Source: Thermoanaerobaculia bacterium (GTDB lineage Bacteria > Acidobacteriota > Thermoanaerobaculia > Multivoradales > DATKCC01). From it: a stretch of DNA of 64,000 nt. The stretch is taken from contig JANRLG010000189.1 of assembly GCA_033762835.1 (NCBI GenBank), positions 12,185 through 76,184 of the forward strand, in the 5' to 3' direction. How positions within the stretch are numbered: the stretch's first letter is position 1; each line of letters starts with the position of its first letter. The notes beneath the pieces are model-generated. The model was not told where the DNA came from. It made no database searches and saw only the letters and a list, made by a program, of their open reading frames with translations. This document shows, piece after piece, positions 1 to 64,000 of the stretch. Both the position numbers and the translations under genes were made by a program.

Positions 1-35
1 GAGGCTCGCACCTAGTCGTCATCAGCTTCTCGTTC

Positions 36-656
36 TCACCCCACCCGCGGTTTCGACACCGCGGGGTTCCCTCGGACCACGAAACGTAACGGCCACCGGG
101 CCGCCTCGCCGGCGTAGTCGACCCCGACTCGCGGGGTCGCGGCGACTTGTAGCGCGGGGACGGGGAAGCCGGCGGCGATCACGAGGTCCCCCTGCCACAG
201 GGTGCAGCCGTCGTGGTCGCGCTCGAGGCCAATCGCTTGGGCGAGGCGGCCGGGACCGCTGGCGAGCTCGCCGGGGCGGGCGGGGTGGGGGAGACCCCGG
301 AGGTTCGCCATGGTTTCGGCTCCGGCGAGGGCTTCCCCGGCGCGCAGTAACACGGCGCTGCCGTCTTCCGCCGTGCCAGTGACGGCGTTCAGGCATAGGT
401 ACATGCCATAGATCAGGTAGACGTAGGCGTGGCCGCCGTCGCGAAAGAGCCGTCGGCTGCGCGGCGTGACCGGGCCGCGCCAAGCGTGACTCGCGCGGTC
501 TCCCTGCCCCTGGTAGGCCTCGGTCTCGACGATGCTCAACTCGAGCCGGGTGCCGTCGGCCAGGATGCGCACGAGGTGGCGCCCGAGCAGGTCGCGGGCC
601 ACTTCCGCTGCCGGTCGGCGATAAAACTCGGGTGGCAAGGGGAGCTTCGTCGTCAT
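36..656 (-). CDS. mpg: DNA-3-methyladenine glycosylase (MPG/AAG family)
   Basis: Motifs VARDLLG, IVETEAY, GHAYVYLIYGMYLCLN, AVLLRAGE, SGPGRL, TPRVGV; start taken at MTTKLPL (CAT 654-656). Confidence 0.9.
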   Translation of the reverse strand: MTTKLPLPPEFYRRPAAEVARDLLGRHLVRILADGTRLELSIVETEAYQGQGDRASHAWRGPVTPRSRRLFRDGGHAYVYLIYGMYLCLNAVTGTAEDGSAVLLRAGEALAGAETMANLRGLPHPARPGELASGPGRLAQAIGLERDHDGCTLWQGDLVIAAGFPVPALQVAATPRVGVDYAGEAARWPLRFVVRGNPAVSKPRVG

Positions 657-693
657 GATGAAGGAACGCGAGGCGGAGCCTATAATGCCGCCG

Positions 694-1389
694 ATGCCCA
701 CTAGCCCGTCGCGATTTCCGCAGCTCTTCGCCGAGCTGCCGGAGCCCTTTGCCGCCGCCTTCGACCCCGAGAACCCCTGGTGGCTCCTCGGTGAGCCGTT
801 GGACGGCGTTCTCGCCGCTTTACCCGAGCGCCGGATCGATGGCGAGCTAGCGCCCGGAGTCCATCTGCTCGGTTCGCGGATCTTCGTCGCCGCGGGGGCC
901 AAGATCGGCCCGGGAAGCGTGATCGAAGGGCCGATCTGGATCGGCCCCGGGGTCGACATCCGGCCCGGAGCTTACCTGCGTGGCGGCGTGTGGCTCGGCG
1001 CCGGAGCCATCGTGGGCGCGTCTACGGAGGTCAAGCGCGCCATTTTCCTTCCCGGCGCCCGGGCTCCTCATCTCAACTACGTGGGCGACTCGATCCTCGG
1101 CTCGGGGGTCAACCTCGGGGCCGGCACGATCCTGTCGAACTTCCGCCACGACGGCGGCGAGATTCGGGTGCCGACCCCGAACGGCCCCATCGCCACCGGC
1201 CGGCGCAAGCTCGGGGCCATTCTCGGGGACGGGGTGATGACCGGCTGCAACTCCGTTTGCCACCCCGGCGCGATCGTCGGCCGTGGCACGCAGCTCTACC
1301 CCGGAGTCCAACTGCGCGCCGGGATCTATCCGTCAGATTCGATCGTCAAGTTGAAGCAGGAGATCGAGGTAGTGGCGAAGCGGGACTGA
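694..1389 (+). CDS. Hexapeptide-repeat (left-handed beta-helix) transferase, similar to the GlmU C-terminal domain
   Basis: HLNYVGDSILGSGVNLGAGTILSN and GRRKLGAILGDGV; ATG 694 follows TATAAT 681-686 (alternative starts 655, 685). Confidence 0.8.
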   Translation: MPTSPSRFPQLFAELPEPFAAAFDPENPWWLLGEPLDGVLAALPERRIDGELAPGVHLLGSRIFVAAGAKIGPGSVIEGPIWIGPGVDIRPGAYLRGGVWLGAGAIVGASTEVKRAIFLPGARAPHLNYVGDSILGSGVNLGAGTILSNFRHDGGEIRVPTPNGPIATGRRKLGAILGDGVMTGCNSVCHPGAIVGRGTQLYPGVQLRAGIYPSDSIVKLKQEIEVVAKRD

Positions 1390-1404
1390 GTCCAGCTCGC
1401 CGAG

Positions 1405-2022
1405 TCAGCTCCGCAACACCCAAGGCTCCGGCCGCTTCGGCCGGTTCATGAAGGCCTCGAGCTCCGCGCGGAGGTTCCTGTCCGCGGCGAAACCGCGCTC
1501 CTCAATGAGAGCGAGCGCCTCGAAGGCGAGCTTCAGTTCGCCGACGTCGGCCGCATTCACCAAGTGATCGAGGTCGCCGAGGTCTTGAAGCCGATTGGCA
1601 AGAAGTTTGAGGGCGATGAGGTGGCCAGTCCGAGCGACGGGAAGCGGTCGATCGGCGAGCACCGGCATAGGTTGAGCAGCCTCAACGACCTCTTTTTCAA
1701 TACCAGCCAGCGAGAAGATGAGATCGATACAAGGCTGATCCCGTGCCAAAGTGCGTACCAATCGAACCAACGCCAAGCCACTACCATCTCGGCGTTCGAA
1801 GATCGCACCGTCCGGGCGGTCCATCCAGCCGTCTTCGTGGAAGCTCAGGACCAACTCCATGGCCTGCTTCTGGCTCGTGACGCCGAGAGCAAGATCGACA
1901 TCGCGAGTGGTTCGGGCCACGGAGCGCAGGCCAACGGCCATTCCGCCGACCAGGGCGAACGGTTGTTTCCTCTCGCGCAACAGTCGCTCCGCTTGGAAGA
2001 GGAGCACATGGAGGTCATTCAT
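1405..2022 (-). CDS. Nucleotidyltransferase-fold protein (AbiEii/DUF6036-like putative toxin)
   Basis: ALVGGMAV..RTTRDVDL motif and C-terminal LIALKLLA.R.QD.D. Confidence 0.75.
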   Translation of the reverse strand: MNDLHVLLFQAERLLRERKQPFALVGGMAVGLRSVARTTRDVDLALGVTSQKQAMELVLSFHEDGWMDRPDGAIFERRDGSGLALVRLVRTLARDQPCIDLIFSLAGIEKEVVEAAQPMPVLADRPLPVARTGHLIALKLLANRLQDLGDLDHLVNAADVGELKLAFEALALIEERGFAADRNLRAELEAFMNRPKRPEPWVLRS

Positions 2023-2219
2023 TTCGAGGGCCGCAGCACTACGGAGGGCGGAACCTGAGTGTTGTCCGCATCCTGGAGCCAGCGCCGAAAGAGCTCCGCG
2101 ACCTCTTCTTCGGTAGCGTTGGGGTTGCGGTGGCGAAGTCCCGTCCGCATGGTCTCGACAGCGAAGTCGTAGAGATCCAGAATCGCTTCGAACCGGGCTT
2201 TGGCATCGGGCGGACTCAT
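2019..2219 (-). CDS. Small partner protein of the nucleotidyltransferase (putative antitoxin)
   Basis: 66 aa, GLRHRNPNATEEEV; ATGA overlap with the downstream gene; TAGAAT upstream. Confidence 0.65.
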   Translation of the reverse strand: MSPPDAKARFEAILDLYDFAVETMRTGLRHRNPNATEEEVAELFRRWLQDADNTQVPPSVVLRPSK

Positions 2220-2238
2220 GACGAAGCCATTCTACCTC

Positions 2239-3468
2239 TCAGCCCTCCGGGTATCGCACGACCACCAGGGTGCGATCGTCGGTGGCGGGGCGGTAGCCGC
2301 TGAAGCGGCCGAGGTCGTGGAAGACCGCGTCGACGATGCGCTCGGCACTCTCGTGGCGGTGTTTCCGGGCCACGGCGAGCATGCGCTCGGCGCCATATTC
2401 CTCCCAGCCCTCGCCGACCTTGCCCCGGGTCTCCGAGATGCCGTCAGTGTAGAGCAGGAGCAGATCCCCGGCCTTCATCTTGACGAATCCGCGTTCGTAG
2501 GTGGCATCTGCCACCGGGCCGAGCACGGCGCCACCTTCTTCGAGCGGAGTGACCGTGCCGTCGGCCGACAAGTGGTAAGGCGGCGGATGGCCGGCGTTGA
2601 CGTAGATGAACACCCCGGCGCGTTCCAACTCGCCGTAGAACATCGAGACGAAACGGCTGGTCAACGTCGACCGGTGGATGATCTGGTTCATGCGCTCGAC
2701 CGTGCGCACGATCTTGAAGTCCCGAGCCAAGCCCATGTGCAGGCCCATGTAAATGTCCCGCGTCTGGAGCGCCGCCGGCAGCCCGTGACCGGAGGAATCC
2801 GCGATGGCCAAGCCGAGAATCTTGTCGGTCAGGGGGATGAAGTCGTAGAAGTCGCCGCCGACGCTCTCCATCGCCACGCTGCGGCCCCAAACGTCGAAGT
2901 GGCCGAACTGCGGTGCGCGCAGCGGCAGGAGCGACGCCTGGATTTTGCGCGCTTCGGCGAAGATGGTTTCGATCCGCTCGTGGCGCACTCGCTGGTTGAT
3001 GGCATGGCGCAGGATGCCGAGCGAGAACTGAATGTCCTCGCGGTCGTGTCCCGGCGCAACGTTGAAGGCGATCAGGTACTCGCCGTCGGCAACTTCGATG
3101 GCGGCGAATTGGTCGACGCCGAGCTTGGCCTCGAAGCGGCGGTCGAACCGCGGGTCCGACTCGTCCATGTAGACGACGCCGCGCTCGAGCACGATCTGGA
3201 CCGGCTCGTAGGTTCGGCTGACGCGGGTGCCGACGGCCTTCGCGGGCACGTCGCCGAAGACCGCCTCGAGGACGTAGGAGCGGCCTTGCTTGTGGTAGAG
3301 CCGGCCGGCGTACAGGCCGAGCGGCTCGTGGAAGCGCTGAATGATCAACGAGGCGACCGTCTGGATAGTGTCGCCGACCGTCTCGGTGTGTTCGATCGCA
3401 GCGACAGCCTGCTCGACCTCGCTCATCAGCTCCCGATAGTTGATCGGGGTCTGTTCCGACGTCTTCAA
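2239..3468 (-). CDS. PP2C-family Ser/Thr phosphatase (SpoIIE/RsbU-like) with N-terminal sensor domain
   Basis: VGGDFYD, AIADSSGHG, YVNAGHPP, LYTDGISE, DDRT; TTG start at 3468 after AGGAG. Confidence 0.88.
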   Translation of the reverse strand: MKTSEQTPINYRELMSEVEQAVAAIEHTETVGDTIQTVASLIIQRFHEPLGLYAGRLYHKQGRSYVLEAVFGDVPAKAVGTRVSRTYEPVQIVLERGVVYMDESDPRFDRRFEAKLGVDQFAAIEVADGEYLIAFNVAPGHDREDIQFSLGILRHAINQRVRHERIETIFAEARKIQASLLPLRAPQFGHFDVWGRSVAMESVGGDFYDFIPLTDKILGLAIADSSGHGLPAALQTRDIYMGLHMGLARDFKIVRTVERMNQIIHRSTLTSRFVSMFYGELERAGVFIYVNAGHPPPYHLSADGTVTPLEEGGAVLGPVADATYERGFVKMKAGDLLLLYTDGISETRGKVGEGWEEYGAERMLAVARKHRHESAERIVDAVFHDLGRFSGYRPATDDRTLVVVRYPEG

Positions 3469-3488
3469 CGCAGCACTCCTCTCGCCGT

Positions 3489-5030
3489 TCAGCCGGGGTC
3501 GATCAGCGCGCGGACGATCTGGTCCTGGGCCCGGCGGGCAGCATCGGTGCTGCGCGCCTGATTGCAGAGAATCGAGAAGGCGTAGACCTTGCCCGAGGTG
3601 GCGCGGGCGTAGCCCGACAACGTCGACACACCGTTCAAGGTGCCGGTCTTGGCGAAAACGTTCCCGCGGTACTTGCCGTCGGCGAGGCGTCGCCGCCAAC
3701 TGAGCTCGGGCTCGCCGCTGTAAGGCAACGTGCCGATGAACTCGCTGCCCCAGCGGTGGTGGTACATGGCCTGGAGTACGCGGACCATCTGGGTGGGGGT
3801 GAAGCGGTTGTTGCGGCTCATGCCCGAGCCGTCGGACATCTCGTAGCTGCCGGGGGCCAGGCCGACACCTTCGAGGAACTGGCTGACCACCTCGAGCCCG
3901 CCGTCCCACGTGCCGCGCGCGCACAGTTCGGCCCCGAGCGTCTTCAGCAGGCTCTCGGCGTAGAAGTTCTGGCTGTACTTGTTGATGACTTCGACGGTCG
4001 TCAGCAGATCGCTGCGGTGCACGGCGAAACGCTGCCAGGGAGTCGCCTCGCTGATCTCGCCGGGCAGCCGGCGTACGGGAACCAACGACCCACGGATGAC
4101 GATCCCTTCGTCCGCCAAAGCACTGCGCAGGGCGGCGCCGAAGTAGGACACCGGGTCCGGCACGGTGATCCAGAAATCCGCGGGGCCCGATCCGCTCCAG
4201 ATCTGCCCGCGGGTTTCGATCTCCCAGCTGTCGGGTTCGCGGGTGATGATCAGTTGTTGGCGCTTCGACGACGGCGTGACACTCGCGAAGTTCCGTAGCC
4301 CCGGCAACTCGATCCGCGGCAGGAAATCCACTCGCGCCCGGCCCGTGCGCGAAGGCCAGACGCGAACTTGCAGGCAGTTGTCGTTGAAGGATAAGGCCGC
4401 CACCGGGGCCTCGTACCAACGCACGAGCTGATCCCGCGGCCAATCGGGATGAATGGTTTCGTCCTCGAAGAAGCCGTGGACGAGGTAGAGGTCGCCCTCG
4501 ACGACCGTGATGCCGCGGTTCTTGAGCTCCGCGGCCCAGGTGCGGAAAACGGCGAAAGGGTCTCCGGACTGGCGCTCCGAGATGTTCGGGTCACCGCCGC
4601 CGATGACCGCGAGGTCGCCGCGCAACGTGTCGCCTTCGAGGGCGCCACGGCCGAACAGCCAGGTTTCGAAGAAGTACTCCGGTCCCAAGCGATCGAGCGC
4701 CGCCGCGGTGGTCAGGATCTTGGTGTTCGAAGCGAGGATGCGCGGCGTGGCGGGGTTGAACTCGAACACCGCGGATCCGTCCGTCAGATCCATGACCGAA
4801 ACCCCGAGCTCCGGCGCCACCCGCGCCGCGAGCCGCACCTGCGCCCCGATCGCCGCCTCGAGGGGCGTCGAGGCCGGTGGCAGCGAGATCGTGGGCGCCG
4901 CGCTGCGAGCCGGCGCCCTCTTCTTGGTCGTGGCGGCAGGCGTGCTCGGCGCCGTCAGGAGGGCGGCGAACAGGAGCGAAACGGAGGCGAGAACGGCGGT
5001 ACGGTGGGCAGGCTTGGACAAACTCGTCAT
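3489..5030 (-). CDS. dacB: D-alanyl-D-alanine carboxypeptidase/endopeptidase (PBP4, peptidase S13)
   Basis: Signal peptide; ASNTK (SxxK), SQN (SxN) and KTG motifs; DGSGMSR. Confidence 0.92.
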   Translation of the reverse strand: MTSLSKPAHRTAVLASVSLLFAALLTAPSTPAATTKKRAPARSAAPTISLPPASTPLEAAIGAQVRLAARVAPELGVSVMDLTDGSAVFEFNPATPRILASNTKILTTAAALDRLGPEYFFETWLFGRGALEGDTLRGDLAVIGGGDPNISERQSGDPFAVFRTWAAELKNRGITVVEGDLYLVHGFFEDETIHPDWPRDQLVRWYEAPVAALSFNDNCLQVRVWPSRTGRARVDFLPRIELPGLRNFASVTPSSKRQQLIITREPDSWEIETRGQIWSGSGPADFWITVPDPVSYFGAALRSALADEGIVIRGSLVPVRRLPGEISEATPWQRFAVHRSDLLTTVEVINKYSQNFYAESLLKTLGAELCARGTWDGGLEVVSQFLEGVGLAPGSYEMSDGSGMSRNNRFTPTQMVRVLQAMYHHRWGSEFIGTLPYSGEPELSWRRRLADGKYRGNVFAKTGTLNGVSTLSGYARATSGKVYAFSILCNQARSTDAARRAQDQIVRALIDPG

Positions 5031-5095
5031 CGGGGCGGGAGTTTACACCGGGGCCGGGGAGCTCACGGCCGGTGGGAAGCCGGCCGTGGGGGCAG

Positions 5096-6304
5096 TTACA
5101 ACAAAATCCCCGCGATTGCCGCGGTCTGGAAGCAGGCCAGCGAGCCCGCGATCATGGCGCGGAGCCCCAGGCGCGCCAAGTCTCCCTTGCGCTCCGGGGC
5201 CATGCCACCGATGCCGCCGATCTGAATGGCGATCGAGGAGAAGTTCGAGAAACCGCACAGGGCGTAGGTGGCAATGTACTGGGAGCGCTCCGAAAGGCCG
5301 GCGCCGGCCATTTCCTGGAGCTTCAGGTAACCCACGAACTCGTTGGCCGCCGTTTTGATGCCGATCAGCGTTCCGACCTGGCTCGCTTCGGACCACGGCA
5401 CGCCCATCAACCACGCGAGCGGGCTGCACAGCCAACCGAGGAAGGCCTCCAGCGACCAGCCGGAGTAACCCAGCAGGCCACCACCCCAGCCAACGATCCA
5501 GTTGATGGCGGCGATCATGGCGACGAACGCGATCAGCATGCCGCCGACGTTCAGGGCCAACTGCACGCCGGAGGCGGCACCCTCGGCCGCGGCGTCGACG
5601 GCGTTGACGTAGGGCGTTTCGACGTTGACCTTGACCTCGCCCGCGGTGACGCTGTCTTCCGTTTCGGGCAACATCAGCTTGGCCATCACCAGGGCAGCCG
5701 GCGCGGACATCACCGACGCGGCCAGCAGGTGCCCCGCGGAAACGCCCATGCCGACGTAAGCGGCCATCACGCCGCCCGCAATGGTGGCGAAGCCGCCGGT
5801 CATCACGGCCATCAACTCGGACTGCGTCATGGTGGGTACGTAAGGGCGGATCAGGATCGGCGCTTCCGTCTGGCCGACGAAGATGTTGGCCGAGGCCGAA
5901 AGCGACTCGGCTCCGGACGTGCCCATGAGCCGCATCATGATCCAGGCGAAAAACTTGACGATCCGTTGTAGAAGGCCGACGTGGTAGGCCAGGGCGATCA
6001 CCGACGAGAAGAAGATGATCGTCGACAGCACCTTGAAGGCGAAGAAGTGCTCGGCAAAACCGTCGCCGAACAGGAATTTCGCCCCGGCATCCGAAAACGC
6101 CAAGAAACCCGAGACGATGTCGCCGGTCTTCTCGAACACGGCCCGCCCCCAGGGCGTCTTGAGGATCAGCAGAGCGAACACGAACTGGATGATCGTGCCC
6201 ATCAGCACGGGCTTCCAACGGATCGCCTTGCGGTTCGTCGACATTGCCCACGCGGTGCCGATCATGACGAGGAGCCCCACGCCAGCCACGAGCTTTTCTT
6301 GCAC
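5096..6304 (-). CDS. nupC: Concentrative nucleoside transporter (NupC/CNT family)
   Basis: NIFVGQTEAP, GGFATIAGG, NEFVGY, LCGFSNFSSIAIQIGG. Confidence 0.92.
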   Translation of the reverse strand: MQEKLVAGVGLLVMIGTAWAMSTNRKAIRWKPVLMGTIIQFVFALLILKTPWGRAVFEKTGDIVSGFLAFSDAGAKFLFGDGFAEHFFAFKVLSTIIFFSSVIALAYHVGLLQRIVKFFAWIMMRLMGTSGAESLSASANIFVGQTEAPILIRPYVPTMTQSELMAVMTGGFATIAGGVMAAYVGMGVSAGHLLAASVMSAPAALVMAKLMLPETEDSVTAGEVKVNVETPYVNAVDAAAEGAASGVQLALNVGGMLIAFVAMIAAINWIVGWGGGLLGYSGWSLEAFLGWLCSPLAWLMGVPWSEASQVGTLIGIKTAANEFVGYLKLQEMAGAGLSERSQYIATYALCGFSNFSSIAIQIGGIGGMAPERKGDLARLGLRAMIAGSLACFQTAAIAGILL

Positions 6305-6429
6305 GACTCGTCCTCCCGAGATCTCGGAACGTGCCTTGTAACGACCTGAAGTCGGGCGAGAGCGTAGCGGATGGACCGGGGGAGGGCAAGGTTAGACAAG
6401 TACGCCGGTCCCGATTCCCCGGTGCCTGG

Positions 6430-6459
6430 TTGACCCCCTCCCGACCGGTTTGGTACTCT
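6430..6459 (+). promoter_or_regulatory. Sigma70-type promoter of the atp operon
   Basis: TTGACC(6430-6435)-18 nt-TACTCT(6454-6459) with extended TG. Confidence 0.6.
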
Positions 6460-6536
6460 CCGCCCGGCTCCGGGCGCCGCCGGCTTCGGTCGGGGGTGCC
6501 CATCACCCGGTTCCAGCTTCCAACGCGAGACACTTC

Positions 6537-6962
6537 ATGAAGTTCGACGCCAGTCTGCTGGTGATCATGGGAATCTTCTGGATCCTCTACTGGGTCTTGA
6601 GGATCAACGTATTCAAACCCCTTCTGGCGATCCTCGAGGAACGCCGGACGACCATCGATTCCGCCCGTACTGCCCACGAGACCGCGCTGGCCGAGGCGAG
6701 CGCCAAGATCGACGCCGAACGGGCTCGGTTGACTGCGGCTCGGGTCGCGGCTTCTGCGACTCGCGACCGCCTGCGCAAGGACGGCGAAGCCGAACGCTCG
6801 CGCGTGCTCGCCGAGACCAAGGCCCAGACCGAGGCCGAGGTCGGGCGTGCCCAGGCCGAGCTCGAGGCCACCGTCGGTCGCGAGCGCAGTGAGCTTGAAG
6901 GCCGCGCCAAGATGCTGGCGGACCGCATGGTCGAGAAGCTACTACTCAAGGAGACCGCGTGA
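6537..6962 (+). CDS. atpF: ATP synthase F0 subunit b'
   Basis: N-terminal TM, FKPLLAILEER, coiled-coil; first gene of the operon. Confidence 0.85.
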   Translation: MKFDASLLVIMGIFWILYWVLRINVFKPLLAILEERRTTIDSARTAHETALAEASAKIDAERARLTAARVAASATRDRLRKDGEAERSRVLAETKAQTEAEVGRAQAELEATVGRERSELEGRAKMLADRMVEKLLLKETA

Positions 6963-7555
6963 AACGCCGCCTCCCCATCCGTCCCCTTTACGCGACTCTC
7001 GCGCTCCTTGCGGCGACTGCCGTCACGATGCCGGCCTTCGCCGCGGGCGCCGATCTCTCCAAGAAATTCATGGGCCTGCCCACGTGGGTGTGGCTGTCCG
7101 TCAATCTCGTGGTCTTCGCGGGCGTACTCGGGTACTTCCTGGTGCCGCCGATCAAGAACTTCTTGAACGAGCGCGCCAAGAAGATCGAGGCGGATTTGGC
7201 CGAGGCGGCGCGCCAGCGGGCGGAAGTCGCCGACATGCAGGCCACCGTGGCCGCCAAGCTCGCCGAACTCGACGCCGAGGTCTCCCGGGTCAGCACCCGG
7301 GCCGAAACCGAGGGCGTTCGCGAGCGGGACGAAATCGTCGCCCAAGCCACCCGCGAACGGGATCGCCTGCTCGCCCAGGCCAAGATCGAGATCGACCACC
7401 GCGTCGGCCAGGCCAAGAAGGAACTCGCCGAGCACACCGCCAAACTGGCGGCCAAGCTCGCCCAGGAGGAGCTCGAGCGCCGCATCGGCCCCGAAGAACG
7501 GCGTGGCCTGTTCGCCACCAACGTCTCTCGGCTCGAAAAGGAGGTGCGGCCGTGA
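6959..7555 (+). CDS. atpF: ATP synthase F0 subunit b
   Basis: TM followed by PIKNFLNERAKKI and coiled-coil; GTGA overlap. Confidence 0.85.
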   Translation: MKRRLPIRPLYATLALLAATAVTMPAFAAGADLSKKFMGLPTWVWLSVNLVVFAGVLGYFLVPPIKNFLNERAKKIEADLAEAARQRAEVADMQATVAAKLAELDAEVSRVSTRAETEGVRERDEIVAQATRERDRLLAQAKIEIDHRVGQAKKELAEHTAKLAAKLAQEELERRIGPEERRGLFATNVSRLEKEVRP

Positions 7556-8094
7556 CCCGTCGCCACGCGCGCCCCTACGCCCAGGCCCTGTGGAACGCCG
7601 CTGGCTCTCTCGAGCGGGCGGTGGAAGTCCGCGCCGAGCTCGGCCGCTTGGTCGAAGCCCTGGTCGCGGTGCCCAAACTCGGCGCCATGTCGGTCAACCC
7701 GGCGGTGCCGATGGCCACCAAGGAACGCATTCTCGCCGCCGTCGGTCAGGAGCTCGGATTGTCGGAGCTCGGCAGCCGGCTGGTCGGCCTACTGGTTCGC
7801 AACTACCGGCTGAATCTGGCGCCGCTCGTCTTCGAGACCTTCGGTGACATGGTCAACCGGCGCCTCGGCGTGGCGGTGGCGGAGGTGGAAACCCCGCAAC
7901 CGCTCGACGCGGCGGAACAGGAACGATTGAAGGCGGCTCTCGGCGCCCTGCTGGGCCACGCCGTCGAGTTGAAGACGACGGTCGAACCGCGGCTGCTCGG
8001 CGGCTTCAAGGCGCGCATCGGCAGCACGATGTACGACGGCAGCGTCAAGGGTCAACTCGATCGGCTCGCCCAGTCCCTCGTCGCTTCGACCTGA
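7552..8094 (+). CDS. atpH: ATP synthase F1 delta subunit
   Basis: ARPYAQAL N-terminus, [19 protein letters not shown]-terminus; GTG start 7552. Confidence 0.9.
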
Positions 8095-8189
8095 TTCCAG
8101 GCCGAAAAGACACGGGCAGCCGGTCCGCGACAACGATTACGACTACGGCCCGGGCGGCGGCGCCCCGGCCTTCGAGGAGCGCTCGTCTT

Positions 8190-9722
<1,533 letters not shown>

Positions 9723-9726
9723 CGCG

Positions 9727-10596
9727 ATGGCGAACCTGATCGACATTCGCCGGCGGATCCGCTCGGTCAAAAACACCCAGCAGATCACCAAGGCGATGAA
9801 GATGGTGGCGGCGGCGAAGCTGCGCCGCAGCCAGGAGCGGATTCTCTCGACCCGCCCCTATGCCCTGGAGTTGGGCAAAGTGGTGGCGCGCCTGGCCGAT
9901 CGCCAGAGCGAGGAGAGCCATCCGCTGCTCCAGCAGCGAGAAGAGAAGCGCGTGCTCCTGGTCGTCGTCACCGGCGACCGCGGCCTCGCGGGTTCCTTCA
10001 ACGCCACCGTCATTCGTCGCACGTCCGAGGTGCTGAAGCGTTACCCCGAGGCGGAACTGCTGCTGCTCGGCAAGAAGGGCGCGGACTTCTTCGCCCGCCG
10101 GCCGGTCAAGATCCGCAACGCTTACCGGTCGCTGTTTTCGAACGTCGCTTACGAAGACGCTCGGACGATCGCCCAGGACATCGCCAAGGCTTACACGAGC
10201 GGCGAGTACGACGCCGTGTACCTGATCTACAACGAGTTCAAGTCGATCCTCCAGCAGAAGTTGTCCGAGGAACGCCTGCTGCCGATCTCCGCCCCCGAGG
10301 TGCCTGCCGGTAGCGTGGCGGGCGCGGCGAGCGAAGCCGAGTACCTCTTCGAGCCCGCGGCCGGCATGATCCTGGCCGACCTGCTGCCCCGCTTCCTCGC
10401 CTTTCAGGTCTACCGCGCGCTGCTCGAGTCGCAAGCCTCCGAACACGCCGCGCGCATGAACGCCATGAGCTCCGCGACCAAGAATGCGGGCGAGATGATC
10501 TCCGGCCTCACCTTGACGTACAACCGAGCCCGTCAGGCCCAGATCACCACCCAGCTCATCGAGGTCGTCTCCGGCGCCAACGCCCTCGAGGGCTGA
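9727..10596 (+). CDS. atpG: ATP synthase F1 gamma subunit
   Basis: ITKAMKMVAAAKL, DRGLAGSFN, YNRARQAQIT. Confidence 0.97.
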   Translation: MANLIDIRRRIRSVKNTQQITKAMKMVAAAKLRRSQERILSTRPYALELGKVVARLADRQSEESHPLLQQREEKRVLLVVVTGDRGLAGSFNATVIRRTSEVLKRYPEAELLLLGKKGADFFARRPVKIRNAYRSLFSNVAYEDARTIAQDIAKAYTSGEYDAVYLIYNEFKSILQQKLSEERLLPISAPEVPAGSVAGAASEAEYLFEPAAGMILADLLPRFLAFQVYRALLESQASEHAARMNAMSSATKNAGEMISGLTLTYNRARQAQITTQLIEVVSGANALEG

Positions 10597-10606
10597 CGCC
10601 GCCTAG

Positions 10607-12169
<1,563 letters not shown>

Positions 12170-12189
12170 CGACGGAAAGAAGGAACACC

Positions 12190-12618
12190 GTGGCCGACGC
12201 CAAACTCTCCACCCCCGGGGGCAAACTGCGCTTCGTGCTGGTGACGCACGACCGCAAGCTGCTCGACGAGACCTGTGACGAGGTGCAGTTGCCGGGTCGC
12301 CTGGGCGCGATCGGCATTCTGCCCTCCCACGCTCCGATGATCGCCACGCTCGGTACCGGCGAAACCATCCTCAAGTCCGGAGGCAAGGAACGGTCGGTGA
12401 TGACCGCGGACGGCCTCGTGCAGGTCGCCGACGACGTCGTCACCGTCCTCACCGACGCCGCCTGGCTGCCCGAGGAAATCGACGTCGCCGCTGCCGAAAA
12501 AGCCGCGCGCGAAGCCGAGCAGGACCTCGGTTACGCCGACCCCGAGTGGAAACTTGCCCGCACGCGCCTGGAGAAGGCCCAGATCCAGGTGCAGGTGGGC
12601 AAGAAGGCCAAAGGCTAG
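12190..12618 (+). CDS. atpC: ATP synthase F1 epsilon subunit
   Basis: LPG..G.IGILPSHAPMI; last gene of the operon. Confidence 0.92.
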   Translation: MADAKLSTPGGKLRFVLVTHDRKLLDETCDEVQLPGRLGAIGILPSHAPMIATLGTGETILKSGGKERSVMTADGLVQVADDVVTVLTDAAWLPEEIDVAAAEKAAREAEQDLGYADPEWKLARTRLEKAQIQVQVGKKAKG

Positions 12619-12635
12619 CCGAATTCGCCTCGTGC

Positions 12636-12672
12636 CTCGGGGGCGCACTGCCGCCCCCGAGTCCCCCTTTTC
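12636..12672 (+). terminator. Probable intrinsic terminator of the atp operon
   Basis: 10-bp stem CTCGGGGGCG/CGCCCCCGAG followed by a pyrimidine/T run. Confidence 0.6.
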
Positions 12673-12724
12673 TCCTCCGCACGCACTTCGCTCGCAGGTC
12701 CCCCCTGTTGGCGGAGGTGTTCTC

Positions 12725-14431
12725 ATGGTTCGACGCGTAAGCCTCGTCTGCCTCGTCCTGTTCCTGGGTCTGAGCACGGCGGCCGCGGTCGCCCAGCCGA
12801 TTCCGCCCGGAGAATGCACCGGAGGCGGCTCCGCCAGTGCTCACAACTGCGGCGATTGGAGCGGTTGGGCCAAAACCCTGCCGGGGACCATCTGCACGAT
12901 GAACGTCGGCAATGCCGACTTCCTCGCCGAGCTGGTCGGAGGCTACAAGTTCAAGCTGCGCAGCTGCAGCGAGGCCAATGCCCGGGTCGGGATGCTCGAG
13001 GGAACCAGCTGTGACGTCGTCAACATCATCGAGCTCAACTCCGACGAACAGTGTGCTTGCGCGTGCGACCCGGACCCGTTCAACTTCTGGTGCCGGAACG
13101 CCAAGTACCCCTACGACCCCGAGCGCTGCAATCTGTGCCGCGGCTGCCAGCCGCCGGACGATGAAAACGACACGGGCTCCTGCGTCGACCAGGCGCGGGT
13201 CTTTTGTCCGGAGCCGGACTTCGAGGTCAGCTGCACGAACGCCGTGATGAACGAAATCTCCGTCGGCTGCGACTGCATGTGCCGCCGCAAGTGGCCCTGT
13301 GCCGGCCCTCTCCCGCGGTGCGAGCGTAAGGTGGTGCGGGCGACAGACAGCCGCTGCGACCCGGGTAACTACGCCACCTGCCAGCGCTGCGACTACGACG
13401 GCGACGGCAGCTTCGACTTCGGCTCCTGCGTGGCTCATCCCTCCCATTGCAACGGCGTGGAGGGGTTCATCGATCGCGACGACTGCTTCTATCGCTGCAA
13501 CACACCGGTCGTCCAGGGGGCGGCTCAGTTCATCGCGAGCGCCGCGGTGCAGACCATCTCGGGGGATTTCAACTGCTACATCGGCGATCCGGGCTGGTTC
13601 TACAACCCCTTCGGCGAGTGCCCGTGGGCTCAGAATCCTCCCGCCACCGACTTCGGTCTGGAGATTTGCCCCGTCTCGCAAGGGACCACGATCACGGGCC
13701 AGATCGTCGACTTCGTCCTCTCCAACTCCTGCGGTTGCTCGGAGCAACAGAACCTTGGGTCGACCGGGGATCATCAGTCGATCGCCCTCGTGCCGAGCGC
13801 CACGACTTGGTTCGGACCCGCGCAGGTGGGTACCAGCGCGGTGAGTGCTTCGAACTGTGCCGACCCTGGACAGAGCAACACCTCGGACTTCCTGGGCGGG
13901 GCCGTCGCCTGCCCGACGGCCCTCAACGGGCAGATTTTGGGGTCGTGCCGCGGCGACGGCGTGACCTCCACGACGCTGCGCTACACCGCCCTCGTCGAAG
14001 CCTGCCAGCCCAGCACGGCGCGTCCGCCGAAAGTCTTGGTCTGCGAGACGGCGACCACGAGTGCCGGCGCCTTCTGTTCCGGTGAAGCCAGCGGTACGGG
14101 CTGGATTCGGGTCGTCAATGGAGACGCCATCGCCGGTGCCTCGGCCAGCTGCTCGGATACCTCGGCCCGCAGCGTCGATGCGGAGACGACCACGCTTTCG
14201 ACGATCGAAACTCCGACCGTCGTCGATTTGCCCGGCGTCGGACGGGTCTACCGGATCGAGCGGGCGGCGTCTCGAGATCGCCGCGCGGGATGTTCCGCAC
14301 CGAGCTCGCCCCCGACTCCCTGCACGGTCGAACCGGTTCATCCGTCTTCGATGTCATTCGAAGCCGGAGCTTTCGTCCCGATGGAACAGGACTCCGTTTG
14401 CGTTCACGTGGACGACCCGTCCAACCTCTGA
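12725..14431 (+). CDS. Secreted cysteine-rich hypothetical protein (568 aa)
   Basis: GGAGGT SD, Sec signal (..AAAVA|Q), about 43 Cys by hand count, GC3-biased codons. Confidence 0.8.
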   Translation: MVRRVSLVCLVLFLGLSTAAAVAQPIPPGECTGGGSASAHNCGDWSGWAKTLPGTICTMNVGNADFLAELVGGYKFKLRSCSEANARVGMLEGTSCDVVNIIELNSDEQCACACDPDPFNFWCRNAKYPYDPERCNLCRGCQPPDDENDTGSCVDQARVFCPEPDFEVSCTNAVMNEISVGCDCMCRRKWPCAGPLPRCERKVVRATDSRCDPGNYATCQRCDYDGDGSFDFGSCVAHPSHCNGVEGFIDRDDCFYRCNTPVVQGAAQFIASAAVQTISGDFNCYIGDPGWFYNPFGECPWAQNPPATDFGLEICPVSQGTTITGQIVDFVLSNSCGCSEQQNLGSTGDHQSIALVPSATTWFGPAQVGTSAVSASNCADPGQSNTSDFLGGAVACPTALNGQILGSCRGDGVTSTTLRYTALVEACQPSTARPPKVLVCETATTSAGAFCSGEASGTGWIRVVNGDAIAGASASCSDTSARSVDAETTTLSTIETPTVVDLPGVGRVYRIERAASRDRRAGCSAPSSPPTPCTVEPVHPSSMSFEAGAFVPMEQDSVCVHVDDPSNL

Positions 14432-14438
14432 GCGCCCC

Positions 14439-14467
14439 TTGACGACCCGCGCCTCGCGAGCTATCGT
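14439..14467 (+). promoter_or_regulatory. Promoter of tRNA-Gln
   Basis: TTGACG(14439-14444)-17 nt-TATCGT(14462-14467). Confidence 0.6.
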
Positions 14468-14478
14468 TCTGCGTCCGT

Positions 14479-14552
14479 TGGGAGATCGTCTAACGGCAAG
14501 ACATGCGGCTCTGGACCGCAGAATCGGGGTTCGAATCCCTGTCTCCCAACCA
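14479..14552 (+). tRNA. tRNA-Gln (anticodon CTG)
   Basis: Acceptor TGGGAGA/TCTCCCA, anticodon arm TGCGG-CTCTGGA-CCGCA, GGTTCGAATCC T-arm, encoded CCA. Confidence 0.96.
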
Positions 14553-14568
14553 AGTGTTCTGAAGCAAT

Positions 14569-14590
14569 CGGCCGGCCGTGAGGCCGGCCG
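14569..14590. repeat. Hairpin CGGCCGGCC-GTGA-GGCCGGCCG (single REP-like unit or terminator)
   Basis: Perfect 9-bp stem, identical to the stems at 21685 and 47525; lies between convergent genes. Confidence 0.6.
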
Positions 14591-14634
14591 TCGTGTTCAG
14601 GCCGCTTTCCTACCTGGGCCCGTCAGCAGGGCCG

Positions 14635-15027
14635 TCAAGCACTGAACTTTCGCTCGATCTCGGCGAGGAACGCACTCGCCAACGAGACGAAATCATCCCG
14701 ACGGATGCGGATCTCGTCTCCTGCTCGGTATTTGAGGATCGAGGCTTCGGGGCGCAGCTTGATGTTGTCGAGCGGGCGGAACTTGCCCTCGTTTTCGAGC
14801 AGCGACGAACAGAGGACGCGGACTTCGTTCAGCGGGTTGCCGTCCTTGCCCTCCACGGTGCGCAGGCGGTGGACGAAGCAGTAGTCGAGGATCAGCACCC
14901 AGTGGTTGAAGTACGGCACCTCGAGACCGGGGCGGGCTGCCGCGTCGTCGAAGTCGGCCACGGCCGCCTCGAAACGGACACGACAACGGTCGATGTAGTC
15001 TTGCGGATAGGTTTTCACTCCAAGCAT
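14635..15027 (-). CDS. Hypothetical protein (130 aa), putative ECF41 target
   Basis: GGAGG SD, protein-like composition, ECF41-type promoter upstream. Confidence 0.8.
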   Translation of the reverse strand: MLGVKTYPQDYIDRCRVRFEAAVADFDDAAARPGLEVPYFNHWVLILDYCFVHRLRTVEGKDGNPLNEVRVLCSSLLENEGKFRPLDNIKLRPEASILKYRAGDEIRIRRDDFVSLASAFLAEIERKFSA

Positions 15028-15046
15028 CTCGCACCTCCGTCCTCAA

Positions 15047-15072
15047 GACGGATCGGGCGCGGGAGATGTGAC
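15047..15072 (-). promoter_or_regulatory. ECF41-type promoter
   Basis: GTCACA-16 nt-CGTC on the minus strand. Confidence 0.75.
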
Positions 15073-15091
15073 GAACCCCCATCCGTCGGCT

Positions 15092-15976
15092 TCACATCGC
15101 GGGTTCGTCGAGGACTTCGACCGGCAAGCTCGCCAAGACTTCGGAATCGGCGATCAGGTCGATCGCGAGGATTCGGCCCGCCACGACCGTGAAGCGGAAG
15201 ATCACGCGCGGCACGCCGCCCGCGAGCCAAGCGGCGCCCACCTGGCCGTCCAGCAGCGCCAACTGCGCCGCGCGGGCTCGGCCGCGGAACGTCTCGGCCA
15301 CGGCGCGCGCGCCCAACACCAAGGCTTCGCCGCCCATACGCACGACCGTGGCGTCCGCTCGAATCACGGCCTCCGGATCGAGCACGGCCAACAAGGCATC
15401 GAGGTCCCCGCGGCGGGAGGCCGCGAGGAACGCTGCCACGAGCTCTGTTTGCCGGGCACGATCGGCGCGCGGCGCCATCGCCGCGAGACGGAGCTGTCGC
15501 CGTGCGCGGCTCGCCAGCTGCCTGGCCGCGGCCGGAGAACGCTCGACGATCGCGGCGATCTCCTCGAAGGGGACGGCGAACAGATCGTGCAGCACGAAGG
15601 CCACCCGCTCAGCGGGCGTGAGGGACTCGAGCAGGACGCCGAGAGCCAGGCCCAAAGACTCGCCGAGGAGCGCCTCTTCCTCGGGCGTCGTCAGCTCGAG
15701 ATCGACGGCGAAGCCCGGGTCGGATTCCATCTCCAGAGACTCCTCGGCGCGCGAGCGCCGCGAGCGCAACAGGTCCAGGCAGATTCGGGCCGTGACGGCC
15801 GTCAGCCACGAGCCGAGGTTTTGGATGTTCGCATCGCCCGTGCGTGCCAGCCGAAGCCATGCTTCCTGCACGGCGTCTTCCGCCTCGGTGGCAGAACCGA
15901 GAATGCGCCCGGCGAGACCTTCGAGCCGAGCCCGTTGGTCTTCGAAGCGCTCCGCCAAACCCTCGCCTAGGACCAT
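15092..15976 (-). CDS. ECF sigma factor with C-terminal SnoaL-like extension (ECF41/SigJ-like)
   Basis: AEDAVQEAWLR, LTPAERVAFVLHDLF, AARQLASRAR, FLAASRRGDLDALLAVLDP. Confidence 0.9.
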   Translation of the reverse strand: MVLGEGLAERFEDQRARLEGLAGRILGSATEAEDAVQEAWLRLARTGDANIQNLGSWLTAVTARICLDLLRSRRSRAEESLEMESDPGFAVDLELTTPEEEALLGESLGLALGVLLESLTPAERVAFVLHDLFAVPFEEIAAIVERSPAAARQLASRARRQLRLAAMAPRADRARQTELVAAFLAASRRGDLDALLAVLDPEAVIRADATVVRMGGEALVLGARAVAETFRGRARAAQLALLDGQVGAAWLAGGVPRVIFRFTVVAGRILAIDLIADSEVLASLPVEVLDEPAM

Positions 15977-15978
15977 CC

Positions 15979-16004
15979 GTCACAAACCTCCGGGCTGCTC
16001 CGTC
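15979..16004 (+). promoter_or_regulatory. ECF41-type promoter
   Basis: GTCACA(15979-15984)-16 nt-CGTC(16001-16004). Confidence 0.75.
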
Positions 16005-16058
16005 GTTCGAGAAAGGCCCGCCCATGGGAGGGCGGCCCGACACCCGAGGAGAGGGAAC

Positions 16059-16505
16059 ATGCGTTTTGCCAACTTCCGCACGATCACCTACTGGACCGCC
16101 ACCGCGGCCACCGCCTTCGTCCTGGCCTCTGGCGGTATTGCCTACCTCGTCGGTGCCGAGATACCGGTGCGCGGCATGATCGAGCTGGGATACCCGCCGT
16201 ACTTTGTCGGAATTCTAGGCTTTTGGAAGCTGCTTGGCGCGGCGGCGCTGCTGGTTCCGCGCGCTCCGCGGCTCAAGGAGTGGGCCTACGCCGGCGTCGC
16301 CTTCGACTTGACCGGTGCCGCGTTCTCGCACTTCTCCGTCGGCCACGCGCCGGCCAAGGTCGCGATGCCGTTGGTCCTACTTATGGTCGCGGTCGTATCG
16401 TGGGCATTCCGGCCCCCGAGTCGGCGCCTCGGCGCAGGCTCGCGGACTCTCTTGATCGAAAAAGGCGGCGTGGCGGTTTCCGAGGGTGCTCTGATAGCCT
16501 CCTGA
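16059..16505 (+). CDS. DoxX-like family membrane protein
   Basis: LGYPPYF.ILGFWKLLG, RLKEWAYAG; four TM segments. Confidence 0.88.
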   Translation: MRFANFRTITYWTATAATAFVLASGGIAYLVGAEIPVRGMIELGYPPYFVGILGFWKLLGAAALLVPRAPRLKEWAYAGVAFDLTGAAFSHFSVGHAPAKVAMPLVLLMVAVVSWAFRPPSRRLGAGSRTLLIEKGGVAVSEGALIAS

Positions 16506-16507
16506 GA

Positions 16508-18205
16508 ATGATCCGCAAAGCCGCGCTCTCCTTGCTCGCAGGTCTCGTCCTCGGGACTTCGGCCCTGCAGGGCCTGTCCACTCCCGCGCCCCACGGGACC
16601 GGGGGTGCCGTGTCCTCGGACGATCTTCCCGCCACCCGTGCGGGGCTCGCGATTCTCGCCGCGGGGGGCAACGCGGTCGACGCCGCGGTGGCGACGGCCT
16701 TGGCCTTGGCCGTGACCTTCCCCGAGGCGGGCAATCTCGGCGGCGGTGGATTCGCGGTCGTACGGATGGGTGGCGAAGTGGTGACGCTCGATTTCCGCGA
16801 GGTGGCGCCGGGGGCGGCGACACGCGACATGTACCTCGGGCCGGACGGCGAGCCCATCGCGGAGAAGTCGCTCGTCGGCGGGCTCGCGGTCGGTGTGCCG
16901 GGCTCGCCGGCTGGGCTCTATGAGCTGCACAAGCGTTTCGGTCGCCTGAGCTTCCGCCAGGTAGTGGCCCCGGCCGTGGCACTGGCCCGCGGCGGTTTCG
17001 TCGTGGATGAGAACTTGGCCGCCCAGGTGACTGCCGAGCGCGAGCTGCTGGCGCGCTTCCCGGAAACGGCGGCGGTGTGGTTGCCGAACGGCAAACCCGT
17101 CGCGGCCGGCACTTGGTTGGCGTTTCCCGATCTCGCAGCGACGCTCGAGGCCTACGGCGAACGGGGGCCGACCGCGATCACCACTGGTCCGGTGGCGGAA
17201 CGGGTGGTGGCGGTGGCCCGGCGCCACGGCGGTATTCTCACGACCGGGGACCTCGCCGCCTACCGCCCCGAGTGGCGCGAACCGATTCGCTTCTCGGCTT
17301 TCGGCTGGAGCTGGGCTTCAATGGACTTGCCGTCGTCCGGCGGGGTCATTTTGGGCCAAGTCTCCCAGGTCCTCGAGAAGCTTGGCTGGGCCGGCGAGCC
17401 CCGTTTCGGTGCCCGTCGGGTTCACCTCATGGTCGAAGCCCTCCGTGGCGCCTTCGCCGACCGTTTCCGGCTCGGTGACCCCGCGGTCGCCGAGGCGGCC
17501 ACGGCGGACTTGCTGGCGCCGGACTGGATCACGACGCGGGTCGGTCGCATCGATCGCGGTCGGGCGAGGGACTCCCGCGAGGTCGACGCGATTCCACCGC
17601 GCCCCGGGCGCGAGGGCACGGAGACCACCCACCTCTCAGTTATCGACCGCGACGGCAACGCCGTGGCCCTGACCACAACCTTGAACGACATTTTCGGCTC
17701 GCGGGTCTGGGTGCCCGGCTTTGGCTTCCTGAACGACGAGATGGACGACTTCGCCGCGCGTCCCGGGCGGCCCAACGACTTCGGGCTCGTGCAAGGGGAA
17801 GCCAACGCCGTGCGGCCGGGCCGCCGGATGTTGTCGTCCATGAGCCCGACGCTGCTTTGGCGGGAAGACGGCGAGTTGATCGCCGCGGGTGGTCGCGGTG
17901 GCTCGCGGATACCCACGCACACCCTGAACGTCCTGCTCAACTTGATCGTCGACGGTGATCCCCTCCAGGCCGCCCTCGACCGGCCGCGCGTCCACCACCA
18001 ATGGTTGCCGGACGAGATCCAGGTCGAAGCCGACGCCTTCGCGCCGGAAACCCGCGAGGCCCTCGAGAAGATGGGCCACCGCGTGGCGATCAAGGGCCGT
18101 CAGGCGCGGGTCAACGTCGTGCGACGGCTGGCCGACGGCACCTTCGAAGCCGGTGCCGACCCGAAGAGCCCGGGTGGCGGCGGCATCGTGGCCCCGCGTA
18201 GGTAG
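16508..18205 (+). CDS. ggt: Gamma-glutamyltransferase
   Basis: GGNAVDAAVA, GNLGGGGF, DFREVAP, ETTHLSVID nucleophile, NDEMDDF, SSMSPT. Confidence 0.95.
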   Translation: MIRKAALSLLAGLVLGTSALQGLSTPAPHGTGGAVSSDDLPATRAGLAILAAGGNAVDAAVATALALAVTFPEAGNLGGGGFAVVRMGGEVVTLDFREVAPGAATRDMYLGPDGEPIAEKSLVGGLAVGVPGSPAGLYELHKRFGRLSFRQVVAPAVALARGGFVVDENLAAQVTAERELLARFPETAAVWLPNGKPVAAGTWLAFPDLAATLEAYGERGPTAITTGPVAERVVAVARRHGGILTTGDLAAYRPEWREPIRFSAFGWSWASMDLPSSGGVILGQVSQVLEKLGWAGEPRFGARRVHLMVEALRGAFADRFRLGDPAVAEAATADLLAPDWITTRVGRIDRGRARDSREVDAIPPRPGREGTETTHLSVIDRDGNAVALTTTLNDIFGSRVWVPGFGFLNDEMDDFAARPGRPNDFGLVQGEANAVRPGRRMLSSMSPTLLWREDGELIAAGGRGGSRIPTHTLNVLLNLIVDGDPLQAALDRPRVHHQWLPDEIQVEADAFAPETREALEKMGHRVAIKGRQARVNVVRRLADGTFEAGADPKSPGGGGIVAPRR

Positions 18206-18216
18206 GTCGCTTGCCG

Positions 18217-19206
18217 ATGCCCACCAGTCTCGTCACCGGCGGCGCCGGATTCCTGGGGTCTCACGTCGCCGAGGAGCTCCTCGCCCGCGGCCACCGGGTG
18301 GTGGTGCTCGACGACCTTTCGGGCGGTTTCGCGGACCACGTGCCCGCGAGTGCCGAACTCGTGGTGGGCTCGATTCTCGATGCCGCGCTGGTCGAGACGC
18401 TCTTCGCCCGCCACCGCTTCGACCACGTCTTCCACCTTGCCGCCTACGCTGCCGAGGGGCTGTCGCACTTCATCCGCCGGTTCAACTACGACAACAATTT
18501 GGTCGGGTCGGTCCAACTGATCAACCAGGCCGTGCGCTCGAAGGTCCGGACCTTCGTCTTCACCTCCTCGATCGCCGTCTACGGCCGCAACCAGTTGCCG
18601 ATGCACGAGGACACCCCGCCTTGCCCCGAGGACCCCTACGGCATTGCCAAGTACGCCGTGGAGCTCGACCTCAAGGCCGCTCACGAGCTCTTCGGGCTCG
18701 ACTGGATCATCTTCCGGCCCCACAACGTCTACGGCGAGCGCCAGAACATCGGCGATCGCTATCGCAACGTCGTCGGCATTTTCATGAACCAGATCCTCGC
18801 CGGGGAGCCCCTGACCGTGTTCGGGGACGGCGAGCAGACCCGCGCTTTCAGCCACGTCGCGGATGTCGCCCCGGTGATCGCCCGCTCGGTCGACGTGCCG
18901 GCGGCCAAGAACCGCGTCTTCAACGTCGGGGCCGACCAGCCGGTGACGGTGAACGAGCTCCTGCGCGTGGTGGCCGCGGAGTTCGCGGTGACTCCCACGG
19001 TCTCGTACCTGCCGGCCCGCAACGAAGTCGTCCACGCCTGGGCGGACCACGGCCGCGTGCGGGAAGTCTTCGGCACTGCCGAACCCGTCGGGCTCGAGGA
19101 AGGCATCCGCCGCATGGCCGCCTGGGTGCGCCAGCACGGCGCGCGGGCGACCCCCCGCTTCGAGGCCCTCGAGATCACCGAGAATCTGCCGCCGGCTTGG
19201 CGCTGA
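18217..19206 (+). CDS. NAD-dependent epimerase/dehydratase (GalE-like extended SDR)
   Basis: TGGAGFLGS, YGIAK, RPHNVYG. Confidence 0.9.
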   Translation: MPTSLVTGGAGFLGSHVAEELLARGHRVVVLDDLSGGFADHVPASAELVVGSILDAALVETLFARHRFDHVFHLAAYAAEGLSHFIRRFNYDNNLVGSVQLINQAVRSKVRTFVFTSSIAVYGRNQLPMHEDTPPCPEDPYGIAKYAVELDLKAAHELFGLDWIIFRPHNVYGERQNIGDRYRNVVGIFMNQILAGEPLTVFGDGEQTRAFSHVADVAPVIARSVDVPAAKNRVFNVGADQPVTVNELLRVVAAEFAVTPTVSYLPARNEVVHAWADHGRVREVFGTAEPVGLEEGIRRMAAWVRQHGARATPRFEALEITENLPPAWR

Positions 19207-19209
19207 GGG

Positions 19210-21786
19210 TCACGGGTAATACCCCGCCAGGGTCTTCGCTTCGAGCCCCGGGCGACTCACCTCGACCTTCACGGCCCGGAACTGGTCCTTCCCCGTGGCC
19301 GTGGAGCTGTAGGCAAGCAGGTATTGGCTCCGCAGCTCACCTTCGATCGTTTCGTAGACGTTGGGCAAGGCGGTCGTGCGTTCGATGAAGAAGGCGCGAC
19401 CGCCGGTCTCGTCGGCGAGGCGTTGCAGGGTCATCCGGGCTTCCGCCTGGGACGACAGGATGTTGAGGCCGATCGTGTAGACCGCGACCCCCGTGCGGCG
19501 GGCGAAGTCGAGGGCGGCGGGAAAGCGGTAGCGGCTGCGCGAGTCGGCGCCGTCGGTCAGGAGGATCAGTGCCCGTTTGCCGCGAATGCCCGACAGGTAG
19601 TGGAGACCGAAAACGACGGCGTCGTGGAGCGCCGTCTCGCCCTCGGCGCGCACCCCGCCGATGCTCTGAGCGAGCAGACTCGGGTCCGCCGTGAAGCGGG
19701 CCACGAGCTCCGGGCGATCGGCGAAGGTGACGACGGCAGCGCGATCCCGCGGAGTAAGCACTTTGTCGAAGAACGTCTGCGCCGCCTGCAACGCCGCCGG
19801 TAGCTCTTCCGCCATCGACGACGAGGTGTCGAGCAGGAGCGCGGCGTGGACGGGTACGTCCCGCGCCCACTCGAAGCGTTCGATCGTCTGGGGCGCGCCG
19901 TCCTCTGCGATCTTGAAGTCCGCCGCCGTCAAACCCTCCACGGGCCGGCCCCGCCGGTCCACCACTGTCGTGTACAGCTCGACCAGCTCGACATCCACCT
20001 CCGCCAGGTAGGGCGGCGGGTTGACCGTCACCAAGTCCTCGGCCGTGGTGCCGCCCGCGAGGTGAGCCACCGCCCGGAGGAACACCGGCGCGCCCCCAGG
20101 CGGCAGCAGCACTGGGAGGACGAAGGGCGGCTCGTAGAACGTGGCGATCGGCTCCTCGCCACGGAACAACTCGAGCCGTTCGAGCACCTCGCCCTCGGGC
20201 ACCGTCACCTGCAACACTGCCCGGACGCTTGTTTCCGCTTTCGTGCCGCGGCGTGGTTCGACGAACCGCACGTCGAAGCGGTGGGGGCCGGCGTTCAACG
20301 GCAACTCGTCGCGCGCCAGCACCCGGCCCTCGGCACTCTCCGCCTGGGCCTCGAGCCGAAACACCCGGGGAGCGTCACCAAGGGCGATTTCGACGCTCCA
20401 GGGTGGCGACGCCTTCTTGAGGACCGGCTTGCCGTCGAGCAGGAAGGCCACCCGCGCCACGCCCGTGCCGCCGACCTTGGCTTCGACGCGCAATTTTCCG
20501 GTGCGCAAGCCCGGGGCCGGTGAAAGCAACTCCAGGGTGACGTCGGACGAGCCGATGGCGGCATCGGCCTCGGCCAGAACGGGCGCTACCGCGGCCACGG
20601 ACAAAGCGGGCGGATCGAGGGGCGGGCTCGCCGGCTGGCTGGGAACCTGGAGCGTCTCCTCGTGGCGGAAGAATGCCGTGCCAGCCACGTCCTCGACCCG
20701 CAGCACCAGCCGATACTCCCCCGGCCGTAATCGCCTCTGGACGACGAGCGGCAGCGGGCCCGTGCCGTCCTCGGCCGCGAAGTCGAAGCGGTAGCGGAAG
20801 CGGTCGAACAGCTCGTCTCCGCGCAGGATTTCGCCTTCGACCTGGAAATGATGGGAGCGCCGCCCCCCGAGCTCGGCCACCGTGGCAGCGGTTCGATCGA
20901 TCCCCAGCACCACCTGGAGCACCGTGCGGGCGCCCTCGCGCCCCGGGTACCCGACGCGCACCTCGGCCGGCAGCACCCGGGCTCCCGCGGGCAGGTCGGT
21001 GGTGGTGGCCAGGAAGGTCGCCAGCCACTCGGGGCTCGTCAGGCGTCCGGGCAGGGCGCCGCGGCGTTCCAGCTCCGCGAAGTCCGTGGCGCTGCCCAGG
21101 GCCTCGACCAGCGCACTACCTCGCGGACAGATTTCGGCCAGCTTCTGCAGGACCTCGCCCTCGCCACCGAGAGCGACAGCACCGGGCGCCAGCAGCCCGG
21201 CGAGCCCGCCGGAGGGCAACCAGAGACGGTAACCGTCCCCGCCACCGGCGCGCAGAAAGAGCAACGAGAAGCCGCCCCGGCGGCCGACGTCGTAACGCCA
21301 GACCTCGAGCGCCCGCACCGCGTCGCCACAGCCCGCTGGCCAACGCCGCGCCGGCGGACCGAGCAGCAAAAAGGCCCGCGGGCGGTCCCCGTCGAGGGTC
21401 TCGAAGGCCTCCCGGGCCAGCTTCACCCGCTCCCGCCAGGTGTCCTCCAGCTCGTTGCGCGGCGTCTCCGGGAACGGATCACGCACCCGCCAGAAACGGC
21501 GGATGAACTCGTCCCGTTGGTGATCGCGGCCAAGGCCACGAAAGGCGTTCGTCTCCGCCTCGGTCAGAAGTGGCGCGGCTTCTTCCAGGAACTCGCGGTG
21601 GCGGGGCGGCAGGGAATTTCCGATAGCCGGAAGAGCGGCGAAGAGAGCAAACAGGAGGACGCCTCGCCGAAACCAGGGCGGGCTCGGCCGGCCTGAAGGC
21701 CGGCCGCTACCCCGGAAGTTCTTGATTCTCCTGAGGTAGCGGCCGACCTTCAGGTCGGCCGTGGTAGGGGTTCGATGGGCCACCAC
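19210..21786 (-). CDS. Exported GWxTD-like + Ig-like + VWA domain protein (start uncertain)
   Basis: FIRRFWRVRDP..NE, MIDAS DTSSSM, LTDGAD, ELRSQYLLAY; nearest canonical start is GTG 21786/21783. Confidence 0.8.
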   Translation of the reverse strand: MVAHRTPTTADLKVGRYLRRIKNFRGSGRPSGRPSPPWFRRGVLLFALFAALPAIGNSLPPRHREFLEEAAPLLTEAETNAFRGLGRDHQRDEFIRRFWRVRDPFPETPRNELEDTWRERVKLAREAFETLDGDRPRAFLLLGPPARRWPAGCGDAVRALEVWRYDVGRRGGFSLLFLRAGGGDGYRLWLPSGGLAGLLAPGAVALGGEGEVLQKLAEICPRGSALVEALGSATDFAELERRGALPGRLTSPEWLATFLATTTDLPAGARVLPAEVRVGYPGREGARTVLQVVLGIDRTAATVAELGGRRSHHFQVEGEILRGDELFDRFRYRFDFAAEDGTGPLPLVVQRRLRPGEYRLVLRVEDVAGTAFFRHEETLQVPSQPASPPLDPPALSVAAVAPVLAEADAAIGSSDVTLELLSPAPGLRTGKLRVEAKVGGTGVARVAFLLDGKPVLKKASPPWSVEIALGDAPRVFRLEAQAESAEGRVLARDELPLNAGPHRFDVRFVEPRRGTKAETSVRAVLQVTVPEGEVLERLELFRGEEPIATFYEPPFVLPVLLPPGGAPVFLRAVAHLAGGTTAEDLVTVNPPPYLAEVDVELVELYTTVVDRRGRPVEGLTAADFKIAEDGAPQTIERFEWARDVPVHAALLLDTSSSMAEELPAALQAAQTFFDKVLTPRDRAAVVTFADRPELVARFTADPSLLAQSIGGVRAEGETALHDAVVFGLHYLSGIRGKRALILLTDGADSRSRYRFPAALDFARRTGVAVYTIGLNILSSQAEARMTLQRLADETGGRAFFIERTTALPNVYETIEGELRSQYLLAYSSTATGKDQFRAVKVEVSRPGLEAKTLAGYYP

Positions 21787-21794
21787 GGCCGACC
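21684..21794. repeat. REP/BIME-like inverted palindrome doublet, copy 1, plus an adjacent hairpin
   Basis: CGGCCGGCC-TGAA-GGCCGGCCG-CTAC ... GTAG-CGGCCGACC-TTCA-GGTCGGCCG; near-identical inverted copy at 47468-47547. Confidence 0.8.
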
Positions 21795-24379
21795 TACGGG
21801 TAATACCCGCGCAGCGTACGCACCTCGAGCCCGGGCCGGTCGACCTTGCATTCGACGGCGCGGAAGTCGCCAGTGATCGCGGTGTTGGAGGACTGGTAGG
21901 AGAGGAAGTACTGGCTGCGCAGCTCGTTCTCGATGCGGGCGTAGATCGGTCCGAGCTCCGCGGGACCATCGACGAAGTAGGCCTGGCCGCCGGTTTCCTC
22001 GGCGAGCTTCTCGAGCTTCTTGCGCGGGTCCCCCTTGGGCAGCGCAAGGCCGATCGAGTAGATCGTCACTCCGGCGCGGCGGGCGTACTCGATCATGTCC
22101 TCGAAGCTGAAATTGGAGGCTTCGTCCTTGCCGTCAGAGAGCAGCAGCAGGGCCTTCTGGCCCTTGATGCCGTTGAAGTAGAAGAGCGAGAAAATCACGC
22201 TGTCGTAGAGCGCCGTTCCCCGTTCCGCCTTCAAACCCGCGAGGCCCCCGGCGAAGGCGTCGACCTCCTTGGTGAAGCGCACCGCGAGGTTCGGCCGATC
22301 GTTGAAGGTGATGAGTGCCGTGCGGTCCTTCGGCTTCAGCGTCTGCTGGACGAACTGGAGAGCCGCACGCCGGGTGGCGTCGAGGTTCTCGGTCATGGAG
22401 GCCGAGACGTCGAACAGGATGGCGGTGTGGATCGGCAAGTTCTCGACCCGCTCGAAGCGCAGGACCTCCTGCTGCACGCCGTCCTCGAAGACCTTGAAGT
22501 TGGCCGGCTCGAGATTGCCGATCGGGCGATTGGACTTGTCCACCACCGTGGCGTAGAGCTCGACCAACTGCACCTCGACCTCGGCCAGGTACTCCGGGGC
22601 GTTGACGAAGGCGGTGTCCTCGGTGAAGTTGCCGTCCGGCAGATAGGCAACCGCCCGCACGTAGGCGATCGAGTCCCCCGGTGGCAGCGGGATCGACTGC
22701 ACCCAGGGCTCGCCGTAGAGGGTCGCCACCCGCTCGTCGTTCAGGAAGAACTCCAGCCGCTCGACCGTCTCGCCCGCCGGCACCGACAACTCGGCCACCG
22801 CTCGCACGCTGTCCTTGTAAGTGCGGCCGATGCGCGGTTCGGAGAGTTGGACACGGAAGCGGGTGCCGCCGGCGTTGACCAGCACCTCGTCGCTCGCGAC
22901 CTCCAGCCCCTCGGCATCGTAGGCCGTGGCGCGCAGGTTGTGGGTGCGCGGCAGGGCGCCGAGATCGAGCTCGACACCGTAGGGCGCCTTGCTGTCCGAA
23001 AGCACGTTCTTTTCGTTGAGCCGGAACACCACCCGGCTGATGTCCTTGCCCGTCGTCAGGGTGTCGAACCGGGTCATGCCGGTCAGCAGATCGCCCCGCG
23101 GCGGCACGATACGCAGGGTGTTTTCTCCCGAGGACAGGGCCGCCGTGGCGGCGGCCAGCAGGCGTGCCGACTCCGGGTCCGCGGGCGGCGGCGCGGGCAT
23201 CGCGGTGTCGGTTTCGGGCACCGCCAACGGGCGCTCGGCGCGGAAGACGCGCTGGTTCGCCAAGTCCTCGACCTTGACCACCAGCAGGTAGTCCCCCGCA
23301 CGTAGGCCGCGCTCGAAGAGCAGCGGGATGGTCTCCGACTTGATTTCCGGGGCCGCGAAATCGAACCGGTAGCGGAAGGTCTCGAACAACGCGCCGTCCT
23401 TCAGGATCTCGCCGTTCATCACGAAGTTGTACGAGCGGCTGCCGGCGAGCTCGGTAACCCCAGCCTCGGTGACCGGCACCGCCACCAAACCCTGGACGAC
23501 GGTGCGGTTTTGCCGCCGGCCCGGGAAGGTCACCGCGAGTTCGGCGTCGAAGGACACGGCGTCTTCCGCCAACTCCGTCGAGTAGGCGTCGAAGGCTTCG
23601 ACCCATTCCGTCGAGGGGGGGGCGGGCGGAGTGTCGATCTTGGCGATGAAAGTGGCGTAACCGAGGGTGCCCTGCTGGAGGATGAGTGCGAGGCCCGCCG
23701 CCACCTGCCGTCCTTCATGGCATCCGTCGGCGATTTCCGCCAGGCTCCGGGCACCGCGCTGCCAGTCGTCGAACAAGACGTCGAGACCGTCGGCGGGCTG
23801 CCAGAGTCGGAACGGTGCGGTGCCCCAAGGCCGGTAGAAGGCCAACACGAACTCGGAGCGGGTGCGGTCGCTGCCGGCGTAGAGCCAGATCTCGATCGGC
23901 CACAATTTCCCCGGGCAATGGGCGCGGATGATCTCGGCCGGTGGGCCGTTCAGCAGGAGGAAGCGCGCCCGCTCATCGCGCGGTCCGGAGTAGTTGTTGC
24001 GGACTTCGTCTTGGAGCGCCATCCAGCGGTCGCGGAACTCGTTCTTGGCCGTACGCGGGTCACGATCGCGCAGGCGCCAGAAGCGGTCGATGAAGGCGTC
24101 TCGCTGGTAGTCCTTCTCGAGCAGCAGGAACTTCTCGAGCTCGGCGTCCGAGATCAGAAGGTCGACGATGGCCAGGAACTCGCGGTAGGGACCGGCCAGG
24201 GCCGCGATGCGCGGGTCCTTCTGGCGGTCGATCTTCTTCGCCTTCGTGGTCTTCTCTTCCTTGGTCGGCGGCTCTTGGGCTGCCGAGGCGAGGGGACGAC
24301 CTCCAAGGGAGACGGCCAGAAGCCCACCGAGGACGGCGAGGGTCAAGACGAAGGGGCGACGACGCGGGGCTCGTGGCAC
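21794..24379 (-). CDS. Exported GWxTD-like + Ig-like + VWA domain protein (paralog)
   Basis: GGAGG SD with GTG; FIDRFWRLRDRDP..KNEF, DVSASM, LSDGKD; same GYYP C-terminus as its neighbour. Confidence 0.85.
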   Translation of the reverse strand: MPRAPRRRPFVLTLAVLGGLLAVSLGGRPLASAAQEPPTKEEKTTKAKKIDRQKDPRIAALAGPYREFLAIVDLLISDAELEKFLLLEKDYQRDAFIDRFWRLRDRDPRTAKNEFRDRWMALQDEVRNNYSGPRDERARFLLLNGPPAEIIRAHCPGKLWPIEIWLYAGSDRTRSEFVLAFYRPWGTAPFRLWQPADGLDVLFDDWQRGARSLAEIADGCHEGRQVAAGLALILQQGTLGYATFIAKIDTPPAPPSTEWVEAFDAYSTELAEDAVSFDAELAVTFPGRRQNRTVVQGLVAVPVTEAGVTELAGSRSYNFVMNGEILKDGALFETFRYRFDFAAPEIKSETIPLLFERGLRAGDYLLVVKVEDLANQRVFRAERPLAVPETDTAMPAPPPADPESARLLAAATAALSSGENTLRIVPPRGDLLTGMTRFDTLTTGKDISRVVFRLNEKNVLSDSKAPYGVELDLGALPRTHNLRATAYDAEGLEVASDEVLVNAGGTRFRVQLSEPRIGRTYKDSVRAVAELSVPAGETVERLEFFLNDERVATLYGEPWVQSIPLPPGDSIAYVRAVAYLPDGNFTEDTAFVNAPEYLAEVEVQLVELYATVVDKSNRPIGNLEPANFKVFEDGVQQEVLRFERVENLPIHTAILFDVSASMTENLDATRRAALQFVQQTLKPKDRTALITFNDRPNLAVRFTKEVDAFAGGLAGLKAERGTALYDSVIFSLFYFNGIKGQKALLLLSDGKDEASNFSFEDMIEYARRAGVTIYSIGLALPKGDPRKKLEKLAEETGGQAYFVDGPAELGPIYARIENELRSQYFLSYQSSNTAITGDFRAVECKVDRPGLEVRTLRGYYP

Positions 24380-24499
24380 CGGAAACCTCCAGACGGTCCT
24401 TATAACACCGCCGAGGGCCCGTCGGCTCTCGGGCTCGGCACGGGCTCGCTCTGCAAAGGTGCTGCCGCTTGCGCGGGAGCGGCTACAATCGTCGGTCTC

Positions 24500-25660
24500 A
24501 TGGAGCCGGTGTACCTCGACCACAACGCTACGACGCCGCTCGATCCTCGGGCGCGGGAGGCCATGTTGCCGTGGCTCGGCGAGCGTTGGGGCAATCCCTC
24601 GTCCATCCACCGCGCCGGCCAAGTCGCGCGGGAAGCGGTGGAGCAGGCCCGGACCGAGGTCGCCGCACTGCTCGGGGCCGATCCTCTCGATCTCGTCTTC
24701 ACCGCCTCCGGCACCGAGGCCAACAATACCGTCGTCTTCGGGCTCGCCGCCGCGGCGGAGTTTCGTGGCCACGTCGTCCTGTCGTCGCTCGAGCATCCGG
24801 CGATTCGGGTCGCGGTCGAAAAGATCGAGGCTCAGGGCCTGCGGGTGACCCGGGTGGCTCCGGGGGCGGACGGTGTCGTCTCGGCGGAGCGCTTCGTGGC
24901 CGCCCTCGAGCCCGACACCCGCTTTGCCGCCTTGATGCTCGCCAACAACGAGGTCGGCACCCTGCAACCGGTCGCCGAGGTCGCCGCCGCTTGCCGCGCT
25001 CGCGGAGTCGCGCTCCTGTGTGACGCCGTGCAGGCCGTGGGCAAGATCCCCGTGGACGTCGCGGCCCTGGGGGTGGACTACCTCGTGCTCGGCGGGCATA
25101 AGTTCTACGGTCCGCTGGGCGCGGCGGCGTTGTGGGTTCGGCGCGGCGCGCCCTTCGAGGCGTACCTGCTCGGTGGTTCCCAGGAGCGCCGCCGGCGGGC
25201 CGGCACCGAAAACGTGCCCGCCCTGGTGGGCCTGGGAGCGGCCTGCCGGGTCGCCCGCCTGGAGCTTGCCGACCGCGCCGCCCACCTGCGTGCACTGCGC
25301 GACGCCTTCGAGGCGGGCCTGGCGGCGATCCCCGACGCCGTCGTCCATGCCGCTCACGCGCCTCGCCTTCCGCAGACCTCCCACGTGGCGTTTCTCGGGG
25401 TCGAAGGCGAGGCTCTGCTGGTACGGCTGGACCTAGCCGGCTTCGCCGTGTCGACCGGCTCAGCGTGCAGCTCGGGGGTCGTGCAGCCGTCGAAGATGCT
25501 GCTGGCCATGGGCATCGATCCGCGCGAGGCGCTGTCGTCCCTGCGCATCAGCTTCGGCGTGGGCAACACGCGCGACGAAGTCGACCGCTTTCTTGCGGTG
25601 CTCGGCCGCGAGGTGGCCGCCCTGCGCGCGCTCGAAGAGCCCCGGAGGGCCAGCGCATGA
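24500..25660 (+). CDS. iscS: Cysteine desulfurase (IscS/NifS type)
   Basis: YLDHNATTP, GNPSSIH, NNEVG, GHKFYGP, STGSACSS. Confidence 0.92.
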   Translation: MEPVYLDHNATTPLDPRAREAMLPWLGERWGNPSSIHRAGQVAREAVEQARTEVAALLGADPLDLVFTASGTEANNTVVFGLAAAAEFRGHVVLSSLEHPAIRVAVEKIEAQGLRVTRVAPGADGVVSAERFVAALEPDTRFAALMLANNEVGTLQPVAEVAAACRARGVALLCDAVQAVGKIPVDVAALGVDYLVLGGHKFYGPLGAAALWVRRGAPFEAYLLGGSQERRRRAGTENVPALVGLGAACRVARLELADRAAHLRALRDAFEAGLAAIPDAVVHAAHAPRLPQTSHVAFLGVEGEALLVRLDLAGFAVSTGSACSSGVVQPSKMLLAMGIDPREALSSLRISFGVGNTRDEVDRFLAVLGREVAALRALEEPRRASA

Positions 25661-26784
25661 AGACGGAAACCCCGTTGCTCGGGGTCGCCATGAGCGGCGG
25701 GCTCGATTCGTCCGTGGCCGCGTGGAAGCTCGCCCAGGAGGGCCACCGGGTGGTCGGCCTGTCGATGCTGCTGTGGGACCACTCCGAGGAGCCTCCAACC
25801 AGCGGGGGCGGACGGTGCTGCGGCGCGCTCGACTTGGGCGACGCCCGGCGGGTGGCGGCCCAGGCCGGCATTCCCCACTACACGCTCAAGATGGACGAGG
25901 AGTTCCGGATCAAGGTGGTGGACCCCTTCGTCCGTGATTACCTCGAAGGCCGCACGCCGTCGCCCTGCGTGGCCTGCAACACGTCGATCAAGTTCGACCG
26001 CCTGTTCGACCGCGCCCGGAGCTTCGGGGCCGAAACGGTGGCCACCGGGCACTACGCTCGGCTACTCGCCGGTCCCCACGGGCCGGAGCTGCACACCGCT
26101 CGCGACGAGGCCAAGGACCAGTCCTACTTCCTCTTCGAGCTGACGCCGGAGCAGCTGGCCCGCACGCTGTTCCCCTTGGGCGAGCTGACCAAACCCGAGG
26201 TGCGCGAGCTCGCCCGCCAGGCCGGCCTGGTGGTGGCCGAAAAGGCCGAGAGCATGGAGATCTGCTTCGTACCGGGCAGCGTGCGCGAGTTCGTGGAGCA
26301 TCAGGTGACGGCGCGCCCCGGGGACTTCGGCGAGTTGGGCGAGCGCATCACCGTGGGGGCCGCGCAGATGGTCGACCAGGATGGGGTCGAGCTCGGTCGC
26401 GGCGAGCCGTTCTACCGCTACACGGTGGGCCAGCGGAAGGCGCTTGGCCTGGGCGGCGGCGAGAAACGTTACGTACTGGCGGTGTTGCCCGCGGAGAACC
26501 GCATCGTAGTCGGCGGCGGCGCCGAGCTTCTGGCCCACGGCTTGACCGCCGAGCGCCTGCACTGGACGGCCCCCGAGCTGGCGGGCGAACGCGAGATCGA
26601 GGTCACGGCCAAGATCCGCTCGCGCCACGGTGGCGTCGCCGCCCGGGTGCGCCCGGGTGCTGCGGGCAGCGTCGCGGTGGAGTTCGCCGAGCCGCAACGG
26701 GGCGTGACGCCCGGCCAAGCAACCGTGTTCTACCAGGGGACCCGGGTGGTGGGTGGCGCCTGGATCACCGGCCCGCGAACCTGA
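25657..26784 (+). CDS. mnmA: tRNA 2-thiouridine(34) synthase
   Basis: AMSGGLDSS, RCC, PSPCVACN, ATGHYA, KDQSYFL, TPGQA. Confidence 0.95.
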   Translation: MKTETPLLGVAMSGGLDSSVAAWKLAQEGHRVVGLSMLLWDHSEEPPTSGGGRCCGALDLGDARRVAAQAGIPHYTLKMDEEFRIKVVDPFVRDYLEGRTPSPCVACNTSIKFDRLFDRARSFGAETVATGHYARLLAGPHGPELHTARDEAKDQSYFLFELTPEQLARTLFPLGELTKPEVRELARQAGLVVAEKAESMEICFVPGSVREFVEHQVTARPGDFGELGERITVGAAQMVDQDGVELGRGEPFYRYTVGQRKALGLGGGEKRYVLAVLPAENRIVVGGGAELLAHGLTAERLHWTAPELAGEREIEVTAKIRSRHGGVAARVRPGAAGSVAVEFAEPQRGVTPGQATVFYQGTRVVGGAWITGPRT

Positions 26785-26792
26785 TCTCCGTG

Positions 26793-28901
26793 ATGTCGCG
26801 CTCTACCGCTGCCGTCGTGCTGCTGGCCCTCGGTCTCGCCGCCTGCGGCCGGTCGCAGCCTCCTGCCCTGGTTCGACTCATCGAGCACCTGCCGGCCCCC
26901 ACGGGTCCGGAAGTGGACTTCGCCCGCGAGTTACCGCTGGGCGGGGAGCCCCAGGTCGTGGCACGGGACTTCGACGCCGCCACCGTGGGCCGTCTGCGTC
27001 TCGAGGTATCGGGCCCGGCGCGGCGCCTCGTGCTCTCGTGGCGCAACCTCGGAGATCCGCGTTTCCTGCCCTTCCGCCAACTCACCGTGCCCCTCGACCC
27101 CGCCGCCGGACGCCAGAGCGTGGACCTCGACCTTTCCCGTGAGGCCTACTGGGTCGGCCGCGTGCTCGGCCTGCGGGTCGCCAGCGAGGACGGCAGCGCC
27201 ACGCTCCACCGGGCCACCGGCTCGCCCGGCGCGAGCTTGGAACGCGAGATGGCCTTGAAGGGGCAGTCGATGCCCGCGTTTCCGGCCCTCGAACGGCTCG
27301 AGATCCCGCTGCCGGAGCTGCCCCCCGGTCCCGCGCGGCTCCGCTTGGCCGTGGGCCTGCTGCCGGAGTTCGACAAACCCGGGGTGAGCGTGCGGTTCAC
27401 CGCCAGCCTCGCTTCCGACCGCGGTTCGGTGCCCGTGCTCGAGCAGACCGTGCGCGGTGGCCACGGCCGCGGTTGGCACCCCCTGGTCCGAGCGCTCGAG
27501 CTGCCGGCCGCGGCTCGTCTCGTTCTGACGGCCCAGGGTGAACGCAACGGCCAGCCGCTGCCGGCCGGCACCGGCTTCTGGGGCCACCCGATCTTGACCT
27601 CGGGTCACACCGAGGCCGCGGGCGAGAATCTGGTGGTTGTGCTGATCGACACCCTGCGCGCCGACGCCCTTGGGGCCTGGGGGGAACCCAGCGGTTCGAC
27701 GCCCCATCTCGACCAATTGGCCCGCCAATCGGTGCGCTTCTCCGAGCTCTACGCTCCGGCGCCGTGGACGCTGCCGAGCGTCGTTTCGCTCCTGACCGGA
27801 CTCCAGCCCCAGCGCCACGGCGCCGGCCAACGGGTGGGTGGCTTCGTTCCCACTGGGCTCGCCGACGAAGCCCAGACCCTGGCCGAGGTGCTGGCGGCAG
27901 GAGGTTTCGTCACTACCGGGATCTACAACAACATCTACGTCAATCCGGCCTTCGGCACCGGGCAGGGTTTCGACTCCTGGACGTGGCTCGAGCGGCCCGA
28001 TGCCGAGCTCGCGGACCGCGCCGTGGCCGAGCTCGCGGCGTTGCGCGACGACCGCTTCTTCCTCTATCTCCATCTGTTCGATCCGCACAATCCCTACGAG
28101 CCCACGCCGCCGGACTGTGCCCAGGTGGCACTGACCACCGCACCCGGCTACCGCGGACCACTCGGTTGTTACTCCGACCGCCGCCCGGGGTTGCCCCAAC
28201 CGCTGCCCGCCGATCGCCCGTGGGTGCGCGGGCTCTACCAGGCCGAGGTCGCGGGCGCGGACCGTGCCGTGGGCCGCCTGCTGGCCGGGCTCGACGAGCT
28301 GGGACTCCGCGAGAACACCGTCGTGCTGGTGGTTTCGGACCACGGTGAAGAGCTCTGGGAGCGCATGCCTCAGCTCTACGCCGGCCACTACCGGCCCGAC
28401 GCCGACCACGGCCACAGCTTGTACCGCGAGCTGCTCCACGTTCCGGCACTGCTGCGGGTGCCTGGCCGTGGCGCCGAAACCCTCTCCGGCTTGGCCGAAA
28501 CGGTGGATCTCTTTCCGACCGTGCTCGCCACCCTCGGCGTCGCGGCGCCGCCCACGGATGGCCGCGACTTGCTGGCCGCGGCCGAGCCGACCGGCCGCGA
28601 GCGGCGGGTGGTGATCGCGGGCACGCTGCTCCAGGGGCCCGATCGCTGGAGCGTCCAGCGCGGCGGCTGGAAGCTCGTGGTGCCCCTCGATCCCCGCCTG
28701 CGCCCGGAACTCTTCGACCTCACGGCCGATCCGGGCGAATCTCACGACCTCGCGGCCGCCCACCCCGACATCGTGACCGGCCTGCGGGAGCTGGGCGAAC
28801 GCGAGCTCGCCGCGAGAAAAAAGTCCGCCCTGGGCAAGGGCGCGACGCAGCTCGAGTGGAACCACATCACGAAGCTGCGGAGCTTGGGGTATCTCCAGTG
28901 A
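26793..28901 (+). CDS. Sulfatase-like lipoprotein
   Basis: Lipobox LAAC; IDTLRAD, PWTLPS, HLFDPH, SDHGEE, ELFDL..DPGE, LRSLGYL. Confidence 0.85.
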   Translation: MSRSTAAVVLLALGLAACGRSQPPALVRLIEHLPAPTGPEVDFARELPLGGEPQVVARDFDAATVGRLRLEVSGPARRLVLSWRNLGDPRFLPFRQLTVPLDPAAGRQSVDLDLSREAYWVGRVLGLRVASEDGSATLHRATGSPGASLEREMALKGQSMPAFPALERLEIPLPELPPGPARLRLAVGLLPEFDKPGVSVRFTASLASDRGSVPVLEQTVRGGHGRGWHPLVRALELPAAARLVLTAQGERNGQPLPAGTGFWGHPILTSGHTEAAGENLVVVLIDTLRADALGAWGEPSGSTPHLDQLARQSVRFSELYAPAPWTLPSVVSLLTGLQPQRHGAGQRVGGFVPTGLADEAQTLAEVLAAGGFVTTGIYNNIYVNPAFGTGQGFDSWTWLERPDAELADRAVAELAALRDDRFFLYLHLFDPHNPYEPTPPDCAQVALTTAPGYRGPLGCYSDRRPGLPQPLPADRPWVRGLYQAEVAGADRAVGRLLAGLDELGLRENTVVLVVSDHGEELWERMPQLYAGHYRPDADHGHSLYRELLHVPALLRVPGRGAETLSGLAETVDLFPTVLATLGVAAPPTDGRDLLAAAEPTGRERRVVIAGTLLQGPDRWSVQRGGWKLVVPLDPRLRPELFDLTADPGESHDLAAAHPDIVTGLRELGERELAARKKSALGKGATQLEWNHITKLRSLGYLQ

Positions 28902-30397
28902 CGGACGGAGCTTCGCCCGACTCCGTGAAAATCGCCTTCGACAACACCTACGCCCGGGAGTTGGAGGGCCTGTACGTGCGCTGCACGCCGGCACGCTCGC
29001 CGGCGCCGCGGTGGCTGCGGCTCAACCACGGCCTGGCGGTGGAGCTTGGTCTCGAACCTGTCGAGCTCGACTCCCCCGCGGGCTTGGCCGTGCTGGCCGG
29101 CAACGTCGTGCCGCCGGGGGCCGATCCGCTCGCCCAGGCGTATGCTGGGCACCAGTTCGGCGGCTTCTCGCCGCGACTGGGCGACGGCCGCGCCCTGCTG
29201 CTCGGCGAGGTGATCGATCGCGCCGGCCGGCGCCGGGACATCGCCATGAAGGGTTCGGGCGCTACGCCGTTCTCTCGCGGTGGCGACGGCAAGGCCGCGG
29301 TGGGGCCGGTGCTGCGCGAGTACCTGATGGGTGAGGCGATGTACGCTTTGGGCATCCCCACCACGCGGGCTTTGGCCGCGGTCGCCACCAGGGCGCCCGT
29401 GGTTCGCGAGCAGGTGCAGCCCGGCGCGATCCTCACTCGCGTGGCCGCCAGCCACTTGCGGGTGGGTACCTTCGAGTTCGTGGCCGCGCGGCAAGACCTG
29501 CCCCTGCTGCGTCGCCTCGCGGATTACACGATCCGGCGGCAGGAGCCGCACCTGGCCGACGCTCCCGACCGCCACCTGCGGTTGCTCGAGGCCGTGATCG
29601 CACGTCAGGCCGACCTGATCGCCCGCTGGATGAGCGTGGGCTTCCTCCACGGGGTCATGAACACCGACAACATGGCGATTTCCGGCGAGACCCTCGACTA
29701 CGGCCCCTGCGCTTTCCTCGAGCACTACGACCCGCGCGCCGTGTTCAGCTCGATCGACAACGGCGGTCGTTATGCGTTCGGCAGCCAGCCGCGGGTCGCG
29801 CAGTGGAATCTGGCGCGGTTTGCCGAAACTCTGCTGCCCCTGATTGATCCTGACGAGACCCGCGCGGCGGAGTTGGCGAGCACCGCGGTCGATGGCTTTG
29901 CCCACCTGTTCGAAAACAGATTCGGCGAGCTGCTCCAGTCCAAGCTGGGTCTCGTGGGCCAGGACGACGCCGACCGCGAGCTGGCCGCCGACTACCTCAA
30001 GCTGCTCGCCGACCATCGTGTCGACTTCACCCTTGGCTTCCGGCGCCTGAACGACGCCGTCGCCGGTGACGAGGCACCCTTGCGTGTCCTGTTCGGCAAG
30101 GCCGCGGAGGCTCTCGAACCCTGGCTCGACCGTTGGCGGGCGCGCGTGCACCGAGGCGTTACCGATTCGGCCGAGCGACTGGCGGTGATGGCGCGCGCGA
30201 ACCCGATCTACATCCCTCGCAACCACCGGGTCGAGGCCGCGCTGGCCGCCGCGGTCGAGCACGGCGACCTCGCGCCGTTCCAGCGGCTGCTGGAAGTCCT
30301 ACAGCGTCCCTTCGACGAACGGGCCGAGGATCTCGCCTTCGCTGAACCCGCCCCCGCGGCCGAGACGGCCCGCTACCGCACCTTCTGCGGTACTTGA
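28898..30397 (+). CDS. selO: Protein adenylyltransferase SelO (YdiU)
   Basis: YAGHQFG, LGDGRA, KGSGATPFSRGGDG, HGVMNTDN, C-terminal TFCGT. Confidence 0.95.
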   Translation: MTDGASPDSVKIAFDNTYARELEGLYVRCTPARSPAPRWLRLNHGLAVELGLEPVELDSPAGLAVLAGNVVPPGADPLAQAYAGHQFGGFSPRLGDGRALLLGEVIDRAGRRRDIAMKGSGATPFSRGGDGKAAVGPVLREYLMGEAMYALGIPTTRALAAVATRAPVVREQVQPGAILTRVAASHLRVGTFEFVAARQDLPLLRRLADYTIRRQEPHLADAPDRHLRLLEAVIARQADLIARWMSVGFLHGVMNTDNMAISGETLDYGPCAFLEHYDPRAVFSSIDNGGRYAFGSQPRVAQWNLARFAETLLPLIDPDETRAAELASTAVDGFAHLFENRFGELLQSKLGLVGQDDADRELAADYLKLLADHRVDFTLGFRRLNDAVAGDEAPLRVLFGKAAEALEPWLDRWRARVHRGVTDSAERLAVMARANPIYIPRNHRVEAALAAAVEHGDLAPFQRLLEVLQRPFDERAEDLAFAEPAPAAETARYRTFCGT

Positions 30398-30450
30398 GCG
30401 CGCAATCCGAGATGCGGGGGTGGGGTTACGTGGGGGTGAGGGGGCGGACC

Positions 30451-30870
30451 TCAACCGATCAGCCGGAAGCCGACCGAGGCGAAGTGATGGTCGAAGGAGA
30501 AGGCCACGCGAATGCCGAGGCGATTCATGATCACGAAGCTCGTGGCATCTACCGCGGAGAGCCGGTGCAGGTCCGTTCGCCTCAGGTACGCCCACGACTG
30601 GGCCAAGTCGTCCCGAGTGCATTCGTCGATCGTGAAGCGCGGGACTTCCTCGAGTGACTCCCGCCACCGGTTGGCAATGTCGCGGTGGATTCGTCGTTCC
30701 AAGAACGTGAACGTTTCGAGGACGACCGGTATCGAGCTGTGAAGGCGGGCTCCGCTGGCCGCGAGATCGTTCCAGGCCAGGACCGCACGGGTGTGCAGCG
30801 CATCCTGTTCCGCGGCTAGAGCGGCCCAGGCTCCGGTATCGACGAAGACGGCTTCACCGTTACGGAGCAT
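30451..30870 (-). CDS. vapC: PIN-domain toxin (VapC)
   Basis: VFVDTGAW, VLETFT, SAVDATSF, FSFDHHF. Confidence 0.9.
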   Translation of the reverse strand: MLRNGEAVFVDTGAWAALAAEQDALHTRAVLAWNDLAASGARLHSSIPVVLETFTFLERRIHRDIANRWRESLEEVPRFTIDECTRDDLAQSWAYLRRTDLHRLSAVDATSFVIMNRLGIRVAFSFDHHFASVGFRLIG

Positions 30871-30873
30871 GGT

Positions 30874-31083
30874 TCAGGGATCGTCGTAAATGACGTCGTG
30901 ATCGACCGACTGGGATCGGACTTCGCCCTTCCATAGCGCCACGGGGCCACGCGCATTCGTCGTAAACCACGTTTGCCGAATGGCTTGCCGGATCAACTCG
31001 GCAACACTCTTGCCCGTCCTGCGGGCCAGGTCGTGGAGGCAGGAGAGTTCTTCCTCGGGGAGGTAGACCTGCGTTTTCACCAT
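30874..31083 (-). CDS. Ribbon-helix-helix (CopG) antitoxin
   Basis: MVKTQVYL...LARRTGKSVAELIRQAI; directly upstream of vapC. Confidence 0.85.
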   Translation of the reverse strand: MVKTQVYLPEEELSCLHDLARRTGKSVAELIRQAIRQTWFTTNARGPVALWKGEVRSQSVDHDVIYDDP

Positions 31084-31090
31084 GGGTGTC

Positions 31091-31127
31091 ATTGTGCGGC
31101 GAGACTTGACACCCGTCAAGTCTCGCC
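31091..31127 (-). promoter_or_regulatory. TA promoter with a 13-bp perfect inverted repeat (operator and/or purF terminator)
   Basis: GGCGAGACTTGAC-ACCC-GTCAAGTCTCGCC (31098-31127) covers -35 TTGACG; 17 nt to CACAAT. Confidence 0.65.
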
Positions 31128-31130
31128 CCG

Positions 31131-32522
31131 TCACTCCCCGTTCGCCCGGATCGGGAACAACTCCGCCTGGCGCTGATCCCCGGGGGCGATGGGCACTGGG
31201 TAGTTGCCCGTCCAGCACGCCGTGCAGTAGCTGTCCTTGGCGCCGGTGACGCTGCCGAGCAGGCCGTCGAGGGTGAGGTAGGCCACACTGTCGGCGCCAA
31301 GGAACTGGCGGATTTCTTCGAGGTCGTGGTTGGCGGCGATGAGCTCGCCGCGGGTGGGCATGTCGATGCCGTAGTGACAGGGGTAGCGCGTGGGGGGGCA
31401 GGAGATGCGCAGGTGGACCTCGGAGGCGCCGCCATCGCGCACCATCTTGACGATCTTGGGCGAGGTCGTGCCGCGCACGATGGAGTCGTCCACCAGGACG
31501 ACCCGCTTGCCGGTGATCAACTCGCGCACGGGGTTCAGCTTGACCTTGACGCCGAAGTGGCGGATCGACTGCTTGGGCTCGATGAAGGTGCGACCGACGT
31601 AGTGGTTGCGGATCAGGCCGAACTCGAAGGGTAGGCCGGACTCGCGGCTGTAGCCGAGAGCCGCGAAAAGGCCACTGTCCGGCACCGGGACCACCAGGTC
31701 GGCGTCCGCCGGGGCCTCGCGGGCAAGGGCGGCGCCCATCTTGAGGCGTGCTTGGGAGACGGCGTCGCCGAACAACCGGCTGTCCGGACGGGCAAAGTAG
31801 ACCTGCTCGAAGATGCAGCGGCGCGGCTGCGGGGCCGGCGGCAGGTGGAAACTCGTGAGCTGGCCACCGCGGGCGACCACGACCTCCCCGGGATCGAGAT
31901 CCCGCACGTGTTCGACCCCCAGCAAATCGAAGGCGCAAGTCTCCGAGGCGAAACACCAGGCGCCATCGAGTTTGCCGAGCGACAGCGGGCGGAATCCGAA
32001 GGGATCGCGGGCGGCGATCAGAGCATCCTGGGTGACGAAGAGCAACGAGTAGGCCCCTTCGACCCGCGGCAGAATCTCGAGCAGGGACTCGACGGCGTCC
32101 CGGCTCGGCGAATGCGCCATCAGGTGCAGGATGACCTCGGTGTCGCTGGTGGTCTGGAATATGGCGCCGTCCGCCTCGAGGTCCGTCCGGAGCTCGACGG
32201 CGTTGGTCAGATTGCCGTTGTGGATCAAGCCCAAGGGGCCGAGGGCGGTTTTGACGACGATCGGCTGGGCGTTGGCGATCACCGACGACCCGGCCGTCGA
32301 GTACCGCGTGTGGCCCACCGCCCGGGCGCCGGGCAACTCCGCCAGCACCTGGGCGCTAAACAAGTCCGCCACGTGGCCCATGCCCCGCGACACATGCATG
32401 CGCGCGCCGTCCCACGACACGATGCCCGCGCTTTCCTGCCCGCGGTGCTGGAGCGCGTACAGCCCCAGGTAGGTCAAGTTCGCCGCGTCGGCGTTGCCTT
32501 CGATGCCGAAGATTCCGCACAT
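31131..32522 (-). CDS. purF: Amidophosphoribosyltransferase
   Basis: MCGIFG, LQHRGQE, GHTRYST, VDDSIVRGTTS. Confidence 0.97.
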   Translation of the reverse strand: MCGIFGIEGNADAANLTYLGLYALQHRGQESAGIVSWDGARMHVSRGMGHVADLFSAQVLAELPGARAVGHTRYSTAGSSVIANAQPIVVKTALGPLGLIHNGNLTNAVELRTDLEADGAIFQTTSDTEVILHLMAHSPSRDAVESLLEILPRVEGAYSLLFVTQDALIAARDPFGFRPLSLGKLDGAWCFASETCAFDLLGVEHVRDLDPGEVVVARGGQLTSFHLPPAPQPRRCIFEQVYFARPDSRLFGDAVSQARLKMGAALAREAPADADLVVPVPDSGLFAALGYSRESGLPFEFGLIRNHYVGRTFIEPKQSIRHFGVKVKLNPVRELITGKRVVLVDDSIVRGTTSPKIVKMVRDGGASEVHLRISCPPTRYPCHYGIDMPTRGELIAANHDLEEIRQFLGADSVAYLTLDGLLGSVTGAKDSYCTACWTGNYPVPIAPGDQRQAELFPIRANGE

Positions 32523-32525
32523 GGT

Positions 32526-34714
<2,189 letters not shown>

Positions 34715-34718
<4 letters not shown>

Positions 34719-35419
34719 GACACTACCACCTCGGCCGTGGCCGCCACCAGACCGGCGAAGAGAGCGAGGCCGTCCGTGCCGCCGAGGATCTCCTCCGAGG
34801 CCCGTTCCGGATGGGGCATCATGCCAAGCACGTTACCGCGGAGATTGGTGATGCCCGCGATCGCTCGCGCGGCGCCGTTCGGATTGCCCTCGGCCGTCAG
34901 CGCTCCGCTCGCGTTGACATAGCGGAAGACGATGCCACCGGCGCGCTCGAGCTCTTCGAGCCGCTCGGGGGTGTCCTCGTAATTACCTTCGCCGTGAGCG
35001 ATGGGCAGGCGAATCACCTGGCCCACCCGGTAGCCGCGGGTGAAGGCGAGGTCGTTACGCTCGACGCGCAGAAACACGTCCTGGCCGAGGAACCGCAGCG
35101 TCTCGTTGCGCCGCATGGCACCCGGGAGCAGCCCGGCCTCGAGCAGGATCTGGAAGCCGTTGCAGATGCCCAGCACGTAGCCGCCCGCCTCGGCGTGGCG
35201 TTTGACTGCCGCCATCACCGGCGACAGGGCCGCCATCGCCCCGGCCCGCAGATAGTCGCCGTAGGAAAAGCCGCCGGGCAGGACGACCAAGTCCGAACCC
35301 GCCACCGTCTCCTCCTCGTGCCAGAGGAAAGTGGTCTCTTGGCCCACCACGTGTTTCAGCACGTGGTAGACGTCGTGGTCGCAGTTCGACCCCGGGAAGA
35401 CGACGACGCCGCACTTCAT
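34715..35419 (-). CDS. purQ: FGAM synthase glutaminase subunit PurQ
   Basis: [32 protein letters not shown]. Confidence 0.97.
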
Positions 35420-35670
35420 GATCCGGCGCCCTCGACCAGTTCGTAAGTGAAGTCCTCCACCACGGTGTTGGCGAGGAGCTTCCGGCACATGGCCTCGAGC
35501 TGCTCGCGCGCCCGGGCCGGGTCGGTCTCCCCGAGCTCGATTTCGAACACCTTGCCCGCGCGCACCCTGGTCACGGCGGTGAAGCCCACCCGCGCCAAGG
35601 CGCCCGCGATCGCCTTACCCTGAGGATCGAGAATTTCGCGGCGGGGAAACACGGTCACGATCGCTTTCAC
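35416..35670 (-). CDS. purS: FGAM synthase subunit PurS
   Basis: [27 protein letters not shown]. Confidence 0.95.
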
Positions 35671-35671
35671 G

Positions 35672-36451
35672 TCAAGCTACCTCCAGCCAAGGCGTCGGAC
35701 GGTCCTGGAAGCTCACCTCGGCACATGCGGCGGAGCCGGTCTCCGCGAGGGTCTCCTGGACGACATCGAGCGCCAAAGCCGGGTCGTTGTTGGTTTGGGA
35801 GAGGTGGTAGAGCACCACCCATTGCAGTCGGTCGGAGCAAAGTTCGGGTAGACCCTCGGCCGCCTCGCGGTTCGACAGGTGGCCGTGGCGGCCCGCGATG
35901 CGCTGCTTGAGCGGCCACGGATAGGGACCACTCCGGAGCATTTCGAGGTCGTGGTTGGTTTCGAGGACGACGAGATCGAGCTCGCCCATGCGCCCCCAGG
36001 CCAGGCGGCTGCGGTAGCCGAGATCCGCCGCGAGGCCGAAGCGGCGGCCGGCGCCATCGGTCAGCACCACGCCCACGGGCTCGAAGGCGTCGTGGGGAAT
36101 GGCGAAGGGCTCGAGTTCGAAGCCGGCCACTTCGACCGGCACGCCGGACTGGATGCGTACCGCCCGCTGGCGCATCTCGGGTCGCAACGAGGTCGCCCCG
36201 AGGGTGCCCTGGGTGGCATAGATCGGCAGCTCGTGGCGGCGCGCGAAGCGATCGGCGCCGATCACGTGGTCCTGGTGTTCGTGGGTGAGAATGAGCGCTT
36301 CGAGAGATTTTGGCGCGATGCCGACGGCGTGCATCCGCTTTTCGAGCTCGCGGCAGGAGAAACCGGCGTCGATGAGCACCCGGCGGCCCGCGGTGGATTC
36401 CACCACGACGGCGTTGCCGCGGCTGCCCGAGCCCAGAACGACGACTTTCAT
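35672..36451 (-). CDS. MBL-fold metallo-hydrolase (YycJ/WalJ-like)
   Basis: LGSGSRGN, THEHQDH, PHDA, ETNHD, GPYPW.LK.RI, GHLSN, HLSQTNN. Confidence 0.9.
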   Translation of the reverse strand: MKVVVLGSGSRGNAVVVESTAGRRVLIDAGFSCRELEKRMHAVGIAPKSLEALILTHEHQDHVIGADRFARRHELPIYATQGTLGATSLRPEMRQRAVRIQSGVPVEVAGFELEPFAIPHDAFEPVGVVLTDGAGRRFGLAADLGYRSRLAWGRMGELDLVVLETNHDLEMLRSGPYPWPLKQRIAGRHGHLSNREAAEGLPELCSDRLQWVVLYHLSQTNNDPALALDVVQETLAETGSAACAEVSFQDRPTPWLEVA

Positions 36452-36453
36452 CG

Positions 36454-37215
36454 TCAGAACTCGTAGATCCGACCCTGCTCGAGGAAGTCGACGTTGGGTC
36501 GCCCCAGGGCTTCGACTTCCTGGCGGACCTTGGCGAGGCAGGGCGGCTTCAAGTGATGCACGTAGACGGGAACGGACTGGTTGAACTTGCGCAGCTCCCG
36601 GTCGAGACTCTGGGGCGTCAGGTGCTGGGAAAGGTCGGCGACGTCCTGGAGGGCGTTGTCGAAGCTCGTCTCGATGGCCAGGGCGCGCAGATTGCGGGTG
36701 GCGTTGGCCACTTCCCACAGCCGCTGCGTCGGACCGGTGTCGGAGGACCACAGGACCGCGGCGTTGCCCTGCTCGAGCAAGTAACCGAAGGTTGGCACCG
36801 GGTGGCTGACCGGGATGGGCGTGAAGGTGACGCCGTCGATCGTGATCGGCCGTTCGGGTTCGAGCTCGTGGAAACGCATGGCGGGCAGCAGTTGGTTCGG
36901 CAAGCGCGAGAAGTCCGGCCAGGTGGCGTTGTTGAACAGGTACTTGCGGATCGAGTAGATCGTGGCGGCCGAGGCGTAGATGTCGATCGGCGCCGTCTGG
37001 CGCCCGAAGACGTTTTCGATGAAGAACGGCAGGCCGCTCGTGTGGTCCATGTGGGAGTGGGTCAGGACGATCGACCGGACGGCCACTTGCCGCTCGATCG
37101 GGAGAGCCTGGGACAACGATCCCGCATCGAGCGCCACCGTGCCGTTGATCAACAGGCACGTCATTCGACACTCGAGGCTTTCTCCCCCGTAGCTCCCCAG
37201 GACCTCGATGCGCAT
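36454..37215 (-). CDS. MBL-fold class II 3',5'-cyclic nucleotide phosphodiesterase-like protein
   Basis: VLGSYGG, LDAGSL, THSHMDH, LFNNATWPDF, SSDTGPT, HLTP, HLKP. Confidence 0.8.
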   Translation of the reverse strand: MRIEVLGSYGGESLECRMTCLLINGTVALDAGSLSQALPIERQVAVRSIVLTHSHMDHTSGLPFFIENVFGRQTAPIDIYASAATIYSIRKYLFNNATWPDFSRLPNQLLPAMRFHELEPERPITIDGVTFTPIPVSHPVPTFGYLLEQGNAAVLWSSDTGPTQRLWEVANATRNLRALAIETSFDNALQDVADLSQHLTPQSLDRELRKFNQSVPVYVHHLKPPCLAKVRQEVEALGRPNVDFLEQGRIYEF

Positions 37216-37244
37216 CCGGGGCGGAAGTGTAACAGAGAGAGGGC

Positions 37245-38501
37245 CTATCGCTGATCTCGGTCGCTCAGACGGTCGACCAGCAGCCAGCCGTGGTGCTCGT
37301 CGAACGCCGCGCGCGCCACCAGCCGCTCGAAGGCGGCGACCACCTCGGGGGCGAATTGGCTGCCGGTGCAACGCCGGATCTCCGCCGCCGCCTTGGCCCG
37401 CGTCAAGGCTTGGCGGTAGGGGCGCGAGGAGGTCATGGCGTCGAAGGTGTCGGCCACCGCGATGATGCGCGCGAACAGCGGCACCGCGTCGCCCGCGAGG
37501 CCATCGGGGTAACCCCTGCCGTCGATGCGCTCGTGGTGGTGACGCACTCCCGGCACGAGGTCTCGGAAGCCGCTGATGCCGTCGACCAGCTCGGCGCCGT
37601 CGGTGGCGTGGCGGGCCATGACGGAGCGTTCCTGGTCGTCCAAAGGCGAGGGTTTGCGCAGGATGTCGTCGGGCACGGAGATCTTGCCGACGTCGTGAAG
37701 CGTGGCCGAGAGCCGCAGACGCTCGAGCTCCGCGTTTTCGAGCCCGAGCTCGCGGCCGAGCAGGACCGAATACGCCACGACACGCCGAATGTGGCCACCC
37801 GTGTATGGGTCCCGCTTGTCGATCGCCTCGGCCAGCGTGGTCGCGAGCTCGACCACCTGGCGCTCCTGGAACTCGTAGAGCCGGGCGTTTTCGACCGCGT
37901 GGGCGACCAATCGGCCGAAGGTCTGCATGTGGCCGAGGTCGCGGTCATCGAAGTCGCGCTTGCCGATCGGGTTGAGCAACTGGAGGACCCCGACCACCCG
38001 CCCCTCGACGGCGAGGGGCACGGCGAGAATGGCGCGGGTCTTGAAGCCCTGGGTCCGGTCCCCTTGCCAACGGGGATCGTTCTCGACGTCGTTGACCACC
38101 TCGGCGATGCCCGAGGCGGCCACGCTGCCCACGATGCCATCGCCGAGAGCGACCCGCAGCCCGCGCAACGCGTCGGCAGCGACTCCCCGCACCACCCGGA
38201 ACGACAGCTCACGGCTCTCCGGGTCGAGCTCCCAGATCGAGCTCGTTTCCGCTCAGCACAACACTTCCGCCTTGCGTAACGCGACGTCGAGCACTTCCGG
38301 CAGGCGGCGATTGCCGGACAACTCGTGGAGGACGTCGAACAGCGCGTCCACCTCGAGCAACCAGCCCTCGAGATCCCCACGCCGCCGCCCACCGACCCGC
38401 CGACCCTTGGTCGTGACGGCAGTGGTGAGCGGTTTGACCTCCGCGGCCCGGGGACGCGGCAGGTCCTCGGCGCGGGACGAGATACGCGGGCTTCGCTGCA
38501 A
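37245..38501 (-). pseudogene. GAF + HD-GYP phosphodiesterase with in-frame TGA at 38253-38255 (start uncertain)
   Basis: HDVGK, HHERIDGRGYP, IIAVADTFDAMT intact; GAF reads AEVLC*AETSSIWELD in one frame. Confidence 0.75.
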
Positions 38502-38531
38502 GACTCGAGGGCTCCCTGGTGATGACCGTTC

Positions 38532-41450
38532 CTAGAACCGAGTGCCGATCCAGAACGAGGTGCGGTATCCGGTCAGGGTGTCCTTCAGGTCCCAGATCTT
38601 GGCCAAGTCCCAGTTGAGATCGACCCCGAGCATGCGGGCCGTGACCCCAAAGCCGTAGGACGAGAAGCCGTTGACCAGACGCCGTTCGTCGCTGTCCCAG
38701 AACTCGTAGTCTGGGCCGTCCGCGAAGTAGGCGCCGCCGATGTCGATGAACACCACCGCGCGCACGCCCTGGATCACCATGAACGGCAAGATGATGGCGT
38801 CGATGATCGGGAAGCGCAGCTCGGCGTTGGCGTAGAAGGCGCGGTCGCCCACGATCTCGCGGAACTCGAACCCCCGCAGGGTGTCGAGGCCACCGAAGAA
38901 GAAGGGCTGCGGGAAGTTCCCTTCGGACACCGCGCCGAACACCCGGAAGGCGAAGTTGCTGCGCTCGCCCAAGGGAATGTACTGGCGGGCGTCCAGGGAC
39001 GCCGTCTGGGTCAGGGTGCCGCTGTCGTCGAGATCGGGGGCGTAGTTGGCGGCCAAACGCCAACGGCGTCCGGCCTTGGGCCCATATTGACCGAAGATCG
39101 TCGTGTCCCCCACGAGCCCGATGCCGACCACCGGGTAGTCGTCCTTCCGGGGCGTCACGATGGGCACCACTTCGCCGGTGTTCGGATCGTTCACGAACGA
39201 CTGGAAGTCGATGTCACGGAAGATGTACCCGAGCTCGGCTTCGAACCGGTGGCTGAAGGAAAACGGGTACTGGATCCCGCTGCGGACGCCGGTTTCCCGA
39301 TAGGCCGCCTGGCCGCGACGCACGCCGCCGGTGACGAAGTCCCGGGCGAGGAAGTAGGAGCGATCGTCGAACACGTTCACCGTCCACTGGGTCCGGTGCT
39401 TGCGGTTCAGGTAGAGGAAGTCGAAGTTCGAGAAGCTGTCGACCGAGGCGACGGTCACGAACAGCCGCTGATCGCCCAAGTAGTCGGTGAACTGGAGCTG
39501 GATCTGCCCGAGCAGCGTCTGATTGTTGTCGACGCCGACGAGCGTCTGGGCGTCTTCGAGGAACATCTTGAAGCGTCGGTAGTCCTCGGTGTTGGCCGGA
39601 TCGATCGTGACTTCGATGTCGGGCTGGAAGGCCGGTAGCTCCCCGGCGGTGGTGCCGGCGCTCGCCAGGGTCACCTTGCGTACCGGGCCGACGGGCTCCT
39701 CCAACTCGGCCAGGTAGAGGTCGAAGTCGAACTTCCAATAGCCGGTGTAGACCAAGCGCTCGGTGCCGTCGGACTCGTGGAGCAGCGTCGGCATGAACGC
39801 CCCGGTGACGACGTTGGTGTGCTGGGCGAGCTCCCCCTTGGCGAGGTCGAGGGAGTAGATGTTCTGGGCGCTGGTTTCGTCCGAGGTGAAGTAGATCCGC
39901 TGACCGTCCGGCGAGTAGGTCGCGTCGTAGCAGTTCCAGTCCCCCTCGACCAGCGGCACCCGCACCCCGGGATTGGCGAAGTCGATGCGGAACAGCTTCT
40001 TGTACTCACCGACGACCGACGAGACGACGATCGACTGGCCGTCCGGCGAGGCCGCGGGGGAACCGTCGAAAAGCGCATCGTTGGTGATCGCGGTCAGCTC
40101 CTCGGTCTCGAGGTCGAGACGGAAGATGTCGAACTGCCCACCCTTCCAGCCCGAGAACAGGACACCGCGGCCATCGGCCGTGAACACCGGGGAAAGCTGC
40201 TGCTCGACCCCCATGTCGTCCATGTCGATGATCCGGCGCCGACCCTCCTCGAGCACGTCGATCAGCAGCAGGCTGCGGCCCCGCTCGCGCTTGACGAACA
40301 CCGCGAGGGTGTTGCCGTCCGGGGAGAACGCCAGGTCTTTGCCCATCACCCGGCCGGTGACGAGGCCCTGGGCGATCAAGTACTGGTAGTCCCGGTCGAG
40401 TCCGCGGGTCAGGTTGCGCAGGAACTTGCGCGTCTTGGTCTCGTACAGGGCGATGTCGATCTCGCCCTTGTAGGTGGCGAAGGCCGCGACCAGGTCGCCC
40501 GAGGGCGAGGCCACGGGCGAGGTGGCTTGGTTGTTCGGCTCGTTGTCGATGCGGAAGGGCCGGCCGAAGTCCGAGGGCTCCCCGGTTTCGAGCAGCTCGG
40601 GCAGGTACTTCTTGCGTAACCAGCGCCGGAAGTCGCGGTCGAAGTCCTCGCCCTCGATGCGAAACGCCCGCTGGACCGCGCGGTCGATGCGTCCGCCCAA
40701 GGTGTTGCGGAACTCGTAGATGAAGTCGAGCAACCCTTCCTGGCCCCAACGTTCCTCGATGAAGTCGAAGACGGCGTGGCCGAAGCGGTAGGCGAAGTAA
40801 CCCTGGACGTTGGCCTGGGTGATCGGCGGGATTTGGTCGTTGACGACGGCGTCCCGCAGGTACATGCGGTCGTTGGCCTCCTCGTCGTCGGCCATGTAGC
40901 TCGCCATGCCCTCCATGAACCACAGGGGCGGGCGGCTGGTGGCGGCCCGCGACAGGCTACCCTGGAACAGCACGTGGTACTGGAAGATATGGGTCAGCTC
41001 GTGCATCACCAGCGCGAACAGCTGCGGATCCGGCAAGTCCACCGGCAGGACCATGCGGAAGCGCGCGGGGGTCGCGAAAGCGCCGACGCCCTCGGGGATG
41101 AAGTTGAGCAGGATGTTGTTCTGCTCGAACGCCGAGTGGGTGGCGTAGAAGATGAGCGGCGTGGGCTCCTGGATCTGGAAGTCGAAACGCCGCGACAACC
41201 GGTCGTAGGCGCTTTCCGCCATCGACACGATCTTCTGGAGGCTGGCCTCCTCGTCGGTGTAGTAGTGCACGTCGAAGTGCGGCGAGTGGTAGATCTTCCA
41301 GTCGAAGTCGCGGTACGTGATCTTGTTGCGGCCGAAATACTGGGCCTCGGCGCTGGCGGCAAACCCGAGGGCGAGAAGAAAGAGGCCGACGAGCCTCACG
41401 GTTCGAAGCGACATGGAGCGGGCCAAAGCAACCTCCTCGGTTTCCCTCAC
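38532..41450 (-). CDS. Outer-membrane fusion protein: gluzincin-like peptidase + TolB-like propeller + Omp85/BamA-type barrel
   Basis: AQYFGRNK, HELTH..WFMEGMA, SPDG repeats, GGLDTLRGF, terminal Phe. Confidence 0.85.
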   Translation of the reverse strand: MRETEEVALARSMSLRTVRLVGLFLLALGFAASAEAQYFGRNKITYRDFDWKIYHSPHFDVHYYTDEEASLQKIVSMAESAYDRLSRRFDFQIQEPTPLIFYATHSAFEQNNILLNFIPEGVGAFATPARFRMVLPVDLPDPQLFALVMHELTHIFQYHVLFQGSLSRAATSRPPLWFMEGMASYMADDEEANDRMYLRDAVVNDQIPPITQANVQGYFAYRFGHAVFDFIEERWGQEGLLDFIYEFRNTLGGRIDRAVQRAFRIEGEDFDRDFRRWLRKKYLPELLETGEPSDFGRPFRIDNEPNNQATSPVASPSGDLVAAFATYKGEIDIALYETKTRKFLRNLTRGLDRDYQYLIAQGLVTGRVMGKDLAFSPDGNTLAVFVKRERGRSLLLIDVLEEGRRRIIDMDDMGVEQQLSPVFTADGRGVLFSGWKGGQFDIFRLDLETEELTAITNDALFDGSPAASPDGQSIVVSSVVGEYKKLFRIDFANPGVRVPLVEGDWNCYDATYSPDGQRIYFTSDETSAQNIYSLDLAKGELAQHTNVVTGAFMPTLLHESDGTERLVYTGYWKFDFDLYLAELEEPVGPVRKVTLASAGTTAGELPAFQPDIEVTIDPANTEDYRRFKMFLEDAQTLVGVDNNQTLLGQIQLQFTDYLGDQRLFVTVASVDSFSNFDFLYLNRKHRTQWTVNVFDDRSYFLARDFVTGGVRRGQAAYRETGVRSGIQYPFSFSHRFEAELGYIFRDIDFQSFVNDPNTGEVVPIVTPRKDDYPVVGIGLVGDTTIFGQYGPKAGRRWRLAANYAPDLDDSGTLTQTASLDARQYIPLGERSNFAFRVFGAVSEGNFPQPFFFGGLDTLRGFEFREIVGDRAFYANAELRFPIIDAIILPFMVIQGVRAVVFIDIGGAYFADGPDYEFWDSDERRLVNGFSSYGFGVTARMLGVDLNWDLAKIWDLKDTLTGYRTSFWIGTRF

Positions 41451-42151
41451 CGGATGAACAAGACGCGGGTCGCCTCCACCTCTTTCTGGGTGAAGACGCC
41501 GACGATGCGGTCCTCGAGCGACAGCAGATTCTCGAACATGCCCTGGAAGGGGTCCGTGCTCTCGCTGGCAAAGCTCTGGAAGTCCTTGAAGTTGTCGCGA
41601 TGGAGCAGCTCGCCCGTGGCACCGTCGAAGACCAACATCAAGATGTCGTACTCGAAGCCGGTTTGCTCGACGAGCACCTGCCGGTAGTAGGTGCGGCCAT
41701 CGAAGGGCGAGGTGAACTCCTGCGTGCGGTACCCCGAGCGGTCCTGGACATCGAAGTCGAGGCTGCCCATGACGATCAGGTCCGCCTGCAGGCGCTCGCC
41801 GACGCCTTTCCAGAGGTCGCGGTCGGCACTCAATTGGTCGAGATCGAAGCTCGGATACTCGATGTTGCCGCCGCCCTCGACGATCTTCAAGTCGGTTTCA
41901 CGACGCAGGACCTTGGTGAGGTACCGCTCGAACTCTTTTTCGACATCGAGGCTGCGGCTCTTGGCGCTGTCCGACTCTTCCTGGGCGACGACCAAGAAGG
42001 GAGCGATGGCGATCGTCTCCTTGTCACGCAGGTCGAGGCGCGCCCGTTGGGGCAACTGGAGCTTGACGGGAATCTGGGCCAGGGCAGCGCTGGACGACAC
42101 CAGCACCCACAGGAGCAAGACCCAGCGGAACGGAGAGAAACGGAACATCAC
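41447..42151 (-). CDS. Exported hypothetical protein
   Basis: Signal peptide (..ALA|Q); GTGA coupling to the Omp85-like gene. Confidence 0.75.
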   Translation of the reverse strand: MMFRFSPFRWVLLLWVLVSSSAALAQIPVKLQLPQRARLDLRDKETIAIAPFLVVAQEESDSAKSRSLDVEKEFERYLTKVLRRETDLKIVEGGGNIEYPSFDLDQLSADRDLWKGVGERLQADLIVMGSLDFDVQDRSGYRTQEFTSPFDGRTYYRQVLVEQTGFEYDILMLVFDGATGELLHRDNFKDFQSFASESTDPFQGMFENLLSLEDRIVGVFTQKEVEATRVLFIR

Positions 42152-42197
42152 ACTACCTCCTCGCGGGCGGATCCGAGAACCTCGAGCCGTAGCGCAT

Positions 42198-42650
42198 TCA
42201 GCGCTCCGGCACGCCCTCGGGAGAGGACGGAGTTGCTGGTTCGGTGGGCGACGTTCCGGGCTCGACCGGCGGTTTGAAGCTCTGGTAGAACTCGGCGAAG
42301 CGCGCGTAGTTGCGCTTCAGGTCGGCATTCGCCGGATCGAGCCGGATCGCCCGCTGGTAGGCGGCGAGGGCGTCTTCGTATCGCCCCGCGGCCTCGAGGG
42401 CCACGGCCATGTTGTTGAGCACGCGTCCGTTGTTGGGGTCCAGGCGGTGGGCCTGTTCGAAGCGGAACAGCGCTTCCTTCCACAGGCCGCGGCGGGCCAT
42501 GTCGACGCCGAATTTCAGTTGTTCCTCGACCGTCGTGCGCCCCACTTCCGAGCGCGGGGTGCGGACCGCCGCGCCGGCACCGAAGGCGGTGCCGAGGATG
42601 AGAGCGAAGGCAGCAACGACGACGAAACCCGAAGACTTGTGACTCGTCAT
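42198..42650 (-). CDS. Exported TPR protein
   Basis: GLWKEALFRFEQA..LDPNN, NNMAVALE, AYQRAIRLDP. Confidence 0.85.
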   Translation of the reverse strand: MTSHKSSGFVVVAAFALILGTAFGAGAAVRTPRSEVGRTTVEEQLKFGVDMARRGLWKEALFRFEQAHRLDPNNGRVLNNMAVALEAAGRYEDALAAYQRAIRLDPANADLKRNYARFAEFYQSFKPPVEPGTSPTEPATPSSPEGVPER

Positions 42651-42807
42651 GAGCCTCCCAGATGGGTCGACCGTCCATCCCTCGAGCCAGAGGTGAAGTC
42701 GCGACCAGTATATATGGGTCGCGGCGATCCCGGTTCGGACGGAAATCGCCGCGGGGTGACAGATCGAACGACGCCGTCGTCGTCAAAGGGGTCGGAGGTT
42801 AGAAACG

Positions 42808-43926
42808 ATGAACGACCCTCGCGACCTACTGCTCACCCTCAATGCCGCCCGCGGGATCGCCCGCGCCGCGGCCTGCCGCTTGGCCTTGGAGCTCGACCGC
42901 TGGTGGCCGCCGGAACGACCCGACGACGAGGCGGCGGCGGAAATCGGTGTGCCTCGACCCGCCTTGCGCCAAGCGCGGGCACTCGCCTGCAAGGCGCGGG
43001 CCTTCGCAGCAGCGGAGCGCGAAAAGGCCGCGGTTCTGGGTGCCCGAGTCATCACCCGGCTCGATCCGGACTATCCGCGCGCCGCGCTCGCGCCGCTCGA
43101 CCTGCCGCCACCGGTGCTGTTCGTGCTCGGTCGCCTACCGGCCCCGGAGCAACCCGCTGCGGCCCTCGTGGGCTCCCGATTGGCCGATCTTTACGGCCGT
43201 GAGGTGGCGACCTTGCTGGGCCGGGAGCTCGCCGCCGCGGGGGTCGTCGTGGTCTCGGGCTTCGCCGTCGGGATCGATGCCGCGGCCCACCGCGGGGCTC
43301 TGTCCGACACGGGGATCGTCCCTCCCGGGGGACCACCGGTGACCCTCGGGGTGCTCGGTTCTGGGCTCGGTACCGACTACCCGAGAGGACACCGGGAGCT
43401 GGGCGCGGCGATCGCCCGTCGCGGCGGCTTGCTCTCCGAGTTCCCGTGCGGAGCGCAACCCCGGCCCTGGCGGTTTCCGGTGCGCAATCGGCTGATCGCC
43501 GCTCTCTCCCAGGCCACCGTGGTGGTGCGCGCTACTCCTCGCTCGGGTTCGCTGGTGACGGCGCGCCTGGCGCTCGAAATCGGCCGCGAGGTGCTGGCCG
43601 TACCGGGGCGCATCTTCGACGATCTGTCGAAGGGCCCCAACGACTTGATCGCCGACGGCGCGCGGCCGGTGCTCGCCTCCCGCGACGTCCTCGAGGCCCT
43701 CGGTCTCTCCCTGGTGGCCAAGGCGCCGCCACCCGAGCCCGCCCTCGAGGGCCTCGTCGGCCGGCTCTTTCGTCGTCTACCGGTGGCTGATCCGGTGACC
43801 GCCGAGGACTTGGCGGGAGAGCTCGGGGAACCGGTGGAAACCGTCCTCGGAGCGCTCCTCGAACTGGAGCTCTTGGGGCGGGTCCGCCGCCAGCCGGGCA
43901 TGGCCTACTCCCGGGGTGTGGCATGA
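42808..43926 (+). CDS. dprA: DNA-processing protein DprA
   Basis: VGSR, VVSGFAVGIDAAAHRGAL, FPVRNRLIAAL, SGSLVTA, AVPG. Confidence 0.95.
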   Translation: MNDPRDLLLTLNAARGIARAAACRLALELDRWWPPERPDDEAAAEIGVPRPALRQARALACKARAFAAAEREKAAVLGARVITRLDPDYPRAALAPLDLPPPVLFVLGRLPAPEQPAAALVGSRLADLYGREVATLLGRELAAAGVVVVSGFAVGIDAAAHRGALSDTGIVPPGGPPVTLGVLGSGLGTDYPRGHRELGAAIARRGGLLSEFPCGAQPRPWRFPVRNRLIAALSQATVVVRATPRSGSLVTARLALEIGREVLAVPGRIFDDLSKGPNDLIADGARPVLASRDVLEALGLSLVAKAPPPEPALEGLVGRLFRRLPVADPVTAEDLAGELGEPVETVLGALLELELLGRVRRQPGMAYSRGVA

Positions 43927-44030
43927 GGTGGCTTGCTTCCGCCAAGAACCCGATGCTACGGTCTCGCGGACCAAGCCCCCCGAGGGAGCCGTGGAATAAC
44001 TCCCTACCCTCTGGCGCTTCACAGGAGACC

Positions 44031-46364
44031 GTGAGCAAGCACCTGATCATCGTCGAGAGTCCGGCCAAGACCCGCACCTTGAAAAAGTTCCTCGGCCGCA
44101 ACTACCAGGTCGAGGCGTCCATGGGCCACATCCGGGACCTGGTCAAGAAGGACCTCGGCATCAGCGCCAACTACGATCCCCATTACGAGGTCCTGCCGGC
44201 CAAGCGGGACGTCGTCAAGAAGCTGCGGCAGGCCGCCGACAAAGCCGACATCATCTATCTGGCCCCCGATCCGGATCGCGAAGGGGAAGCCATCGCCTGG
44301 CACATCGCCGAGGTGCTCGACAAAACCGGCACCAAGACGGTCCAGCGAGTGACGTTCAACGAGATCACCAAGCGCGCCGTGTTGGCCGCGCTCGACAATC
44401 CCCGCGAGATCGACGACAAGAAGGTCGACGCCCAGCAGACGCGCCGTTTGCTCGACCGCCTGATGGGTTTCCGCCTGTCACCGCTGCTGTGGCAGAAGAT
44501 CAAGCAAGGCCTGTCCGCCGGTCGCGTGCAGTCCGTGGCCCTGAAGATGGTCTGCGACCGTCAAGGCGAGATCGACGCTTTCATTTCCGAGGAGTACTGG
44601 AATCTCGGCGTCGACCTCGCGGCCAATGCTCCGCCGCCCTTCAGCGCCCGGCTCGCGACGATCGCCGGCAAGAAAGCCAAGGTCGACAACGGTGAGGACG
44701 CGGCCAAGATTGTCGCCGATCTCAAGGCCGGTACCTTCACCGTCGCAGGGGTCGAACGCAAGGAGGCGAAACAGCGCCCCGGCCCGCCGTTCATCACCAG
44801 TCGCCTGCAACAAGAGGCGGCGCGGCGGTTCGGCTTCCAGGTCAAGCGCACCATGTCGATCGCCCAGGGTCTCTACGAAGGCCGGGAGATTGGCGACCGC
44901 GGGCAGATCGGTCTCATCACTTACATGCGTACCGACTCGACCCGGGTGGCGGACGAGGCCCTGCTCGCCGTCCGCGAGACCATCCGCGCCACCTACGGCG
45001 CCGAGGCGCTGCCCCCCGAGCCGATCCACTACCGCTCGAAAAAGAGCGCCCAGGATGCCCACGAGGCCATCCGTCCGACCACCTTCGACTTGCCCCCGGA
45101 GGCCGTGCGGGCGTTTCTGAAGCCCGAGGAGTTCAAGCTCTACAAGCTGATCTGGGATCGCTTCCTGGCCTCTCAGATGTTGCCGGCCGTCTTCGACGTC
45201 ACCCAGGTGGAGATCACCTGCGGTCGCCTGGGATTGAAAGCCGAAGGCCGTGTGCTCAAGAGTTCTGGCTTCCTGGCGGTCTACGAGGAAACCCCGGACG
45301 AAGACGCCAAAGAGGCCGAGGGCAGCCCCGCCGGGTTGTTGCCGGCCGTGACCGAGGGCGACGTGCTGAAACTGCTCGAAGTCAAGAGCGAGCAGAAGTT
45401 CACCCAGCCGCCGCCCCAGTACAGCGAAGCGACGCTGGTCAAGGCGCTCGAAGAAAACGGCATCGGCCGGCCTTCGACCTACGCTCAGATTCTCGCGACG
45501 CTGACCGACCGCAGCTACGTCGACCGTGTCGAGAAGCGGTTCAAGCCCACGGCCCTGGGTCTGCTGGTCAACCGCATGCTCCAGGGCAGCTTCCACGAGA
45601 TCTTGAACGAGGGTTACACGGCCTCCCTAGAGCTGCAACTCGACGAGATCGAAGAAGGCCGGGTGGATTGGAAGCAGGCCCTGTCGTCCTTCGACGAGAA
45701 GTTGCGCCGAGACCTCGAGACTGCCGGGAAGGAGATGCCGAACGTCAAACGCGAAGGCGTGCCGACGGACGAAATCTGCCCGCAGTGCGGTAAGCCGCTC
45801 CTGATGCGCTTTGGGCGCTTTGGCACCTTCCTCGGCTGCTCGAACTACCCGGAGTGCAACTACACCAAGAACCCGGAGGACGAGGAGGCCCCCGCGACGG
45901 AGGCCGCGGAAGGCACCGAGGCCGCCGAGATCCCCCCGTGCGAGTTGTGCGGTTCGCCTATGGCCCTGCGCCGCAGTCGCTTCGGCACGTTCTACGGCTG
46001 CACGGACTATCCGAAGTGCAAGAACATCCGCAAGACCGTGGCCGAGCAGAAGAAAGCCGAGCCGAAGGTGACCGGGGTGACCTGCCCGGAGTGTGGCCAA
46101 GGCGAATTGCTCGAGAAGCGCTCGCGGCGCGGCAAGATCTTCTATTCGTGCAGCCGTTTCCCGACTTGCAAGTTCGCCCTGTGGGATCGGCCCGTGGCCG
46201 AGGAGTGCCCGCAATGTGGTTCCCCCTACCTGACCGAGAAGATCACCAAGAGGAACGGTCACCAGAAGATCTGCCCGAACGAGGGGTGCGACTACAAGGT
46301 GACCCTGGAAGCAAGCCCGGAGTCCGGGGCCGACGCCCCAGCGTCCGAGGGACCGCCCAACTGA
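44031..46364 (+). CDS. topA: DNA topoisomerase I
   Basis: IVESPAK, DPDREGE, SAGRVQS, ITYMRTDS, C-terminal Zn ribbons; GTG start. Confidence 0.97.
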   Translation: MSKHLIIVESPAKTRTLKKFLGRNYQVEASMGHIRDLVKKDLGISANYDPHYEVLPAKRDVVKKLRQAADKADIIYLAPDPDREGEAIAWHIAEVLDKTGTKTVQRVTFNEITKRAVLAALDNPREIDDKKVDAQQTRRLLDRLMGFRLSPLLWQKIKQGLSAGRVQSVALKMVCDRQGEIDAFISEEYWNLGVDLAANAPPPFSARLATIAGKKAKVDNGEDAAKIVADLKAGTFTVAGVERKEAKQRPGPPFITSRLQQEAARRFGFQVKRTMSIAQGLYEGREIGDRGQIGLITYMRTDSTRVADEALLAVRETIRATYGAEALPPEPIHYRSKKSAQDAHEAIRPTTFDLPPEAVRAFLKPEEFKLYKLIWDRFLASQMLPAVFDVTQVEITCGRLGLKAEGRVLKSSGFLAVYEETPDEDAKEAEGSPAGLLPAVTEGDVLKLLEVKSEQKFTQPPPQYSEATLVKALEENGIGRPSTYAQILATLTDRSYVDRVEKRFKPTALGLLVNRMLQGSFHEILNEGYTASLELQLDEIEEGRVDWKQALSSFDEKLRRDLETAGKEMPNVKREGVPTDEICPQCGKPLLMRFGRFGTFLGCSNYPECNYTKNPEDEEAPATEAAEGTEAAEIPPCELCGSPMALRRSRFGTFYGCTDYPKCKNIRKTVAEQKKAEPKVTGVTCPECGQGELLEKRSRRGKIFYSCSRFPTCKFALWDRPVAEECPQCGSPYLTEKITKRNGHQKICPNEGCDYKVTLEASPESGADAPASEGPPN

Positions 46365-47464
46365 CCCGGCGGAGGGCCGCGACCAGCGTCGCGGCCCTCG
46401 TCCTTCTGGTTTCGGCGGGCTGCTTCGAAGAGCCGATCCGCGAGGATCTGACGCTCACCTTCGCGCCCGGCGACCGGGTGACGTTGACCCTCGAAACGCG
46501 GTTGTCGGACCCCAGCCGGGAGGAATCCACGGCCGCGGTGCGCGCCCGTCTCGACGAGGAACGGCTCCGGCTGCAAAGCGGCGACGACGACTGGACGGCC
46601 CGCTTCGGTGAGCTCGCAGCGAGTCGTGACTGGGTCACCCACGGGCGTACGGACGGCGTGCTGACGGCAGTCGACCGGCGGGCCGAGCTCGACCTCGGGC
46701 GCGACCCGGAGGCGCTGCGACGGTTCTTCGGAGACACGCTGGTGGCGGCGACCTGGCGGACCACGGCCGAGGGTCGCGAGTTGTTCCTCGAACCCCTGCC
46801 GGCAGGCCGCGCCACCTACCGCGAGCGCCAGCGGCTGACGCGCCGGCTCGAGAGCTGGAGCGCCGCCCTAGCGAGCTACTTCACGACCGCGGGCGAGCTC
46901 TACCAGTACCTCGAGGTGAACCCCGAGCGGCGCCGGCCGGTGTTCGGCGTGATCCTCGAAGACGCCTTGGTCGAAGCCGACCGGGGCGATGAGGAGAGTC
47001 TGCTCGCGGCCGAAAGAACTCTGGTCGACGCCCTCGGCGACGCCATGGGAGAGGTTCTCGAGGTGCTCGCGGTGGAGCCCGGCGAGGCCTACTCGATGAA
47101 CGAGATCTCCCGGTTGGTCTTCGACCCGTTTCCGGCCCGCGTCCGCATCGAGTTACCGGCGGCCCCGACGGCCGTCGAAGGATTCGTGGCGGCAGGCTCG
47201 GAGCGCGCCTGGCAAGTTCCCGAGGTGTCGTTGTGGAGCGCCCTCGAAGCCCTCGCGACCGAGCGACTTTCGCCCGATCCCCTGGCCCTGCTGGTCGCCT
47301 CCGAAGTCGGCCTGCTCGGACGCACCGAACCCGCGCCGCTGCTGAGCCTCGATGCCGTGGCCGACGGCGAGCTGAAGTACCCGGTCGATGCCGATGCCAC
47401 GGAGCTGCGCCGCGAGTTGGAGGCGCAGTTGGCGGCGGCGCCGGTGTACCGGCTGGCCTGGTGA
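46361..47464 (+). CDS. Hypothetical lipoprotein (apparent CTG start)
   Basis: RRR n-region, hydrophobic core, lipobox SAGC; CTGA overlap with the topA stop. Confidence 0.65.
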   Translation: MTRRRAATSVAALVLLVSAGCFEEPIREDLTLTFAPGDRVTLTLETRLSDPSREESTAAVRARLDEERLRLQSGDDDWTARFGELAASRDWVTHGRTDGVLTAVDRRAELDLGRDPEALRRFFGDTLVAATWRTTAEGRELFLEPLPAGRATYRERQRLTRRLESWSAALASYFTTAGELYQYLEVNPERRRPVFGVILEDALVEADRGDEESLLAAERTLVDALGDAMGEVLEVLAVEPGEAYSMNEISRLVFDPFPARVRIELPAAPTAVEGFVAAGSERAWQVPEVSLWSALEALATERLSPDPLALLVASEVGLLGRTEPAPLLSLDAVADGELKYPVDADATELRRELEAQLAAAPVYRLAW

Positions 47465-47467
47465 GGG

Positions 47468-47547
47468 TCGGTCGAACGGAAGTTCGGCCGCTACCTCAAG
47501 AAAAGCAATGACTTCCGGGGGTAGCGGCCGGCCTTTAGGCCGGCCGA
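47468..47547. repeat. REP/BIME-like inverted palindrome doublet, copy 2
   Basis: Reverse complement aligns with 21684-21760 including the spacer; lies between convergent genes. Confidence 0.8.
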
Positions 47548-47562
47548 TCTGCGGCTTCAGAC

Positions 47563-48906
47563 CTACTGCCGGCCACTGACCACCGCCATCGACTCATCCA
47601 GCGCCGCCAAGAAGCGGTCGAGCTGGTCGTACCCGATCGTCAACGGCGGCTCGACTCGCAGGGTACGGGCGTTGATGTAGGTACCGCCGATCAGGATCTG
47701 ACGCGCGAAGAGTTCCTTCGCCACCTCGTAACCCTTCTCGTTGTCGCTGAACTCGAGGCCGAGCATGAGGCCGCGGCCGCGCCATTCGACGAGAAGGTCC
47801 GGGTACTTGGCGCCCAGTTCGGCGAATTTGCCCAGCAGGTACTCGCCCTTTTCGCCCGCCTGGCGCGGCAGGTCTTCCTCGAGCAGCACGTTGAGGGTGG
47901 CGATGGCGGCAGCGCAGGCCACCGGGTTGCCGCCGAAGGTGGTGGTGTGGAGGAACGGGTTCTCGATGTAGCGCTCCCAGGTCTTGGGCGTGCCGACGAC
48001 CGCGCCGATGGGCATGACACCGCCGCCGAAGCCCTTGCCCAGCGCCATCAAGTCCGGCGTCACGCCGTCGTGTTCGCAGGCGAACATCTTGCCGCTCCGG
48101 CCCATGCCGCTCTGGATTTCGTCGAAGACCAGCATCGCACCGTAGCGGTCGCACAGCTCGCGCGCCGCCGCCAGGTAACCCGGCGGGGCGACGTTGATGC
48201 CACCTTCGCCCTGGATCGGCTCGATCACCACCGCGGCCACGCGGTCGCCGGTGAAGTCGAAGGTCTTCATCATCTTGGCGAGCACGTCGGTGTCGCCCCA
48301 CGGCAGGTGGGTCCAGCGCAGCAGCGGCAGGAAGGGCTCGCGGAAGACCGCCTTGGAAGTGCCGCCCAAGGAACCGAGGCTCTTGCCGTGGAAGGCCCCC
48401 ACGGTGCCGATCAGGTGGTGCCGACCGGTCGCCAGCATGGCCATTTTGAGGCACCCTTCGATGGACTCGGTGCCCGAGTTCGAGAAGAAGGCGTAAGTGA
48501 GATCCCCGGGAGTGATCAGCGACAGCAGGTGGGCGAGGTAGGTGCGCAGGGGGTCGATCAGCTCCTGGGAGTGGATCGCCTGGCGGTCGAGCTGCTCGCG
48601 CACCGCCTTCATGACCTTGGGGTGGCGATGGCCTACGACGTAGATGCCGTAGCCGCCCAGGATGTCGATGTACTCCCGGCCGTTGATGTCGCGGAAGACT
48701 GCGCCCTCGTCTTCCCATTCGACCGCCGTGTAGTCGGTAGAGACCGATTTGCGGTATTGCAGGAAGCCCTCGTTGACGTGGTCGGTCCAGTAGCGGACGG
48801 ACTCCTCGACGACTCGCGCCCGCTCGTCCGGCGAAAGTTCTTTCTTGCCGATCAAATCGAGGACATAGGCGGATTTGCGCGCCGCCGCGGCGAGGTCTTG
48901 GGCCAT
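47563..48906 (-). CDS. patA: Putrescine aminotransferase (class III PLP)
   Basis: HVNEGFLQYRKSV, GGYGIY.VGHRHP, HSQEL.DPLR, FDEIQSGMGRSGK, GKGFGGG, ENPFLHTTTFGGNP. Confidence 0.88.
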   Translation of the reverse strand: MAQDLAAAARKSAYVLDLIGKKELSPDERARVVEESVRYWTDHVNEGFLQYRKSVSTDYTAVEWEDEGAVFRDINGREYIDILGGYGIYVVGHRHPKVMKAVREQLDRQAIHSQELIDPLRTYLAHLLSLITPGDLTYAFFSNSGTESIEGCLKMAMLATGRHHLIGTVGAFHGKSLGSLGGTSKAVFREPFLPLLRWTHLPWGDTDVLAKMMKTFDFTGDRVAAVVIEPIQGEGGINVAPPGYLAAARELCDRYGAMLVFDEIQSGMGRSGKMFACEHDGVTPDLMALGKGFGGGVMPIGAVVGTPKTWERYIENPFLHTTTFGGNPVACAAAIATLNVLLEEDLPRQAGEKGEYLLGKFAELGAKYPDLLVEWRGRGLMLGLEFSDNEKGYEVAKELFARQILIGGTYINARTLRVEPPLTIGYDQLDRFLAALDESMAVVSGRQ

Positions 48907-48966
48907 GATCTTCCTCCGGAATCGTTGGCCCGACTCTATCGCGGCGCGGGGGCCGATCCGCGCGGC

Positions 48967-51483
48967 TCAGGCGCTCCGGCGGCGATTCCACGCCGCGGCG
49001 CCCGCGGCCAGCAAAGCGAGTCCCGCTCCCGAGCCCCGCGGGGGGAATCGCCGCGGAAAGGGCGTCAGCTCGCCGTCGCCGAGCACCACGACCCCCGCCC
49101 AGGCTTCCGCCGGGTATCCCGCTGCGAGCAGCTCGGCGCGCACGGCGCGGGCCGCCGTCGAGACCCCGCGGCCCTGGGCGAGCTGGCGGTAGAAGCGGGT
49201 GAAAAACGCCCGGGCATCGTCGTCGCGCAGAGGCCACAGGCTGGCGACGACGGTGCGCGTCCGCCGGCCCTCGAAGAAGGCCCGTGCGAGGCTCAAGACC
49301 CCTTCGCCGCGCAGGACAACGCCGGCGGCACTTTCGCAGGAGGACAACACGACGAGCTGGCCGGCGACCGGCAGGCCCGTGATCTCCCCGAGTTCGAGCC
49401 GGCCGTCGGCGGTTTCCCCGCCGCCCAGGTAGATGGCCGAGCGCTCGGCGTCGTCTTCATCAACGACGGCGTGGGTGCCGAAGTGGAGGACGCCCGCGAG
49501 CTGCCGCGGCTGGCCGAGCAAGATCGCCTCCGCTGCCGACTCGCCGAGGTCGAGCCGGCTGCCCGCCCCCAGGATACCGGCGATCTCCCGGCCCTCCCGG
49601 CGCGCGTGGGGCAGGGGCCGCAGGATCTGGCCGCCCGGCCCCGCGGGCAACGGCGCCGGGTCCGCCACGATCCACCCCGGCCGGTCCGGGTGCTCCGCGG
49701 CAGCCTGCCGCCAGCGCTGCCAGAGTGTCGCCGAGGGTACCCGGGTGACCGCGAAACGCTCGCCCAAGGGCGGCGCCTCGGCCCGTTCCCGCAGCAGCTC
49801 GAAGGGCAGCTTGTGCAACACGTCGTCGGGCACCAGCACCAGCCGACGAACCGTTCCCGGCAGCTCGGCCAAAGCCGGCCCCAGCAAGTCCCCATAAAGC
49901 GCCACCGCCGTCTCTTCCTCCCGCCCATCCCGCCCCGTCGTCAACCCCACGAACGTCCCTATCGCCTGCCGCCAGAACGTGCGATCCCGCTCCAGCCGGT
50001 GGACTTTCACCCCCTCCCGCGTGACCACCAAGAGCCAGCTGCCACCCCCGAAATCCCCGGACCAATCCACCCAAGGTGCGATCTGGTAGGAGAGCAAAGC
50101 CTCGTCCGGCGCCAAGGCAGCGCGGACCTCGTCGAGGGTCGCGAAGTCGTCGGCCGTGGGAGCGGAGGTCGACAGCTGATCGAGCAGCGAGCGGGCGCGC
50201 ATGCGCTCGGTGACCTGGAAGGCGGTACCAACAGAATCGCTCGTTTCCTTTGCCGCCGAGGCCATGTCCAGGTGCCGGCCGGACAGCCAGAGATAGTCGT
50301 CAACCCAAGTGGAGAAGAGCTCCGCTCTGCGATTTCGCTCTTTCTGACCCTTTCGGAGCTGTTCGATCTCGCTCAGGGCTTGACTCGCCTGCTCGCTGCG
50401 CTGGCTCGATGGCGAATACTCCCACGAAGCCCTCATCAGCTCCCTCAGTGCGTTAGTCTCCGTCAGAGCGTCCCCTATTCCACGGGCAAGCCTGACTGCC
50501 TCTTGAGCTGTGGCAAAGGCCGCATCCGGTCGAGTTCGGCCGAGTACCCGCGCCAAGCCACTCAGGCAAAAGGACCGAGTTCTGTCATCTGGCGCTGCGT
50601 CGAGACATGCCTCGAAGTGGCGTTCGGCAGTTTGGCCCGCTGAGAGGGCCGCCAGTATCCAAAGGGAGTAGGCTTTGCTCTGGTCCTGAGAGTTCAGTCT
50701 GGCCGTGGCTTCGACTGCTTGCACGGCGACCTCGCGCACAGATTCACGATCGACTTCGACCGTATTTAGCATCCACTTGTCAAATGCAGATCTGGCAATT
50801 CCGTATCTTGCCATCGCTGTCTCGCCAGGCGTCCTGGCCGACTGAAGTGCTTCGCGAAAAACAGCGCCAGCTTCATCGAAGCGTCCAAATTCCAGGAGGG
50901 CGTGGCCCTGGTAACGCAACACCTCGAGCCACCCAGCGGTTTTCTCCACCCCCACGATATTTCGAATGGCATGGATGGCGACGAGTTCGAAATCCAGTGC
51001 TCCGGTGTATTCTGCTGTCATAAGCAGGTCGATGAATTCTTTCAGGCGCGGGAGTGGCTGCGTCTTCTGAACCGCCGCATCCACTGCCTGGGACAGCTGG
51101 TCTTCGGCCGCGCTTCTTCGATCTAACTTCAGGTAGAGTCGAGAAGCATTGAAACCGGCTAGAACATCGCCCCACCCCGGCTCGCTGCTGAGTTCGAAAA
51201 GTCTCGCTGCCTCAATAAACAGCTGACTGGACTTCTCGAACTCTTCTCGCTCCTCAAACGACTGGCCTTCGAGGTAGGCAAGGCGCGGATCGGCTGGGTA
51301 GCGGTCGCGGACGGCCACCAGCAGCGAAGGAAGAGCTGGGTCGGCGAGGTGTCGGTAAACACAAGAGAGCGCAGCGCTTCCTAGGGAAGGTTCGTAGGCT
51401 GCCAAACAGCTCTCGACTTCCAAGGCCGCCCCAGCTGTGGTGCCGCTGAGTATCAGGATGACTGCTAAGCAGAGACGGTTCAC
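48967..51483 (-). CDS. Exported TPR-like + CHAT (caspase-like) protease
   Basis: Signal peptide; ERMRARSLLD, LVPDDVLHKLPFE, HFGTHA (His), LSSCESA (Cys), VASLW, WAGVV; hydrophobic tail + RRR. Confidence 0.9.
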   Translation of the reverse strand: MNRLCLAVILILSGTTAGAALEVESCLAAYEPSLGSAALSCVYRHLADPALPSLLVAVRDRYPADPRLAYLEGQSFEEREEFEKSSQLFIEAARLFELSSEPGWGDVLAGFNASRLYLKLDRRSAAEDQLSQAVDAAVQKTQPLPRLKEFIDLLMTAEYTGALDFELVAIHAIRNIVGVEKTAGWLEVLRYQGHALLEFGRFDEAGAVFREALQSARTPGETAMARYGIARSAFDKWMLNTVEVDRESVREVAVQAVEATARLNSQDQSKAYSLWILAALSAGQTAERHFEACLDAAPDDRTRSFCLSGLARVLGRTRPDAAFATAQEAVRLARGIGDALTETNALRELMRASWEYSPSSQRSEQASQALSEIEQLRKGQKERNRRAELFSTWVDDYLWLSGRHLDMASAAKETSDSVGTAFQVTERMRARSLLDQLSTSAPTADDFATLDEVRAALAPDEALLSYQIAPWVDWSGDFGGGSWLLVVTREGVKVHRLERDRTFWRQAIGTFVGLTTGRDGREEETAVALYGDLLGPALAELPGTVRRLVLVPDDVLHKLPFELLRERAEAPPLGERFAVTRVPSATLWQRWRQAAAEHPDRPGWIVADPAPLPAGPGGQILRPLPHARREGREIAGILGAGSRLDLGESAAEAILLGQPRQLAGVLHFGTHAVVDEDDAERSAIYLGGGETADGRLELGEITGLPVAGQLVVLSSCESAAGVVLRGEGVLSLARAFFEGRRTRTVVASLWPLRDDDARAFFTRFYRQLAQGRGVSTAARAVRAELLAAGYPAEAWAGVVVLGDGELTPFPRRFPPRGSGAGLALLAAGAAAWNRRRSA

Positions 51484-51887
51484 GGAGGTGGAATCGGGTC
51501 AACTTTGCCGGTCCCGCTACCGGTTCCTGGGGGAGAAACGCCATTCGTTTCTTCCCAGCCGAAGCCGGTGCCGATACCCGTCGAACCAGTTTGGATCTCC
51601 ACGGTCCCGGTGCTCCCGTCACCCTCCTCTCCCTCGTTGTTCCGGGGAGCATTCGCCATCAACATGGCGAAGCCTTCTTGGCCCTCCTGAGGGGGCGGCG
51701 GCGACGGGCTCTTGCCGGCCGGAAACACGAATCGTTGATGGTAACGCCTCGTCTGAAACTCAATGAAGAAGAAGTACTTACGGCTACCCCACTTGAAGAA
51801 GGGGATCTTCACCGCGGCGGGGCCGAAGTTGCCAGAAGATGTCGCGCCGGTCCCGGCGCCTTGAGACCCAGAATCTGAACTCGCCAT
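51480..51887 (-). CDS. Small Gly/Pro-rich protein translationally coupled to the CHAT gene
   Basis: GGAGG SD; GTGA overlap with the CHAT start; NGVSPP motif. Confidence 0.65.
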   Translation of the reverse strand: MASSDSGSQGAGTGATSSGNFGPAAVKIPFFKWGSRKYFFFIEFQTRRYHQRFVFPAGKSPSPPPPQEGQEGFAMLMANAPRNNEGEEGDGSTGTVEIQTGSTGIGTGFGWEETNGVSPPGTGSGTGKVDPIPPP

Positions 51888-52053
51888 ACCAAGATCCTCC
51901 CCGATTTTCGGGCAAGCCTACGACGGATCAGCCGTCGTGGCGCATCGCGCGGAAACTGCTGCGGATGCAGTCGAGGACGATGGAGAGGCTGGAAGATCCT
52001 CACAAACTAGAAAAAGACCCCGACGACTGCACTTCCCGCCAACGGCTCCCCGA

Positions 52054-52082
52054 TTGACCGTATGACCGGGTCGGCGTACTCT
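52054..52082 (+). promoter_or_regulatory. Sigma70-type promoter for the two small peptide genes
   Basis: TTGACC-17 nt-TACTCT, the same hexamers as the atp promoter. Confidence 0.6.
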
Positions 52083-52114
52083 CTGCTTCGCTTGATTCAA
52101 GAAAGGGGCACGGG

Positions 52115-52330
52115 TTGTTCAGTCTGACACTTATCCTCGCCTTGTTTTTCGGCAGCCTCGGTGCAATGCAGAAGAGTCCTCCCTCGCAAGCTCCTGGAGT
52201 TAGACTCGATGCGGCCACACAAAATGGAGTTACCCCACCGGCAGATGGACCCGGGTCCGGTCCCCCCGGCAGTACCGCATGGAGCGAGGGAGTCGCTCCT
52301 CCAGACACAGGCCACCCTGAGGACAACTGA
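52115..52330 (+). CDS. Small secreted Pro/Gly-rich peptide precursor 1 (71 aa)
   Basis: GAAAGGGG SD with TTG; signal peptide; NGVTPP and EGVAPP motifs. Confidence 0.6.
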   Translation: MFSLTLILALFFGSLGAMQKSPPSQAPGVRLDAATQNGVTPPADGPGSGPPGSTAWSEGVAPPDTGHPEDN

Positions 52331-52421
52331 GCGAATAGGAAAGCCCGTCTACGATGCGGCGTCCCACGTCCGCCGGCTTTTCCGAGGCCAGATCGGTTCA
52401 AGAACGAAAGGGGCTGCGACC

Positions 52422-52610
52422 ATGAAGAGCGCTTTCCTGATCTTCGCGCTTCTGTTCGGCCAACTCGCCGGGCTTGCTTGGGAGTTCTCCGTTGCGGCAG
52501 GGTCGACACCGGCGGATGACGACAAGTCTGCTGGCCCTCCAGGACAGACTGGGGTCACACCGCCGGATATCGACCCTTATCCGGGCCCGAAGCCTCCCCC
52601 TGCGGGTTAG
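52422..52610 (+). CDS. Small secreted Pro/Gly-rich peptide precursor 2 (62 aa)
   Basis: GAAAGGGGG SD with ATG; signal peptide MKSAFLIFALLFG; GPPGQTGVTPPD. Confidence 0.65.
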   Translation: MKSAFLIFALLFGQLAGLAWEFSVAAGSTPADDDKSAGPPGQTGVTPPDIDPYPGPKPPPAG

Positions 52611-52634
52611 CCAGCGGTCGAAGCCCCTCCCCCG

Positions 52635-53384
52635 TCACTCCTCCAGCGTCAATCGAAACGTCGGCGGGCAGGGCGAGCGGGTGCCGTCGGGGAAGACGGC
52701 TTCCACTTGCCACACGAGGTGGCTGGCGGGGCGGAGTTTGGTGAGCTTCTCGGCCGGGACTTCGTACTCAGTCGCGGTCAGGCCGGTGACCTGGACCACG
52801 GTGTCGAGGCCGGAGGTTCGGATCGAGAGGTCGTAGTAGACCGCCTGGGGGACGGGTTTCCAGGCGACCTTGAAACCCTTGCGGGTGACGGGGGCGTTGT
52901 CGCGTACCAGGGATTCGATCAACGAGCCGGTCGCGGCGGGCGGGCCCGGCACCGCGGGTGACGAGGCGTCGGGCACCGGCCGGTCGCCCGTGCCGCGGTA
53001 TCCCGGGTCGTCCGTGGGCGGCGACTTGGGCAGGAACACGGCGAAGCCGAGGGCGCCGACCAGGAGGGCGGCGGCGGCGGCCCAACGTGGGTCCCACCAA
53101 CTCGAGCGGGCCGGGCGCAGCGGCAACGGGGCCACCGTGCCGGAACCTGCCGTGTCGTTCAGCTTCTCGCGCTCGAGGGCGAGCGCCAGGCGCCATTCCT
53201 CGGCACATTCGGCGCAGAGCGCCAAGTGATCCACCAAGCGGGCGGTAACCTCGGGAGCCAGGCGGCCCGCCGCGGCGTCCCAGATTTTCTCCGGGTCGGG
53301 ATGGTCGGCGGGCGGTGGGCCGACCGCGGGCGCCTGCCAGGCGGCGCGCAATCGGTCGATCAAAAGGTCGTCTTCGGTGTTCAC
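52635..53384 (-). CDS. Membrane anti-sigma factor (zf-HC2, TM, periplasmic beta domain)
   Basis: HLALCAEC (HxxxCxxC), TM WAAAAALLVGALGFAVFL; GTGA coupling to the sigma gene. Confidence 0.85.
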   Translation of the reverse strand: MNTEDDLLIDRLRAAWQAPAVGPPPADHPDPEKIWDAAAGRLAPEVTARLVDHLALCAECAEEWRLALALEREKLNDTAGSGTVAPLPLRPARSSWWDPRWAAAAALLVGALGFAVFLPKSPPTDDPGYRGTGDRPVPDASSPAVPGPPAATGSLIESLVRDNAPVTRKGFKVAWKPVPQAVYYDLSIRTSGLDTVVQVTGLTATEYEVPAEKLTKLRPASHLVWQVEAVFPDGTRSPCPPTFRLTLEE

Positions 53385-53938
53385 GGCGCGTGTCCCTTGT
53401 CCTCTAAACATTGGCGGAGATCCGCCATGCCACGGTAAATCAAGTTCTCCGCCTTCTTGGCGTCCCAACCCAGCCGCCGCCCGACATCGACGACGCTGTG
53501 GCCTTGCAGGCGAAGCGTCACAGCTTGGCGCCGGGAGGCGATCAGGGCGCCTAGACACCCGCGAATCGCCGAACCCAGCTCGCGGCTCGCCGCGTGATCG
53601 CTGGGACCGGGAGATCCGGTGGGTAACTCGATCGCACCCGCTTCATCCTCGATCGGCACTTCCCGGCGTCGGCGACGGCGTCGAATTTCATCGACTACCG
53701 CGCTGTACGCCGCTCTCTTCAGGTAAAACGAAGAGAGCGCCGTTTCCTCCTCACGCCGCCGTAACACGTCCACCACCCGCAGCAACGCCACCTGCACCAA
53801 GTCCTCGGACTCGGCCGTCAGCCAGCTCGGGCAACTGTGATTCACCGCCCGCGTGAGAGCCGCCCGCAACTCGCGGTAAAGCGAGTCGGGAAGCTCACGC
53901 CGTGCTGGATCTCGAACAACTGAAGGGACCGTCATCAC
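53381..53938 (-). CDS. ECF RNA polymerase sigma factor
   Basis: SEDLVQVALLR, AYSAVVDEIRR, region 4 AENLIYRGMADLRQCL. Confidence 0.9.
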   Translation of the reverse strand: MMTVPSVVRDPARRELPDSLYRELRAALTRAVNHSCPSWLTAESEDLVQVALLRVVDVLRRREEETALSSFYLKRAAYSAVVDEIRRRRRRREVPIEDEAGAIELPTGSPGPSDHAASRELGSAIRGCLGALIASRRQAVTLRLQGHSVVDVGRRLGWDAKKAENLIYRGMADLRQCLEDKGHAP

Positions 53939-54072
53939 CGCCCGGGAGTCTAGCCCGGATTGCCCCCGGGCGAACTTTCTCTGCCCGCCTGACAGATCGA
54001 CGCCCCGGATTCCGTCGTCATGGTTTGTGGGCGAAAGGATCGCTCACGACGACCCCCGAGGAGGGAGCTCCC

Positions 54073-54507
54073 ATGACCGTGATCGACCTTTCCGTGTTGT
54101 CCGCCTTCTGGCTCGGAGGCCATGCCCGCGCCGCCGCCGAGCGCCTCTACGCCAACCATCCCGACTGGGCGCTGCCCGTGGCCTGGCGTTGCGATTTTCG
54201 GCGCCAGCTCGACACTTGGGTGGGCTGCGAGCAGATCACCCCCGTCGACGCCGACCAGATCTGGAACGCCGTGCTCTGCCAGGTGGCCGACCGCGAGTAC
54301 TTCTGCGGCTCGCTCGACGTGCTCGAACTCGTCGCCCGCCATGGCCTCGGTCGGTTCGACGCCGAGGTGGTGTCCTTCGCCCGCGCCCGTGGCCAACGCT
54401 TCCACACCGCCAACCCCCGCCTGGCGGCACTCTTTCCCGACCTCGCCACCCTCCTAACCGACGTCGCCCCCGAGCGCCGCGTCTGGGTCGCCCGAAAGGC
54501 GGCGTGA
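54073..54507 (+). CDS. Orphan, degenerate PIN-domain (VapC-like) protein
   Basis: MTVIDLSVL, WALPVAWRCDFR, FDAEVV, HTAN; SD GAGGAGGGAG. Confidence 0.65.
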   Translation: MTVIDLSVLSAFWLGGHARAAAERLYANHPDWALPVAWRCDFRRQLDTWVGCEQITPVDADQIWNAVLCQVADREYFCGSLDVLELVARHGLGRFDAEVVSFARARGQRFHTANPRLAALFPDLATLLTDVAPERRVWVARKAA

Positions 54508-54514
54508 TCATGAC

Positions 54515-54543
54515 TTGTATTCAGCAAAAAAATCTTGTACGGT
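54515..54543 (+). promoter_or_regulatory. TA operon promoter
   Basis: TTGTAT-17 nt-TACGGT in an AT-rich patch with a CTTGTA direct repeat. Confidence 0.5.
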
Positions 54544-54562
54544 CCAAGGCGGAGGTTTCATC

Positions 54563-54784
54563 ATGCGCACCACCGTCACCGAACGGGGCCAAACCGTCGT
54601 CCCCGCGAAGATTCGTCGCGACTACGGCATCGGAACGCAGTCGACCCTCGAATGGATCGACGACGGCCACACGATCCGCGTCGTTCCGCTCCCGCCGGAC
54701 CCGATCCGCGCGGCCCGCGGCAGCTCCAAGGGGCTCGGGCGACGCCTCGCGGAGGAGCGGGAACGTGAGCGCAGCGAAGCCTGA
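54563..54784 (+). CDS. AbrB/MazE/SpoVT-family antitoxin
   Basis: MRTTVTERGQTVVPAKIRRDYGI; GGAGG SD. Confidence 0.88.
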   Translation: MRTTVTERGQTVVPAKIRRDYGIGTQSTLEWIDDGHTIRVVPLPPDPIRAARGSSKGLGRRLAEERERERSEA

Positions 54785-55193
54785 TCGCTTCTTGCTCGAC
54801 ACCTCCGCGGTCCTCGTCCTGACCGACGAAGATCCGGGCTGGGACTTCGTGGAGAACCTGCTCGAGCGCGCCCGCGAGGGCGAAATCGAGGTCGTGCTCT
54901 GCGCGGTGTCGTTGATGGAGCTGTACTACGTCGCGTTACGCGAACAGGGGGAGGACCCGGCCGCGCGACTAGTGGCCTTGGTCAAGGCGTGGCCGATCTC
55001 GTGGATCTACCCCGATGAGCGCATGCTGCTCGCGGCGGGCCGGTTGAAGGCCCAGCATCGCCTGTCCTTCGCCGACGCCGTGGTGGCCGCCGCCGCGGCT
55101 CGGCGGCGGGCCGTCCTGGTTCACCGCGACCCGGAATTCGAGGGTTTGGCAGCGGCCGTGGCGCGCCAGGCTCTGCCCTACCGGGGGCGCTGA
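54765..55193 (+). CDS. vapC: PIN-domain toxin (VapC)
   Basis: LLDTSAV, SLMELYY, LSFADA, LVHRDPEF. Confidence 0.9.
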   Translation: MSAAKPDRFLLDTSAVLVLTDEDPGWDFVENLLERAREGEIEVVLCAVSLMELYYVALREQGEDPAARLVALVKAWPISWIYPDERMLLAAGRLKAQHRLSFADAVVAAAAARRRAVLVHRDPEFEGLAAAVARQALPYRGR

Positions 55194-55210
55194 GAAGGTC
55201 GAACCGTGGG

Positions 55211-55489
55211 TCAGACCTCGCCGATCGAGAACATCCGATCGAGGTCGTGGCGCGAGAAGACACGGAAGGCGGTCAAGGTCTCCGACGCCGTGATGCCGGC
55301 GACCTTGAGCATTTTGCCGGTCACCACGTCGGCCAAGGCGTCCGGGCTCGTGGTGCGCACGATGGCGACCAGGTCGAAACGACCGGCGACGGAGTAGACC
55401 TCGGTGATGCCGGTGATCGAGAGCAGCTCCTGAGCCACCTCGTTGATGCGATCCCGATCGACGTTCAAGAGCACGACGGAGCTGACCAT
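55211..55489 (-). CDS. Stand-alone Lrp/AsnC ligand-binding domain protein
   Basis: EVYSVAGRFDLVAIVR, SETLTAFRVFSRHDL. Confidence 0.85.
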   Translation of the reverse strand: MVSSVVLLNVDRDRINEVAQELLSITGITEVYSVAGRFDLVAIVRTTSPDALADVVTGKMLKVAGITASETLTAFRVFSRHDLDRMFSIGEV

Positions 55490-55556
55490 GGCGATTCTCC
55501 TCCCAGGGGTTCCAACGCCACCGGGCCGGCCGGAAGCGCCTGCTTATAATGCCATC

Positions 55557-56918
55557 ATGACTGCCCACTCCCCGCTCCACGTCCTCGGCGGTGGCCTCGC
55601 CGGCACCGAATGCGCCTTTCAACTTGGCCGCCGGGGCCTGCCCGTGGTGCTGTGGGAGATGCGTCCTACGAAAGCCACCCCCGCCCACAAGACCGGCGAC
55701 TTGGCCGAGCTCGTGTGCTCGAACTCCCTGCGCAGCGACGACCCGTTCCACGCGGCGGGGTTGCTCAAGCGCGAGATGGAGGCCTTCGGCTCCTTGGTCG
55801 TCGGTGCCGCGCGGCGGGCGGCAGTACCCGCGGGCAGTGCCCTGGCGGTCGATCGCGAGCGCTTCGCCGCCGAGATCCACGCCGGACTGGCGGCGGTATC
55901 TACCATCGAGATCCGGCGCGAAGAGGCGACGACGCTCCCACCCGGCGAAGTCGTCGTGGCGAGCGGTCCGTTGACCTCGGAGGCGTTGACGGCGTGCCTC
56001 CAGGCCCTCCTGGGCAGCGAATGGCTCTACTTCTATGATGCTCTGGCGCCCATCGTTGAGGCCGATTCCCTCGCCTTCGGCCGGCTGTTCGCCCAGTCGC
56101 GCTGGGATAAAGGGGATGGTGCCGACTACCTGAACGCCCCCTTCGACAAAGAGGGTTACCTGGCCTTCTACGAGGCCCTCACCACGGCCGAGTTGGCACC
56201 CCTCCACGACTTCGAGCAGGCGCTTTTTTTCGAGGGCTGCCTGCCGATCGAAGAGCTCGCCCGGCGCGGCGTCGACACCCTGCGGTTCGGGCCCATGAAG
56301 CCGGTGGGGCTGCGCGGCCCCGACGGCCGCCGGCCCTACGCCGTCGTGCAGCTGCGCCAGGAGAACCTGGCCAAGACGCAGTACAACCTGGTGGGCTTCC
56401 AGTCGCGCATGAAGTGGGGCGATCAAGGCCGCGTATTGCGGATGATTCCGGGGCTCGAAGCGGCGGAGTTCGTGCGCTTTGGCTCGGTGCACCGCAACAC
56501 GTTCGTGAACTCGCCCACGCACCTCGACAAGCTGTACCGCTTGAAGGCCGAACCACGGGTACGCTTGGCGGGGCAGCTGACTGGCGTCGAGGGTTACCTC
56601 GAATCCGCGGCCACGGGCCTCGCGGCGGCCCTCCACGTGGTGACCGAACGCGCGGGCCGGACGCCCGAGCCCTTCCCCCCGACGACCGCACTCGGCGCCC
56701 TCGTGCGCCACCTGACGGAGTCGGACCCGCGCCATTTCCAGCCTGCCAACGTCAACTACGGTTTGTTCGAGGAGCTGCCCGAGCGGGCCAAGAAGCTCGA
56801 CCGCCGCCGCGTCTACGCCGAACGCGCTCACCGCGAGCTGCTCGCCTGGGCCGAGCGCCAGGGGCTGGCGGTCGACGCGAGCAAGCTCATTCCCGAACTC
56901 ACCGAGGTTCCGGCTTGA
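55557..56918 (+). CDS. trmFO: Folate/FAD-dependent tRNA (uracil-5)-methyltransferase
   Basis: GGGLAGTE, AELVCSNSL, FFEGCLPIE, FGPMKPVGL, GVEGYLES. Confidence 0.97.
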   Translation: MTAHSPLHVLGGGLAGTECAFQLGRRGLPVVLWEMRPTKATPAHKTGDLAELVCSNSLRSDDPFHAAGLLKREMEAFGSLVVGAARRAAVPAGSALAVDRERFAAEIHAGLAAVSTIEIRREEATTLPPGEVVVASGPLTSEALTACLQALLGSEWLYFYDALAPIVEADSLAFGRLFAQSRWDKGDGADYLNAPFDKEGYLAFYEALTTAELAPLHDFEQALFFEGCLPIEELARRGVDTLRFGPMKPVGLRGPDGRRPYAVVQLRQENLAKTQYNLVGFQSRMKWGDQGRVLRMIPGLEAAEFVRFGSVHRNTFVNSPTHLDKLYRLKAEPRVRLAGQLTGVEGYLESAATGLAAALHVVTERAGRTPEPFPPTTALGALVRHLTESDPRHFQPANVNYGLFEELPERAKKLDRRRVYAERAHRELLAWAERQGLAVDASKLIPELTEVPA

Positions 56919-57859
56919 GCCGGGCCGACAGTTTGCCGGCCTTGGTGGCCGGATATCTCCGGCATCTCGAGGGCGAACGAAATTTCTCTGCCCATACGGT
57001 CAAGGCCTACGGCACGGACTTGGCGGCCTTCGTGGAGTTCGTGGCCGCGGACGTGCTCGGCAAGCCACCGCGAGAAGTCCTTCCCGACGAGGTCGATCGC
57101 CTCGCGGTGCGCTCCTTCGTCGCCCAGGCGAGCCGCCGCGGTTTGGCGAAGTCGAGCCAGGGGCGTGCCCTGTCCGCCGTCAAGGGCCTGTTCCGCTGGG
57201 CCTGCCAGGAAGGTCACCTGGTGCTCAACCCGGCGATTTCGGTGAAGACGCCGAAGACCGAGAAGACGTTGCCGCGGCACTTACGCCCGGGCGAGACCGA
57301 AACTTTGCTCGAAGCGCCCGACACTAGCCAACCTCTGGGTCGGCGGGACCGCGCGTTTCTCGAGCTGCTCTACGCCACGGGGTTACGGGTCGGCGAGCTG
57401 GTGAGTCTCGATTGGACGGATCTCGATCTGTCCGCGCGGGTGTTACGGGTGGTGGGGAAGGGCGGCAAGGAGCGTATGGTGCCCTTCGGCCAGCCGGCGG
57501 CGGCGGCCCTGCGGGCCTGGCTGGCGGATTGGCAGGAGATCCGCGCCTTGGCCCGCACGGCAAGCGCGGAAGAGCCCGTGTTCTTGAATCACCGCGGCGG
57601 CCGGCTGACCGACCGTTCCGTGCGCCGCCTGCTCGACGGCCACGTGGAAGCCGCGGCCCTGGCAACCGGCGTCCACCCCCACACCCTGCGCCACACCTTT
57701 GCCACCCACCTGCTCGAGGCCGGCGCGGATCTACGCTCGATCCAAGAGCTACTCGGCCACGCCTCCTTGTCCACCACCCAGCGCTATACCCACCTCGACG
57801 TCGATCGCCTGCTGGCGGTCTATCGCCAGAGTCACCCGCGGGCGCGCGGGGAGAGTTGA
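56915..57859 (+). CDS. xerC: Tyrosine recombinase XerC
   Basis: RDRAFLELLYATGLRVGEL, GKGGKER, HPHTLRHTFATHLL, LGHASLSTTQRYT; trmFO-xerC-hslVU context. Confidence 0.92.
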   Translation: MSRADSLPALVAGYLRHLEGERNFSAHTVKAYGTDLAAFVEFVAADVLGKPPREVLPDEVDRLAVRSFVAQASRRGLAKSSQGRALSAVKGLFRWACQEGHLVLNPAISVKTPKTEKTLPRHLRPGETETLLEAPDTSQPLGRRDRAFLELLYATGLRVGELVSLDWTDLDLSARVLRVVGKGGKERMVPFGQPAAAALRAWLADWQEIRALARTASAEEPVFLNHRGGRLTDRSVRRLLDGHVEAAALATGVHPHTLRHTFATHLLEAGADLRSIQELLGHASLSTTQRYTHLDVDRLLAVYRQSHPRARGES

Positions 57860-57879
57860 CTGCTAGAATGCCCGCTCCG

Positions 57880-58431
57880 ATGACCACTCTCCGTTCGACG
57901 ACCGTCCTCCTCGTCCGCCGCGGCGGTCTGACCTGCATGGCCAGTGATGGCCAGGTGACCATGGGGCAGTCGACCGTGGTCAAGTCCGGCGCGCGCAAAG
58001 TGCGGCGCGCGGGCAAGGCGGGTAGCGTGCTGGTTGGCTTTGCGGGCGGTGGTGCCGACGCTTTGGCGTTGTTCGCTCGCCTCGAGGCCAAACTCGAGGA
58101 GTACTCGGGCAACCTGGAACGCGGCGTCGTCGAGCTCGCTCGCGACTGGCGCACGGACCGGGCGCTGCGCCAGCTGGACGCCTTGATGCTGGTGGCCGAT
58201 CGGGACCGGGCGTTCCTCGTGGCCGGCAACGGCGAGTTGCTGCAACCCGACGAAGAAGGCGGCGCGGTCGCCGTCGCCATCGGTTCCGGCTCGAATTTCG
58301 CTTTGGCGGCTGCCAAAGCGCTGTTGCGCCACACCGCGATGCCGGCGCGGGACATCGTCGTCGAAGCCATGGGGATCGCCGCCGACATCTGCGTCTTCAC
58401 CAATCACCACCTGACGATCGAAGAGCTCTGA
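57880..58431 (+). CDS. hslV: ATP-dependent protease peptidase subunit HslV
   Basis: STTVL, DGQVTMG, KVRR, WRTDRALRQL, IGSGSNFA, ICVFTN. Confidence 0.96.
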   Translation: MTTLRSTTVLLVRRGGLTCMASDGQVTMGQSTVVKSGARKVRRAGKAGSVLVGFAGGGADALALFARLEAKLEEYSGNLERGVVELARDWRTDRALRQLDALMLVADRDRAFLVAGNGELLQPDEEGGAVAVAIGSGSNFALAAAKALLRHTAMPARDIVVEAMGIAADICVFTNHHLTIEEL

Positions 58432-58464
58432 GCGGCCACGAGCCGCTGGAGCCGGGCCGTACCG

Positions 58465-59883
58465 ATGTCGAGTAGCACTGAGAATCCTTCCGCGAGCTTC
58501 GACAGTCCCGGGGTCTCCCCGCGGGAGATCGAGAACATGACCCCGCGCGAGATCGTCGCGGAGCTCGACAAATACGTCGTCGGTCAGCACCGAGCCAAAC
58601 GCGCGGTCGCCATCGCCCTGCGCAACCGCTGGCGGCGCCAGCAGTTGCCGCCGGAGTTGGCGGAGGAGATCGCGCCCAAGAACATCCTCATGATCGGCCC
58701 GACCGGCGTCGGCAAAACCGAGATCGCGCGCCGACTCGCCAAGCTCGCCCGCGCGCCCTTCTTGAAGGTCGAGGCCTCGAAATTCACCGAGGTGGGTTAC
58801 GTCGGCCGTGACGTCGAGTCCATGGTGCGCGACTTGACCGACATCGCCGTGGCCATGGTCAAGGAGGAACGCCGCCTCGCGGTGTGGGAAACCGCCGGCT
58901 CGCGGGCCGAGGATCGCCTCCTGTTGCTGCTCGTGCCGCCGCCGAAGATTCCCGGCATCTCGAGCCGCCCCGATCCCGACGAAATGAGCGAACCGCGGGA
59001 CGACCTGGCGGGCACCCGCGAGAAGTTCCGCGAGCGCCTGCGCACGGGCAAACTCGACGACAAGATGGTCGAGATCGAGATCGAAGAAAGCGCCTTCCCG
59101 AGTCTCGAGAACCTGCCGCCCACGGGCAACGAAGAAGTGGGCCTCAATCTCAAGGAAATGATGCCCGGCCTGTTCAACCGCCGGCGGCGCCAGCGCGTGC
59201 GGGTCGCCGAGGCGCGCGAAATCCTGACCCAGCAGGAAGCCGACAAACTGATCGACCGCCAGCAGTTGGCCCGCGAGGCCCGGCAACGGGTCGAGCAGGG
59301 CGGCATGATCTTCCTGGATGAAATCGACAAGATCGCCGGCCGCGAAGGCAGCCGGGGGCCCGACATCTCCCGCGAGGGCGTTCAACGGGACTTGCTGCCG
59401 ATCGTCGAAGGCACCACCGTGTCGACCAAGTACGGCATGGTCAAGACCGATCACGTGTTGTTCTTCGCTGCCGGAGCGTTCCACGTCTCGAAGCCCTCGG
59501 ACTTGATCCCCGAACTCCAGGGGCGCTTCCCGATCCGCGTCGAACTCGACGCCCTGACCGAGGACGACTTCGTGCGCGTCCTGACCGAGCCCGAAACCGC
59601 CTTGACCAAGCAGTACACCGCGCTGCTGTCGACCGAGGGCCTCGCCCTCGGGTTTACCCCGGGAGCCGTGCGCGAGATCGCGCGTCTGGCCGTCGAGGTG
59701 AACGCCACCACCGAGAACATCGGCGCCCGTCGCCTGGCAACGCTCATGGAGCGCCTGCTGGATGAAGTCTCGTTCGAGGCCCCCGACAGCGACGAAACCA
59801 CGATGACGATCGACGAGGACTACGTCCGCGGCACCCTCGCGGACATCGTCCAGAACCAGGATCTATCGCGTTATGTACTGTGA
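58465..59883 (+). CDS. hslU: ATP-dependent protease ATPase subunit HslU
   Basis: [36 protein letters not shown]. Confidence 0.97.
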
Positions 59884-60967
59884 ACCCCCGCGTCGTCTCC
59901 TGCTGGCCGCCACCGTTCTCGCCGTCCTCGGCTTGCCCGCCTGCGGCAAGAAGGGCGATCCGCTACCGCCCGTACGCCTGGTGCCCGCCACCACCACGGC
60001 CTTGAGCGTTGCGCACCGCGGTCGCGAGATCCTCATTGCCGTGCCGTACCCCACCGCCACTGCCGCGGGTACGCCGTTGCCGGCGCTCGAAGAGCTGTCT
60101 TTGTGGAGCTTGACGCTGCAACCCCCGGCCGGACCCGCGGGAGTGCCGCCGCCGCCAGTGGCGCCGCCGGACCCGCGGCAGTTCAGCGTTCAGGCCCAGG
60201 TGGTGGACCGCCTCGATGCCGCCGGCATCGGCAGTTCGGTCCAGGGGGATCGCATCCTGCTGCGCCGGACGATGCCGGCGCCCCCTGCCGACGGCAGCCG
60301 CCAGGTCCTGGTGTTCGCCATCAAGACCCGGGCGGCGGGCGGCGAGGAGTCGGCCTTCTCGAACCTCGGGCAGGTCGAGGTTCAACCGCCGCCGCCCGCC
60401 CCGCGCAGTCTCCAAGCCGAGGGGGAGGCCGACGGCGTGCGGGTGAAGTGGGAAGCCCCGGCCGGCGACGGCACGGTGGCGGGCTTCCACCTGTATCGCC
60501 GCGAATCGACCTCCAAGGTCTACGGCACGCCGCTGGCTACGTTGACCACCGAGCGCGAATACCTCGACCGCGGCGCGCCCCTGGGCAGCCAACTCATCTA
60601 CACGGTCACCACCGTGGCCGCCCGTGAGCCGGTGGTGGTCGAAAGTGGCGTCGAAGCGGAGATCGAAGTCGTGCACCGGGACCGTTACCCGCCGCCGTCG
60701 CCCCGCGGCATGGTCGCCCTCGGCGAAGAGGGCCGCGTCCGGCTGCTGTGGGACCCGGTCACCGCTCCCGACCTCGCGGGTTACGTCGTGTACCGACGCG
60801 ATCCGGGCAGTGAGGACTTCCGCCGTATCGCCGGACCGGTGACCGCCACCGAGTTCGGCGAGTCGGATCTCCTGGCCGGCGAGACCTACCTCTACCGGGT
60901 GACGGCGGTCGACCGCGCGGGCAACGAGAGCGAACCCTCGGGCGCGGCGGCGGGGCGCATTCGTTAG
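59873..60967 (+). CDS. Lipoprotein with fibronectin type III-like domains
   Basis: [13 protein letters not shown] lipobox; [22 protein letters not shown]. Confidence 0.82.
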
Positions 60968-61801
60968 ATGTACCGGCTCTCCGGCGGCGGCAACGACTTC
61001 CTGGCCCTCGCCGAGCCCGCGGCGCCTCCGTCCCGGGCCGACATCCGGGCCTGGTGTCGCCGCGGCGTCTCCCTTGGCGCGGACGGCCTGTTCACCCTCG
61101 AGCGTAACGGGGCGGACCGGGTCCGCATGACCTACTGGAACGGCGACGGTTCCGACGCGGATCTGTGCTTGAACGGTACCCGCTGTGCCGCTCGGCTGGT
61201 CCACCACCTGGGCTGGTCGACGGGGGAAGTGGTGGTCGAAACCGGTGCCGGGCCGTTTCGGACCCGGATCGTCGACGATCAGAACGTTGCGATCGAGCTG
61301 CCGGCGCCCACCGAAACCCCGGTCGTGCGGATCCCGTCGTGGCAAGGCGAGGGCTTCCCGGGGCGCTTCGTCGTTACCGGGGTGCCACACTTTCTGCGCC
61401 CGGTCGCCGGGGACCTCGGTGCCGCTCCGGTCACCCTCGAAGGGCCGATTCTCCGGCGCCACCCGGACTTCGGAATCCCCGGCACCAACGTCGATTGGGT
61501 GCGCACGGTGTCGCCCCACCAGCTCGAGATCCGCACCTTCGAGCGCGGTGTCGAAGGCGAGACCTTGGCCTGTGGCTCGGGTGTCATGGCAGCGACCCTC
61601 GCGGGGATCGCTGCCGGGGAGCTCGTTTTCCCGGTCGAAGTCCTCACCGCTGGCGGCTTCCGCTTTCGGCTCGACGGTACGGTCGGGCCCTCGGGCCTGC
61701 CGGTGGCCTGGTCTTTGACCGGGGATGCCCGGCTCGTGGCGGTGGTGACACCGGAGCCGGGAGCCCTGGCGGTGCCGAGCCCGGCGCGATGGACGCCGTG
61801 A
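60968..61801 (+). CDS. dapF: Diaminopimelate epimerase
   Basis: GGGNDF, GADG, LCLNGTRC, GVPH, GTNV, ERGVEGETLACGSG. Confidence 0.92.
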   Translation: MYRLSGGGNDFLALAEPAAPPSRADIRAWCRRGVSLGADGLFTLERNGADRVRMTYWNGDGSDADLCLNGTRCAARLVHHLGWSTGEVVVETGAGPFRTRIVDDQNVAIELPAPTETPVVRIPSWQGEGFPGRFVVTGVPHFLRPVAGDLGAAPVTLEGPILRRHPDFGIPGTNVDWVRTVSPHQLEIRTFERGVEGETLACGSGVMAATLAGIAAGELVFPVEVLTAGGFRFRLDGTVGPSGLPVAWSLTGDARLVAVVTPEPGALAVPSPARWTP

Positions 61802-61805
61802 GTCC

Positions 61806-62486
61806 GTGAGCCGCGATGCCCCTGGGCCGCGAGTCGCGGTCGTCGTTCCCGCCTTCAACGAAGCCGACACCGTGGCCGAGGTGCTGGCGGCGCTGCAAGC
61901 CATGACCCTGTGGGACGAACTGGTGGTGGTCTCGGACGGCTCGACCGACGACACTGCCGCCATCGCCCGCGCCGCGGGGGTGACGACCGTCGAGCTCAGA
62001 GCGAACGGCGGCAAGGGGCACGCGCTCGCGGCCGGCGTCGCGGCCACGACGGCCCCCGTGTTGCTCTTTGTCGACGCCGACATTTTGCGACTTTCGGAAC
62101 CCATGCTCTTGAGCCTAGTGGCGCCGGTGCTCGCTGGCCGCGCCGCCATGAACGTCGGCATCCGCCATCGCGGCGAGTTCCTGAACGCCGTGCAGCGCCA
62201 CTTCGGGCCACTGCTCTCGGGCATCCGGGCCCTCCGCCGCGAGGTGTTCCTGGTCGTTCCGGCCGAGTACCGCCGGGGGTTCCGCATCGAAACTGCCCTC
62301 AATCACTACTGTCGCCGGCTCGGCGGCCGCGTCGAGGTGACCGTGTTGCACGATCTCGGGCACCGCGTGAAAGAAAAGAAGCGGGGCCTGGGGCCGGGCC
62401 TGCGTGCGCGCGTGAGCATGTTCGCCGGAGTGTTCGGCGCCTGGCTGCGGTTGGTGCTGACCCGGTCGCCGACCCGTCTACCGTAG
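61806..62486 (+). CDS. Glycosyltransferase family 2
   Basis: VPAFNE, DGSTDDT, NGGKG, FVDAD. Confidence 0.88.
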   Translation: MSRDAPGPRVAVVVPAFNEADTVAEVLAALQAMTLWDELVVVSDGSTDDTAAIARAAGVTTVELRANGGKGHALAAGVAATTAPVLLFVDADILRLSEPMLLSLVAPVLAGRAAMNVGIRHRGEFLNAVQRHFGPLLSGIRALRREVFLVVPAEYRRGFRIETALNHYCRRLGGRVEVTVLHDLGHRVKEKKRGLGPGLRARVSMFAGVFGAWLRLVLTRSPTRLP

Positions 62487-62497
62487 ACTTGCACCCT

Positions 62498-64000
62498 ATG
62501 AAGAGCCTCTGGAACGACACCGAGGCCGCGGGCTTCTCCGGCGACCTCGGCCAACGCGTTTACACCTCGCGGCTGCTCGGCCGCGACAAGTCCCTCGTGC
62601 TGCACGGGGGCGGCAACACCTCGGTCAAGACCCGGGAGACGACGCTCCTGGGCGACGAGGTCGAAGTCCTGTGGGTCAAGGGCAGCGGGTGGGATCTCGA
62701 GACGATCGAGCCCGCGGGCTTCACCCCCCTGCGCCGGGCGCCGCTGCTGCGGCTGGCGCGGCTGCCGAAGCTCTCGGATCCGGAGATGGTCAACGCCTTG
62801 ATGACGGAACGGACCGACGCCGCGGCCCCGGTACCCTCGGTCGAGGCGATTCTTCATGCCGTGTTGCCGGCGAAGTTCGTCGACCACACCCACGCCGACG
62901 CCGTGGTGACGATCACCAACACGCCGGACGGCAAGGCCCGCGCGCGGGCCCTCTGGGGCGATCGGCTGGTCGTGGTGCCCTATGTCATGCCCGGCTTCGA
63001 GCTGGCGCGGGTGGCGGCCGAGCTCTTCGAACGCGAAGCGGGGGAGCGGACGATCGGCCTCTTGCTGCTCTCCCACGGCATCTTCAGCTTCGGGGCCACC
63101 GCCCGGGAGTCCTACGAACGCATGATCGAGCTGGTGGGCCTTGGGGAGGCGTTTTTGCAGGCGGCGGGTGCCTGGCACTTGCCGGCACCGAGCGTCGACC
63201 CGGGGCCGCCATCTCCTCGCATCGAGACCGCCCGGCTGCGGCGGGACTTGGCCGCGGCGGCGGGATTTCCCCTCGTGCTGCGCACCGAGCGCGACGCCCG
63301 CACCCTTGCCTTCGCCCGCCGGCCGGACGTTGCCGAGCTGTGCCAGCAAGGGCCGGCGACGCCGGACCACGTCATCCGCACCAAACGGCGCCCGCTGCTC
63401 GGCCGCGACGTTGCAGCCTTCGCCGACGCCTACCGCTCCGAGTTCGCCCGTTGTGCCGCTCGGGCCGGCGAGCCGAAGACGATGCTCGACCCGGCGCCGC
63501 GGGTGGTGCTCGACCCGGAGCTCGGTCTCGTCACCGCCGGCCGCAGCGCCAAGGACGCCGCCATCGCCGCCGAGATCTACCGCCACACCTTGGACATCCA
63601 GGAACGGGCGGCGCTCCTGGGTGGCTTCCGGGCACTGCCGGAACAGGATCTGTTCGACGTCGAGTACTGGGACTTGGAGCAGGCCAAGCTCGCCCGCGCC
63701 GGCGCACCGCCGGTGCTGGCCGGGGAAATCGCGCTCGTCACCGGCGCGGCGTCCGGCATCGGCCGGGCGGTGGCGGAGGCGCTGCTCGCTCGTGGGGCCG
63801 CCGTCGTGGGTTTCGATCGCGACCCGCGGGTGGCCGACGTCAGCCGGAAGCTCGACTTTCTCGGCGTGGTCGGCGACGTGACCTCGCGGGACGATCTCGA
63901 GCGGGTGCTCGATACGACCGTGGCCACCTTCGGGGGCCTCGACATCCTGGTCCTGAACGCCGGGGCCTTCGCCCAGGGCAGTGCCATCGCCGGGCTGTCG
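62498..64000 (+). CDS. Bifunctional class II aldolase/short-chain dehydrogenase (RhaD-like), truncated by the window end
   Basis: LHGGGNTSVK, VKGSGWDL, PSVEAILH, DHTHAD, TPDHVIRTK, EYWDLEQAKL, TGAASGIG. Confidence 0.92.
   Translation, partial: MKSLWNDTEAAGFSGDLGQRVYTSRLLGRDKSLVLHGGGNTSVKTRETTLLGDEVEVLWVKGSGWDLETIEPAGFTPLRRAPLLRLARLPKLSDPEMVNALMTERTDAAAPVPSVEAILHAVLPAKFVDHTHADAVVTITNTPDGKARARALWGDRLVVVPYVMPGFELARVAAELFEREAGERTIGLLLLSHGIFSFGATARESYERMIELVGLGEAFLQAAGAWHLPAPSVDPGPPSPRIETARLRRDLAAAAGFPLVLRTERDARTLAFARRPDVAELCQQGPATPDHVIRTKRRPLLGRDVAAFADAYRSEFARCAARAGEPKTMLDPAPRVVLDPELGLVTAGRSAKDAAIAAEIYRHTLDIQERAALLGGFRALPEQDLFDVEYWDLEQAKLARAGAPPVLAGEIALVTGAASGIGRAVAEALLARGAAVVGFDRDPRVADVSRKLDFLGVVGDVTSRDDLERVLDTTVATFGGLDILVLNAGAFAQGSAIAGLS

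Follow-up and report, generated by a model that had tools for sequence, protein, structure and literature searches.

Is a -10 hexamer that lies just upstream of a start codon the mark of an mRNA beginning at, or within a few nucleotides of, that codon? The question is raised by a 64 kb stretch of DNA (the window) from a soil-type Thermoanaerobaculia (Acidobacteriota) MAG of 5.58 Mb. An earlier note on the window had listed eight ATGs that follow a -10-like hexamer with no Shine-Dalgarno (SD) sequence in the gap, and had proposed that leaderless or near-leaderless mRNAs are widespread. Each of the eight hexamers and ATGs lies exactly where it placed them, separated by a spacer of 6-10 nt, and none of these spacers contains a GGAG-type word.

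We found that TANNNT is enriched at this distance from start codons throughout the genome. We called genes and starts by coding potential, blind to the motif, which gave 3373-3393 genes genome-wide and 48 in the window. A gene was scored as boxed if TANNNT occurred 6-10 nt before an in-frame ATG or GTG within 90 nt to either side of the motif-blind start. By this measure 478 of 3373 genes were boxed (14.2%, an estimate because the motif-blind start calls are crude, with about 615 TTG starts), versus 28 and 14 genes in the control frames. A lack of enrichment, which the earlier note had named as evidence against its proposal, is excluded. The boxed starts comprised 346 ATG and 132 GTG codons, and 318 of the 478 coincided exactly with the motif-blind start.

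At the 3393 predicted starts, TANNNT occurred 69, 68, 79, 69 and 44 times at gaps of 6, 7, 8, 9 and 10 nt (329 in total), against a background of approximately 15 per position elsewhere. The box preceded 14.9% (237/1589) of ATG starts and 6.8% (81/1187) of GTG starts. Only 1.6% (10/614) of TTG starts had one, which is the level of the controls (0.4-0.5% for internal ATG, GTG and TTG codons, 0.8-1.7% for upstream out-of-frame codons); the box is thus restricted to ATG and GTG. Relative to four kinds of control, the enrichment was 14- to 34-fold for ATG and 8- to 18-fold for GTG. Among 1547 non-SD ATG and GTG starts, TAnnnT was seen 295 times where 26.2 were expected (z 52.6). It was the sole strongly enriched pattern of 64 tested, the runner-up reaching 1.5-fold. 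The excess was also present in a count made independently of annotation. TANNNT-N(6..10)-ATG occurred 216, 210, 182, 183 and 153 times at the successive gaps, versus approximately 106 at gaps of 12-30 nt. This excess was clear for ATG and slight for GTG, and CTG was flat. A gap control was preferred to the pattern read backwards, which is a poor null (788 versus 622 in this genome).

In the window alone, the number of sites was not significant: TANNNT-N6-10-ATG occurred 15 times on the two strands, versus 9.0 ± 3.2 (maximum 18) in 200 dinucleotide shuffles. The signal in the window lies in where the sites fall. Seven of the eight listed ATGs were flagged as coinciding with, or lying close to, the 5' end of a called gene. 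The eighth, at 2219, opens a 66-aa ORF, which is under the size limit of the gene finder. Genome-wide, the TAA or TAG of 75 of the 478 boxes is the stop codon of an open frame 80 or more codons long. A minority of the boxes may therefore be upstream stop codons and not promoters, as at 62484 (below).

We found that the boxes behave as promoters and mark the heads of transcription units. Anchored on the hexamer, a G two bases to its 5' side, as in an extended -10 element, was present in 64% of cases (33% in background) and a T three bases to its 5' side in 30% (17.5% in background), together making TGn. The third base of the hexamer was at background composition. The -35 signal was weak: TTG at a spacer of 17-18 nt was found 30 times among the 478 sites, versus approximately 4.5 (2-9) per other spacing, and there was otherwise no positional information upstream. 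Spacers between box and start were C-rich and A-poor. An upstream neighbour in divergent orientation was found for 54% of boxed genes, compared with 24% of SD-led genes. In contrast, only 11% of boxed genes had a same-strand neighbour within 20 nt, compared with 41% of SD-led genes (these distances are approximate, since they rest on the same home-made gene set). GGAG, GAGG and AGGA peaked at gaps of 5-9 nt, in genes other than the boxed ones, and the top enriched hexamers before starts were AAGGAG and GAGGAG. A search of the assembly for the 16S rRNA, for its anti-SD, gave no match.

The box-at-start layout was kept in orthologues of six of the eight listed genes. On the plus strand, TATAAT (681-686) and a 7-nt spacer precede ATG 694, the motif-blind start of a hexapeptide-repeat (LbH) transferase gene (694-1389; Pfam Hexapep). 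Eleven of 16 orthologous loci, its own included, had a box in frame with ATG or GTG, versus 1 of 16 out of frame. TACAAT (24484-24489) and a 10-nt spacer precede ATG 24500 of a class-V aminotransferase/cysteine-desulfurase-like gene (24500-25660). This start is also the motif-blind one and is pinned by the conserved N-terminus VYLDHNATT, which begins at residue 4; 17 of 22 orthologous loci were boxed, with none in the control frames. TATAAT (55545-55550) and a 6-nt spacer precede ATG 55557 of trmFO (GIDA family; 55557-56918). Among trmFO loci of at least 60% identity, 24 of 32 were boxed (control frames 0), compared with 3 of 42 more distant loci. All boxed trmFO loci but one, titled "uncultured bacterium", carried titles naming Thermoanaerobaculia, Thermoanaerobaculum or Acidobacteria/Acidobacteriota.

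At hslV (57880-58431, plus strand), TGC-TAGAAT, with the box at 57864-57869, and a 10-nt spacer precede ATG 57880, the site lying 5 nt past the stop codon of a xerC-like recombinase gene. In family and order relatives, TG(C/G)-TACAAT or TAGAAT was found 6-10 nt before ATG or GTG at 20 of 24 hslV loci (control frames 0); most orthologues had TGC/TGG-TACAAT with a nearly fixed 9-nt spacer. The length of the propeptide varies among these orthologues, yet the box tracks the start codon.

On the minus strand, TAGAAT (2234-2229) and a 9-nt spacer precede ATG 2219 of a gene for a 66-aa Rv0078B-related antitoxin (2219-2019), which overlaps an AbiEii-like toxin gene (2022-1405, minus strand) by 4 nt. 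Ten of 11 homologous loci, from this genome and its relatives, had a boxed in-frame ATG (control frames 0). Also on the minus strand, TACACT (37231-37226) and a 10-nt spacer precede ATG 37215 of a metallo-beta-lactamase-fold (MBL)/class-II phosphodiesterase-like gene (37215-36454). Only 8 of 23 MBL loci were boxed at gaps of 6-10 nt. At gaps of 6-12 nt the box was present in 20 of 22 loci (11-12 nt in 12 of the 22), and there was none at other gaps between 0 and 30 nt. This indicates a conserved promoter, with a predicted leader of approximately 0-5 nt.

The orthologue comparison gave no support at the two remaining sites. TAGACT (62484-62489, plus strand), 8 nt before ATG 62498 of an aldolase-II/short-chain-dehydrogenase fusion gene, is the weakest site. 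Its TAG (62484-62486) terminates an upstream ORF (61806-62486), and only its own locus of nine was boxed, some relatives having GGAGG-like words instead. TAAACT (5045-5040, minus strand) lies 9 nt before ATG 5030 of a gene for a PBP4-type D-Ala-D-Ala carboxypeptidase (5030-3489). In the stretch ending 30 nt past residue 1, this ATG is the sole in-frame ATG or GTG candidate, and a signal-peptide-like N-terminus follows it; the box was not conserved (4 of 23 loci, equal to the out-of-frame control, 4 of 23).

One site in the window was absent from the first list: TAGCCT (16495-16500, plus strand), 7 nt before ATG 16508 of a gamma-glutamyltranspeptidase gene (16508-18205). Two other ATGs, both on the minus strand, fit the pattern and were taken as chance because they overlap genes on the opposite strand: ATG 959 (TAAGCT, 307-aa ORF) and ATG 62104 (713-aa ORF, GC3 0.76). 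The start at 9189 was flagged as boxed, lies 78 nt inside a called gene, and is probably also chance.

The layout extends to other genomes. In 400 kb of a genome of the same family, 36 of 257 genes (14.0%) were boxed, versus 1 and 0 in the control frames. A family intended as a negative control, for its annotation-free ratio of approximately 1.0, was still boxed at 20 of 308 starts, versus 3 and 3 in the control frames. The annotation-free index thus misses low levels, and a ratio of 1 does not prove absence in a family. Separately, assembled contigs from three public sequencing runs (shares 0.06-0.09), compared with window positions 44001-64000, proved to be short and to come from related organisms, with identities of mostly 90-95%.

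These results lead us to propose that approximately 14% of the genes, corresponding to roughly every fifth or sixth transcription unit, probably have their promoter at the start codon and are leaderless or nearly so. The wide occurrence of such mRNAs put forward in the earlier note is supported, at the level of sequence, by the position of the motif, its promoter features, its restriction to ATG and GTG, its bias to unit heads and its conservation in orthologues. From these we infer where transcription starts and how ribosomes bind. The boxed genes would be transcribed from extended -10 promoters (TGnTAnnnT, with a weak -35 or none) of the housekeeping sigma factor. RNA polymerase would begin on the first base (A or G) of the start codon or no more than a few nucleotides before it. 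Such an mRNA would have no room for an SD site, and its translation would follow the leaderless route, with the 5'-terminal AUG or GUG bound by a ribosome that carries initiator tRNA. The remaining genes would use GGAG-type ribosome-binding sites, making this a mixed-type genome.

The boxes might also be real promoters of transcripts with short leaders, initiation occurring approximately 7 nt past the box and leaving 2-5 untranslated nucleotides where spacers are 9-12 nt. Such leaders would differ from the proposal above in degree only, the mechanism being the same. They would accommodate the gaps of 9 and 10 nt (153 of 478 sites, 32%), the nearly fixed spacer of the hslV orthologues, the gaps of 11-12 nt in 12 of 22 MBL loci, and the moderate frequency of purines 3 nt before the ATG. 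However, C predominates at the final two positions of the spacer, and spacers whose ends lack purines are 2.5- to 7-fold over expectation (70/111, 32/108, 17/91 and 13/62, versus 26.7, 12.7, 5.2 and 1.8 expected), which would speak for initiation on the start codon's own A or G. In addition, leaders of up to 5 nt are by convention usually counted as leaderless. We consider short leaders improbable as a separate explanation.

A different possibility, which we regard as very unlikely, is that TANNNT is an SD-independent translation signal (AU-containing, unstructured or S1-binding) within longer leaders made from upstream promoters. The motif does sit where a ribosome-binding site would, and non-SD ribosome-binding motifs are known in other phyla (GeneMarkS-2 group B, PMC6028130). 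However, such sites would be expected at internal operon genes too (PMC6028130), where boxed genes are depleted, as judged from their close same-strand neighbours (11% versus 41%). The background composition of the third hexamer base argues against a general AT-rich tract, as does the enrichment of TAnnnT alone among 64 patterns against a translation signal, and the upstream TGn is a contact for polymerase, not for the ribosome. Least likely of all is an apparent pattern made by chance, composition, upstream stop codons or wrong start codons: the window count inside the shuffle range, the stop codon at 62484, the boxes that close long open frames and the two unconserved sites would fit it, but it is refuted genome-wide by the enrichment over all four kinds of control, the few genes boxed in control frames, the annotation-free excess, the layout conserved for six genes with 0-1 control hits and the scarcity of close same-strand neighbours, and it still stands for the single sites 62484 and 5045.

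The leaderless signature itself is already known and well described in other bacteria, and our analysis reveals no new mechanism. Zheng et al. (2011, BMC Genomics 12:361; PMC3160421) described "TA-led" leaderless genes, with TANNNT approximately 10-12 bp upstream of the translation start and three middle positions that carry little information in high-GC genomes. Their Table 2 gives 13.3% leaderless genes (9.7-19.4%) for Acidobacteria, in 3 of 3 genomes. In GeneMarkS-2 (Lomsadze et al. 2018, Genome Res 28:1079; PMC6028130), group C genomes have leaderless transcripts in 25-50% of operons, with a Pribnow box approximately 10 nt before the first genes of operons and an SD-type site before the others. 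Supplemental Table S4 of that paper divides 24 Acidobacteria into 17 A, 1 B, 2 C and 4 X. The signature found here is the one by which these two papers recognize leaderless genes, and we counted it for the leaderless reading. The remark in the earlier note that leaderless translation has little documentation in this lineage thus holds in part: these two tables are in silico reports for the phylum, whereas our literature search found no leaderless report for the class Thermoanaerobaculia and no dRNA-seq study of Acidobacteria.

Our findings widen the in silico case for leaderless initiation to include an entire class of Acidobacteriota, and indicate that individual genes retain the layout across large evolutionary distances. 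In such genomes, gene starts are often miscalled by tools built around a ribosome-binding site. Knowing that approximately one gene in seven is box-led should aid annotation of Thermoanaerobaculia MAGs, for which there are almost no experimental data. More tentatively, and with some doubt, we raise the possibility that the class and several other acidobacteriotal families have kept the promoter at the start of trmFO, hslV and the cysteine-desulfurase-like gene across deep divergence, with 9-12-nt spacings and C-rich, purine-poor discriminators, through either a lineage-specific start-site rule (with polymerase starting at an unusually long distance from the -10 box) or mini-leaders of 2-5 nt that are functional. 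If so, the little-studied Acidobacteriota would become a third major model of leaderless translation in bacteria.

The organism shares its signature with the TA-led genes of PMC3160421, and the shares are close (13.3% there, 14.2% here). Here, however, the spacing is broader (6-10 nt, and up to 12 nt) and the upstream G or TG of an extended -10 is prominent; MAG collections rich in Thermoanaerobaculia were described only after that study's three Acidobacteria genomes. With GeneMarkS-2 group C it shares the split between boxes at first genes and SD sites at the rest, read here from our own gene set. Box-to-start distances are 6-8 nt in M. tuberculosis (PMC6028130), whereas 32% of sites here have 9-10 nt, and MBL orthologues have 11-12 nt; since these exceed the mycobacterial spacing, many transcripts may carry leaders of 1-5 nt.

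The leaderless systems of Mycobacterium and Deinococcus are likewise close for comparison. They combine high GC content, TANNNT promoters, a weak -35 and ATG or GTG at the 5' end, in a substantial share of genes, and toxin-antitoxin genes are associated with leaderless transcripts. For these two genera, dRNA-seq has provided maps of the leaderless transcriptomes (Cortes et al. 2013; de Groot et al. 2014; both cited in PMC6028130). The mycobacterial and deinococcal cases are built on mapped 5' ends and proteomics, and ours, in another phylum, on sequence and comparative evidence. High GC content, TANNNT, the use of ATG and GTG and a substantial share of genes are common to all three, the -35 here being weak at best, and the boxed antitoxin gene at 2219 echoes the association with toxin-antitoxin genes.

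The earlier note had listed eight -10-like hexamers (TANNNT, here called boxes) a few nucleotides upstream of ATG codons in the window (G000:C189:12185-76184 of an assembly of 5.58 Mb, 324 contigs and 68% G+C). A check of the sequence bore out all eight hexamers, their spacers and their ATGs. On the plus strand, with spacers of 7, 10, 6, 10 and 8 nt, the boxed ATGs open ORFs for a hexapeptide-repeat (LbH) transferase (ATG 694), a class-V, cysteine-desulfurase-like aminotransferase (ATG 24500), TrmFO of the GIDA family (ATG 55557), HslV (ATG 57880) and an aldolase-II/short-chain-dehydrogenase fusion (ATG 62498). On the minus strand, with spacers of 9, 9 and 10 nt, they open ORFs for an Rv0078B-related antitoxin of 66 aa (ATG 2219), a PBP4-type carboxypeptidase (ATG 5030) and a metallo-beta-lactamase (MBL)-fold protein (ATG 37215). 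As the note had also stated, the spacers lack a Shine-Dalgarno (SD) sequence: a GGAG-type word is present in 0/8. In the window alone, the number of TANNNT-N6-10-ATG matches was not significant (15 on both strands, compared to 9.0 +/- 3.2, maximum 18, in 200 dinucleotide-preserving shuffles). The signal is the coincidence of boxes with gene starts, and we therefore tested it genome-wide.

We found that boxes are enriched at gene starts throughout the genome. We built a gene caller based solely on three-periodic Markov coding potential and blind to motifs ahead of starts; its 3600 gene calls span 82% of the genome. For 3393 genes, TANNNT occurred 69, 68, 79, 69 and 44 times at gaps of 6 to 10 nt from the called start, and roughly 15 times per position elsewhere. 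The share of boxed starts (gap 6-10) was 14.9% for ATG (237/1589), 6.8% for GTG (81/1187) and 1.6% for TTG (10/614). Among control ATG, GTG and TTG codons it was 0.37-0.54% (internal, in frame), 0.35-0.51% (internal, out of frame) and 0.8-1.7% (upstream, out of frame). With a tolerance of +/-90 nt around the coding-potential start for the true one, a boxed in-frame ATG or GTG was found for 478 of 3373 genes (14.2%), compared to 28 and 14 genes in the two other frames. The enrichment near starts thus holds. These 478 sites have gaps of 6 to 10 nt in 106, 111, 108, 91 and 62 cases, and 318 coincide exactly with the coding-potential start. A count made without annotation, on both strands, gave 216, 210, 182, 183 and 153 TANNNT-N(gap)-ATG matches at gaps 6-10 and ~106 at gaps 12-30; GTG had a small excess and CTG none. 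Upstream of the 1547 ATG/GTG starts that lack an SD-like word, TAnnnT was observed 295 times (26.2 expected; z 52.6). It was unique among the 64 patterns of the form b1-b2-nnn-b6, the runner-up being just 1.5-fold enriched.

The boxes resemble promoters. In the 478 sites aligned on the hexamer, G is found two positions upstream in 64% (background 33%) and T three positions upstream in 30% (background 17.5%), a TGn motif as in extended -10 promoters. Within the hexamer, the third base has background composition, and positions four and five are enriched in A and C; the most frequent hexamers are TAGACT (45), TACAAT (32), TACCAT (28) and TACACT (28), with just 8 TATAAT. At 17-18 bp upstream, TTG is found in 30 of the sites, compared to 2-9 for any other spacing, which makes for a weak -35 signal. 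Boxed genes lie at the front of transcription units. Their upstream neighbour is divergent in 54% of cases (24% for SD-led and 28% for the remaining genes), and a neighbour on the same strand lies no more than 20 nt away in just 11% (41% for SD-led genes). Genes other than these use ordinary SD sites, with a GGAG peak at gap 5-9 and AAGGAG and GAGGAG as the most enriched hexamers. Some boxes may be upstream stop codons, since in 75 of 478 the TAA or TAG ends an open frame 80 or more codons long. In the window, the ORF upstream of the box at 62484 ends in that box's TAG (62484-62486).

Our results best support the leaderless interpretation. Extended -10 promoters would be set so that transcription begins on, or a few nucleotides ahead of, the start codon, and the resulting mRNAs would be translated without an SD site. 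The spacer is 43-58% C and 6-9% A; its final two bases are mostly C, and purine-free spacer ends are 2.5- to 7-fold above expectation. With such ends, transcription would preferentially begin at the first base (A or G) of the start codon. In E. coli, C-rich discriminators move the transcription start downstream. Spacers of 9-12 nt may instead give leaders of 2-5 nt rather than truly leaderless RNAs. Across all predicted starts of the genome, including SD-led ones, C is found at -1 in 56% and at -2 in 50%, and a purine at -3 in 56%; the start context is generally RCC-ATG-like.

Conservation in orthologues backs six of the eight boxed starts. Counting the window's own locus, and taking loci with a boxed out-of-frame ATG or GTG as the control, in-frame boxed starts were found for trmFO in 24/32 loci of at least 60% identity (control 0) and in 3/42 more distant loci (control 1), for hslV in 20/24 (control 0), for the cysteine-desulfurase-like gene in 17/22 (control 0), for the LbH transferase in 11/16 (control 1) and for the antitoxin family in 10/11 (control 0). 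The MBL-fold gene had 8/23 (control 1) at gaps 6-10 and 20/22 at gaps 6-12, with none at other gaps from 0 to 30. The two sites without such backing are those of PBP4 (ATG 5030; 4/23, control 4) and the aldolase-dehydrogenase (ATG 62498; 1/9, control 0), where some relatives have GGAGG-like words in place of the box. Relatives of TrmFO in a species-representative genome collection were titled Thermoanaerobaculia or Acidobacteriota down to ~65% identity, which marks the assembly as a Thermoanaerobaculia MAG.

In hslV orthologues the box is mostly TG(C/G)-TACAAT with a 9-nt spacer, and it tracks the start codon despite the varying number of residues ahead of the conserved (S/A)TTV. Because 4 to 15 variable residues separate the start from this motif (window 57880-57900; 24 loci, L081-L104), exposure of the catalytic N-terminal Thr would need removal of a short propeptide, beyond removal of Met. 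Window 55557-58431 (plus strand) holds trmFO, a xerC-like tyrosine recombinase gene (56915-57859; PF00589 and PF02899) and hslV head to tail. The conserved hslV box sits 5 nt past the recombinase stop codon, which suggests an internal promoter within an apparent single cluster. Window 1405-2219 (minus strand) encodes a toxin-antitoxin pair: the antitoxin gene (PF18993, E 7.6e-11) shares 4 nt (ATGA) with the gene for an AbiEii-like nucleotidyltransferase toxin of 205 aa (PF08843, E 7.7e-7). Family relatives carry several copies of the antitoxin gene, nearly all with a boxed start codon.

We compared 151 Acidobacteriota genomes (including the unpublished G024, G049 and G150) by an annotation-free index, the TANNNT-N6-9-ATG count minus the TANNNT-N16-19-ATG count. 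It was positive in 12/12 Thermoanaerobaculia genomes, own genome included (excess 20-102 per Mb), with z >= 3.8 in 10 of these related, non-independent genomes. Among the other 139, likewise not independent, z was >= 3 in 33 and >= 5 in 21, clustered in certain families. Many families gave no index signal, some with equally low background. In 400 kb of a genome of the same family (G156), 36/257 genes (14.0%) were boxed, with 1 and 0 in the control frames; the own genome, subsampled similarly, had 43/267. In a family with an index of ~1.0 (G126 and G037; loci L240-L259), 20/308 genes (6.5%) were boxed, mostly at gap 6, with 3 and 3 in the control frames; the index therefore misses low levels. 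Low-level leaderless genes seem general across Acidobacteriota. The own assembly yielded no 16S rRNA gene. Soil and mud metatranscriptome and metagenome contigs match window 44001-64000 in short pieces, mostly at 90-95% identity, so related populations are present in soil and mud.

The presence of boxes at start codons is confirmed. Sequence and comparative evidence (enrichment, promoter context and orthologue conservation) supports the proposal of widespread leaderless or near-leaderless mRNAs. A full-text literature search found no paper combining Thermoanaerobaculia with leaderless, and none combining Acidobacteria, transcription start sites and dRNA-seq; on Acidobacteria and leaderless genes its matches included Zheng et al. 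2011 (below) and PMC10783764, in whose matching passages only SD usage by class is treated. The phenomenon itself is already known. Zheng et al. 2011 (PMC3160421) defined TANNNT ~10-12 bp upstream of the start as the leaderless signature, exactly the one seen here, and reported leaderless genes in 3/3 Acidobacteria genomes (13.3%; 9.7-19.4%). GeneMarkS-2 models this signature as group C (PMC6028130), to which it assigned 2 of 24 Acidobacteria (A 17, B 1, X 4; Supplemental Table S4). What is new here is an Acidobacteriota class with ~14% box-led genes, not a new kind of system.

What the first reader, a model, noticed from the sequence alone, without database searches (positions are those of the whole stretch)
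48967..53938. Candidate peptide-triggered signalling system: ECF sigma, anti-sigma, exported caspase-like CHAT protease and GV[TSA]PP peptides
Seen: a coupled ECF sigma/zf-HC2 membrane anti-sigma pair, and a CHAT protease with intact His (HFGTH) and Cys (LSSCE) plus an N-terminal signal peptide. Three small genes sit between them and their products share G-V-[T/S/A]-P-P (NGVSPP; NGVTPP and EGVAPP; TGVTPP). Known: CHAT domains are caspase-clan proteases usually gated by TPR regions, ECF anti-sigmas are often released by regulated proteolysis, and TPR receptors bind peptides in Rap-Phr/RRNPP systems. Inference: the exported peptides bind the helical N-terminus of the periplasmic CHAT (or are its substrates), and the protease then cuts the anti-sigma ectodomain to free the sigma factor. 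I do not know of a described system with this peptide component.
Basis: partly seen in the sequence, partly recalled or inferred. Interest (0 to 1): 0.9.

Follow-up and report, generated by a model that had tools for sequence, protein, structure and literature searches.

The report
ECF sigma, exported CHAT protease, motif peptides
A conserved sigma factor, anti-sigma factor and exported caspase-like protease module has gained a new family of small disordered proteins, and in this species two secreted proline-rich peptides, whose role in the signalling is still unproven.

Summary
On the minus strand lie an ECF sigma, a coupled zf-HC2 membrane anti-sigma and a signal-peptide TPR-CHAT protease with an invariant His/Cys dyad. 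Three small genes lie between them and carry 4 of the genome's 84 six-frame GV[TSA]PP matches.

Corrections:
- Only two small genes (ORF-A, ORF-B, plus strand) encode signal peptides.
- ORF-C (135 aa, minus strand) has none. It overlaps the CHAT start (GTGA) and is predicted disordered.
- ORF-C belongs to a small-protein family found between anti-sigma and CHAT in 9 of 10 genomes of this bacterial family, under purifying selection, with 42 representatives in 1.84 billion proteins.
- The family's core is a repeated ExGFFxRK motif. GVxPP is only a lineage-specific tail.
- ORF-A/B gave strong matches only in this genome among 300, and ORF-A is missing in one related contig.

The sigma/anti-sigma/CHAT core is widespread in the phylum. 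The closest known system is Myxococcus DdvS/DdvA, where the TPR-CHAT is fused to the anti-sigma; this is a split form. Peptide binding and anti-sigma cleavage remain untested. One complex prediction gave no verdict. I rate it a new variant of a known kind, of moderate to high interest.

The parts
53381..53938 (-). ECF sigma factor (185 aa)
   Evidence: Pfam Sigma70_r2 and Sigma70_r4_2. TIGR02937 sigma70-ECF 51.6 bits against a 42.9 cut-off, no specific subfamily over its cut-off. Orthologues are 32.9-66% identical (17 of the 18 at 40-66%) next to the CHAT orthologues.
52635..53411 (-). Single-pass zf-HC2 anti-sigma. The start is ATG 53411 or, more likely, GTG 53384, which overlaps the sigma stop. 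In numbering from 53414: H63-x3-C67-x2-C70; TM about residues 111-128 (53031-53084); juxtamembrane P-G-Y-R 137-140 (52995-53006); periplasmic Fn3-like domain about residues 174-259 (52638-52895).
   Evidence: PF13490 at 18.9 bits, below its cut-off. GTGA overlap. The ESM Atlas holds the form that starts at the GTG. The ectodomain model has pLDDT 88.3 and its best PDB matches are Fn3-like domains, TM 0.5-0.55. P-V-Y-R conservation.
52422..52610 (+). ORF-B: 62-aa secreted proline-rich peptide (signal-peptide-like N-terminus, TGVTPPD)
   Evidence: GAAAGGGG lies 8 nt before the ATG. Homologue P0005 keeps the first 15 residues identical (the first 22 are identical to P0004), has a diverged mature part and NNGMLPPPDD. 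The gene is present in a related 2820-nt contig.
52115..52330 (+). ORF-A: 71-aa secreted peptide (TTG start; NGVTPPA and EGVAPPD). Its mature N-terminus resembles the anti-sigma juxtamembrane linker.
   Evidence: GAAAGGGG lies 6 nt before the TTG. Paralogue of ORF-B. Region 52004-52395 is replaced by 87 nt in the X1/X2 contig and present in an X6 contig. Similarity to anti-sigma residues 128-162: BLASTP E 0.010 and 0 of 500 shuffles reach the score.
52041..52067 (-). Candidate ECF-type promoter GGTCATA-N16-CGTT, facing ORF-C and CHAT
   Evidence: The same pattern sits in a conserved block upstream of sigma in 4 of 4 genomes of the sister genus g7. It is the only match to GTCATA-N15-18-CGTT on either strand of the 5.58-Mb genome. 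Five relatives have 1-3 matches per genome, and the reversed control pattern has 0-3.
51480..51887 (-). ORF-C: 135-aa disordered small protein without a signal peptide. It has two degenerate repeats and a C-terminal TNGVSPPG. Its stop overlaps the CHAT start (GTGA).
   Evidence: GGGGAGGA lies 8 nt before the ATG, and the overlap is visible. Homologues P0002 (91%) and P0003 (56%). Family found in relatives and in metagenomes, with 42 representatives. Third-position bias 20/28/92. Disorder: Atlas pLDDT 0.33, AF2 pLDDT 56.7 with no secondary structure.
48967..51483 (-). Exported TPR-CHAT protease (838 aa): signal peptide about residues 1-21, Cys26/Cys41, TPR region, CHAT domain 524-803 (49075-49914), H667/H671 (49471-49485), C716 (49336-49338)
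   Evidence: PF12770 at 162 bits and TPR_12. Dyad invariant in 19 of 19, read directly. The TPR part matches LGN/Pins-type peptide-binding TPRs in the PDB, E 1e-12.

Best explanation
The locus is a conserved three-gene envelope-signalling module with lineage-specific additions.

**Core module.**
- An ECF sigma.
- A single-pass zinc-finger anti-sigma with a periplasmic Fn3-like domain.
- An exported TPR-CHAT (caspase-like) protease with an intact His/Cys dyad.

It is a split version of Myxococcus DdvS/DdvA, where the TPR-CHAT is fused to the anti-sigma.

**Additions.** This bacterial family has inserted, directly upstream of the CHAT gene, a gene for a small disordered protein without a signal peptide (the ORF-C family, core ExGFFxRK, tail (V/A)(T/S)PP(D)). 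This species has also gained two small genes for secreted proline-rich peptides (ORF-A, ORF-B) that carry the same tail motif.

**Most likely working (inferred).**
1. The anti-sigma holds sigma at the membrane.
2. The periplasmic TPR-CHAT senses a protein or peptide cue through its TPR superhelix.
3. It then acts as the site-1 protease on the exposed juxtamembrane linker of the anti-sigma, at a conserved hydrophobic-Arg.
4. An RseP-type site-2 protease finishes the release of sigma.
5. Freed sigma drives ORF-C and CHAT from the GTCATA-N16-CGTT promoter, which gives feedback.
6. The small proteins tune the protease. ORF-C would be a co-translated partner (inhibitor or chaperone of the precursor). 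ORF-A and ORF-B would be periplasmic competitors or ligands, and ORF-A looks like a decoy of the anti-sigma linker.

**Shown here:** gene content, synteny, motifs, coding constraint, strain variation.
**Inferred:** every biochemical step.
For: **Core module.**
- Sigma and CHAT lie on one strand in sigma-to-CHAT order in the 18 one-module loci mapped out of the 20 stretches fetched around CHAT orthologues. An anti-sigma hit lies between them in 17 of those 18 at E <= 1e-5; the 18th (L022) has a weak hit at E 1.3e-5.
- The anti-sigma ectodomain family is found in 48 of 401 sampled genomes of the phylum.
- In 18 such loci, sigma is adjacent in 17 and a CHAT lies downstream on the same strand in 13.
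- GTGA overlaps couple sigma to anti-sigma and ORF-C to CHAT.
- The dyad is invariant in 19 of 19. A signal-peptide-like start followed by a Cys is seen in the window and in 16 of 18 orthologue frames.
- The linker motif P-x-hydrophobic-R is present in 15 of the 16 relatives aligned, and read by eye in 16 of 17 readable phylum-wide loci.
- The genome has 4 M50 (S2P) matches.

**Small proteins.**
- The HMM finds the small protein in 8 of 10 family genomes at E <= 1e-9, against 2 weak hits in 290 outside the family. A ninth was found by reading.
- It always sits between the anti-sigma and the CHAT, with a GGAG-type ribosome site.
- Differences by codon position are 20/28/92.
- ORF-A resembles the anti-sigma linker.
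- The promoter-like site is unique in the genome.

**Precedent.** DdvA (PMC11506125, passages) and DimA/AlgW (PMC12780092, abstract).
Against: - No experiment or expression data bear on any step.
- ORF-C has no signal peptide, so it cannot meet the mature periplasmic CHAT unless it acts before export or is exported by an unknown route.
- The GVxPP tail is missing from many of the 42 family representatives.
- The ORF-C family does not resemble the anti-sigma linker beyond chance. In 8 of 8 tests, 59-470 of 500 shuffles reached the score.
- The promoter pattern was defined after I had seen both sites. It is not found upstream of the window's own sigma, nor upstream of sigma in the other family genomes examined.
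- The CHAT domain has no sequence match to any solved CHAT structure, so likeness to DdvA is in architecture only.
- In 5 of 18 phylum-wide loci no CHAT was found in the fetched stretch. In 2 of these the contig ends within about 0.2 kb beyond the anti-sigma gene on one side.
- CHAT cleavage of an anti-sigma has not been demonstrated even for DdvA.
Confidence: 0.45

Rival explanations
1. The CHAT protease is the regulated output rather than the regulator. Sigma and anti-sigma respond to some envelope cue through another protease. They switch on an exported caspase-like effector, for envelope remodelling, defence or competition. The small proteins would be its substrates or immunity-like inhibitors: ORF-C protecting the cytoplasm in the way staphostatins do (this analogy is recalled, not from a call), and ORF-A/B as periplasmic substrates.
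For: - The candidate ECF promoter faces ORF-C and CHAT, not sigma.
- ORF-C is translationally coupled to the CHAT and lacks a signal peptide, as expected for a cytoplasmic guard.
- The genome has 23 CHAT matches, most without this sigma/anti-sigma pair.
- The accessory genes between anti-sigma and CHAT vary by lineage: BTRD1 proteins in 3 other loci.
Against: - Tight same-strand synteny of CHAT directly after the anti-sigma across the phylum (13 of 18 loci) is typical of co-functioning regulators.
- In the sister genus the four genes read as one operon behind the sigma promoter, so the CHAT is made together with sigma and anti-sigma.
- The fused DdvA form argues for a direct anti-sigma/CHAT relation.
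Confidence: 0.25
2. The exported motif peptides are activating ligands that bind the TPR region of the periplasmic CHAT and trigger cleavage of the anti-sigma. This would be peptide-triggered (possibly cell-cell) signalling, analogous to OMP tails with DegS or to DimA with AlgW.
For: - ORF-A and ORF-B have signal-peptide-like N-termini and a shared motif.
- ORF-B's homologue keeps the signal peptide while its mature part diverges, as in secreted signalling peptides.
- The CHAT's TPR resembles LGN/Pins TPRs. That these bind extended peptides is recalled.
- DimA gives a precedent.
Against: - Among 300 genomes of the order, only this genome gave strong matches to the exported peptides; the other 16 hits are weak (about 18-21 bits, E > 0.001). 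The module works without them everywhere else.
- ORF-A is absent from one related contig.
- The conserved small protein is not exported.
- No binding evidence.
Confidence: 0.12
3. ORF-A and ORF-B are young by-products of local duplication with no function. Only ORF-C matters.
For: - Strong matches only in this genome among 300.
- The ORF-A insertion/deletion difference between contigs.
- ORF-A uses a TTG start and lacks a charged n-region.
- GC dips to 0.58-0.61 over 50000-52500.
Against: - Both have GAAAGGGG ribosome sites at the right distance.
- ORF-B was called independently in other assemblies, with an intact frame despite strong divergence of the mature part.
- The motif is retained in all copies.
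Confidence: 0.1

Closest known systems
DdvS/DdvA of Myxococcus xanthus (PMC11506125; abstract and passages read)
   Same: An ECF sigma is held by a single-pass zinc-binding anti-sigma. A periplasmic TPR-CHAT with a His/Cys dyad belongs to the same system. The authors propose, but have not shown, that the CHAT acts as site-1 protease on the linker next to the membrane, followed by RseP.
   Different: - In DdvA the TPR-CHAT is fused to the anti-sigma. Here it is a separate exported protein, and the anti-sigma has its own Fn3-like ectodomain.
- No sequence match to solved CHAT structures.
- No defence-island context was seen here.
- DdvA has no small-protein partner in the passages I read.
- The authors' own search found fused forms only in Myxococcota and one Comamonas. 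Their table S7 could not be seen.
DimA-AlgW-MucA-AlgU of Pseudomonas aeruginosa (PMC12780092; abstract and section headings only), and the OMP C-terminal tail with DegS/RseA (recalled)
   Same: A small protein or peptide motif activates the periplasmic site-1 protease, which starts regulated proteolysis of a membrane anti-sigma.
   Different: The protease there is a DegS-family serine protease. That it senses the motif through a PDZ domain is recalled. It is not a TPR-CHAT cysteine protease. The motif is a C-terminal WTF, not a proline-rich internal motif. Whether the peptides here activate anything is unknown.
Craspase: Cas7-11 with Csx29 (TPR-CHAT) cleaving Csx30 (PMC10028731, search listing only; details as quoted in PMC11506125)
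   Same: A TPR-CHAT protease is tied to an ECF sigma/anti-sigma-like pair, and proteolysis is the switch.
   Different: That system is cytoplasmic and RNA-guided. There is no signal peptide, no membrane anti-sigma and no CRISPR genes here.
Separase-securin (mentioned in PMC11506125; mechanism recalled)
   Same: A TPR-like helical region plus a caspase-like protease, controlled by a small disordered protein carrying a pseudosubstrate motif. ORF-C is disordered and co-translated with the CHAT.
   Different: That system is eukaryotic and cytoplasmic. No homology was shown. ORF-C and the mature CHAT are predicted to sit in different compartments.
ECF54 group (PMC8999054, passage read)
   Same: CHAT-domain proteins recur in the gene neighbourhood of an ECF group, and proteolytic control has been proposed.
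   Different: ECF54 is described as lacking an anti-sigma, with carboxypeptidase and subtilase neighbours. Here a canonical ZAS anti-sigma is present. The sigma was not assigned to any ECF group.

Membership tests
ECF (group 4) sigma-70 family | Only regions 2 and 4 are present, and the protein matches the ECF superfamily model | tested here: met
   PF04542 at 24.1 bits (cut-off 24). PF08281 at 23.2 bits, just under 25.7. TIGR02937 at 51.6 bits against 42.9. 185 aa.
ECF (group 4) sigma-70 family | Assignment to a numbered ECF group of the 2021 classification | not testable with these tools
   No ECF-group models were available. No NCBIfam subfamily passed its cut-off. The main text of the classification paper has no occurrence of CHAT, and its supplements are closed.
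ZAS-type (zf-HC2) membrane anti-sigma | N-terminal H-x3-C-x2-C zinc motif | tested here: met
   HLALCAEC is read directly. PF13490 scores only 18.9 bits against a 22.2 cut-off.
ZAS-type (zf-HC2) membrane anti-sigma | Gene directly downstream of, and coupled to, its sigma; single transmembrane helix | tested here: met
   GTGA overlap. One hydrophobic stretch at about residues 111-128. The same order holds in the 17 of 18 one-module relatives' loci with an anti-sigma hit at E <= 1e-5.
CHAT (PF12770), clan CD caspase-like peptidases | Full-length CHAT domain | tested here: met
   162.3 bits, profile positions 2-289 of 289.
CHAT (PF12770), clan CD caspase-like peptidases | Catalytic His and Cys conserved | tested here: met
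   H667, H671 and C716 are invariant in 19 of 19. Read directly. Which His is catalytic was not determined.
DdvA-like anti-sigma | ZAS domain, TM helix and periplasmic TPR-CHAT in one polypeptide | tested here: not met
   Anti-sigma (about 250 aa) and CHAT (838 aa) are separate genes, 1.15 kb apart here and adjacent in relatives.
DdvA-like anti-sigma | CHAT lacking the three-helix motif; dimeric arrow-shaped structure | not tested
There is no sequence match to solved CHAT chains.
Rap-Phr / RRNPP peptide signalling | Cytoplasmic TPR receptor that binds a re-imported, processed peptide encoded next to it | tested here: not met
   The TPR protein has a signal peptide. No oligopeptide permease or regulator output domain was seen in the locus. 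The definition of the family is recalled.
DegS/AlgW-type peptide-activated site-1 protease | Trypsin-like serine protease with a PDZ sensor | tested here: not met
   Pfam shows only TPR and CHAT on the protease. The likeness is one of logic only.

The most novel reading that the evidence does not exclude
A bacterial securin-like control of a caspase-type site-1 protease. The disordered ORF-C family and the secreted motif peptides would be pseudosubstrate or decoy regulators of an exported TPR-CHAT that opens an ECF sigma pathway by cutting the anti-sigma linker after a conserved Arg. ORF-A, which copies that linker (KSPP..PG[VY]R..GPP), would be a strain-variable decoy that sets the threshold. 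This would make the CHAT-as-site-1-protease idea, still unproven for DdvA, directly testable in a split system with separable parts.
Probability: 0.15. Interest if true: 0.85.

Novelty: new variant of a known kind. Interest (0 to 1): 0.6.

Why it matters
- ECF sigma pathways are a major route of bacterial signal transduction. How most of the uncharacterised groups are switched on is unknown.
- The module described here separates the protease from the anti-sigma and is common in its phylum. The reaction could therefore be rebuilt from purified parts.
- The module also reveals an unannotated family of small disordered proteins: 42 representatives at 50% identity, none with a Pfam family above threshold. 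The family is tied to a caspase-like protease.
- It also gives a clear case of very young secreted peptides arising beside a signalling module.

Tried and rejected
- **Complex prediction.** CHAT residues 22-838 with ORF-C (alignments A3 and A4) gave no verdict. The score was 0.23, under the 0.32 mark, and no controls were run. This is no evidence either way.
- **Expression.** No RNA holder was listed. The four runs laid are contigs, and X8 is probably DNA, so nothing can be said about transcription.
- **Metagenome scans.** Scans for ORF-C relatives with the protein and with alignment A1 found no confirmed locus.
- **Genome-contig scan.** The scan with sigma returned only two 30%-identical Asticcacaulis loci and gave no names for the relatives. 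The phylum label Acidobacteriota rests only on Atlas cluster taxa and is a lead.
- **ORF-C family identification.** ORF-C has no Pfam or NCBIfam family and no usable Atlas hit. In the Pfam scan of all 43 family members, 1 of 43 gave one weak hit at E 0.0094.
- **ORF-C fold.** The AF2 model is disordered, so no fold search was made.
- **Mimicry idea.** That the ORF-C family imitates the anti-sigma linker is rejected. 0 of 8 tests were significant; only ORF-A was.
- **Other promoter-pattern matches.** The other matches in relatives lie inside long open frames or have no common downstream gene. I take them as chance.
- **Sigma-70 and terminator scan.** It found 0 promoters and 2 terminator-like sites, against 3.7 expected.
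- **Motif count.** My regular expression was too loose, and its printed count of 16 of 18 is meaningless. The figure of 16 of 17 that I quote comes from reading the printed sequences by eye.
- **Closed or unseen sources.** The ECF group tables of PMC7826278 and table S7 of PMC11506125 may bear on novelty.
- **Claims of absence from print.** They rest on searches only.
- **Unpublished genomes.** The tally of 48 of 401 includes two unpublished genomes (G322, G448). No other claim rests on them.

Full report
**What is there**

ORF listing and Pfam show the following on the minus strand:
- An ECF sigma (53381-53938).
- A zf-HC2 anti-sigma (52635-53384 or 53411).
- A 135-aa ORF (ORF-C, 51480-51887).
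- An 838-aa TPR-CHAT protein (48967-51483).

Two small ORFs lie on the plus strand between the anti-sigma and ORF-C. ORF-A is 52115-52330 (TTG start, 71 aa). ORF-B is 52422-52610 (62 aa).

The sigma matches TIGR02937 above its cut-off but no named subfamily. The sigma stop and a GTG start of the anti-sigma overlap as GTGA. The ORF-C stop and the CHAT GTG start overlap in the same way.

ORF-C is preceded by GGGGAGGA. ORF-A and ORF-B are each preceded by GAAAGGGG at 6-8 nt.

The CHAT starts with a signal-peptide-like sequence followed by two cysteines. It carries HFGTH and LSSCE.

**Is the motif more than chance?**

GV[TSA]PP occurs 84 times in the six-frame translation of the whole 5.58-Mb assembly. 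Four of these fall within 1.04 kb here, one in ORF-C, two in ORF-A and one in ORF-B. None lies within 4 kb of the other 22 CHAT matches of the genome.

The copies are related rather than independent:
- ORF-A and ORF-B are weak paralogues.
- Their upstream regions repeat at 305 nt.
- The C-terminus of ORF-A closely resembles that of an ORF-C homologue, P0003.

**The small genes are real**

*ORF-C.* It has homologues at 91% and 56% identity in the large protein collection. Both keep TNGV[SA]PP.

In relatives, the CHAT orthologue (40-50% identical) is preceded on the same strand by sigma, anti-sigma and, in this bacterial family, a small ORF with a GGAG ribosome site. That ORF ends in sequences such as KESRWELGFFARKVTTESATPPDWDGGGP or YEVGFFVRTETVSPPDYGG.

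A profile of this tail found the gene in 8 of 10 genomes of the family, the window's own included, at E <= 1e-9. It found only 2 weak hits in the 290 other genomes of the order. A ninth family genome has a diverged copy that I found by reading. The tenth is an 82%-complete, 2.4-Mb assembly in which the locus was not seen.

Among the four species of the sister genus, differences in the conserved 30 codons fall 20, 28 and 92 times on codon positions 1, 2 and 3. This is the signature of purifying selection on the protein.

A profile of the full family finds 42 representatives at E <= 0.001 among 1.84 billion proteins. All are 59-162 aa.

Their alignment shows:
- The conserved core is a once- or twice-repeated R-x-E-x-G-F-F-x-R-K element.
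- Many members begin with M-S-T-x-E-R-F.
- None has a hydrophobic N-terminus.
- The (V/A)(T/S)PP tail is present in only some members. Others end in acidic Thr/Glu/Asp tails.

ORF-C is predicted disordered (Atlas pLDDT 0.33; AF2 with 43 sequences pLDDT 56.7 and no secondary structure). It has no Pfam or NCBIfam family.

*ORF-B.* It has an independently called homologue, P0005. P0005's first 15 residues are identical to ORF-B's, and its first 22 are identical to the 95%-identical variant P0004. Its mature part has diverged but keeps NNGMLPPPDD and a proline-rich end.

A profile of ORF-A and ORF-B gives strong matches only in the window's own genome among 300 genomes of the order. The other 16 hits are weak (about 18-21 bits) and mostly lie inside long frames.

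*Strain variation.* Public contigs laid on the region show a 2820-nt contig, in two runs of two studies, that matches ORF-C and ORF-B. In it, 52004-52395, which holds ORF-A, is replaced by 87 other letters. A contig from a third study spans ORF-A to ORF-B.

So ORF-A and ORF-B are very young, and ORF-A varies between strains.

**The core module**

The CHAT alignment of 19 sequences has H667, H671 and C716 invariant. A signal-peptide-like start followed by a Cys is seen in the window and in 16 of the 18 orthologue reading frames. C26 is nearly invariant in the alignment.

The TPR part matches LGN/Pins-type TPRs in the PDB. The CHAT domain matches no solved chain by sequence.

The anti-sigma ectodomain folds with confidence (pLDDT 88.3) into an Fn3/Ig-like sandwich.

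Between the membrane helix and that domain lies a conserved P-V-Y-R-type motif (P-G-Y-R in the window). It is present in 15 of the 16 relatives aligned, and in 16 of 17 readable phylum-wide loci by eye.

The ectodomain family occurs in 48 of 401 sampled genomes of the phylum, or 45 of 228 genera. Two of the 48 are unpublished genomes, G322 and G448.

In 18 loci fetched by that ectodomain alone:
- Sigma is adjacent in 17.
- A CHAT follows on the same strand in 13.
- In 2 of the 5 without a CHAT, the contig ends within about 0.2 kb beyond the anti-sigma gene on one side.
- None of the 18 has the small protein.

In three other families of the order, the gene between anti-sigma and CHAT is instead a protein with a BTRD1 repeat. 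By reading, these proteins begin with signal-peptide-like sequences. The accessory position is therefore variable, and the three-gene core is the unit.

The genome has four M50 site-2 protease matches.

**A candidate promoter**

In all four genomes of the sister genus, a conserved block upstream of sigma contains GTCATA-N17-CGTT.

The window has GGTCATA-N16-CGTT at 52041-52067 on the minus strand, about 150 nt upstream of ORF-C. This is the only match to GTCATA-N15-18-CGTT on either strand of the whole genome. Five relatives have 1-3 matches each, and the reversed control has 0-3. Their other matches look like chance.

This fits the gene layout. In the sister genus the four genes form one same-strand operon behind the sigma promoter. 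In the window, ORF-A and ORF-B break the operon, and ORF-C and CHAT have their own copy of the site.

Caveats:
- The pattern was defined after both sites had been seen.
- It was not found upstream of the window's own sigma.
- It was not found upstream of sigma in the other genera.

**ORF-A and the anti-sigma linker**

The start of mature ORF-A (KSPPSQAPGVR...GPPGST) aligns with anti-sigma residues 128-162 (KSPPTDDPGYR...GPPAAT). In both proteins this stretch comes directly after a hydrophobic helix. BLASTP gives E 0.010 for the single comparison, and 0 of 500 composition-preserving shuffles reach the score.

The same test is negative for ORF-B, ORF-C and all seven orthologous small proteins against their own anti-sigma. 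A general mimicry model therefore fails. Only ORF-A looks like a copy of the linker.

**Comparison with what is known**

The closest described system is DdvS/DdvA of Myxococcus xanthus. It has a ZAS anti-sigma with a fused periplasmic TPR-CHAT. Its authors propose, but could not show, signal-induced CHAT cleavage of the juxtamembrane linker as the site-1 step before RseP. They found such fused proteins only in Myxococcota and one Comamonas (PMC11506125, abstract and passages).

The present module is a split form, and it fails the defining fusion feature.

Other systems considered:
- Craspase links a cytoplasmic TPR-CHAT to an ECF/anti-sigma-like pair (listings).
- ECF54 has CHAT neighbours but no anti-sigma (PMC8999054, passage).
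- The main text of the ECF reclassification does not mention CHAT (PMC7826278). Its supplements are closed.
- A microprotein that activates a site-1 protease and starts anti-sigma proteolysis is known in Pseudomonas (DimA/AlgW, PMC12780092, abstract).

Six full-text searches found no description of a split sigma/anti-sigma/exported CHAT module or of its small proteins.

**Verdict**

- The three large genes very probably work together.
- CHAT-mediated anti-sigma cleavage is a reasonable but untested inference.
- The peptide-trigger idea rests on two young genes that gave strong matches in this genome only among 300.
- The conserved small protein is a cytoplasm-type disordered protein of unknown role.

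I put 0.45 on the split-DdvA-like proteolytic signalling model with the small proteins as modulators.

Novelty is a new variant of a known kind, with a new small-protein family attached. Interest is 0.6.

Noticed in passing
whole genome G000: The assembly has 23 matches to the CHAT domain over the Pfam cut-off. They include adjacent pairs on contigs C314, C132 and C103. Weak anti-sigma-like matches lie near the C314 and C132 pairs.
   Followed up: partly
L022:5293-6558, L028:6284-7360, L033:10580-11572: In three other families of the order, the gene between anti-sigma and CHAT encodes a 331-422-aa protein with a BTRD1 (PF17660, polyglycine-hydrolase-like) repeat. By reading, these begin with signal-peptide-like sequences. 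A fourth locus (L026) has a 189-aa signal-peptide protein with no family.
   Followed up: partly
L027:4224-7283 (G002): In one family member, an 881-aa AAA_16-TPR-LuxR regulator and an SCO4226-like protein are inserted between the anti-sigma and the small protein.
   Followed up: no
window 53902-55193: Divergent from sigma lie a 201-aa ORF with no family and a MazE/AbrB-type antitoxin ORF (54515-54784, PF04014 at 24.0 bits, just under its cut-off). These are followed by an open frame that looks PIN-like to me by eye; that was not tested.
   Followed up: no
window 50000-52500: GC drops to 0.58-0.61 over the N-terminal half of the CHAT and the small genes, against 0.65-0.75 on both sides.
   Followed up: no
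alignment A7: Many members of the small-protein family share an N-terminal M-S/T-T-x-E-R/Q-F motif. It is absent from the window's ORF-C, which starts MASSDSGS.
   Followed up: no
L032 (G011:C6:190000-209900): Two sigma/CHAT modules lie within about 12 kb of each other. In both, sigma and CHAT are on opposite strands, unlike the usual same-strand order.
   Followed up: no
G391: One genome of the phylum has six copies of the anti-sigma ectodomain family, which suggests expansion of the module into paralogues.
   Followed up: no
window 47563-48906: Directly downstream of the CHAT is a 447-aa ORF that looks like a class-III aminotransferase by eye. It was not tested and is probably unrelated housekeeping.
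   Followed up: no

Follow-up and report, generated by a model that had tools for sequence, protein, structure and literature searches.

A low-GC tract inside a TPR-CHAT protease gene of a Thermoanaerobaculia bacterium is probably a recombinationally exchanged cassette within a conserved sigma/anti-sigma module

Introduction

According to the available part of PMC11506125, Myxococcus DdvA carries a ZAS domain, a transmembrane helix and a periplasmic TPR-CHAT region in one chain, and its proposed mechanism is a signal-activated cleavage of the anti-sigma factor by CHAT, followed by RseP. That part of the source makes no mention of an allelic hypervariability of the TPR region. In craspase, as far as described in the available parts of PMC10028731 and PMC11506125, type III-E Cas7-11 is associated with the TPR-CHAT protease Csx29, its substrate Csx30 and an ECF-type sigma factor.

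The locus described here lies in a stretch of 64,000 nucleotides (the window; GCA_033762835.1, JANRLG010000189.1:12185-76184) and resembles a split form of DdvS/DdvA. As in the latter, an ECF sigma factor adjoins a zinc-finger-type single-pass anti-sigma factor, and a TPR-CHAT region with conserved His and Cys residues is found, here on the predicted periplasmic side. However, the TPR-CHAT region is a separate protein with its own signal peptide-like N-terminus and a C-terminal hydrophobic helix, the periplasmic part of the anti-sigma factor is limited to a domain of about 120 aa, and the gene of a small conserved protein lies in between. The likeness to craspase would be the cleavage of a small partner by a TPR-CHAT protease tied to an ECF sigma factor; whereas craspase is cytoplasmic and RNA-guided, no CRISPR components are present here, the protease is predicted to be exported and the anti-sigma factor is membrane-bound. 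The association of a TPR-like helical domain with a caspase-like domain is also that of separase, although separase is eukaryotic and cytoplasmic.

Among Gram-positive bacteria, quorum sensing makes use of pherotype cassettes such as the staphylococcal agr specificity groups and Bacillus comQXP, which share a polymorphic-block layout. In comQXP, the small peptide gene(s) and the sensor half at the 5' end of the receptor gene make up the polymorphic block, whereas conservation prevails in the 3' catalytic half and in the regulator downstream (PMC6334282, available part). Here too, the break falls inside the gene of the putative receptor: a polymorphic block covers a small gene and the presumed sensor half of the CHAT gene. 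The alleles are likewise discordant with their flanks (in metagenome assemblies X1 and X2 and in the related locus L048, see below), tree tests with distant members being mixed. In contrast to comQXP and agr, the receptor would be a protease acting on a sigma/anti-sigma pair and not a histidine kinase, the host is a high-GC member of the Acidobacteriota, and no peptide processing gene is evident at the locus. By analogy with pherotypes, the module may set ligand specificity, with the small ORFs as cognate ligands.

Organization of the locus

The features are collected in Table 1. On the minus strand, the module is ordered as ECF sigma factor, single-pass ZAS-like anti-sigma factor, small protein and TPR-CHAT protein; it is flanked by topA, a VapBC-like pair and trmFO, and no CBASS or CRISPR genes were found adjacent to it.

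Table 1. Positions of the features in the window
Feature	Coordinates	Strand	Description
TPR-CHAT protease gene	48967-51483	minus	838 aa; Pfam CHAT + TPR_12
Conserved CHAT gene half	48967..50226	minus	caspase-like CHAT domain, GC3 0.88
Variable CHAT gene half	50227..51483	minus	signal peptide-like stretch and all-helical TPR-like region, codons 1-419, GC3 0.62
Small protein gene	51480..51887	minus	135 aa; directly upstream of CHAT, 4-nt overlap with CHAT start
Conserved 160-bp island	51843..52002	minus	first 15 codons of the small-protein gene plus about 115 nt preceding it
pepA	52115..52330	plus	71 aa, TTG start, signal-peptide-like N-terminus, two GV[TA]PP motifs
pepB	52422..52610	plus	62 aa, signal-peptide-like N-terminus, GVTPPD motif, Pro-rich tail
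Membrane anti-sigma factor gene	52635..53411	minus	258 aa from Met at 53411; conserved chassis
ECF sigma factor gene	53381..53938	minus	185 aa; conserved chassis

The sigma factor contains regions 2 and 4 only (Pfam Sigma70_r2 and r4_2; NCBIfam TIGR02937, sigma70-ECF, 51.6 bits for a cutoff of 42.9), and its gene is immediately upstream of that of the anti-sigma factor, whose start it overlaps. Orthologue alignments begin at residues 1-3 from the anti-sigma Met. This protein shows an N-terminal H-x3-C-x2-C zinc-finger-like motif, one transmembrane helix and the predicted periplasmic domain; it scored 18.8 bits with Pfam zf-HC2 (cutoff 22.2) and 17 with the NCBIfam anti-sigma model (cutoff 100). 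Sigma, anti-sigma and CHAT matches were found on one strand in 17 of 20 related loci, one more having anti-sigma and CHAT only; a sigma match was present in 18 of the 20. The anti-sigma factor and the TPR-CHAT protein are separate ORFs, 1.15 kb apart, and are likewise separate in the 18 related loci with both on one strand.

The CHAT domain was recognized by Pfam PF12770 with 162.3 bits (cutoff 24; E 2e-47), residues 524-803 covering positions 2-289 of the 289 of the profile, and TPR_12 with 34.9 bits (cutoff 30.1). No PDB chain matched the protein at the sequence level. In the AF2 model (pLDDT 85.5, pTM 0.82), helices occupy residues 2-437 and an alpha/beta domain residues 450-802, so that the predicted fold is a helical TPR superhelix followed by a caspase-like domain. 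Foldseek related this model with a probability of 1.00 to DdvA, to the craspase TPR-CHAT protein and to separase. The best matches were DdvA (8rw5, 8rot_A; E of about 1e-12, 1.3e-12 at the top; 16% identity), ranks 3-17 were craspase chains and ranks 18-34 include separase structures; the TM-scores were just 0.3-0.4, as expected for flexible multi-domain chains.

H667, H671 and C716 are invariant in 37/37 aligned family members, which points to a conserved His-Cys catalytic dyad; the catalytic His is presumed from motif position. The family alignment contains 79 invariant columns, just 3 of them before residue 350. At its C-terminus, the protein ends in a hydrophobic helix followed by RRR. A signal-like N-terminal stretch, detected by a hydrophobicity window only, is present in this protein and in 28 of 37 family CHATs. 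The TPR-CHAT protein thus appears to be exported, and a periplasmic location is predicted.

Base composition

A first-pass annotation of this DNA had proposed a GC break inside the CHAT gene from two lines counted by hand. Recounting gave the same figures (50/60 GC at 49561-49620, 27/60 at 50761-50820), and the break was borne out: GC3 goes from 0.62 over codons 1-419 to 0.88 beyond. The step in the GC3 profile is clear, with a maximum-likelihood change point at codon 419 (log-likelihood gain 38.9) and a 2-lnL support interval of codons 386-424, i.e. 50211-50325. The start proposed at 49860 fits the fall in total GC from 0.77 to 0.68 near 49850 but not GC3, which is still 0.82-0.86 up to about codon 526. 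The CHAT gene therefore contains two steps, one in total GC near 49850 and one in GC3 near 50.25 kb.

As had also been proposed, the low GC runs through the small ORFs up to the anti-sigma gene. The tract covers about 50.23-52.61 kb with a GC of 0.60; in 300-nt windows, values of 0.54-0.64 continue to about 52.55 kb. Its right end is the anti-sigma stop, 25 nt past which it ends, and the C-terminal part of the anti-sigma gene has a GC3 of 0.88-0.95. The GC of 50290-52600 is 0.598, versus a genome mean of 0.681 (SD 0.0275, 2-kb windows), and as-low windows represent 0.89% of 10030 genome windows. Furthermore, the best-phase GC is at most 0.73 across 15 consecutive 450-nt windows (50217-52317); values of at most 0.72 occur in just 8.6% of all genome windows.

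Such a step might be an artefact, produced by a chimeric assembly of two strains or by the amino-acid make-up of TPR versus caspase-like regions. The genome is indeed a draft of 324 contigs (GC 68%), and the two halves are also unlike in GC1 and GC2 (0.67/0.47 versus 0.77/0.55). However, the break is largely synonymous, the largest difference (0.26) being found at synonymous sites. In addition, none of the seven paralogous CHAT genes of the same genome, a comparison called for by the first-pass annotation, has a comparable step (differences between halves of 0.03-0.08, and -0.02 in one truncated 268-codon ORF), which excludes a general TPR-versus-CHAT composition effect. Contigs from other runs also cross position 50226: 49970-51356 in X1, 50013-51025 in X2 and, in X5, contigs with 0-1 differences (0 over 50042-50323). 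Contigs of X1 and X2 also run from 52396 over the right edge (52610-52635) into the anti-sigma and sigma genes, and the independent assembly L048 has the same structure. The artefact reading is thus largely refuted, and we give it hardly any credence.

A single horizontal event, in which an island from a donor of lower GC beyond the lineage replaced part of the operon, would account for a GC of 0.60 against 0.68 and a GC3 of 0.62 against about 0.88. The tract is in the lowest 0.9% of genome windows by GC, and about 25 other low-GC islands occur in the genome. Against this stands the N-half of the CHAT protein, a genuine family member: the 25 matches listed share 28-41% identity with it, and where named, their sources are all Thermoanaerobaculia/Acidobacteriota. 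Moreover, the small-protein family is restricted to the same loci, L048 and several orthologues have their own low-GC3 N-halves at the same place, and a close low-GC donor was looked for and none was found. A foreign island is therefore considered very improbable.

Comparison with related loci

L048, the closest relative, was aligned with the window by blastn. Blocks were obtained at 55177-52610 (77.3% identity), 52002-51843 (79.3%), 50226-49002 (78.2%) and 47467-38002 (80.6%); nothing else of L048 aligned between them, the gaps including 50227-51842 and 52003-52609. L048 thus carries a different allele on flanks of 77-81% identity, and a fine map placed the jump in identity at about 50230. 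The sigma factor is 88% identical to that of L048 (dN 0.07, dS 0.57) and the anti-sigma factor 69%. dS values were 0.57-0.77 in sigma, anti-sigma and CHAT C-half, as against 1.5 for the small gene and 2.1 for that part of the N-half which could be aligned, these comparisons being confounded by the strong GC3 bias and the poor N-half alignment.

With P0001, the closest family CHAT sequence by its C-half, the C-half shares 76% aa identity (next best 55%) and the N-half 29%, versus 25-34% with 35 other family members; 76% and 29% are likewise the values for the two CHAT halves against L048. The P0001 N-half score (72.8 bits) is lower than those of all 25 N-half matches listed (102-124 bits). The window-P0001 split lies at 24% of clade depth in the C-half tree (terminal branches 0.24 and 0.22, stem 0.76) and at about 90% in the N-half tree (1.69 and 1.67, stem 0.19).

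These data might be explained without any exchange, the TPR half and the upstream gene diverging fast in place under diversifying selection, for instance through an arms race against the ligand of a phage or a competitor, while AT-biased mutation and hitch-hiking lower GC3 and the edges are domain borders. In agreement with this, the N-half tree pairs the window with P0001 (SH-aLRT 87, flagged for long branches) on very long terminal branches, and the edge at 50226 lies after a family-invariant motif and a linker. In one related genus, all 6 pairs from 4 species share 53-65% nt identity over the first 300 or so CHAT codons and 78-90% afterwards, and the N-half GC3 is lower by at least 0.10 in 8 of 19 other loci; this recurrence also speaks for an exchanged cassette. 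On the other hand, synonymous divergence jumps as well as non-synonymous, and the N-half stem is shorter than expected (0.19 versus 0.76 in the slower C-half). The incongruence between separate N- and C-half trees that had been anticipated was not obtained: the trees did not reject the window-P0001 sisterhood and, as leave-one-out placements in the N-half tree were deep and unsupported, sisterhood with later extreme divergence in place is not rejected for this pair. Three post-hoc AU tests with distant family members gave just one strong rejection (reciprocal p 0.38); therefore, family-wide shuffling of the module is not demonstrated.

Exchange of the cassette in metagenome assemblies

Divergence in place cannot account for a six- to sevenfold lower divergence in the cassette than in its flanks. 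In X1, the cassette shows 27 differences in 2064 nt (1.31%) and the flanks 475 in 5682 nt (8.36%; Fisher p = 5e-37); in X2, the values are 1.34% and 9.0% (p = 2e-40). X1 and X2, both metagenome assemblies, share a habitat type and are perhaps not independent of each other. The low-divergence tract covers about 49.97-52.00 kb, with 17 differences in 1387 nt on the X1 contig 49970-51356 and 10 in 677 nt at 51327-52003, where the small gene lies. Individual contigs, of 2467 nt in X1 and of 2820 nt in X2, hold both a low-divergence part, up to 52003, and a high-divergence part (52396-54095/54121). As the summed depth of the flanks equals that of the mosaic contig, no second abundant strain is present over the flanks. 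An X6 contig, 7% diverged, matches up to exactly 50226 and its final 54 letters do not. At the left junction of X1/X2, no single contig crosses 49901-49969 and the differences within 49970-51356 are unplaced, so that the left edge of the cassette is situated between 49.9 and 50.23 kb.

The same core allele, 1.3% diverged, thus occurs in another lineage between genes that are themselves 8-9% diverged; with both parts on one contig, this indicates a recent exchange of the TPR half, the small gene and the 160-bp island. The core of the cassette consists of the helical TPR half (codons 1-419), the 135-aa gene and the conserved 160-bp 5' island, and its edges coincide with the GC3 step at about 50.23 kb and with the points where DNA homology with the nearest relative breaks off. 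The movement of a variable module onto a conserved catalytic half and sigma/anti-sigma pair, as first suggested, is supported by the L048 breaks at 50226 and 52610 and by the X1/X2 mosaic. As to its content, the TPR half is accompanied by the co-oriented 135-aa ORF, while pepA and pepB, on the opposite strand, behave as variable units of their own. Divergence in place without exchange is consequently judged improbable, although fast divergence may be the source of the cassette alleles.

Proposed mechanism

We consider it likely that the low-GC tract is a hypervariable cassette, exchanged by recombination inside a conserved signalling module. Alleles, old and very divergent, would be swapped by homologous recombination in the conserved flanks, namely in the CHAT catalytic half at the left and in either the 5' island or the end of the anti-sigma gene at the right. 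The low GC3 would result from long-term evolution of the cassette under diversifying selection, rather than from a foreign low-GC donor; GC-favouring forces would be weak there because little recombination occurs within the cassette. The TPR half would sense a ligand, upon which the exported CHAT half would clip the anti-sigma factor in trans (site-1 cleavage) and release sigma, like DdvA but as a separate polypeptide.

The small protein and the 160-bp island

The 135-aa protein had no match in Pfam or NCBIfam. A comparison with 1.84 billion representatives gave 13 clusters of homologues (E<=1e-3), and the family is confined to the same loci as the TPR-CHAT family. At the C-terminus, members share an aromatic module, then [ST]PP and a tail rich in Pro; identity to the L048 homologue is 36.7% (E 5e-20). 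The first 50 residues are conserved, the underlying DNA changes being mostly synonymous. The protease appears to be exported, yet its small neighbour carries no signal peptide, an observation that counts against the explanation given above. Securin is a small, largely disordered partner that binds along separase as an inhibitor. The separase-securin pair, with a small partner protein as inhibitor, is mentioned in the available part of PMC11506125, and by analogy the small upstream protein might act as a securin-like inhibitor.

The 160-bp island, the sole stretch within 50226-52610 aligned to L048 by blastn (79.3% over 164 nt), carries a conserved 6-7-bp hairpin. It was found neither in 21 other loci nor elsewhere in the genome; no sigma-70-like promoter was found in it, nor any motif common to it and the region upstream of the sigma gene. 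The part upstream of the small gene is probably regulatory.

The peptide genes

pepA and pepB, on the strand opposite to CHAT, are paralogues (37% identity, E 2.8e-4). A Shine-Dalgarno-like box, GAAAGGGG, lies 8 nt upstream of pepB, and the same box precedes pepA. Both occupy the same slot as units in their own right, present or absent or differing in allele, and vary independently of the cassette core. In X1 as in X2, a contig passes from 52003 to 52396 through 87 other letters, which replace the 392 nt that hold pepA, and pepB falls in the diverged part of the contig; an X6 contig spans 52124-52518 with 9 differences in 395. pepA is thus present or absent according to lineage, and pepB is absent from L048.

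The locus might serve peptide-based self/non-self signalling (pherotype or kin recognition), with the exported TPR-CHAT protease as receptor. The TPR half, the small protein and secreted peptides with the [ST]PPD motif would set specificity, and the ligand would trigger proteolysis of the anti-sigma factor and release of the ECF sigma factor. We regard this as rather unlikely; if true, the Acidobacteriota, a Gram-negative, high-GC phylum, would possess a counterpart of agr/comQXP with a protease as its receptor. A set of 5.8 billion proteins contains, for pepB, a homologue of 95% identity as well as another allele, P0122, whose first 27 residues are the same bar 3 changes; the mature part of P0122 is unrelated to that of pepB, yet again contains PPPD and a Pro tail. 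This pattern of conserved leader and variable mature part, suggestive only, fits a secreted specific ligand of a co-varying receptor.

Organization of the locus

The sigma, anti-sigma and TPR-CHAT genes of the window lie on one strand (see the table), an arrangement observed in 17 of 20 related loci, and one more locus carried anti-sigma and CHAT only. The split architecture (sigma, anti-sigma, small protein and putatively exported TPR-CHAT protease) is common in Thermoanaerobaculia (Acidobacteriota), the group to which the lineage is assigned by the names given to homologues. The term cassette is used below for the TPR half of the CHAT gene (N-half, codons 1-419), the 135-aa small gene and an island of 160 bp (51843-52002). 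No tRNA was detected by a scan of 46500-55500. As to ECF-type promoters, no sigma-70-like site was seen in 51400-54200, and in the window and L048, the locus of the closest relative, the island had no 5-mer/spacer/4-mer motif in common with the DNA upstream of the sigma gene.

Features of the locus and segments compared with L048 and with the contigs of metagenome run X1 (window positions)
Feature	Position	Strand	Observation
ECF sigma gene	53381-53938	minus	
Anti-sigma gene	52635-53411	minus	
Gap from anti-sigma to CHAT			1.15 kb
TPR-CHAT gene	48967-51483	minus	838 aa
Class-III aminotransferase gene	47563-48906	minus	after CHAT
Small-protein ORF	51480-51887	minus	135 aa; directly upstream of CHAT, 4-nt overlap with CHAT start
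pepA	52115-52330	plus	paralogue of pepB, between small gene and anti-sigma stop
pepB	52422-52610	plus	paralogue of pepA, between small gene and anti-sigma stop
Segment aligned with L048	55177-52610		77.3%
Segment aligned with L048	52002-51843		79.3%
Segment aligned with L048	50226-49002		78.2%
Segment aligned with L048	47467-38002		80.6%
X1, aminotransferase	47491-48944		111/1454 differences
X1, CHAT C-half	49042-49900		84/859 differences
X1, cassette, left contig	49970-51356		17/1387 differences
X1, cassette, right contig	51327-52003		10/677 differences
X1, pepB, anti-sigma, sigma	52396-54095		129/1700 differences
X1, further upstream	54098-55189		92/1092 differences

Composition break within the CHAT gene

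The first-pass annotation had placed a GC break inside the CHAT gene on the basis of two 60-nt lines counted by hand (50/60 and 27/60 GC), and both counts were exact on recount. When analyzed by codon position, the gene showed a stepped GC3 profile, not a smooth one, with 0.62 over codons 1-419 and 0.88 after them; the break is mostly synonymous. The change point brought a log-likelihood gain of 38.9, with a 2-lnL support interval of codons 386-424 (50211-50325). The start that had been proposed, 49860, is correct for total GC, which drops from 0.77 to 0.68 near 49850, but the synonymous step follows only after another 400 nt or so. As GC3 is still high at the proposed start, the latter corresponds to a composition change inside the catalytic half (C-half). 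At the other end, the low GC stops at the anti-sigma gene as had been described: the tract extends to about 52.6 kb, and the C-terminal part of the anti-sigma gene has a GC3 of 0.88-0.95. In the genome, which like the window is high-GC (0.680), the tract with its GC of 0.598 falls within the bottom 0.89% of 10030 windows of 2 kb.

A comparable step was absent from 7/7 CHAT paralogues of the same genome, in which GC3 differences were 0.03-0.08, and -0.02 in one truncated ORF. In 8 of 19 other loci, the GC3 of the N-half was lower by at least 0.10 at the homologous boundary, with no step or the reverse in 6; the step of 0.26 in the window was the largest among the loci compared. A genome-wide ranking of GC3 change points in ORFs of at least 500 aa was discarded: every top match has a low-GC3 5' end, and the ranking is confounded because stop-to-stop ORFs extend into out-of-frame upstream DNA. 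The sigma gene has an intermediate GC3 of 0.71, with stretches of 0.60-0.65, yet its product is 88% identical in amino acids to the L048 copy.

Divergence of the cassette from the closest relative

Between segments aligned with L048 lie the stretches 50227-51842 and 52003-52609, for which no DNA alignment with L048 was obtained. The left homology break falls on the GC3 change point, with a jump in identity over some 15 nt near 50230, immediately past a family-invariant motif and a short linker. The right break is found 25 nt past the stop codon of the anti-sigma gene. At the corresponding place, L048 also has a low-GC segment of its own (GC 0.59-0.66; CHAT GC3 0.70, then 0.89).

At the protein level, the C-half (residues 425-838) is 76% identical to the metagenome protein P0001, the CHAT protein of L048, and at most 55% identical to others among the best 120 of 726 matches. 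In an alignment of 37 sequences, these C-half values were 76% versus 48-55%, and the N-half was 29% identical to P0001 and 25-34% to the 35 other members. Similarly, dS relative to L048 was 0.57-0.77 for the C-half and the sigma and anti-sigma genes, but reached 1.5 in the small gene and about 2.1 in the N-half as far as it could be aligned; these values are subject to a strong GC3 bias and weak alignment.

In the C-half tree, the window and P0001 were grouped with a support of 100 (terminal branches 0.24 and 0.22, stem 0.76). In the N-half tree they were also joined (SH-aLRT 87), but the terminal branches measured 1.69 and 1.67 against a stem of 0.19, and the result came with a long-branch warning; in leave-one-out N-half trees, each was placed deep and unsupported. 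From these lengths, the split between the two takes about 90% of the clade depth in the N-half versus 24% in the C-half. In these separate trees, which the first-pass annotation had suggested as a check, both halves join the window and P0001, the N-half on long branches and with the far deeper split. The depth fits old alleles, in agreement with the dS jump in the N-half and small gene, and sisterhood with P0001 was not rejected. For distant members of the family, three AU tests chosen post hoc (p = 3e-61, 0.047 and 0.38) were without reciprocal conflict, so they do not support family-wide shuffling.

Within one genus represented by four species, 6/6 pairs were only 53-65% identical in nucleotides over the first ~300 CHAT codons, versus 78-90% past them; for the sigma and anti-sigma genes, identity was mostly 80-95%. 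A hypervariable sensor half is therefore a trait of the orthologue group.

Metagenome contigs and exchange of the cassette

A deep N-half could result from fast divergence as well as from exchange; the trees alone do not decide between the two, and public metagenome contigs do. Twenty runs contain parts of the locus. X1 and X2 are biofilter metagenomes with two study codes, possibly from one campaign, and yielded contigs of a related lineage. In X1, the pooled cassette was 1.31% diverged from the window versus 8.36% for the flanks (p = 5e-37), and in X2, 1.34% versus 9.0% (p = 2e-40); the left junction spans two contigs in these runs, with a gap at 49901-49969, and the positions of the 17 differences on the left cassette contig are unlisted. 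On the right, a single contig per run (2467 nt in X1, 2820 nt in X2) carries low divergence up to 52003 followed by a high-divergence part. In these linking contigs, 87 other letters replace 392 nt after 52003, and pepA is missing. Over the flank, contig depths add up to that of the linking contig, which indicates that a second abundant strain is absent there.

The possibility of a chimeric window is opposed by run X5, which contains a strain almost identical to the window, with contigs running across 50226 at 0-1 differences. A 7% diverged contig of run X6 matches as far as position 50226 exactly, after which its terminal 54 letters do not fit; the X6 contigs leave 50413-51616 uncovered, an absence of cover that is not evidence. 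Because the same cassette allele is found on flanks 8-9% apart and another allele is present in L048, it is very probable that the cassette moved by recombinational exchange, and the earlier proposal of an exchanged module is strengthened by these sequence comparisons.

Protein searches with the N-half found no lower-GC donor of the cassette; in a set of 5.8 billion proteins, one match only was returned, with TPR words saturating the candidate list. We infer that the low GC3 is best explained by long-lived divergent alleles, edge-only recombination and fast evolution.

Small protein, pepA and pepB

As the 135-aa ORF has a homologue in L048 (36.7% identity, E 5e-20) and DNA changes over its N-terminal part are mostly synonymous, with the first ~50 residues kept, the ORF is a genuine gene. 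Its family is a small one, encoded upstream of CHAT in related loci; in alignment A1, the members share an aromatic module at the C-terminus, after which come [ST]PP(D) and a Pro-rich tail. Only 13 clusters were recovered at E<=1e-3 from 1.84 billion representative proteins, and no family match was found in Pfam or NCBIfam. Two aromatic-plus-[ST]PPD modules (150-162 aa) were observed in the related locus L041 (5578-6060) and in P0125, P0130 and P0131; the window's protein resembles a degenerate two-module form.

GV[TA]PP motifs and a signal-peptide-like N-terminus are present in both pepA and pepB, and the same Shine-Dalgarno-like box precedes each. A homologue of pepB, 95% identical, was found elsewhere. 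In a second pepB allele, the first 27 residues are almost unchanged and the mature part is unrelated, but again with PPPD and a Pro tail. A lax tblastn of the small ORFs against the loci and the genome gave, beyond L048 (135-aa protein) and the pepA-pepB pair, Pro/Gly-rich noise only.

The idea that the small proteins act as decoys of the anti-sigma linker cleavage site was dropped, because PP-x(0-2)-D follows the TM helix in 1/20 anti-sigmas, that of the window alone, and the conserved juxtamembrane linker motif is (P)VYRxG. Complex prediction for CHAT residues 25-838 with the 135-aa protein scored 0.09 and 0.02 (mark 0.32), which speaks neither for nor against binding. In four more distant loci (L039, L040, L043 and L047), the gap between anti-sigma and CHAT holds ORFs of 189-428 aa on the CHAT strand, with signal-peptide or lipoprotein-like N-termini. 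This slot is a general site of variable, putatively exported proteins.

Structure of the protease and proposed mechanism

In the part encoded by codons 1-419, a signal-peptide-like N-terminus leads into an all-helical TPR-like region, and a CHAT domain comes after this part; the AF2 model (pLDDT 85.5) has helices over residues 2-437. H667, H671 and C716 are invariant in 37/37 sequences, and a hydrophobic, signal-like stretch stands at the N-terminus in 28/37 members of the family. A sequence search of the PDB gave 0 matches; the best structural matches of the predicted fold were the Myxococcus anti-sigma DdvA, then the craspase TPR-CHAT and separase. In the AF2 model, the C-terminus forms a hydrophobic helix followed by RRR. 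This helix and Arg-rich tail (residues 818-838, 48967-49030), with an Arg pair in the family consensus, could be a membrane anchor or sorting signal; in the closest relative, the CHAT protein terminates in a comparable hydrophobic stretch and basic tail.

The protease would thus be exported and membrane-tethered, its TPR half binding a ligand and its CHAT half clipping the anti-sigma, with the (P)VYRxG motif as candidate target. For DdvA, self-cleavage followed by intramembrane proteolysis is proposed, with a sensed signal that its authors describe as unknown (PMC11506125), and a foreign molecule has been proposed as ligand. The working suggested here is similar to that of DdvS/DdvA, except that the fusion which defines the latter is absent, anti-sigma and TPR-CHAT being separate genes; clipping in trans would be the counterpart of self-cleavage, and intramembrane proteolysis would follow.

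Whether the cassette sets sensor specificity appears evenly balanced. The ligand may be a locally encoded peptide, as the pepB alleles, leader-conserved and mature-variable, recall pheromone precursors, although we consider local peptides unlikely ligands; alternatively, it may be a foreign molecule, as for DdvA. With craspase, the locus shares the common theme of TPR-CHAT and ECF sigma, but not a CRISPR link. Staphylococcal agr has been offered as a comparison, and the population genetics of the cassette match those of pherotype loci. The literature searched gave no description of a swappable TPR half, nor of the split architecture.

In a bacterial TPR-CHAT protease, direct sequence evidence points to the half that would face the ligand as an exchangeable, hypervariable unit. 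The natural allele series on fixed catalytic halves is a ready resource for specificity mapping. In addition, a GC3 step inside one gene of this high-GC genome pinpointed the recombining sensor cassette to within tens of bases, and such a step may serve as a cheap scanning signature for diversifying sensor modules.

Surroundings of the module

The aminotransferase gene (GC3 0.90) is missing from L048, in which 153 nt (L048:12320-12473) replace 1535 nt, and is present in the X1/X2 lineage (7.6% diverged). A joint from 47546 to 48991 in X1/X2 was rejected as too weak, because its short side has no more than 21 letters. An interspersed repeat of ~80-90 bp (47468-47555) with a GGCCGGCC hairpin is placed right at the left edge of this aminotransferase indel; blastn gave 60 matches to it across the genome contigs (~75-93% identity). 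The metagenome contigs at this point are ~30-fold deeper and have many loose ends.

The sigma/anti-sigma/CHAT module is located between topA and a trmFO(gid)-xerC-like pair (43923-46364, 55443-56918, 56414-57859). As topA, trmFO(gid) and xerC form one housekeeping cluster in other bacteria, the module in its entirety resembles an insert within that cluster. A MazE/AbrB-like antitoxin ORF and then a PIN-domain (VapC-like) ORF occupy 54515-55193 on the plus strand, in divergent orientation to the sigma gene. In an X1 contig, 1957 additional letters stand between positions 55189 and 55200.

Follow-up and report, generated by a model that had tools for sequence, protein, structure and literature searches.

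Does a pair of short open reading frames (ORFs) that faces against its flanking genes encode exported peptides, and do such peptides belong to the module in which they sit? In a Thermoanaerobaculia bacterium, ORFs A and B lie between an ECF sigma/zinc-finger anti-sigma gene pair and the gene of a TPR-CHAT protease (Table 1). The stretch of DNA that was analyzed, 64,000 nucleotides in length, is called the window in the following. The original prediction described A and B as tandem paralogous secreted micro-proteins with their own promoter, and as a duplicated family of signal, inhibitor or substrate peptides. Both ORFs are present in the sequence and in the ORF list, which also bears out their orientation against the flanking genes. 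The stop codons of B and of the anti-sigma gene converge, 24 nt apart.

Table 1. Features of the A/B locus, in window coordinates.
Feature	Position	Strand	Description
TPR-CHAT (caspase-like) protease, predicted secreted	48967..51483	-	838 aa, N-terminal signal-like segment
orf135	51480..51887	-	Small gene upstream of the CHAT gene, 4-nt overlap, GGAGG-type ribosome site
Antisense ORF, 169 aa	52000..52509	-	
Putative sigma-70-like promoter, 5' of A	52054..52082	+	TTGACC (52054-52059), 17-nt spacer, TACTCT (52077-52082)
TTCAAGAA + GAAAGGGG box of A, Shine-Dalgarno-like	52096..52108	+	Seen in the sequence and as repeat D7
ORF A	52115..52330	+	TTG start, 71 aa
A-B spacer	52331..52421	+	Second TTCAAGAA 52397-52404, second GAAAGGGG 52406-52413
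Antisense ORF, 69 aa	52349..52558	-	
ORF B	52422..52610	+	ATG start, 62 aa, nested in 149-aa ORF 52161..52610
Anti-sigma factor	52635..53558	-	H-x3-C-x2-C, one hydrophobic span, ~110-aa C-terminal outer domain
ECF sigma factor	53381..53938	-	Pfam Sigma70_r2 and r4_2; NCBIfam TIGR02937 8.1e-14, above cut-off

The TTCAAGAA/GAAAGGGG(C) box that had been noted before both start codons is recovered as repeat D7 (52088-52109 versus 52393-52414, 73% identity), and the end of GAAAGGGG lies 6 nt from the TTG of A and 8 nt from the ATG of B. For the promoter, the two hexamers and their 17-nt spacing are present as claimed, but the match to the sigma-70 consensus is weak and lacks statistical support. 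The site was missed by a consensus scan of 51400-54200, which returned no promoter-like site, because its -10 hexamer matches TATAAT at only three of six positions. Hence, the promoter is a reading of the sequence rather than a statistically backed feature. TTGACC and TACTCT are identical in all four metagenome runs that cover the region, and the differences listed (52035, 52047 and 52051) all lie upstream. No terminator-like site was found in a scan of the A-B spacer. A common ECF-type promoter of the sigma gene, orf135 and A was also considered, and a comparison of the upstream regions by eye revealed nothing convincing. Gene callers had been expected to miss both ORFs. This seems to hold for A, which is in neither protein collection, but B-type proteins of 62 and 72 aa have been called elsewhere, and the recorded 62-aa calls on other contigs contradict the view that B stays hidden inside a longer ORF call.

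By codon statistics, the plus strand is the preferred one: log-odds are +0.07 in sense and -0.22 in antisense orientation for A, and +0.16 and -0.39 for B. The reference for these scores, 65-codon pieces of 1639 long genes, yields +0.36 (sd 0.13) in sense and -0.53 (sd 0.22) in antisense orientation. The coding signal of both ORFs is weak: more than 95% of true genes score higher than A, and GC3 amounts to 0.54 in A and 0.65 in B as compared to 0.80-0.90 in neighboring core genes. A local GC dip extends from 50200 to 52600. Like A and B, with which they have wobble positions in common, the antisense ORFs are Pro/Gly-rich. A structured RNA was considered at this site, and the folding z values of +1.41 for the A region, 0.04 for the minus strand of the spacer and -1.96 for the B region, where 3 of 100 shuffles fold equally well, give no indication of one; Rfam returned no match in 51300-53000.

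That A and B are paralogues, as originally proposed, is borne out by BLASTP (24/65 identities, E=1e-7) and by a shuffle check, in which none of 5000 shuffles of B reached the observed Smith-Waterman score of 81. When the N-terminal 17 residues were scored alone, 11 of 5000 shuffles reached the observed value; for the remainder, 12 of 5000 did, and a segment-preserving shuffle that kept hydrophobic and tail parts separate reached the A/B score 3 times in 5000. The similarity is frame-specific. Its score is 79 when both ORFs are read as annotated, drops to 66 in the antisense frame with shared wobble positions and does not exceed 32 in the other 16 frame pairs, and the nucleotide identity at codon positions 1, 2 and 3 is 0.53, 0.65 and 0.20, respectively. 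In their own genome, tblastn of A and B without composition correction detected the pair itself (E=2e-4) and no further paralogue, the remaining matches (E of 0.001 and above) being partial and attributable to Pro/Gly-rich noise. Likewise, no relative was detected in 299 genomes of the order and 400 of the class. Instead of the duplicated family of the original prediction, A and B are a species-level orphan pair. Pfam, NCBIfam and PADLOC gave no match for A, B or orf135, a search of the ESM Atlas with B gave no usable match, and none of 598 pattern matches to B in JGI metagenome contigs was confirmed. The repeats around A and B are short and weak, too much so for an inversion scar, which was dropped as a candidate.

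Near-identical DNA of the region occurs in four metagenome runs from four studies. Contigs of three of these runs (X1, X3 and X4) span A without indels. The substitutions listed in A (52123 and 52246) are both at synonymous third positions, and all three substitutions listed within A and B are synonymous, a count that rests on these three sites; two of the three, both in A, leave the residues of the antisense frame unchanged as well. Between 51841 and 52441 the strains diverge by about 1%, wobble sites included, as compared to 6-14% in the flanks, which goes beyond what protein coding alone explains. The N-terminus of B is constant and its tail is exchanged between strains. Two B-type proteins are annotated on other contigs: P0003 is 95% identical to B, and P0004 has the identical 27-residue N-terminus followed by a different Pro/Asp-rich tail, with no NCBIfam match. 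One contig of X3 also carries an exchanged B tail (135 letters versus 104), and a single biofilter metagenome holds at least two alternative B tails. None of the listed runs that contain the region is recorded as RNA; one, X9, is labelled RNA-Seq yet was rated as probably DNA, and its contigs end at 52196.

Both proteins start with a hydrophobic stretch (residues 2-17 in A and 3-20 in B; mean Kyte-Doolittle value over 11 residues 2.6 and 2.4, respectively) that agrees with the N-terminal hydrophobic core of ~10-20 residues of Sec signal peptides. In A, no basic residue precedes this stretch and the only cleavage-like site is L-G-A/M; in B, K2 supplies a basic residue and residues 24-27 form a V-A-A/G site. 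Judged from these features, the leaders may equally well be uncleaved membrane anchors or Sec signal peptides. The hydrophobic N-terminus of A (residues 1-17) is followed by a Pro/Gly/Asp-rich tail and the C-terminus of B is Pro/Asp/Lys-rich. Both tails are predicted to be coil, and a structural model of B is helical from residue 3 to residue 27, with block pLDDT values of 74-80, and continues into a coil tail of low confidence, with values of 45-60. Neither protein contains Cys.

The surrounding genes define the context in which such peptides would act. The TPR-CHAT protein matches the Pfam families CHAT (2.3e-47) and TPR_12 (1.7e-8), and 11 orthologues show no variation at its His (H667, H671) and Cys (C716) columns. 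It has a weak match to BovA (E=0.0012), and a profile of the CHAT orthologues retrieved TPR proteins only, with no CHAT-containing chain, from solved structures. In the anti-sigma factor, the H-x3-C-x2-C motif is visible and the Pfam zf-HC2 match (E=0.0018) lies under the curated cut-off. Of 300 genomes of the order, 139 contain homologues, many of which align only from residue 50-60 on, and the true start of the gene is probably downstream of 53558. Anti-sigma factor and TPR-CHAT are separate genes, ~1.1 kb apart. On the operon strand, orf135 has codon scores of +0.10 (sense) and -0.36 (antisense), and its strain differences at 51735-51840 fall on third codon positions. Kinship of orf135 to a 138-aa ORF of genome G001 or to the profile of genus g7 was rejected because similarity is absent, and tblastn of orf135 found no match in 18 loci. 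The other neighbors scanned include an aminotransferase, topoisomerase I, a MazE-like antitoxin and a GidA-like protein. No RiPP modification enzyme, as would be expected beside the gene of a RiPP precursor, was recognized among the 11 ORFs scanned; no defense island adjoins the module.

Relatives show that the position between the anti-sigma and CHAT genes is commonly occupied. The CHAT gene follows the anti-sigma gene in 12 of 18 loci, and in 16 of 24 among the best 24 loci. All 16 such loci carry a gene for a 38-52 aa peptide with Cys-Cys and a Pro/Asp tail in this slot, and two loci carry two tandem copies. Another small ORF occupies the slot in genus g7 (4/4) and in genomes G004 and G005, and a third peptide type is found in two loci of family f4 (L060 and L038). 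The slot content turns over quickly between genera. The Cys-Cys peptides (alignment A5) occur in 25 of 300 genomes, all of family f8, and form 57 protein clusters, each named "hypothetical protein" and without a Pfam domain; 18 of these peptides gave no match in NCBIfam.

The slot peptides resemble A and B in size (38-88 aa), in their Pro/Asp/Gly-rich C-terminus and, in two genomes, in their tandem arrangement. However, they are encoded on the operon strand and A and B on the opposite one, and A and B also stand apart from all slot peptides observed by their hydrophobic leader and their lack of Cys; the Cys-Cys peptides combine an invariant Cys-Cys with a polar/acidic leader that has no hydrophobic stretch. 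Profile comparisons do not support homology between A/B and these peptides. When the A/B set was compared by hhalign, 11 columns aligned with the Cys-Cys set (probability 1.4%, E=0.036) and four columns with the g7 set. With HMMs of the Cys-Cys peptides, their tails and the family-f1 core, A and B only rank 236th to 1639th of 82,262 ORFs, and the antisense ORF ranks equal to or better than both in these searches. Among the 1303 matches listed for the full A5 HMM in the same genome, A and B are absent and the single slot ORF is the antisense ORF at rank 172; an A5 profile search of the order gave no match in genome G000. The Cys-Cys peptides also supplied a C-terminal motif (DP, 0-2 residues, G/P-P, 0-2 residues, K/R, G/P), which was written after B was known and occurs in the last 20 residues of 29 of the 82,262 genome ORFs. 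Among 22 slot ORFs, B is the only match where 0.008 would be expected, again with the motif written in knowledge of B. The motif is found in 7 of 18 A5 members and is lacking in A; row L025 of A5 misses its last five residues, which slightly weakens both the profile and the count of 7/18.

A module of this kind has a precedent in Myxococcus xanthus. The accessible part of PMC11506125 describes DdvS/DdvA as an ECF sigma factor with a zinc-binding anti-sigma factor whose periplasmic part is a TPR-CHAT, and puts forward the CHAT part, as a proposal and not as a demonstrated step, for the role of site-1 protease of the anti-sigma factor. ECF switches triggered by a caspase-like TPR-CHAT protease are newly described there, with the input signal unknown, and a small peptide partner of DdvA is not mentioned in that part of the text (PMC11506125). 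The locus studied here shares with DdvS/DdvA the ECF sigma factor, a zinc-finger-type anti-sigma factor with one span, a predicted extracytoplasmic TPR-CHAT protein and the His-Cys dyad. Unlike in DdvA, where TPR-CHAT is fused to the anti-sigma factor, it is encoded by a separate gene with a signal-like N-terminus, and the outer domain of the anti-sigma factor is just ~110 aa long. CHAT proteases with a disordered partner are also found in the separase-securin pair and in the CRISPR-linked TPR-CHAT protease Csx29 with Csx30/sigma, the output of the latter system being an ECF-type sigma factor. In both, a caspase-fold CHAT protease is controlled by, or acts on, a disordered partner, as is proposed here; they differ in being cytoplasmic and in the far larger size of the partner proteins. 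Linkage of an ECF sigma/anti-sigma pair to the gene of a small exported peptide likewise has a precedent in a methionine-rich periplasmic peptide that scavenges hypochlorite, as far as described in the accessible part of PMC4436054. A and B differ from this Met-rich peptide in composition, with two and one Met, respectively.

Taken from sequence comparisons, the reading that we prefer, tentatively and at somewhat less than an even chance, is that A and B may be genuine peptides, disordered and either Sec-exported or membrane-anchored, that work with the module and might serve the protease as ligands or pseudosubstrates. The two would be protein-coding genes that arose by tandem duplication and are probably co-transcribed, each encoding an N-terminal hydrophobic helix (Sec signal or membrane anchor) and an intrinsically disordered Pro/Gly/Asp-rich tail. 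They would be local, species-specific fillers of a "peptide slot" in a conserved array of ECF sigma factor, zinc-finger anti-sigma factor, small peptide and TPR-CHAT. After export, the tails would come into contact with the TPR-CHAT protease and with the anti-sigma outer domain, and as ligand, substrate or securin-like pseudosubstrate they may decide whether the protease cuts the anti-sigma factor and frees the sigma factor. Cleavage of the anti-sigma factor by CHAT is a step borrowed from what the accessible part of PMC11506125 proposes for DdvA. The position in the sigma/anti-sigma-CHAT slot lends indirect backing to the original idea of signal, inhibitor or substrate peptides, a function that we infer. 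The comparisons directly show the two ORFs, their paralogy, their strand preference and their conservation among strains, together with a conserved slot and its peptide genes in relatives; export, a place in the module and each step of the mechanism are inferred. A complex prediction of TPR-CHAT residues 22-838 with the B tail (27-62) scored 0.01 against a mark of 0.32, without controls and from alignments of 11 rows (TPR-CHAT) and four rows (B tail), and its outcome counts neither for nor against binding.

A and B might also be a real, small exported or anchored orphan pair that sits in a variable, lower-GC spacer and is unrelated to the module. This is on the unlikely side but a serious contender: the opposite strand with a possible own promoter, the lack of a profile link to any slot peptide, the presence of orf135 as an operon-strand small gene in the window, a GC dip that suggests a different history and the 299 + 400 genomes without a relative would all agree with it. 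A chance location is harder to reconcile with a site that coincides exactly with the slot in which many relatives keep small peptide genes with Pro/Asp tails, two of them as tandem copies, with the C-terminal motif of B, for which 0.008 matches would be expected by chance, and with strain conservation, which within the locus is highest in the pair and in the divergent spacer toward orf135-CHAT.

The same conservation raises the question whether the ORFs are translated at all. They could be by-products of a DNA duplication within regulatory or otherwise constrained DNA, such as an orf135-CHAT control region and a duplicated element, as the very low synonymous divergence of 51841-52441 relative to its flanks, the weak GC3, the absence of A from protein collections and the lack of a known family or relatives would suggest. 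We consider this unlikely, since the similarity is concentrated in one register with the lowest identity at third positions, GAAAGGGG boxes lie near both starts, the alternative tail of P0004 stays open in frame and keeps its Pro/Asp composition, the sense codon scores are positive, and RNA stability is ordinary and Rfam silent. It is very improbable that the antisense ORFs of Table 1 are the real genes. The relatives' peptide genes are on the operon strand, the antisense translations score 66 against each other, the 169-aa ORF slightly outranks A and B with the tail HMMs and neither of the substitutions listed in A alters a residue of that frame, but the codon scores of the minus strand are typical of antisense frames, and the 169-aa ORF cannot read both units in matching register because these are mutually out of frame. 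Furthermore, differences at 52347 and 52475 alter residues of the 169-aa ORF, the Pro/Gly part of the antisense frames is central or N-terminal with the rest Arg-rich, whereas slot peptides have it at the C-terminus, and gene callers picked the plus-strand 62-aa form on other contigs.

If A and B do work with the module, a bolder extension can be drawn, which is speculative and distinctly unlikely: slot peptides including A and B could be fast-evolving, lineage-specific keys to a periplasmic caspase-like lock that gate site-1 cleavage of the anti-sigma factor, making the module a peptide-gated, strain-discriminating ECF switch. An exported disordered tail would bind, in a securin-like manner, either to the groove of the TPR part or to the active site of CHAT, and the swapped B tails behind a constant leader would set specificity types, comparable to pheromone pherotypes. 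Many Acidobacteriota-type genomes hold a small, quickly changing peptide gene beside a split version of a DdvA-like switch. With this setting, their export-type leaders and their strain-variable tails, A and B offer specific candidates for the ligand or substrate that is missing from such switches; should the link to the module fail, they would still be a clean case of orphan micro-proteins invisible to gene callers.

The original prediction of two tandem micro-protein ORFs holds: the small plus-strand ORFs A and B are present and run opposite to the surrounding sigma, anti-sigma, orf135 and TPR-CHAT genes, which are all on the minus strand. B is nested in a longer frame and converges with the anti-sigma gene, with stop codons 24 nt apart. 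As also predicted, a shared box precedes both starts; TTCAAGAA and GAAAGGGG(C) lie upstream of them, and a repeat finder recovers the box as repeat D7 with 73% identity. Between the G-run and the start codon lie 6 nt for the TTG of A and 8 nt for the ATG of B. The proposed promoter of their own is a weak consensus match: the TTGACC-17-TACTCT arrangement is there, but a consensus scan of 51400-54200 returned no promoter-like site, since its second hexamer agrees with TATAAT in three positions only. A consensus scan found no terminator-like site between A and B, and co-transcription is thus the simplest assumption.

Features of the A/B locus and its surroundings (window coordinates)
Feature	Position	Strand	Remarks
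TPR-CHAT protein	48967-51483	-	838 aa; signal-like N-terminus
orf135	51480-51887	-	GGAGG site; 4-nt overlap with CHAT start
Antisense ORF	52000..52509	-	Arg-rich; Pro/Gly part not C-terminal
TTGACC-17-TACTCT	52054-52082	+	read from sequence
ORF A	52115..52330	+	TTG start; 71 aa
Longer ORF around B	52161..52610	+	GTG start
Antisense ORF	52349..52558	-	Arg-rich; Pro/Gly part not C-terminal
ORF B	52422..52610	+	ATG start; 62 aa
Anti-sigma factor	52635-53558	-	zf-HC2 E=0.0018, below cut-off; visible H-x3-C-x2-C motif; one hydrophobic span
ECF sigma factor	53381-53938	-	
Long ORF	54027..55193		overlaps the antitoxin-like ORF
MazE/AbrB-type antitoxin-like ORF	54515-54784	+	adjoins module; Pfam E=3.7e-5, just under cut-off

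Read from its first GTG, the anti-sigma ORF shares 178 nt (53381-53558) with the sigma gene; its true start is probably further downstream, since for many homologues the alignment begins only at residue 50-60. The small gene orf135 appears translationally coupled to CHAT. Its first ~50 codons are conserved, with strain differences of period 3 on wobble positions, its middle (51668-51716) is strongly divergent, its C-terminus is Gly/Ser/Pro-rich, and no homologue was found in 18 related loci.

The predicted paralogy of A and B is borne out by alignment and by shuffling. BLASTP aligns them with 24 identities in 65 columns (E=1e-7), and their local score was reached by 0/5000 shuffles of B, or by 3/5000 when hydrophobic and tail segments were kept apart. 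Each part is unusual by itself, with 11/5000 for the hydrophobic N-termini and 12/5000 for the tails. In an all-frame translation, the annotated frames score 79, the wobble-sharing antisense frame 66 and the other 16 combinations at most 32, and over 49 aligned codons the identity of nucleotides is 0.53/0.65/0.20 at codon positions 1/2/3. By this frame and codon-position pattern, the pair reads as a diverged coding duplicate. In a genome-wide tblastn, the A-B pair (E=2e-4) is slightly above Pro/Gly-rich noise (next match 0.001), and no third copy came up.

A reading of this DNA from the minus strand has to be weighed, as two antisense ORFs cover parts of it. GC3 is uninformative on coding here, since A (0.54) and B (0.65) lie far below neighboring core genes (0.80-0.90). 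Across 50200-52600, G+C drops to 56-63% from the 67.8% of the window, a dip that spans the TPR half of the CHAT gene, orf135, A and B; GC3 of the CHAT gene is 0.63 in its TPR half versus 0.88 in its CHAT half. A codon log-odds model, trained on 1639 long ORFs and comparing the sense frame with the wobble-sharing antisense frame, favors the plus strand for A (+0.07 versus -0.22) and B (+0.16 versus -0.39). The corresponding values are +0.10 and -0.36 for orf135, and +0.36 (sd 0.13) and -0.53 (sd 0.22) on average for 65-codon pieces of true genes; B scores within the range of real genes and A under the 5th percentile. Moreover, A and B are mutually out of frame, and hence the long antisense ORF could not read both in matching register. 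As read from the sequence, the listed strain substitutions in A (52123, 52246) and B (52475) all fall on third codon positions and leave the residue unchanged. Those in A are synonymous in the antisense frame too, and differences at 52347 and 52475 alter residues of the 169-aa antisense ORF. Taken together, A and B are quite probably real genes.

Near-identical DNA occurs in sequencing runs from wastewater, a biofilter, an unlabelled metagenome and mud, and one run from each of four studies (X1, X3, X4, X9) was compared. A is covered in X1, X3 and X4, where no indels interrupt it; X9 ends at 52196. Variant counts are partial and rest on the differences listed, beside which 54 more rows exist. 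X3 has 34 differences over 51636-52441 (of those listed, 24 fall within 51668-51840, and the 600 nt beginning at 51841 contain 6 along with 2 indels) and 39 in 409 nt of the anti-sigma gene (52692-53100). X4 has 4 in 367 nt (51985-52351), and 11/119 and 13/149 in two anti-sigma pieces; three pieces of X1 have 1/286, 9/395 and 18/286. Hence 51841-52441 is a conservation island among strains, with about 1% divergence versus 6-14% in flanking genes among the differences listed, and the divergent spacer together with A is the best-kept part, even at the wobble sites of A. Coding alone does not explain this island; the options are a recent recombinational sweep or constraint at the DNA level, and the interval gave no Rfam match and no unusual RNA stability. 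For B, one X3 contig has 52519-52622 replaced by other sequence (135 letters for 104), another departs from the window at 52498 into a third sequence, and a further one follows the window. Several X3 contigs share the leader of B (summed depth 53.6 in bin 52426-52482) and diverge after it (region 52412-52721). Thus, the tail of B is polymorphic inside one community while its leader is kept.

Searches of sequence collections recovered few relatives. A had zero candidates in a 5.8-billion-cluster protein collection, and B matched two proteins from other contigs, the 62-aa P0003, to which it is 95% identical, and the 72-aa P0004. The first 27 residues of P0004 are those of B except three, and its unrelated tail is Pro/Asp/Gly/Ala-rich and likewise Pro/Asp-rich at its end. 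An A+B profile against 1.84 billion representatives found P0003 and two long repetitive proteins (E about 1e-4), and nothing else. The tblastn-type check on relatives, proposed originally, found no credible match in six frames of 299 other genomes of the order (A+B profile; 13 matches, E=4.5e-4 to 0.009) or of 400 genomes sampled from the class (four-row A/B-family profile; 4 matches), the matches in both being partial and mostly within far longer open frames. JGI metagenome contigs gave no credible match either. In the window's own genome, overlapping frames of a contig of about 2.6 kb (C56) match the Pro/Asp/Gly tail HMMs far better than anything else genome-wide (E down to 2e-17), and this contig probably encodes a Pro/Gly-rich repeat protein.

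The position of A and B, between anti-sigma and CHAT genes, is occupied in relatives as well. In the order, 139 genomes out of 300 encode an anti-sigma homologue, with a CHAT gene downstream in 12 of 18 loci with longer flanks and within the 1.5-kb flank in 16 of the 24 best-scoring loci. All 16 (L025, L027, L028, L031-L034, L036, L037, L039-L045) have an operon-strand ORF of 38-52 aa in this slot (GC3 0.67-0.96), present twice in tandem in L027 and L028. Its product is polar or acidic in the first half, contains an invariant Cys-Cys and is rich in Pro/Asp/Gly at the C-terminus. This unannotated family comprises 57 clusters in the protein collection, from Thermoanaerobaculia and Acidobacteriota, all "hypothetical protein" without a Pfam domain; these sources hint at the affiliation of the window's organism. 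The family has no NCBIfam model, and two genera of family f8 account for all 25 genomes, out of 300 in the order, that match its profile. The window's own family carries another slot ORF, which starts with a polar leader, continues into an aromatic W-E-x-G-x-F-x-R core, ends in a T-P-P-D-aromatic-(D/N)-G-G tail and has no family match (L049:2209-2403, L050:2168-2377, L051:6448-6660 (-) and L052:6001-6264 (-); also L053 and L054). In genus g7 (4/4) it is 65-88 aa long and shows this core and tail. Two further genomes (G004, G005) have related forms, G001 has a 138-aa ORF, and slot ORFs of family f4 (L060, L038) combine a basic leader with a Pro-Asp-Pro-Pro-Arg end. No leader-bearing A/B-like ORF was found on either strand of relatives' slots. 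A box, (C)GTAGTAC(G/C)CT(A/G)T, is conserved in L055-L060 (families f8 and f4), where it precedes the start of the sigma gene by about 0-40 nt; by eye only, CGTCGTAGGCT upstream of orf135 resembles it.

A and B resemble the slot peptides of relatives in position, size and tandem duplication, and B possibly in its C-terminus, but differ in strand, leader and absence of the Cys-Cys. A C-terminal motif from the Cys-Cys peptides, chosen after B had been seen, was matched within the final 20 residues by 29 of the genome's 82,262 ORFs and, among 22 slot-overlapping ORFs, by B alone (0.008 expected). The genome has 16 instances of the pattern PPD-x-DP, also chosen after B had been seen; two of them are close to the end of an ORF, and B supplies one of these two. 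Profile comparison (hhalign) with slot peptides aligned just 11 or 4 columns, and with HMMs of the Cys-Cys family, tails and f1 core, A and B rank 236th at best, no better than the antisense ORF. Given these likenesses and differences, we treat A and B as acting at the same spot and do not regard them as demonstrated members of any of these families.

Among studied systems, DdvS/DdvA of Myxococcus xanthus comes closest (PMC11506125). Its anti-sigma factor itself has a periplasmic TPR-CHAT domain, whereas the TPR-CHAT of the window is a separate protein, predicted to be exported. The authors propose that CHAT cleavage, induced by an unknown signal, sets off regulated proteolysis. The literature searched held no published small peptide genes linked to CHAT/ECF modules, and the ECF re-classification paper (PMC7826278) has 0 occurrences of "CHAT" in its main text, though its supplements might list such a context. 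In the window's TPR-CHAT protein, the His and Cys columns are invariant, and the TPR part has a generic likeness to peptide-binding TPR proteins of solved structure. The model of B has an N-terminal helix (residues 3-27) followed by low-confidence coil. Judging from their leaders, A and B are somewhat likelier than not to be exported or membrane-anchored. The leaders would export or anchor both peptides, and the disordered tails may act on the TPR-CHAT protease or the outer domain of the anti-sigma factor, a protease-ligand mechanism that we consider rather unlikely. That A and B work with the sigma/anti-sigma/CHAT module is a tentative proposal, a little short of an even chance. The suggestion that they are signal, inhibitor or substrate peptides is partly supported and is sharpened by the slot context: across relatives, the position is conserved as the site of a small peptide gene that is specific to the genus and rich in Pro/Asp at its end.
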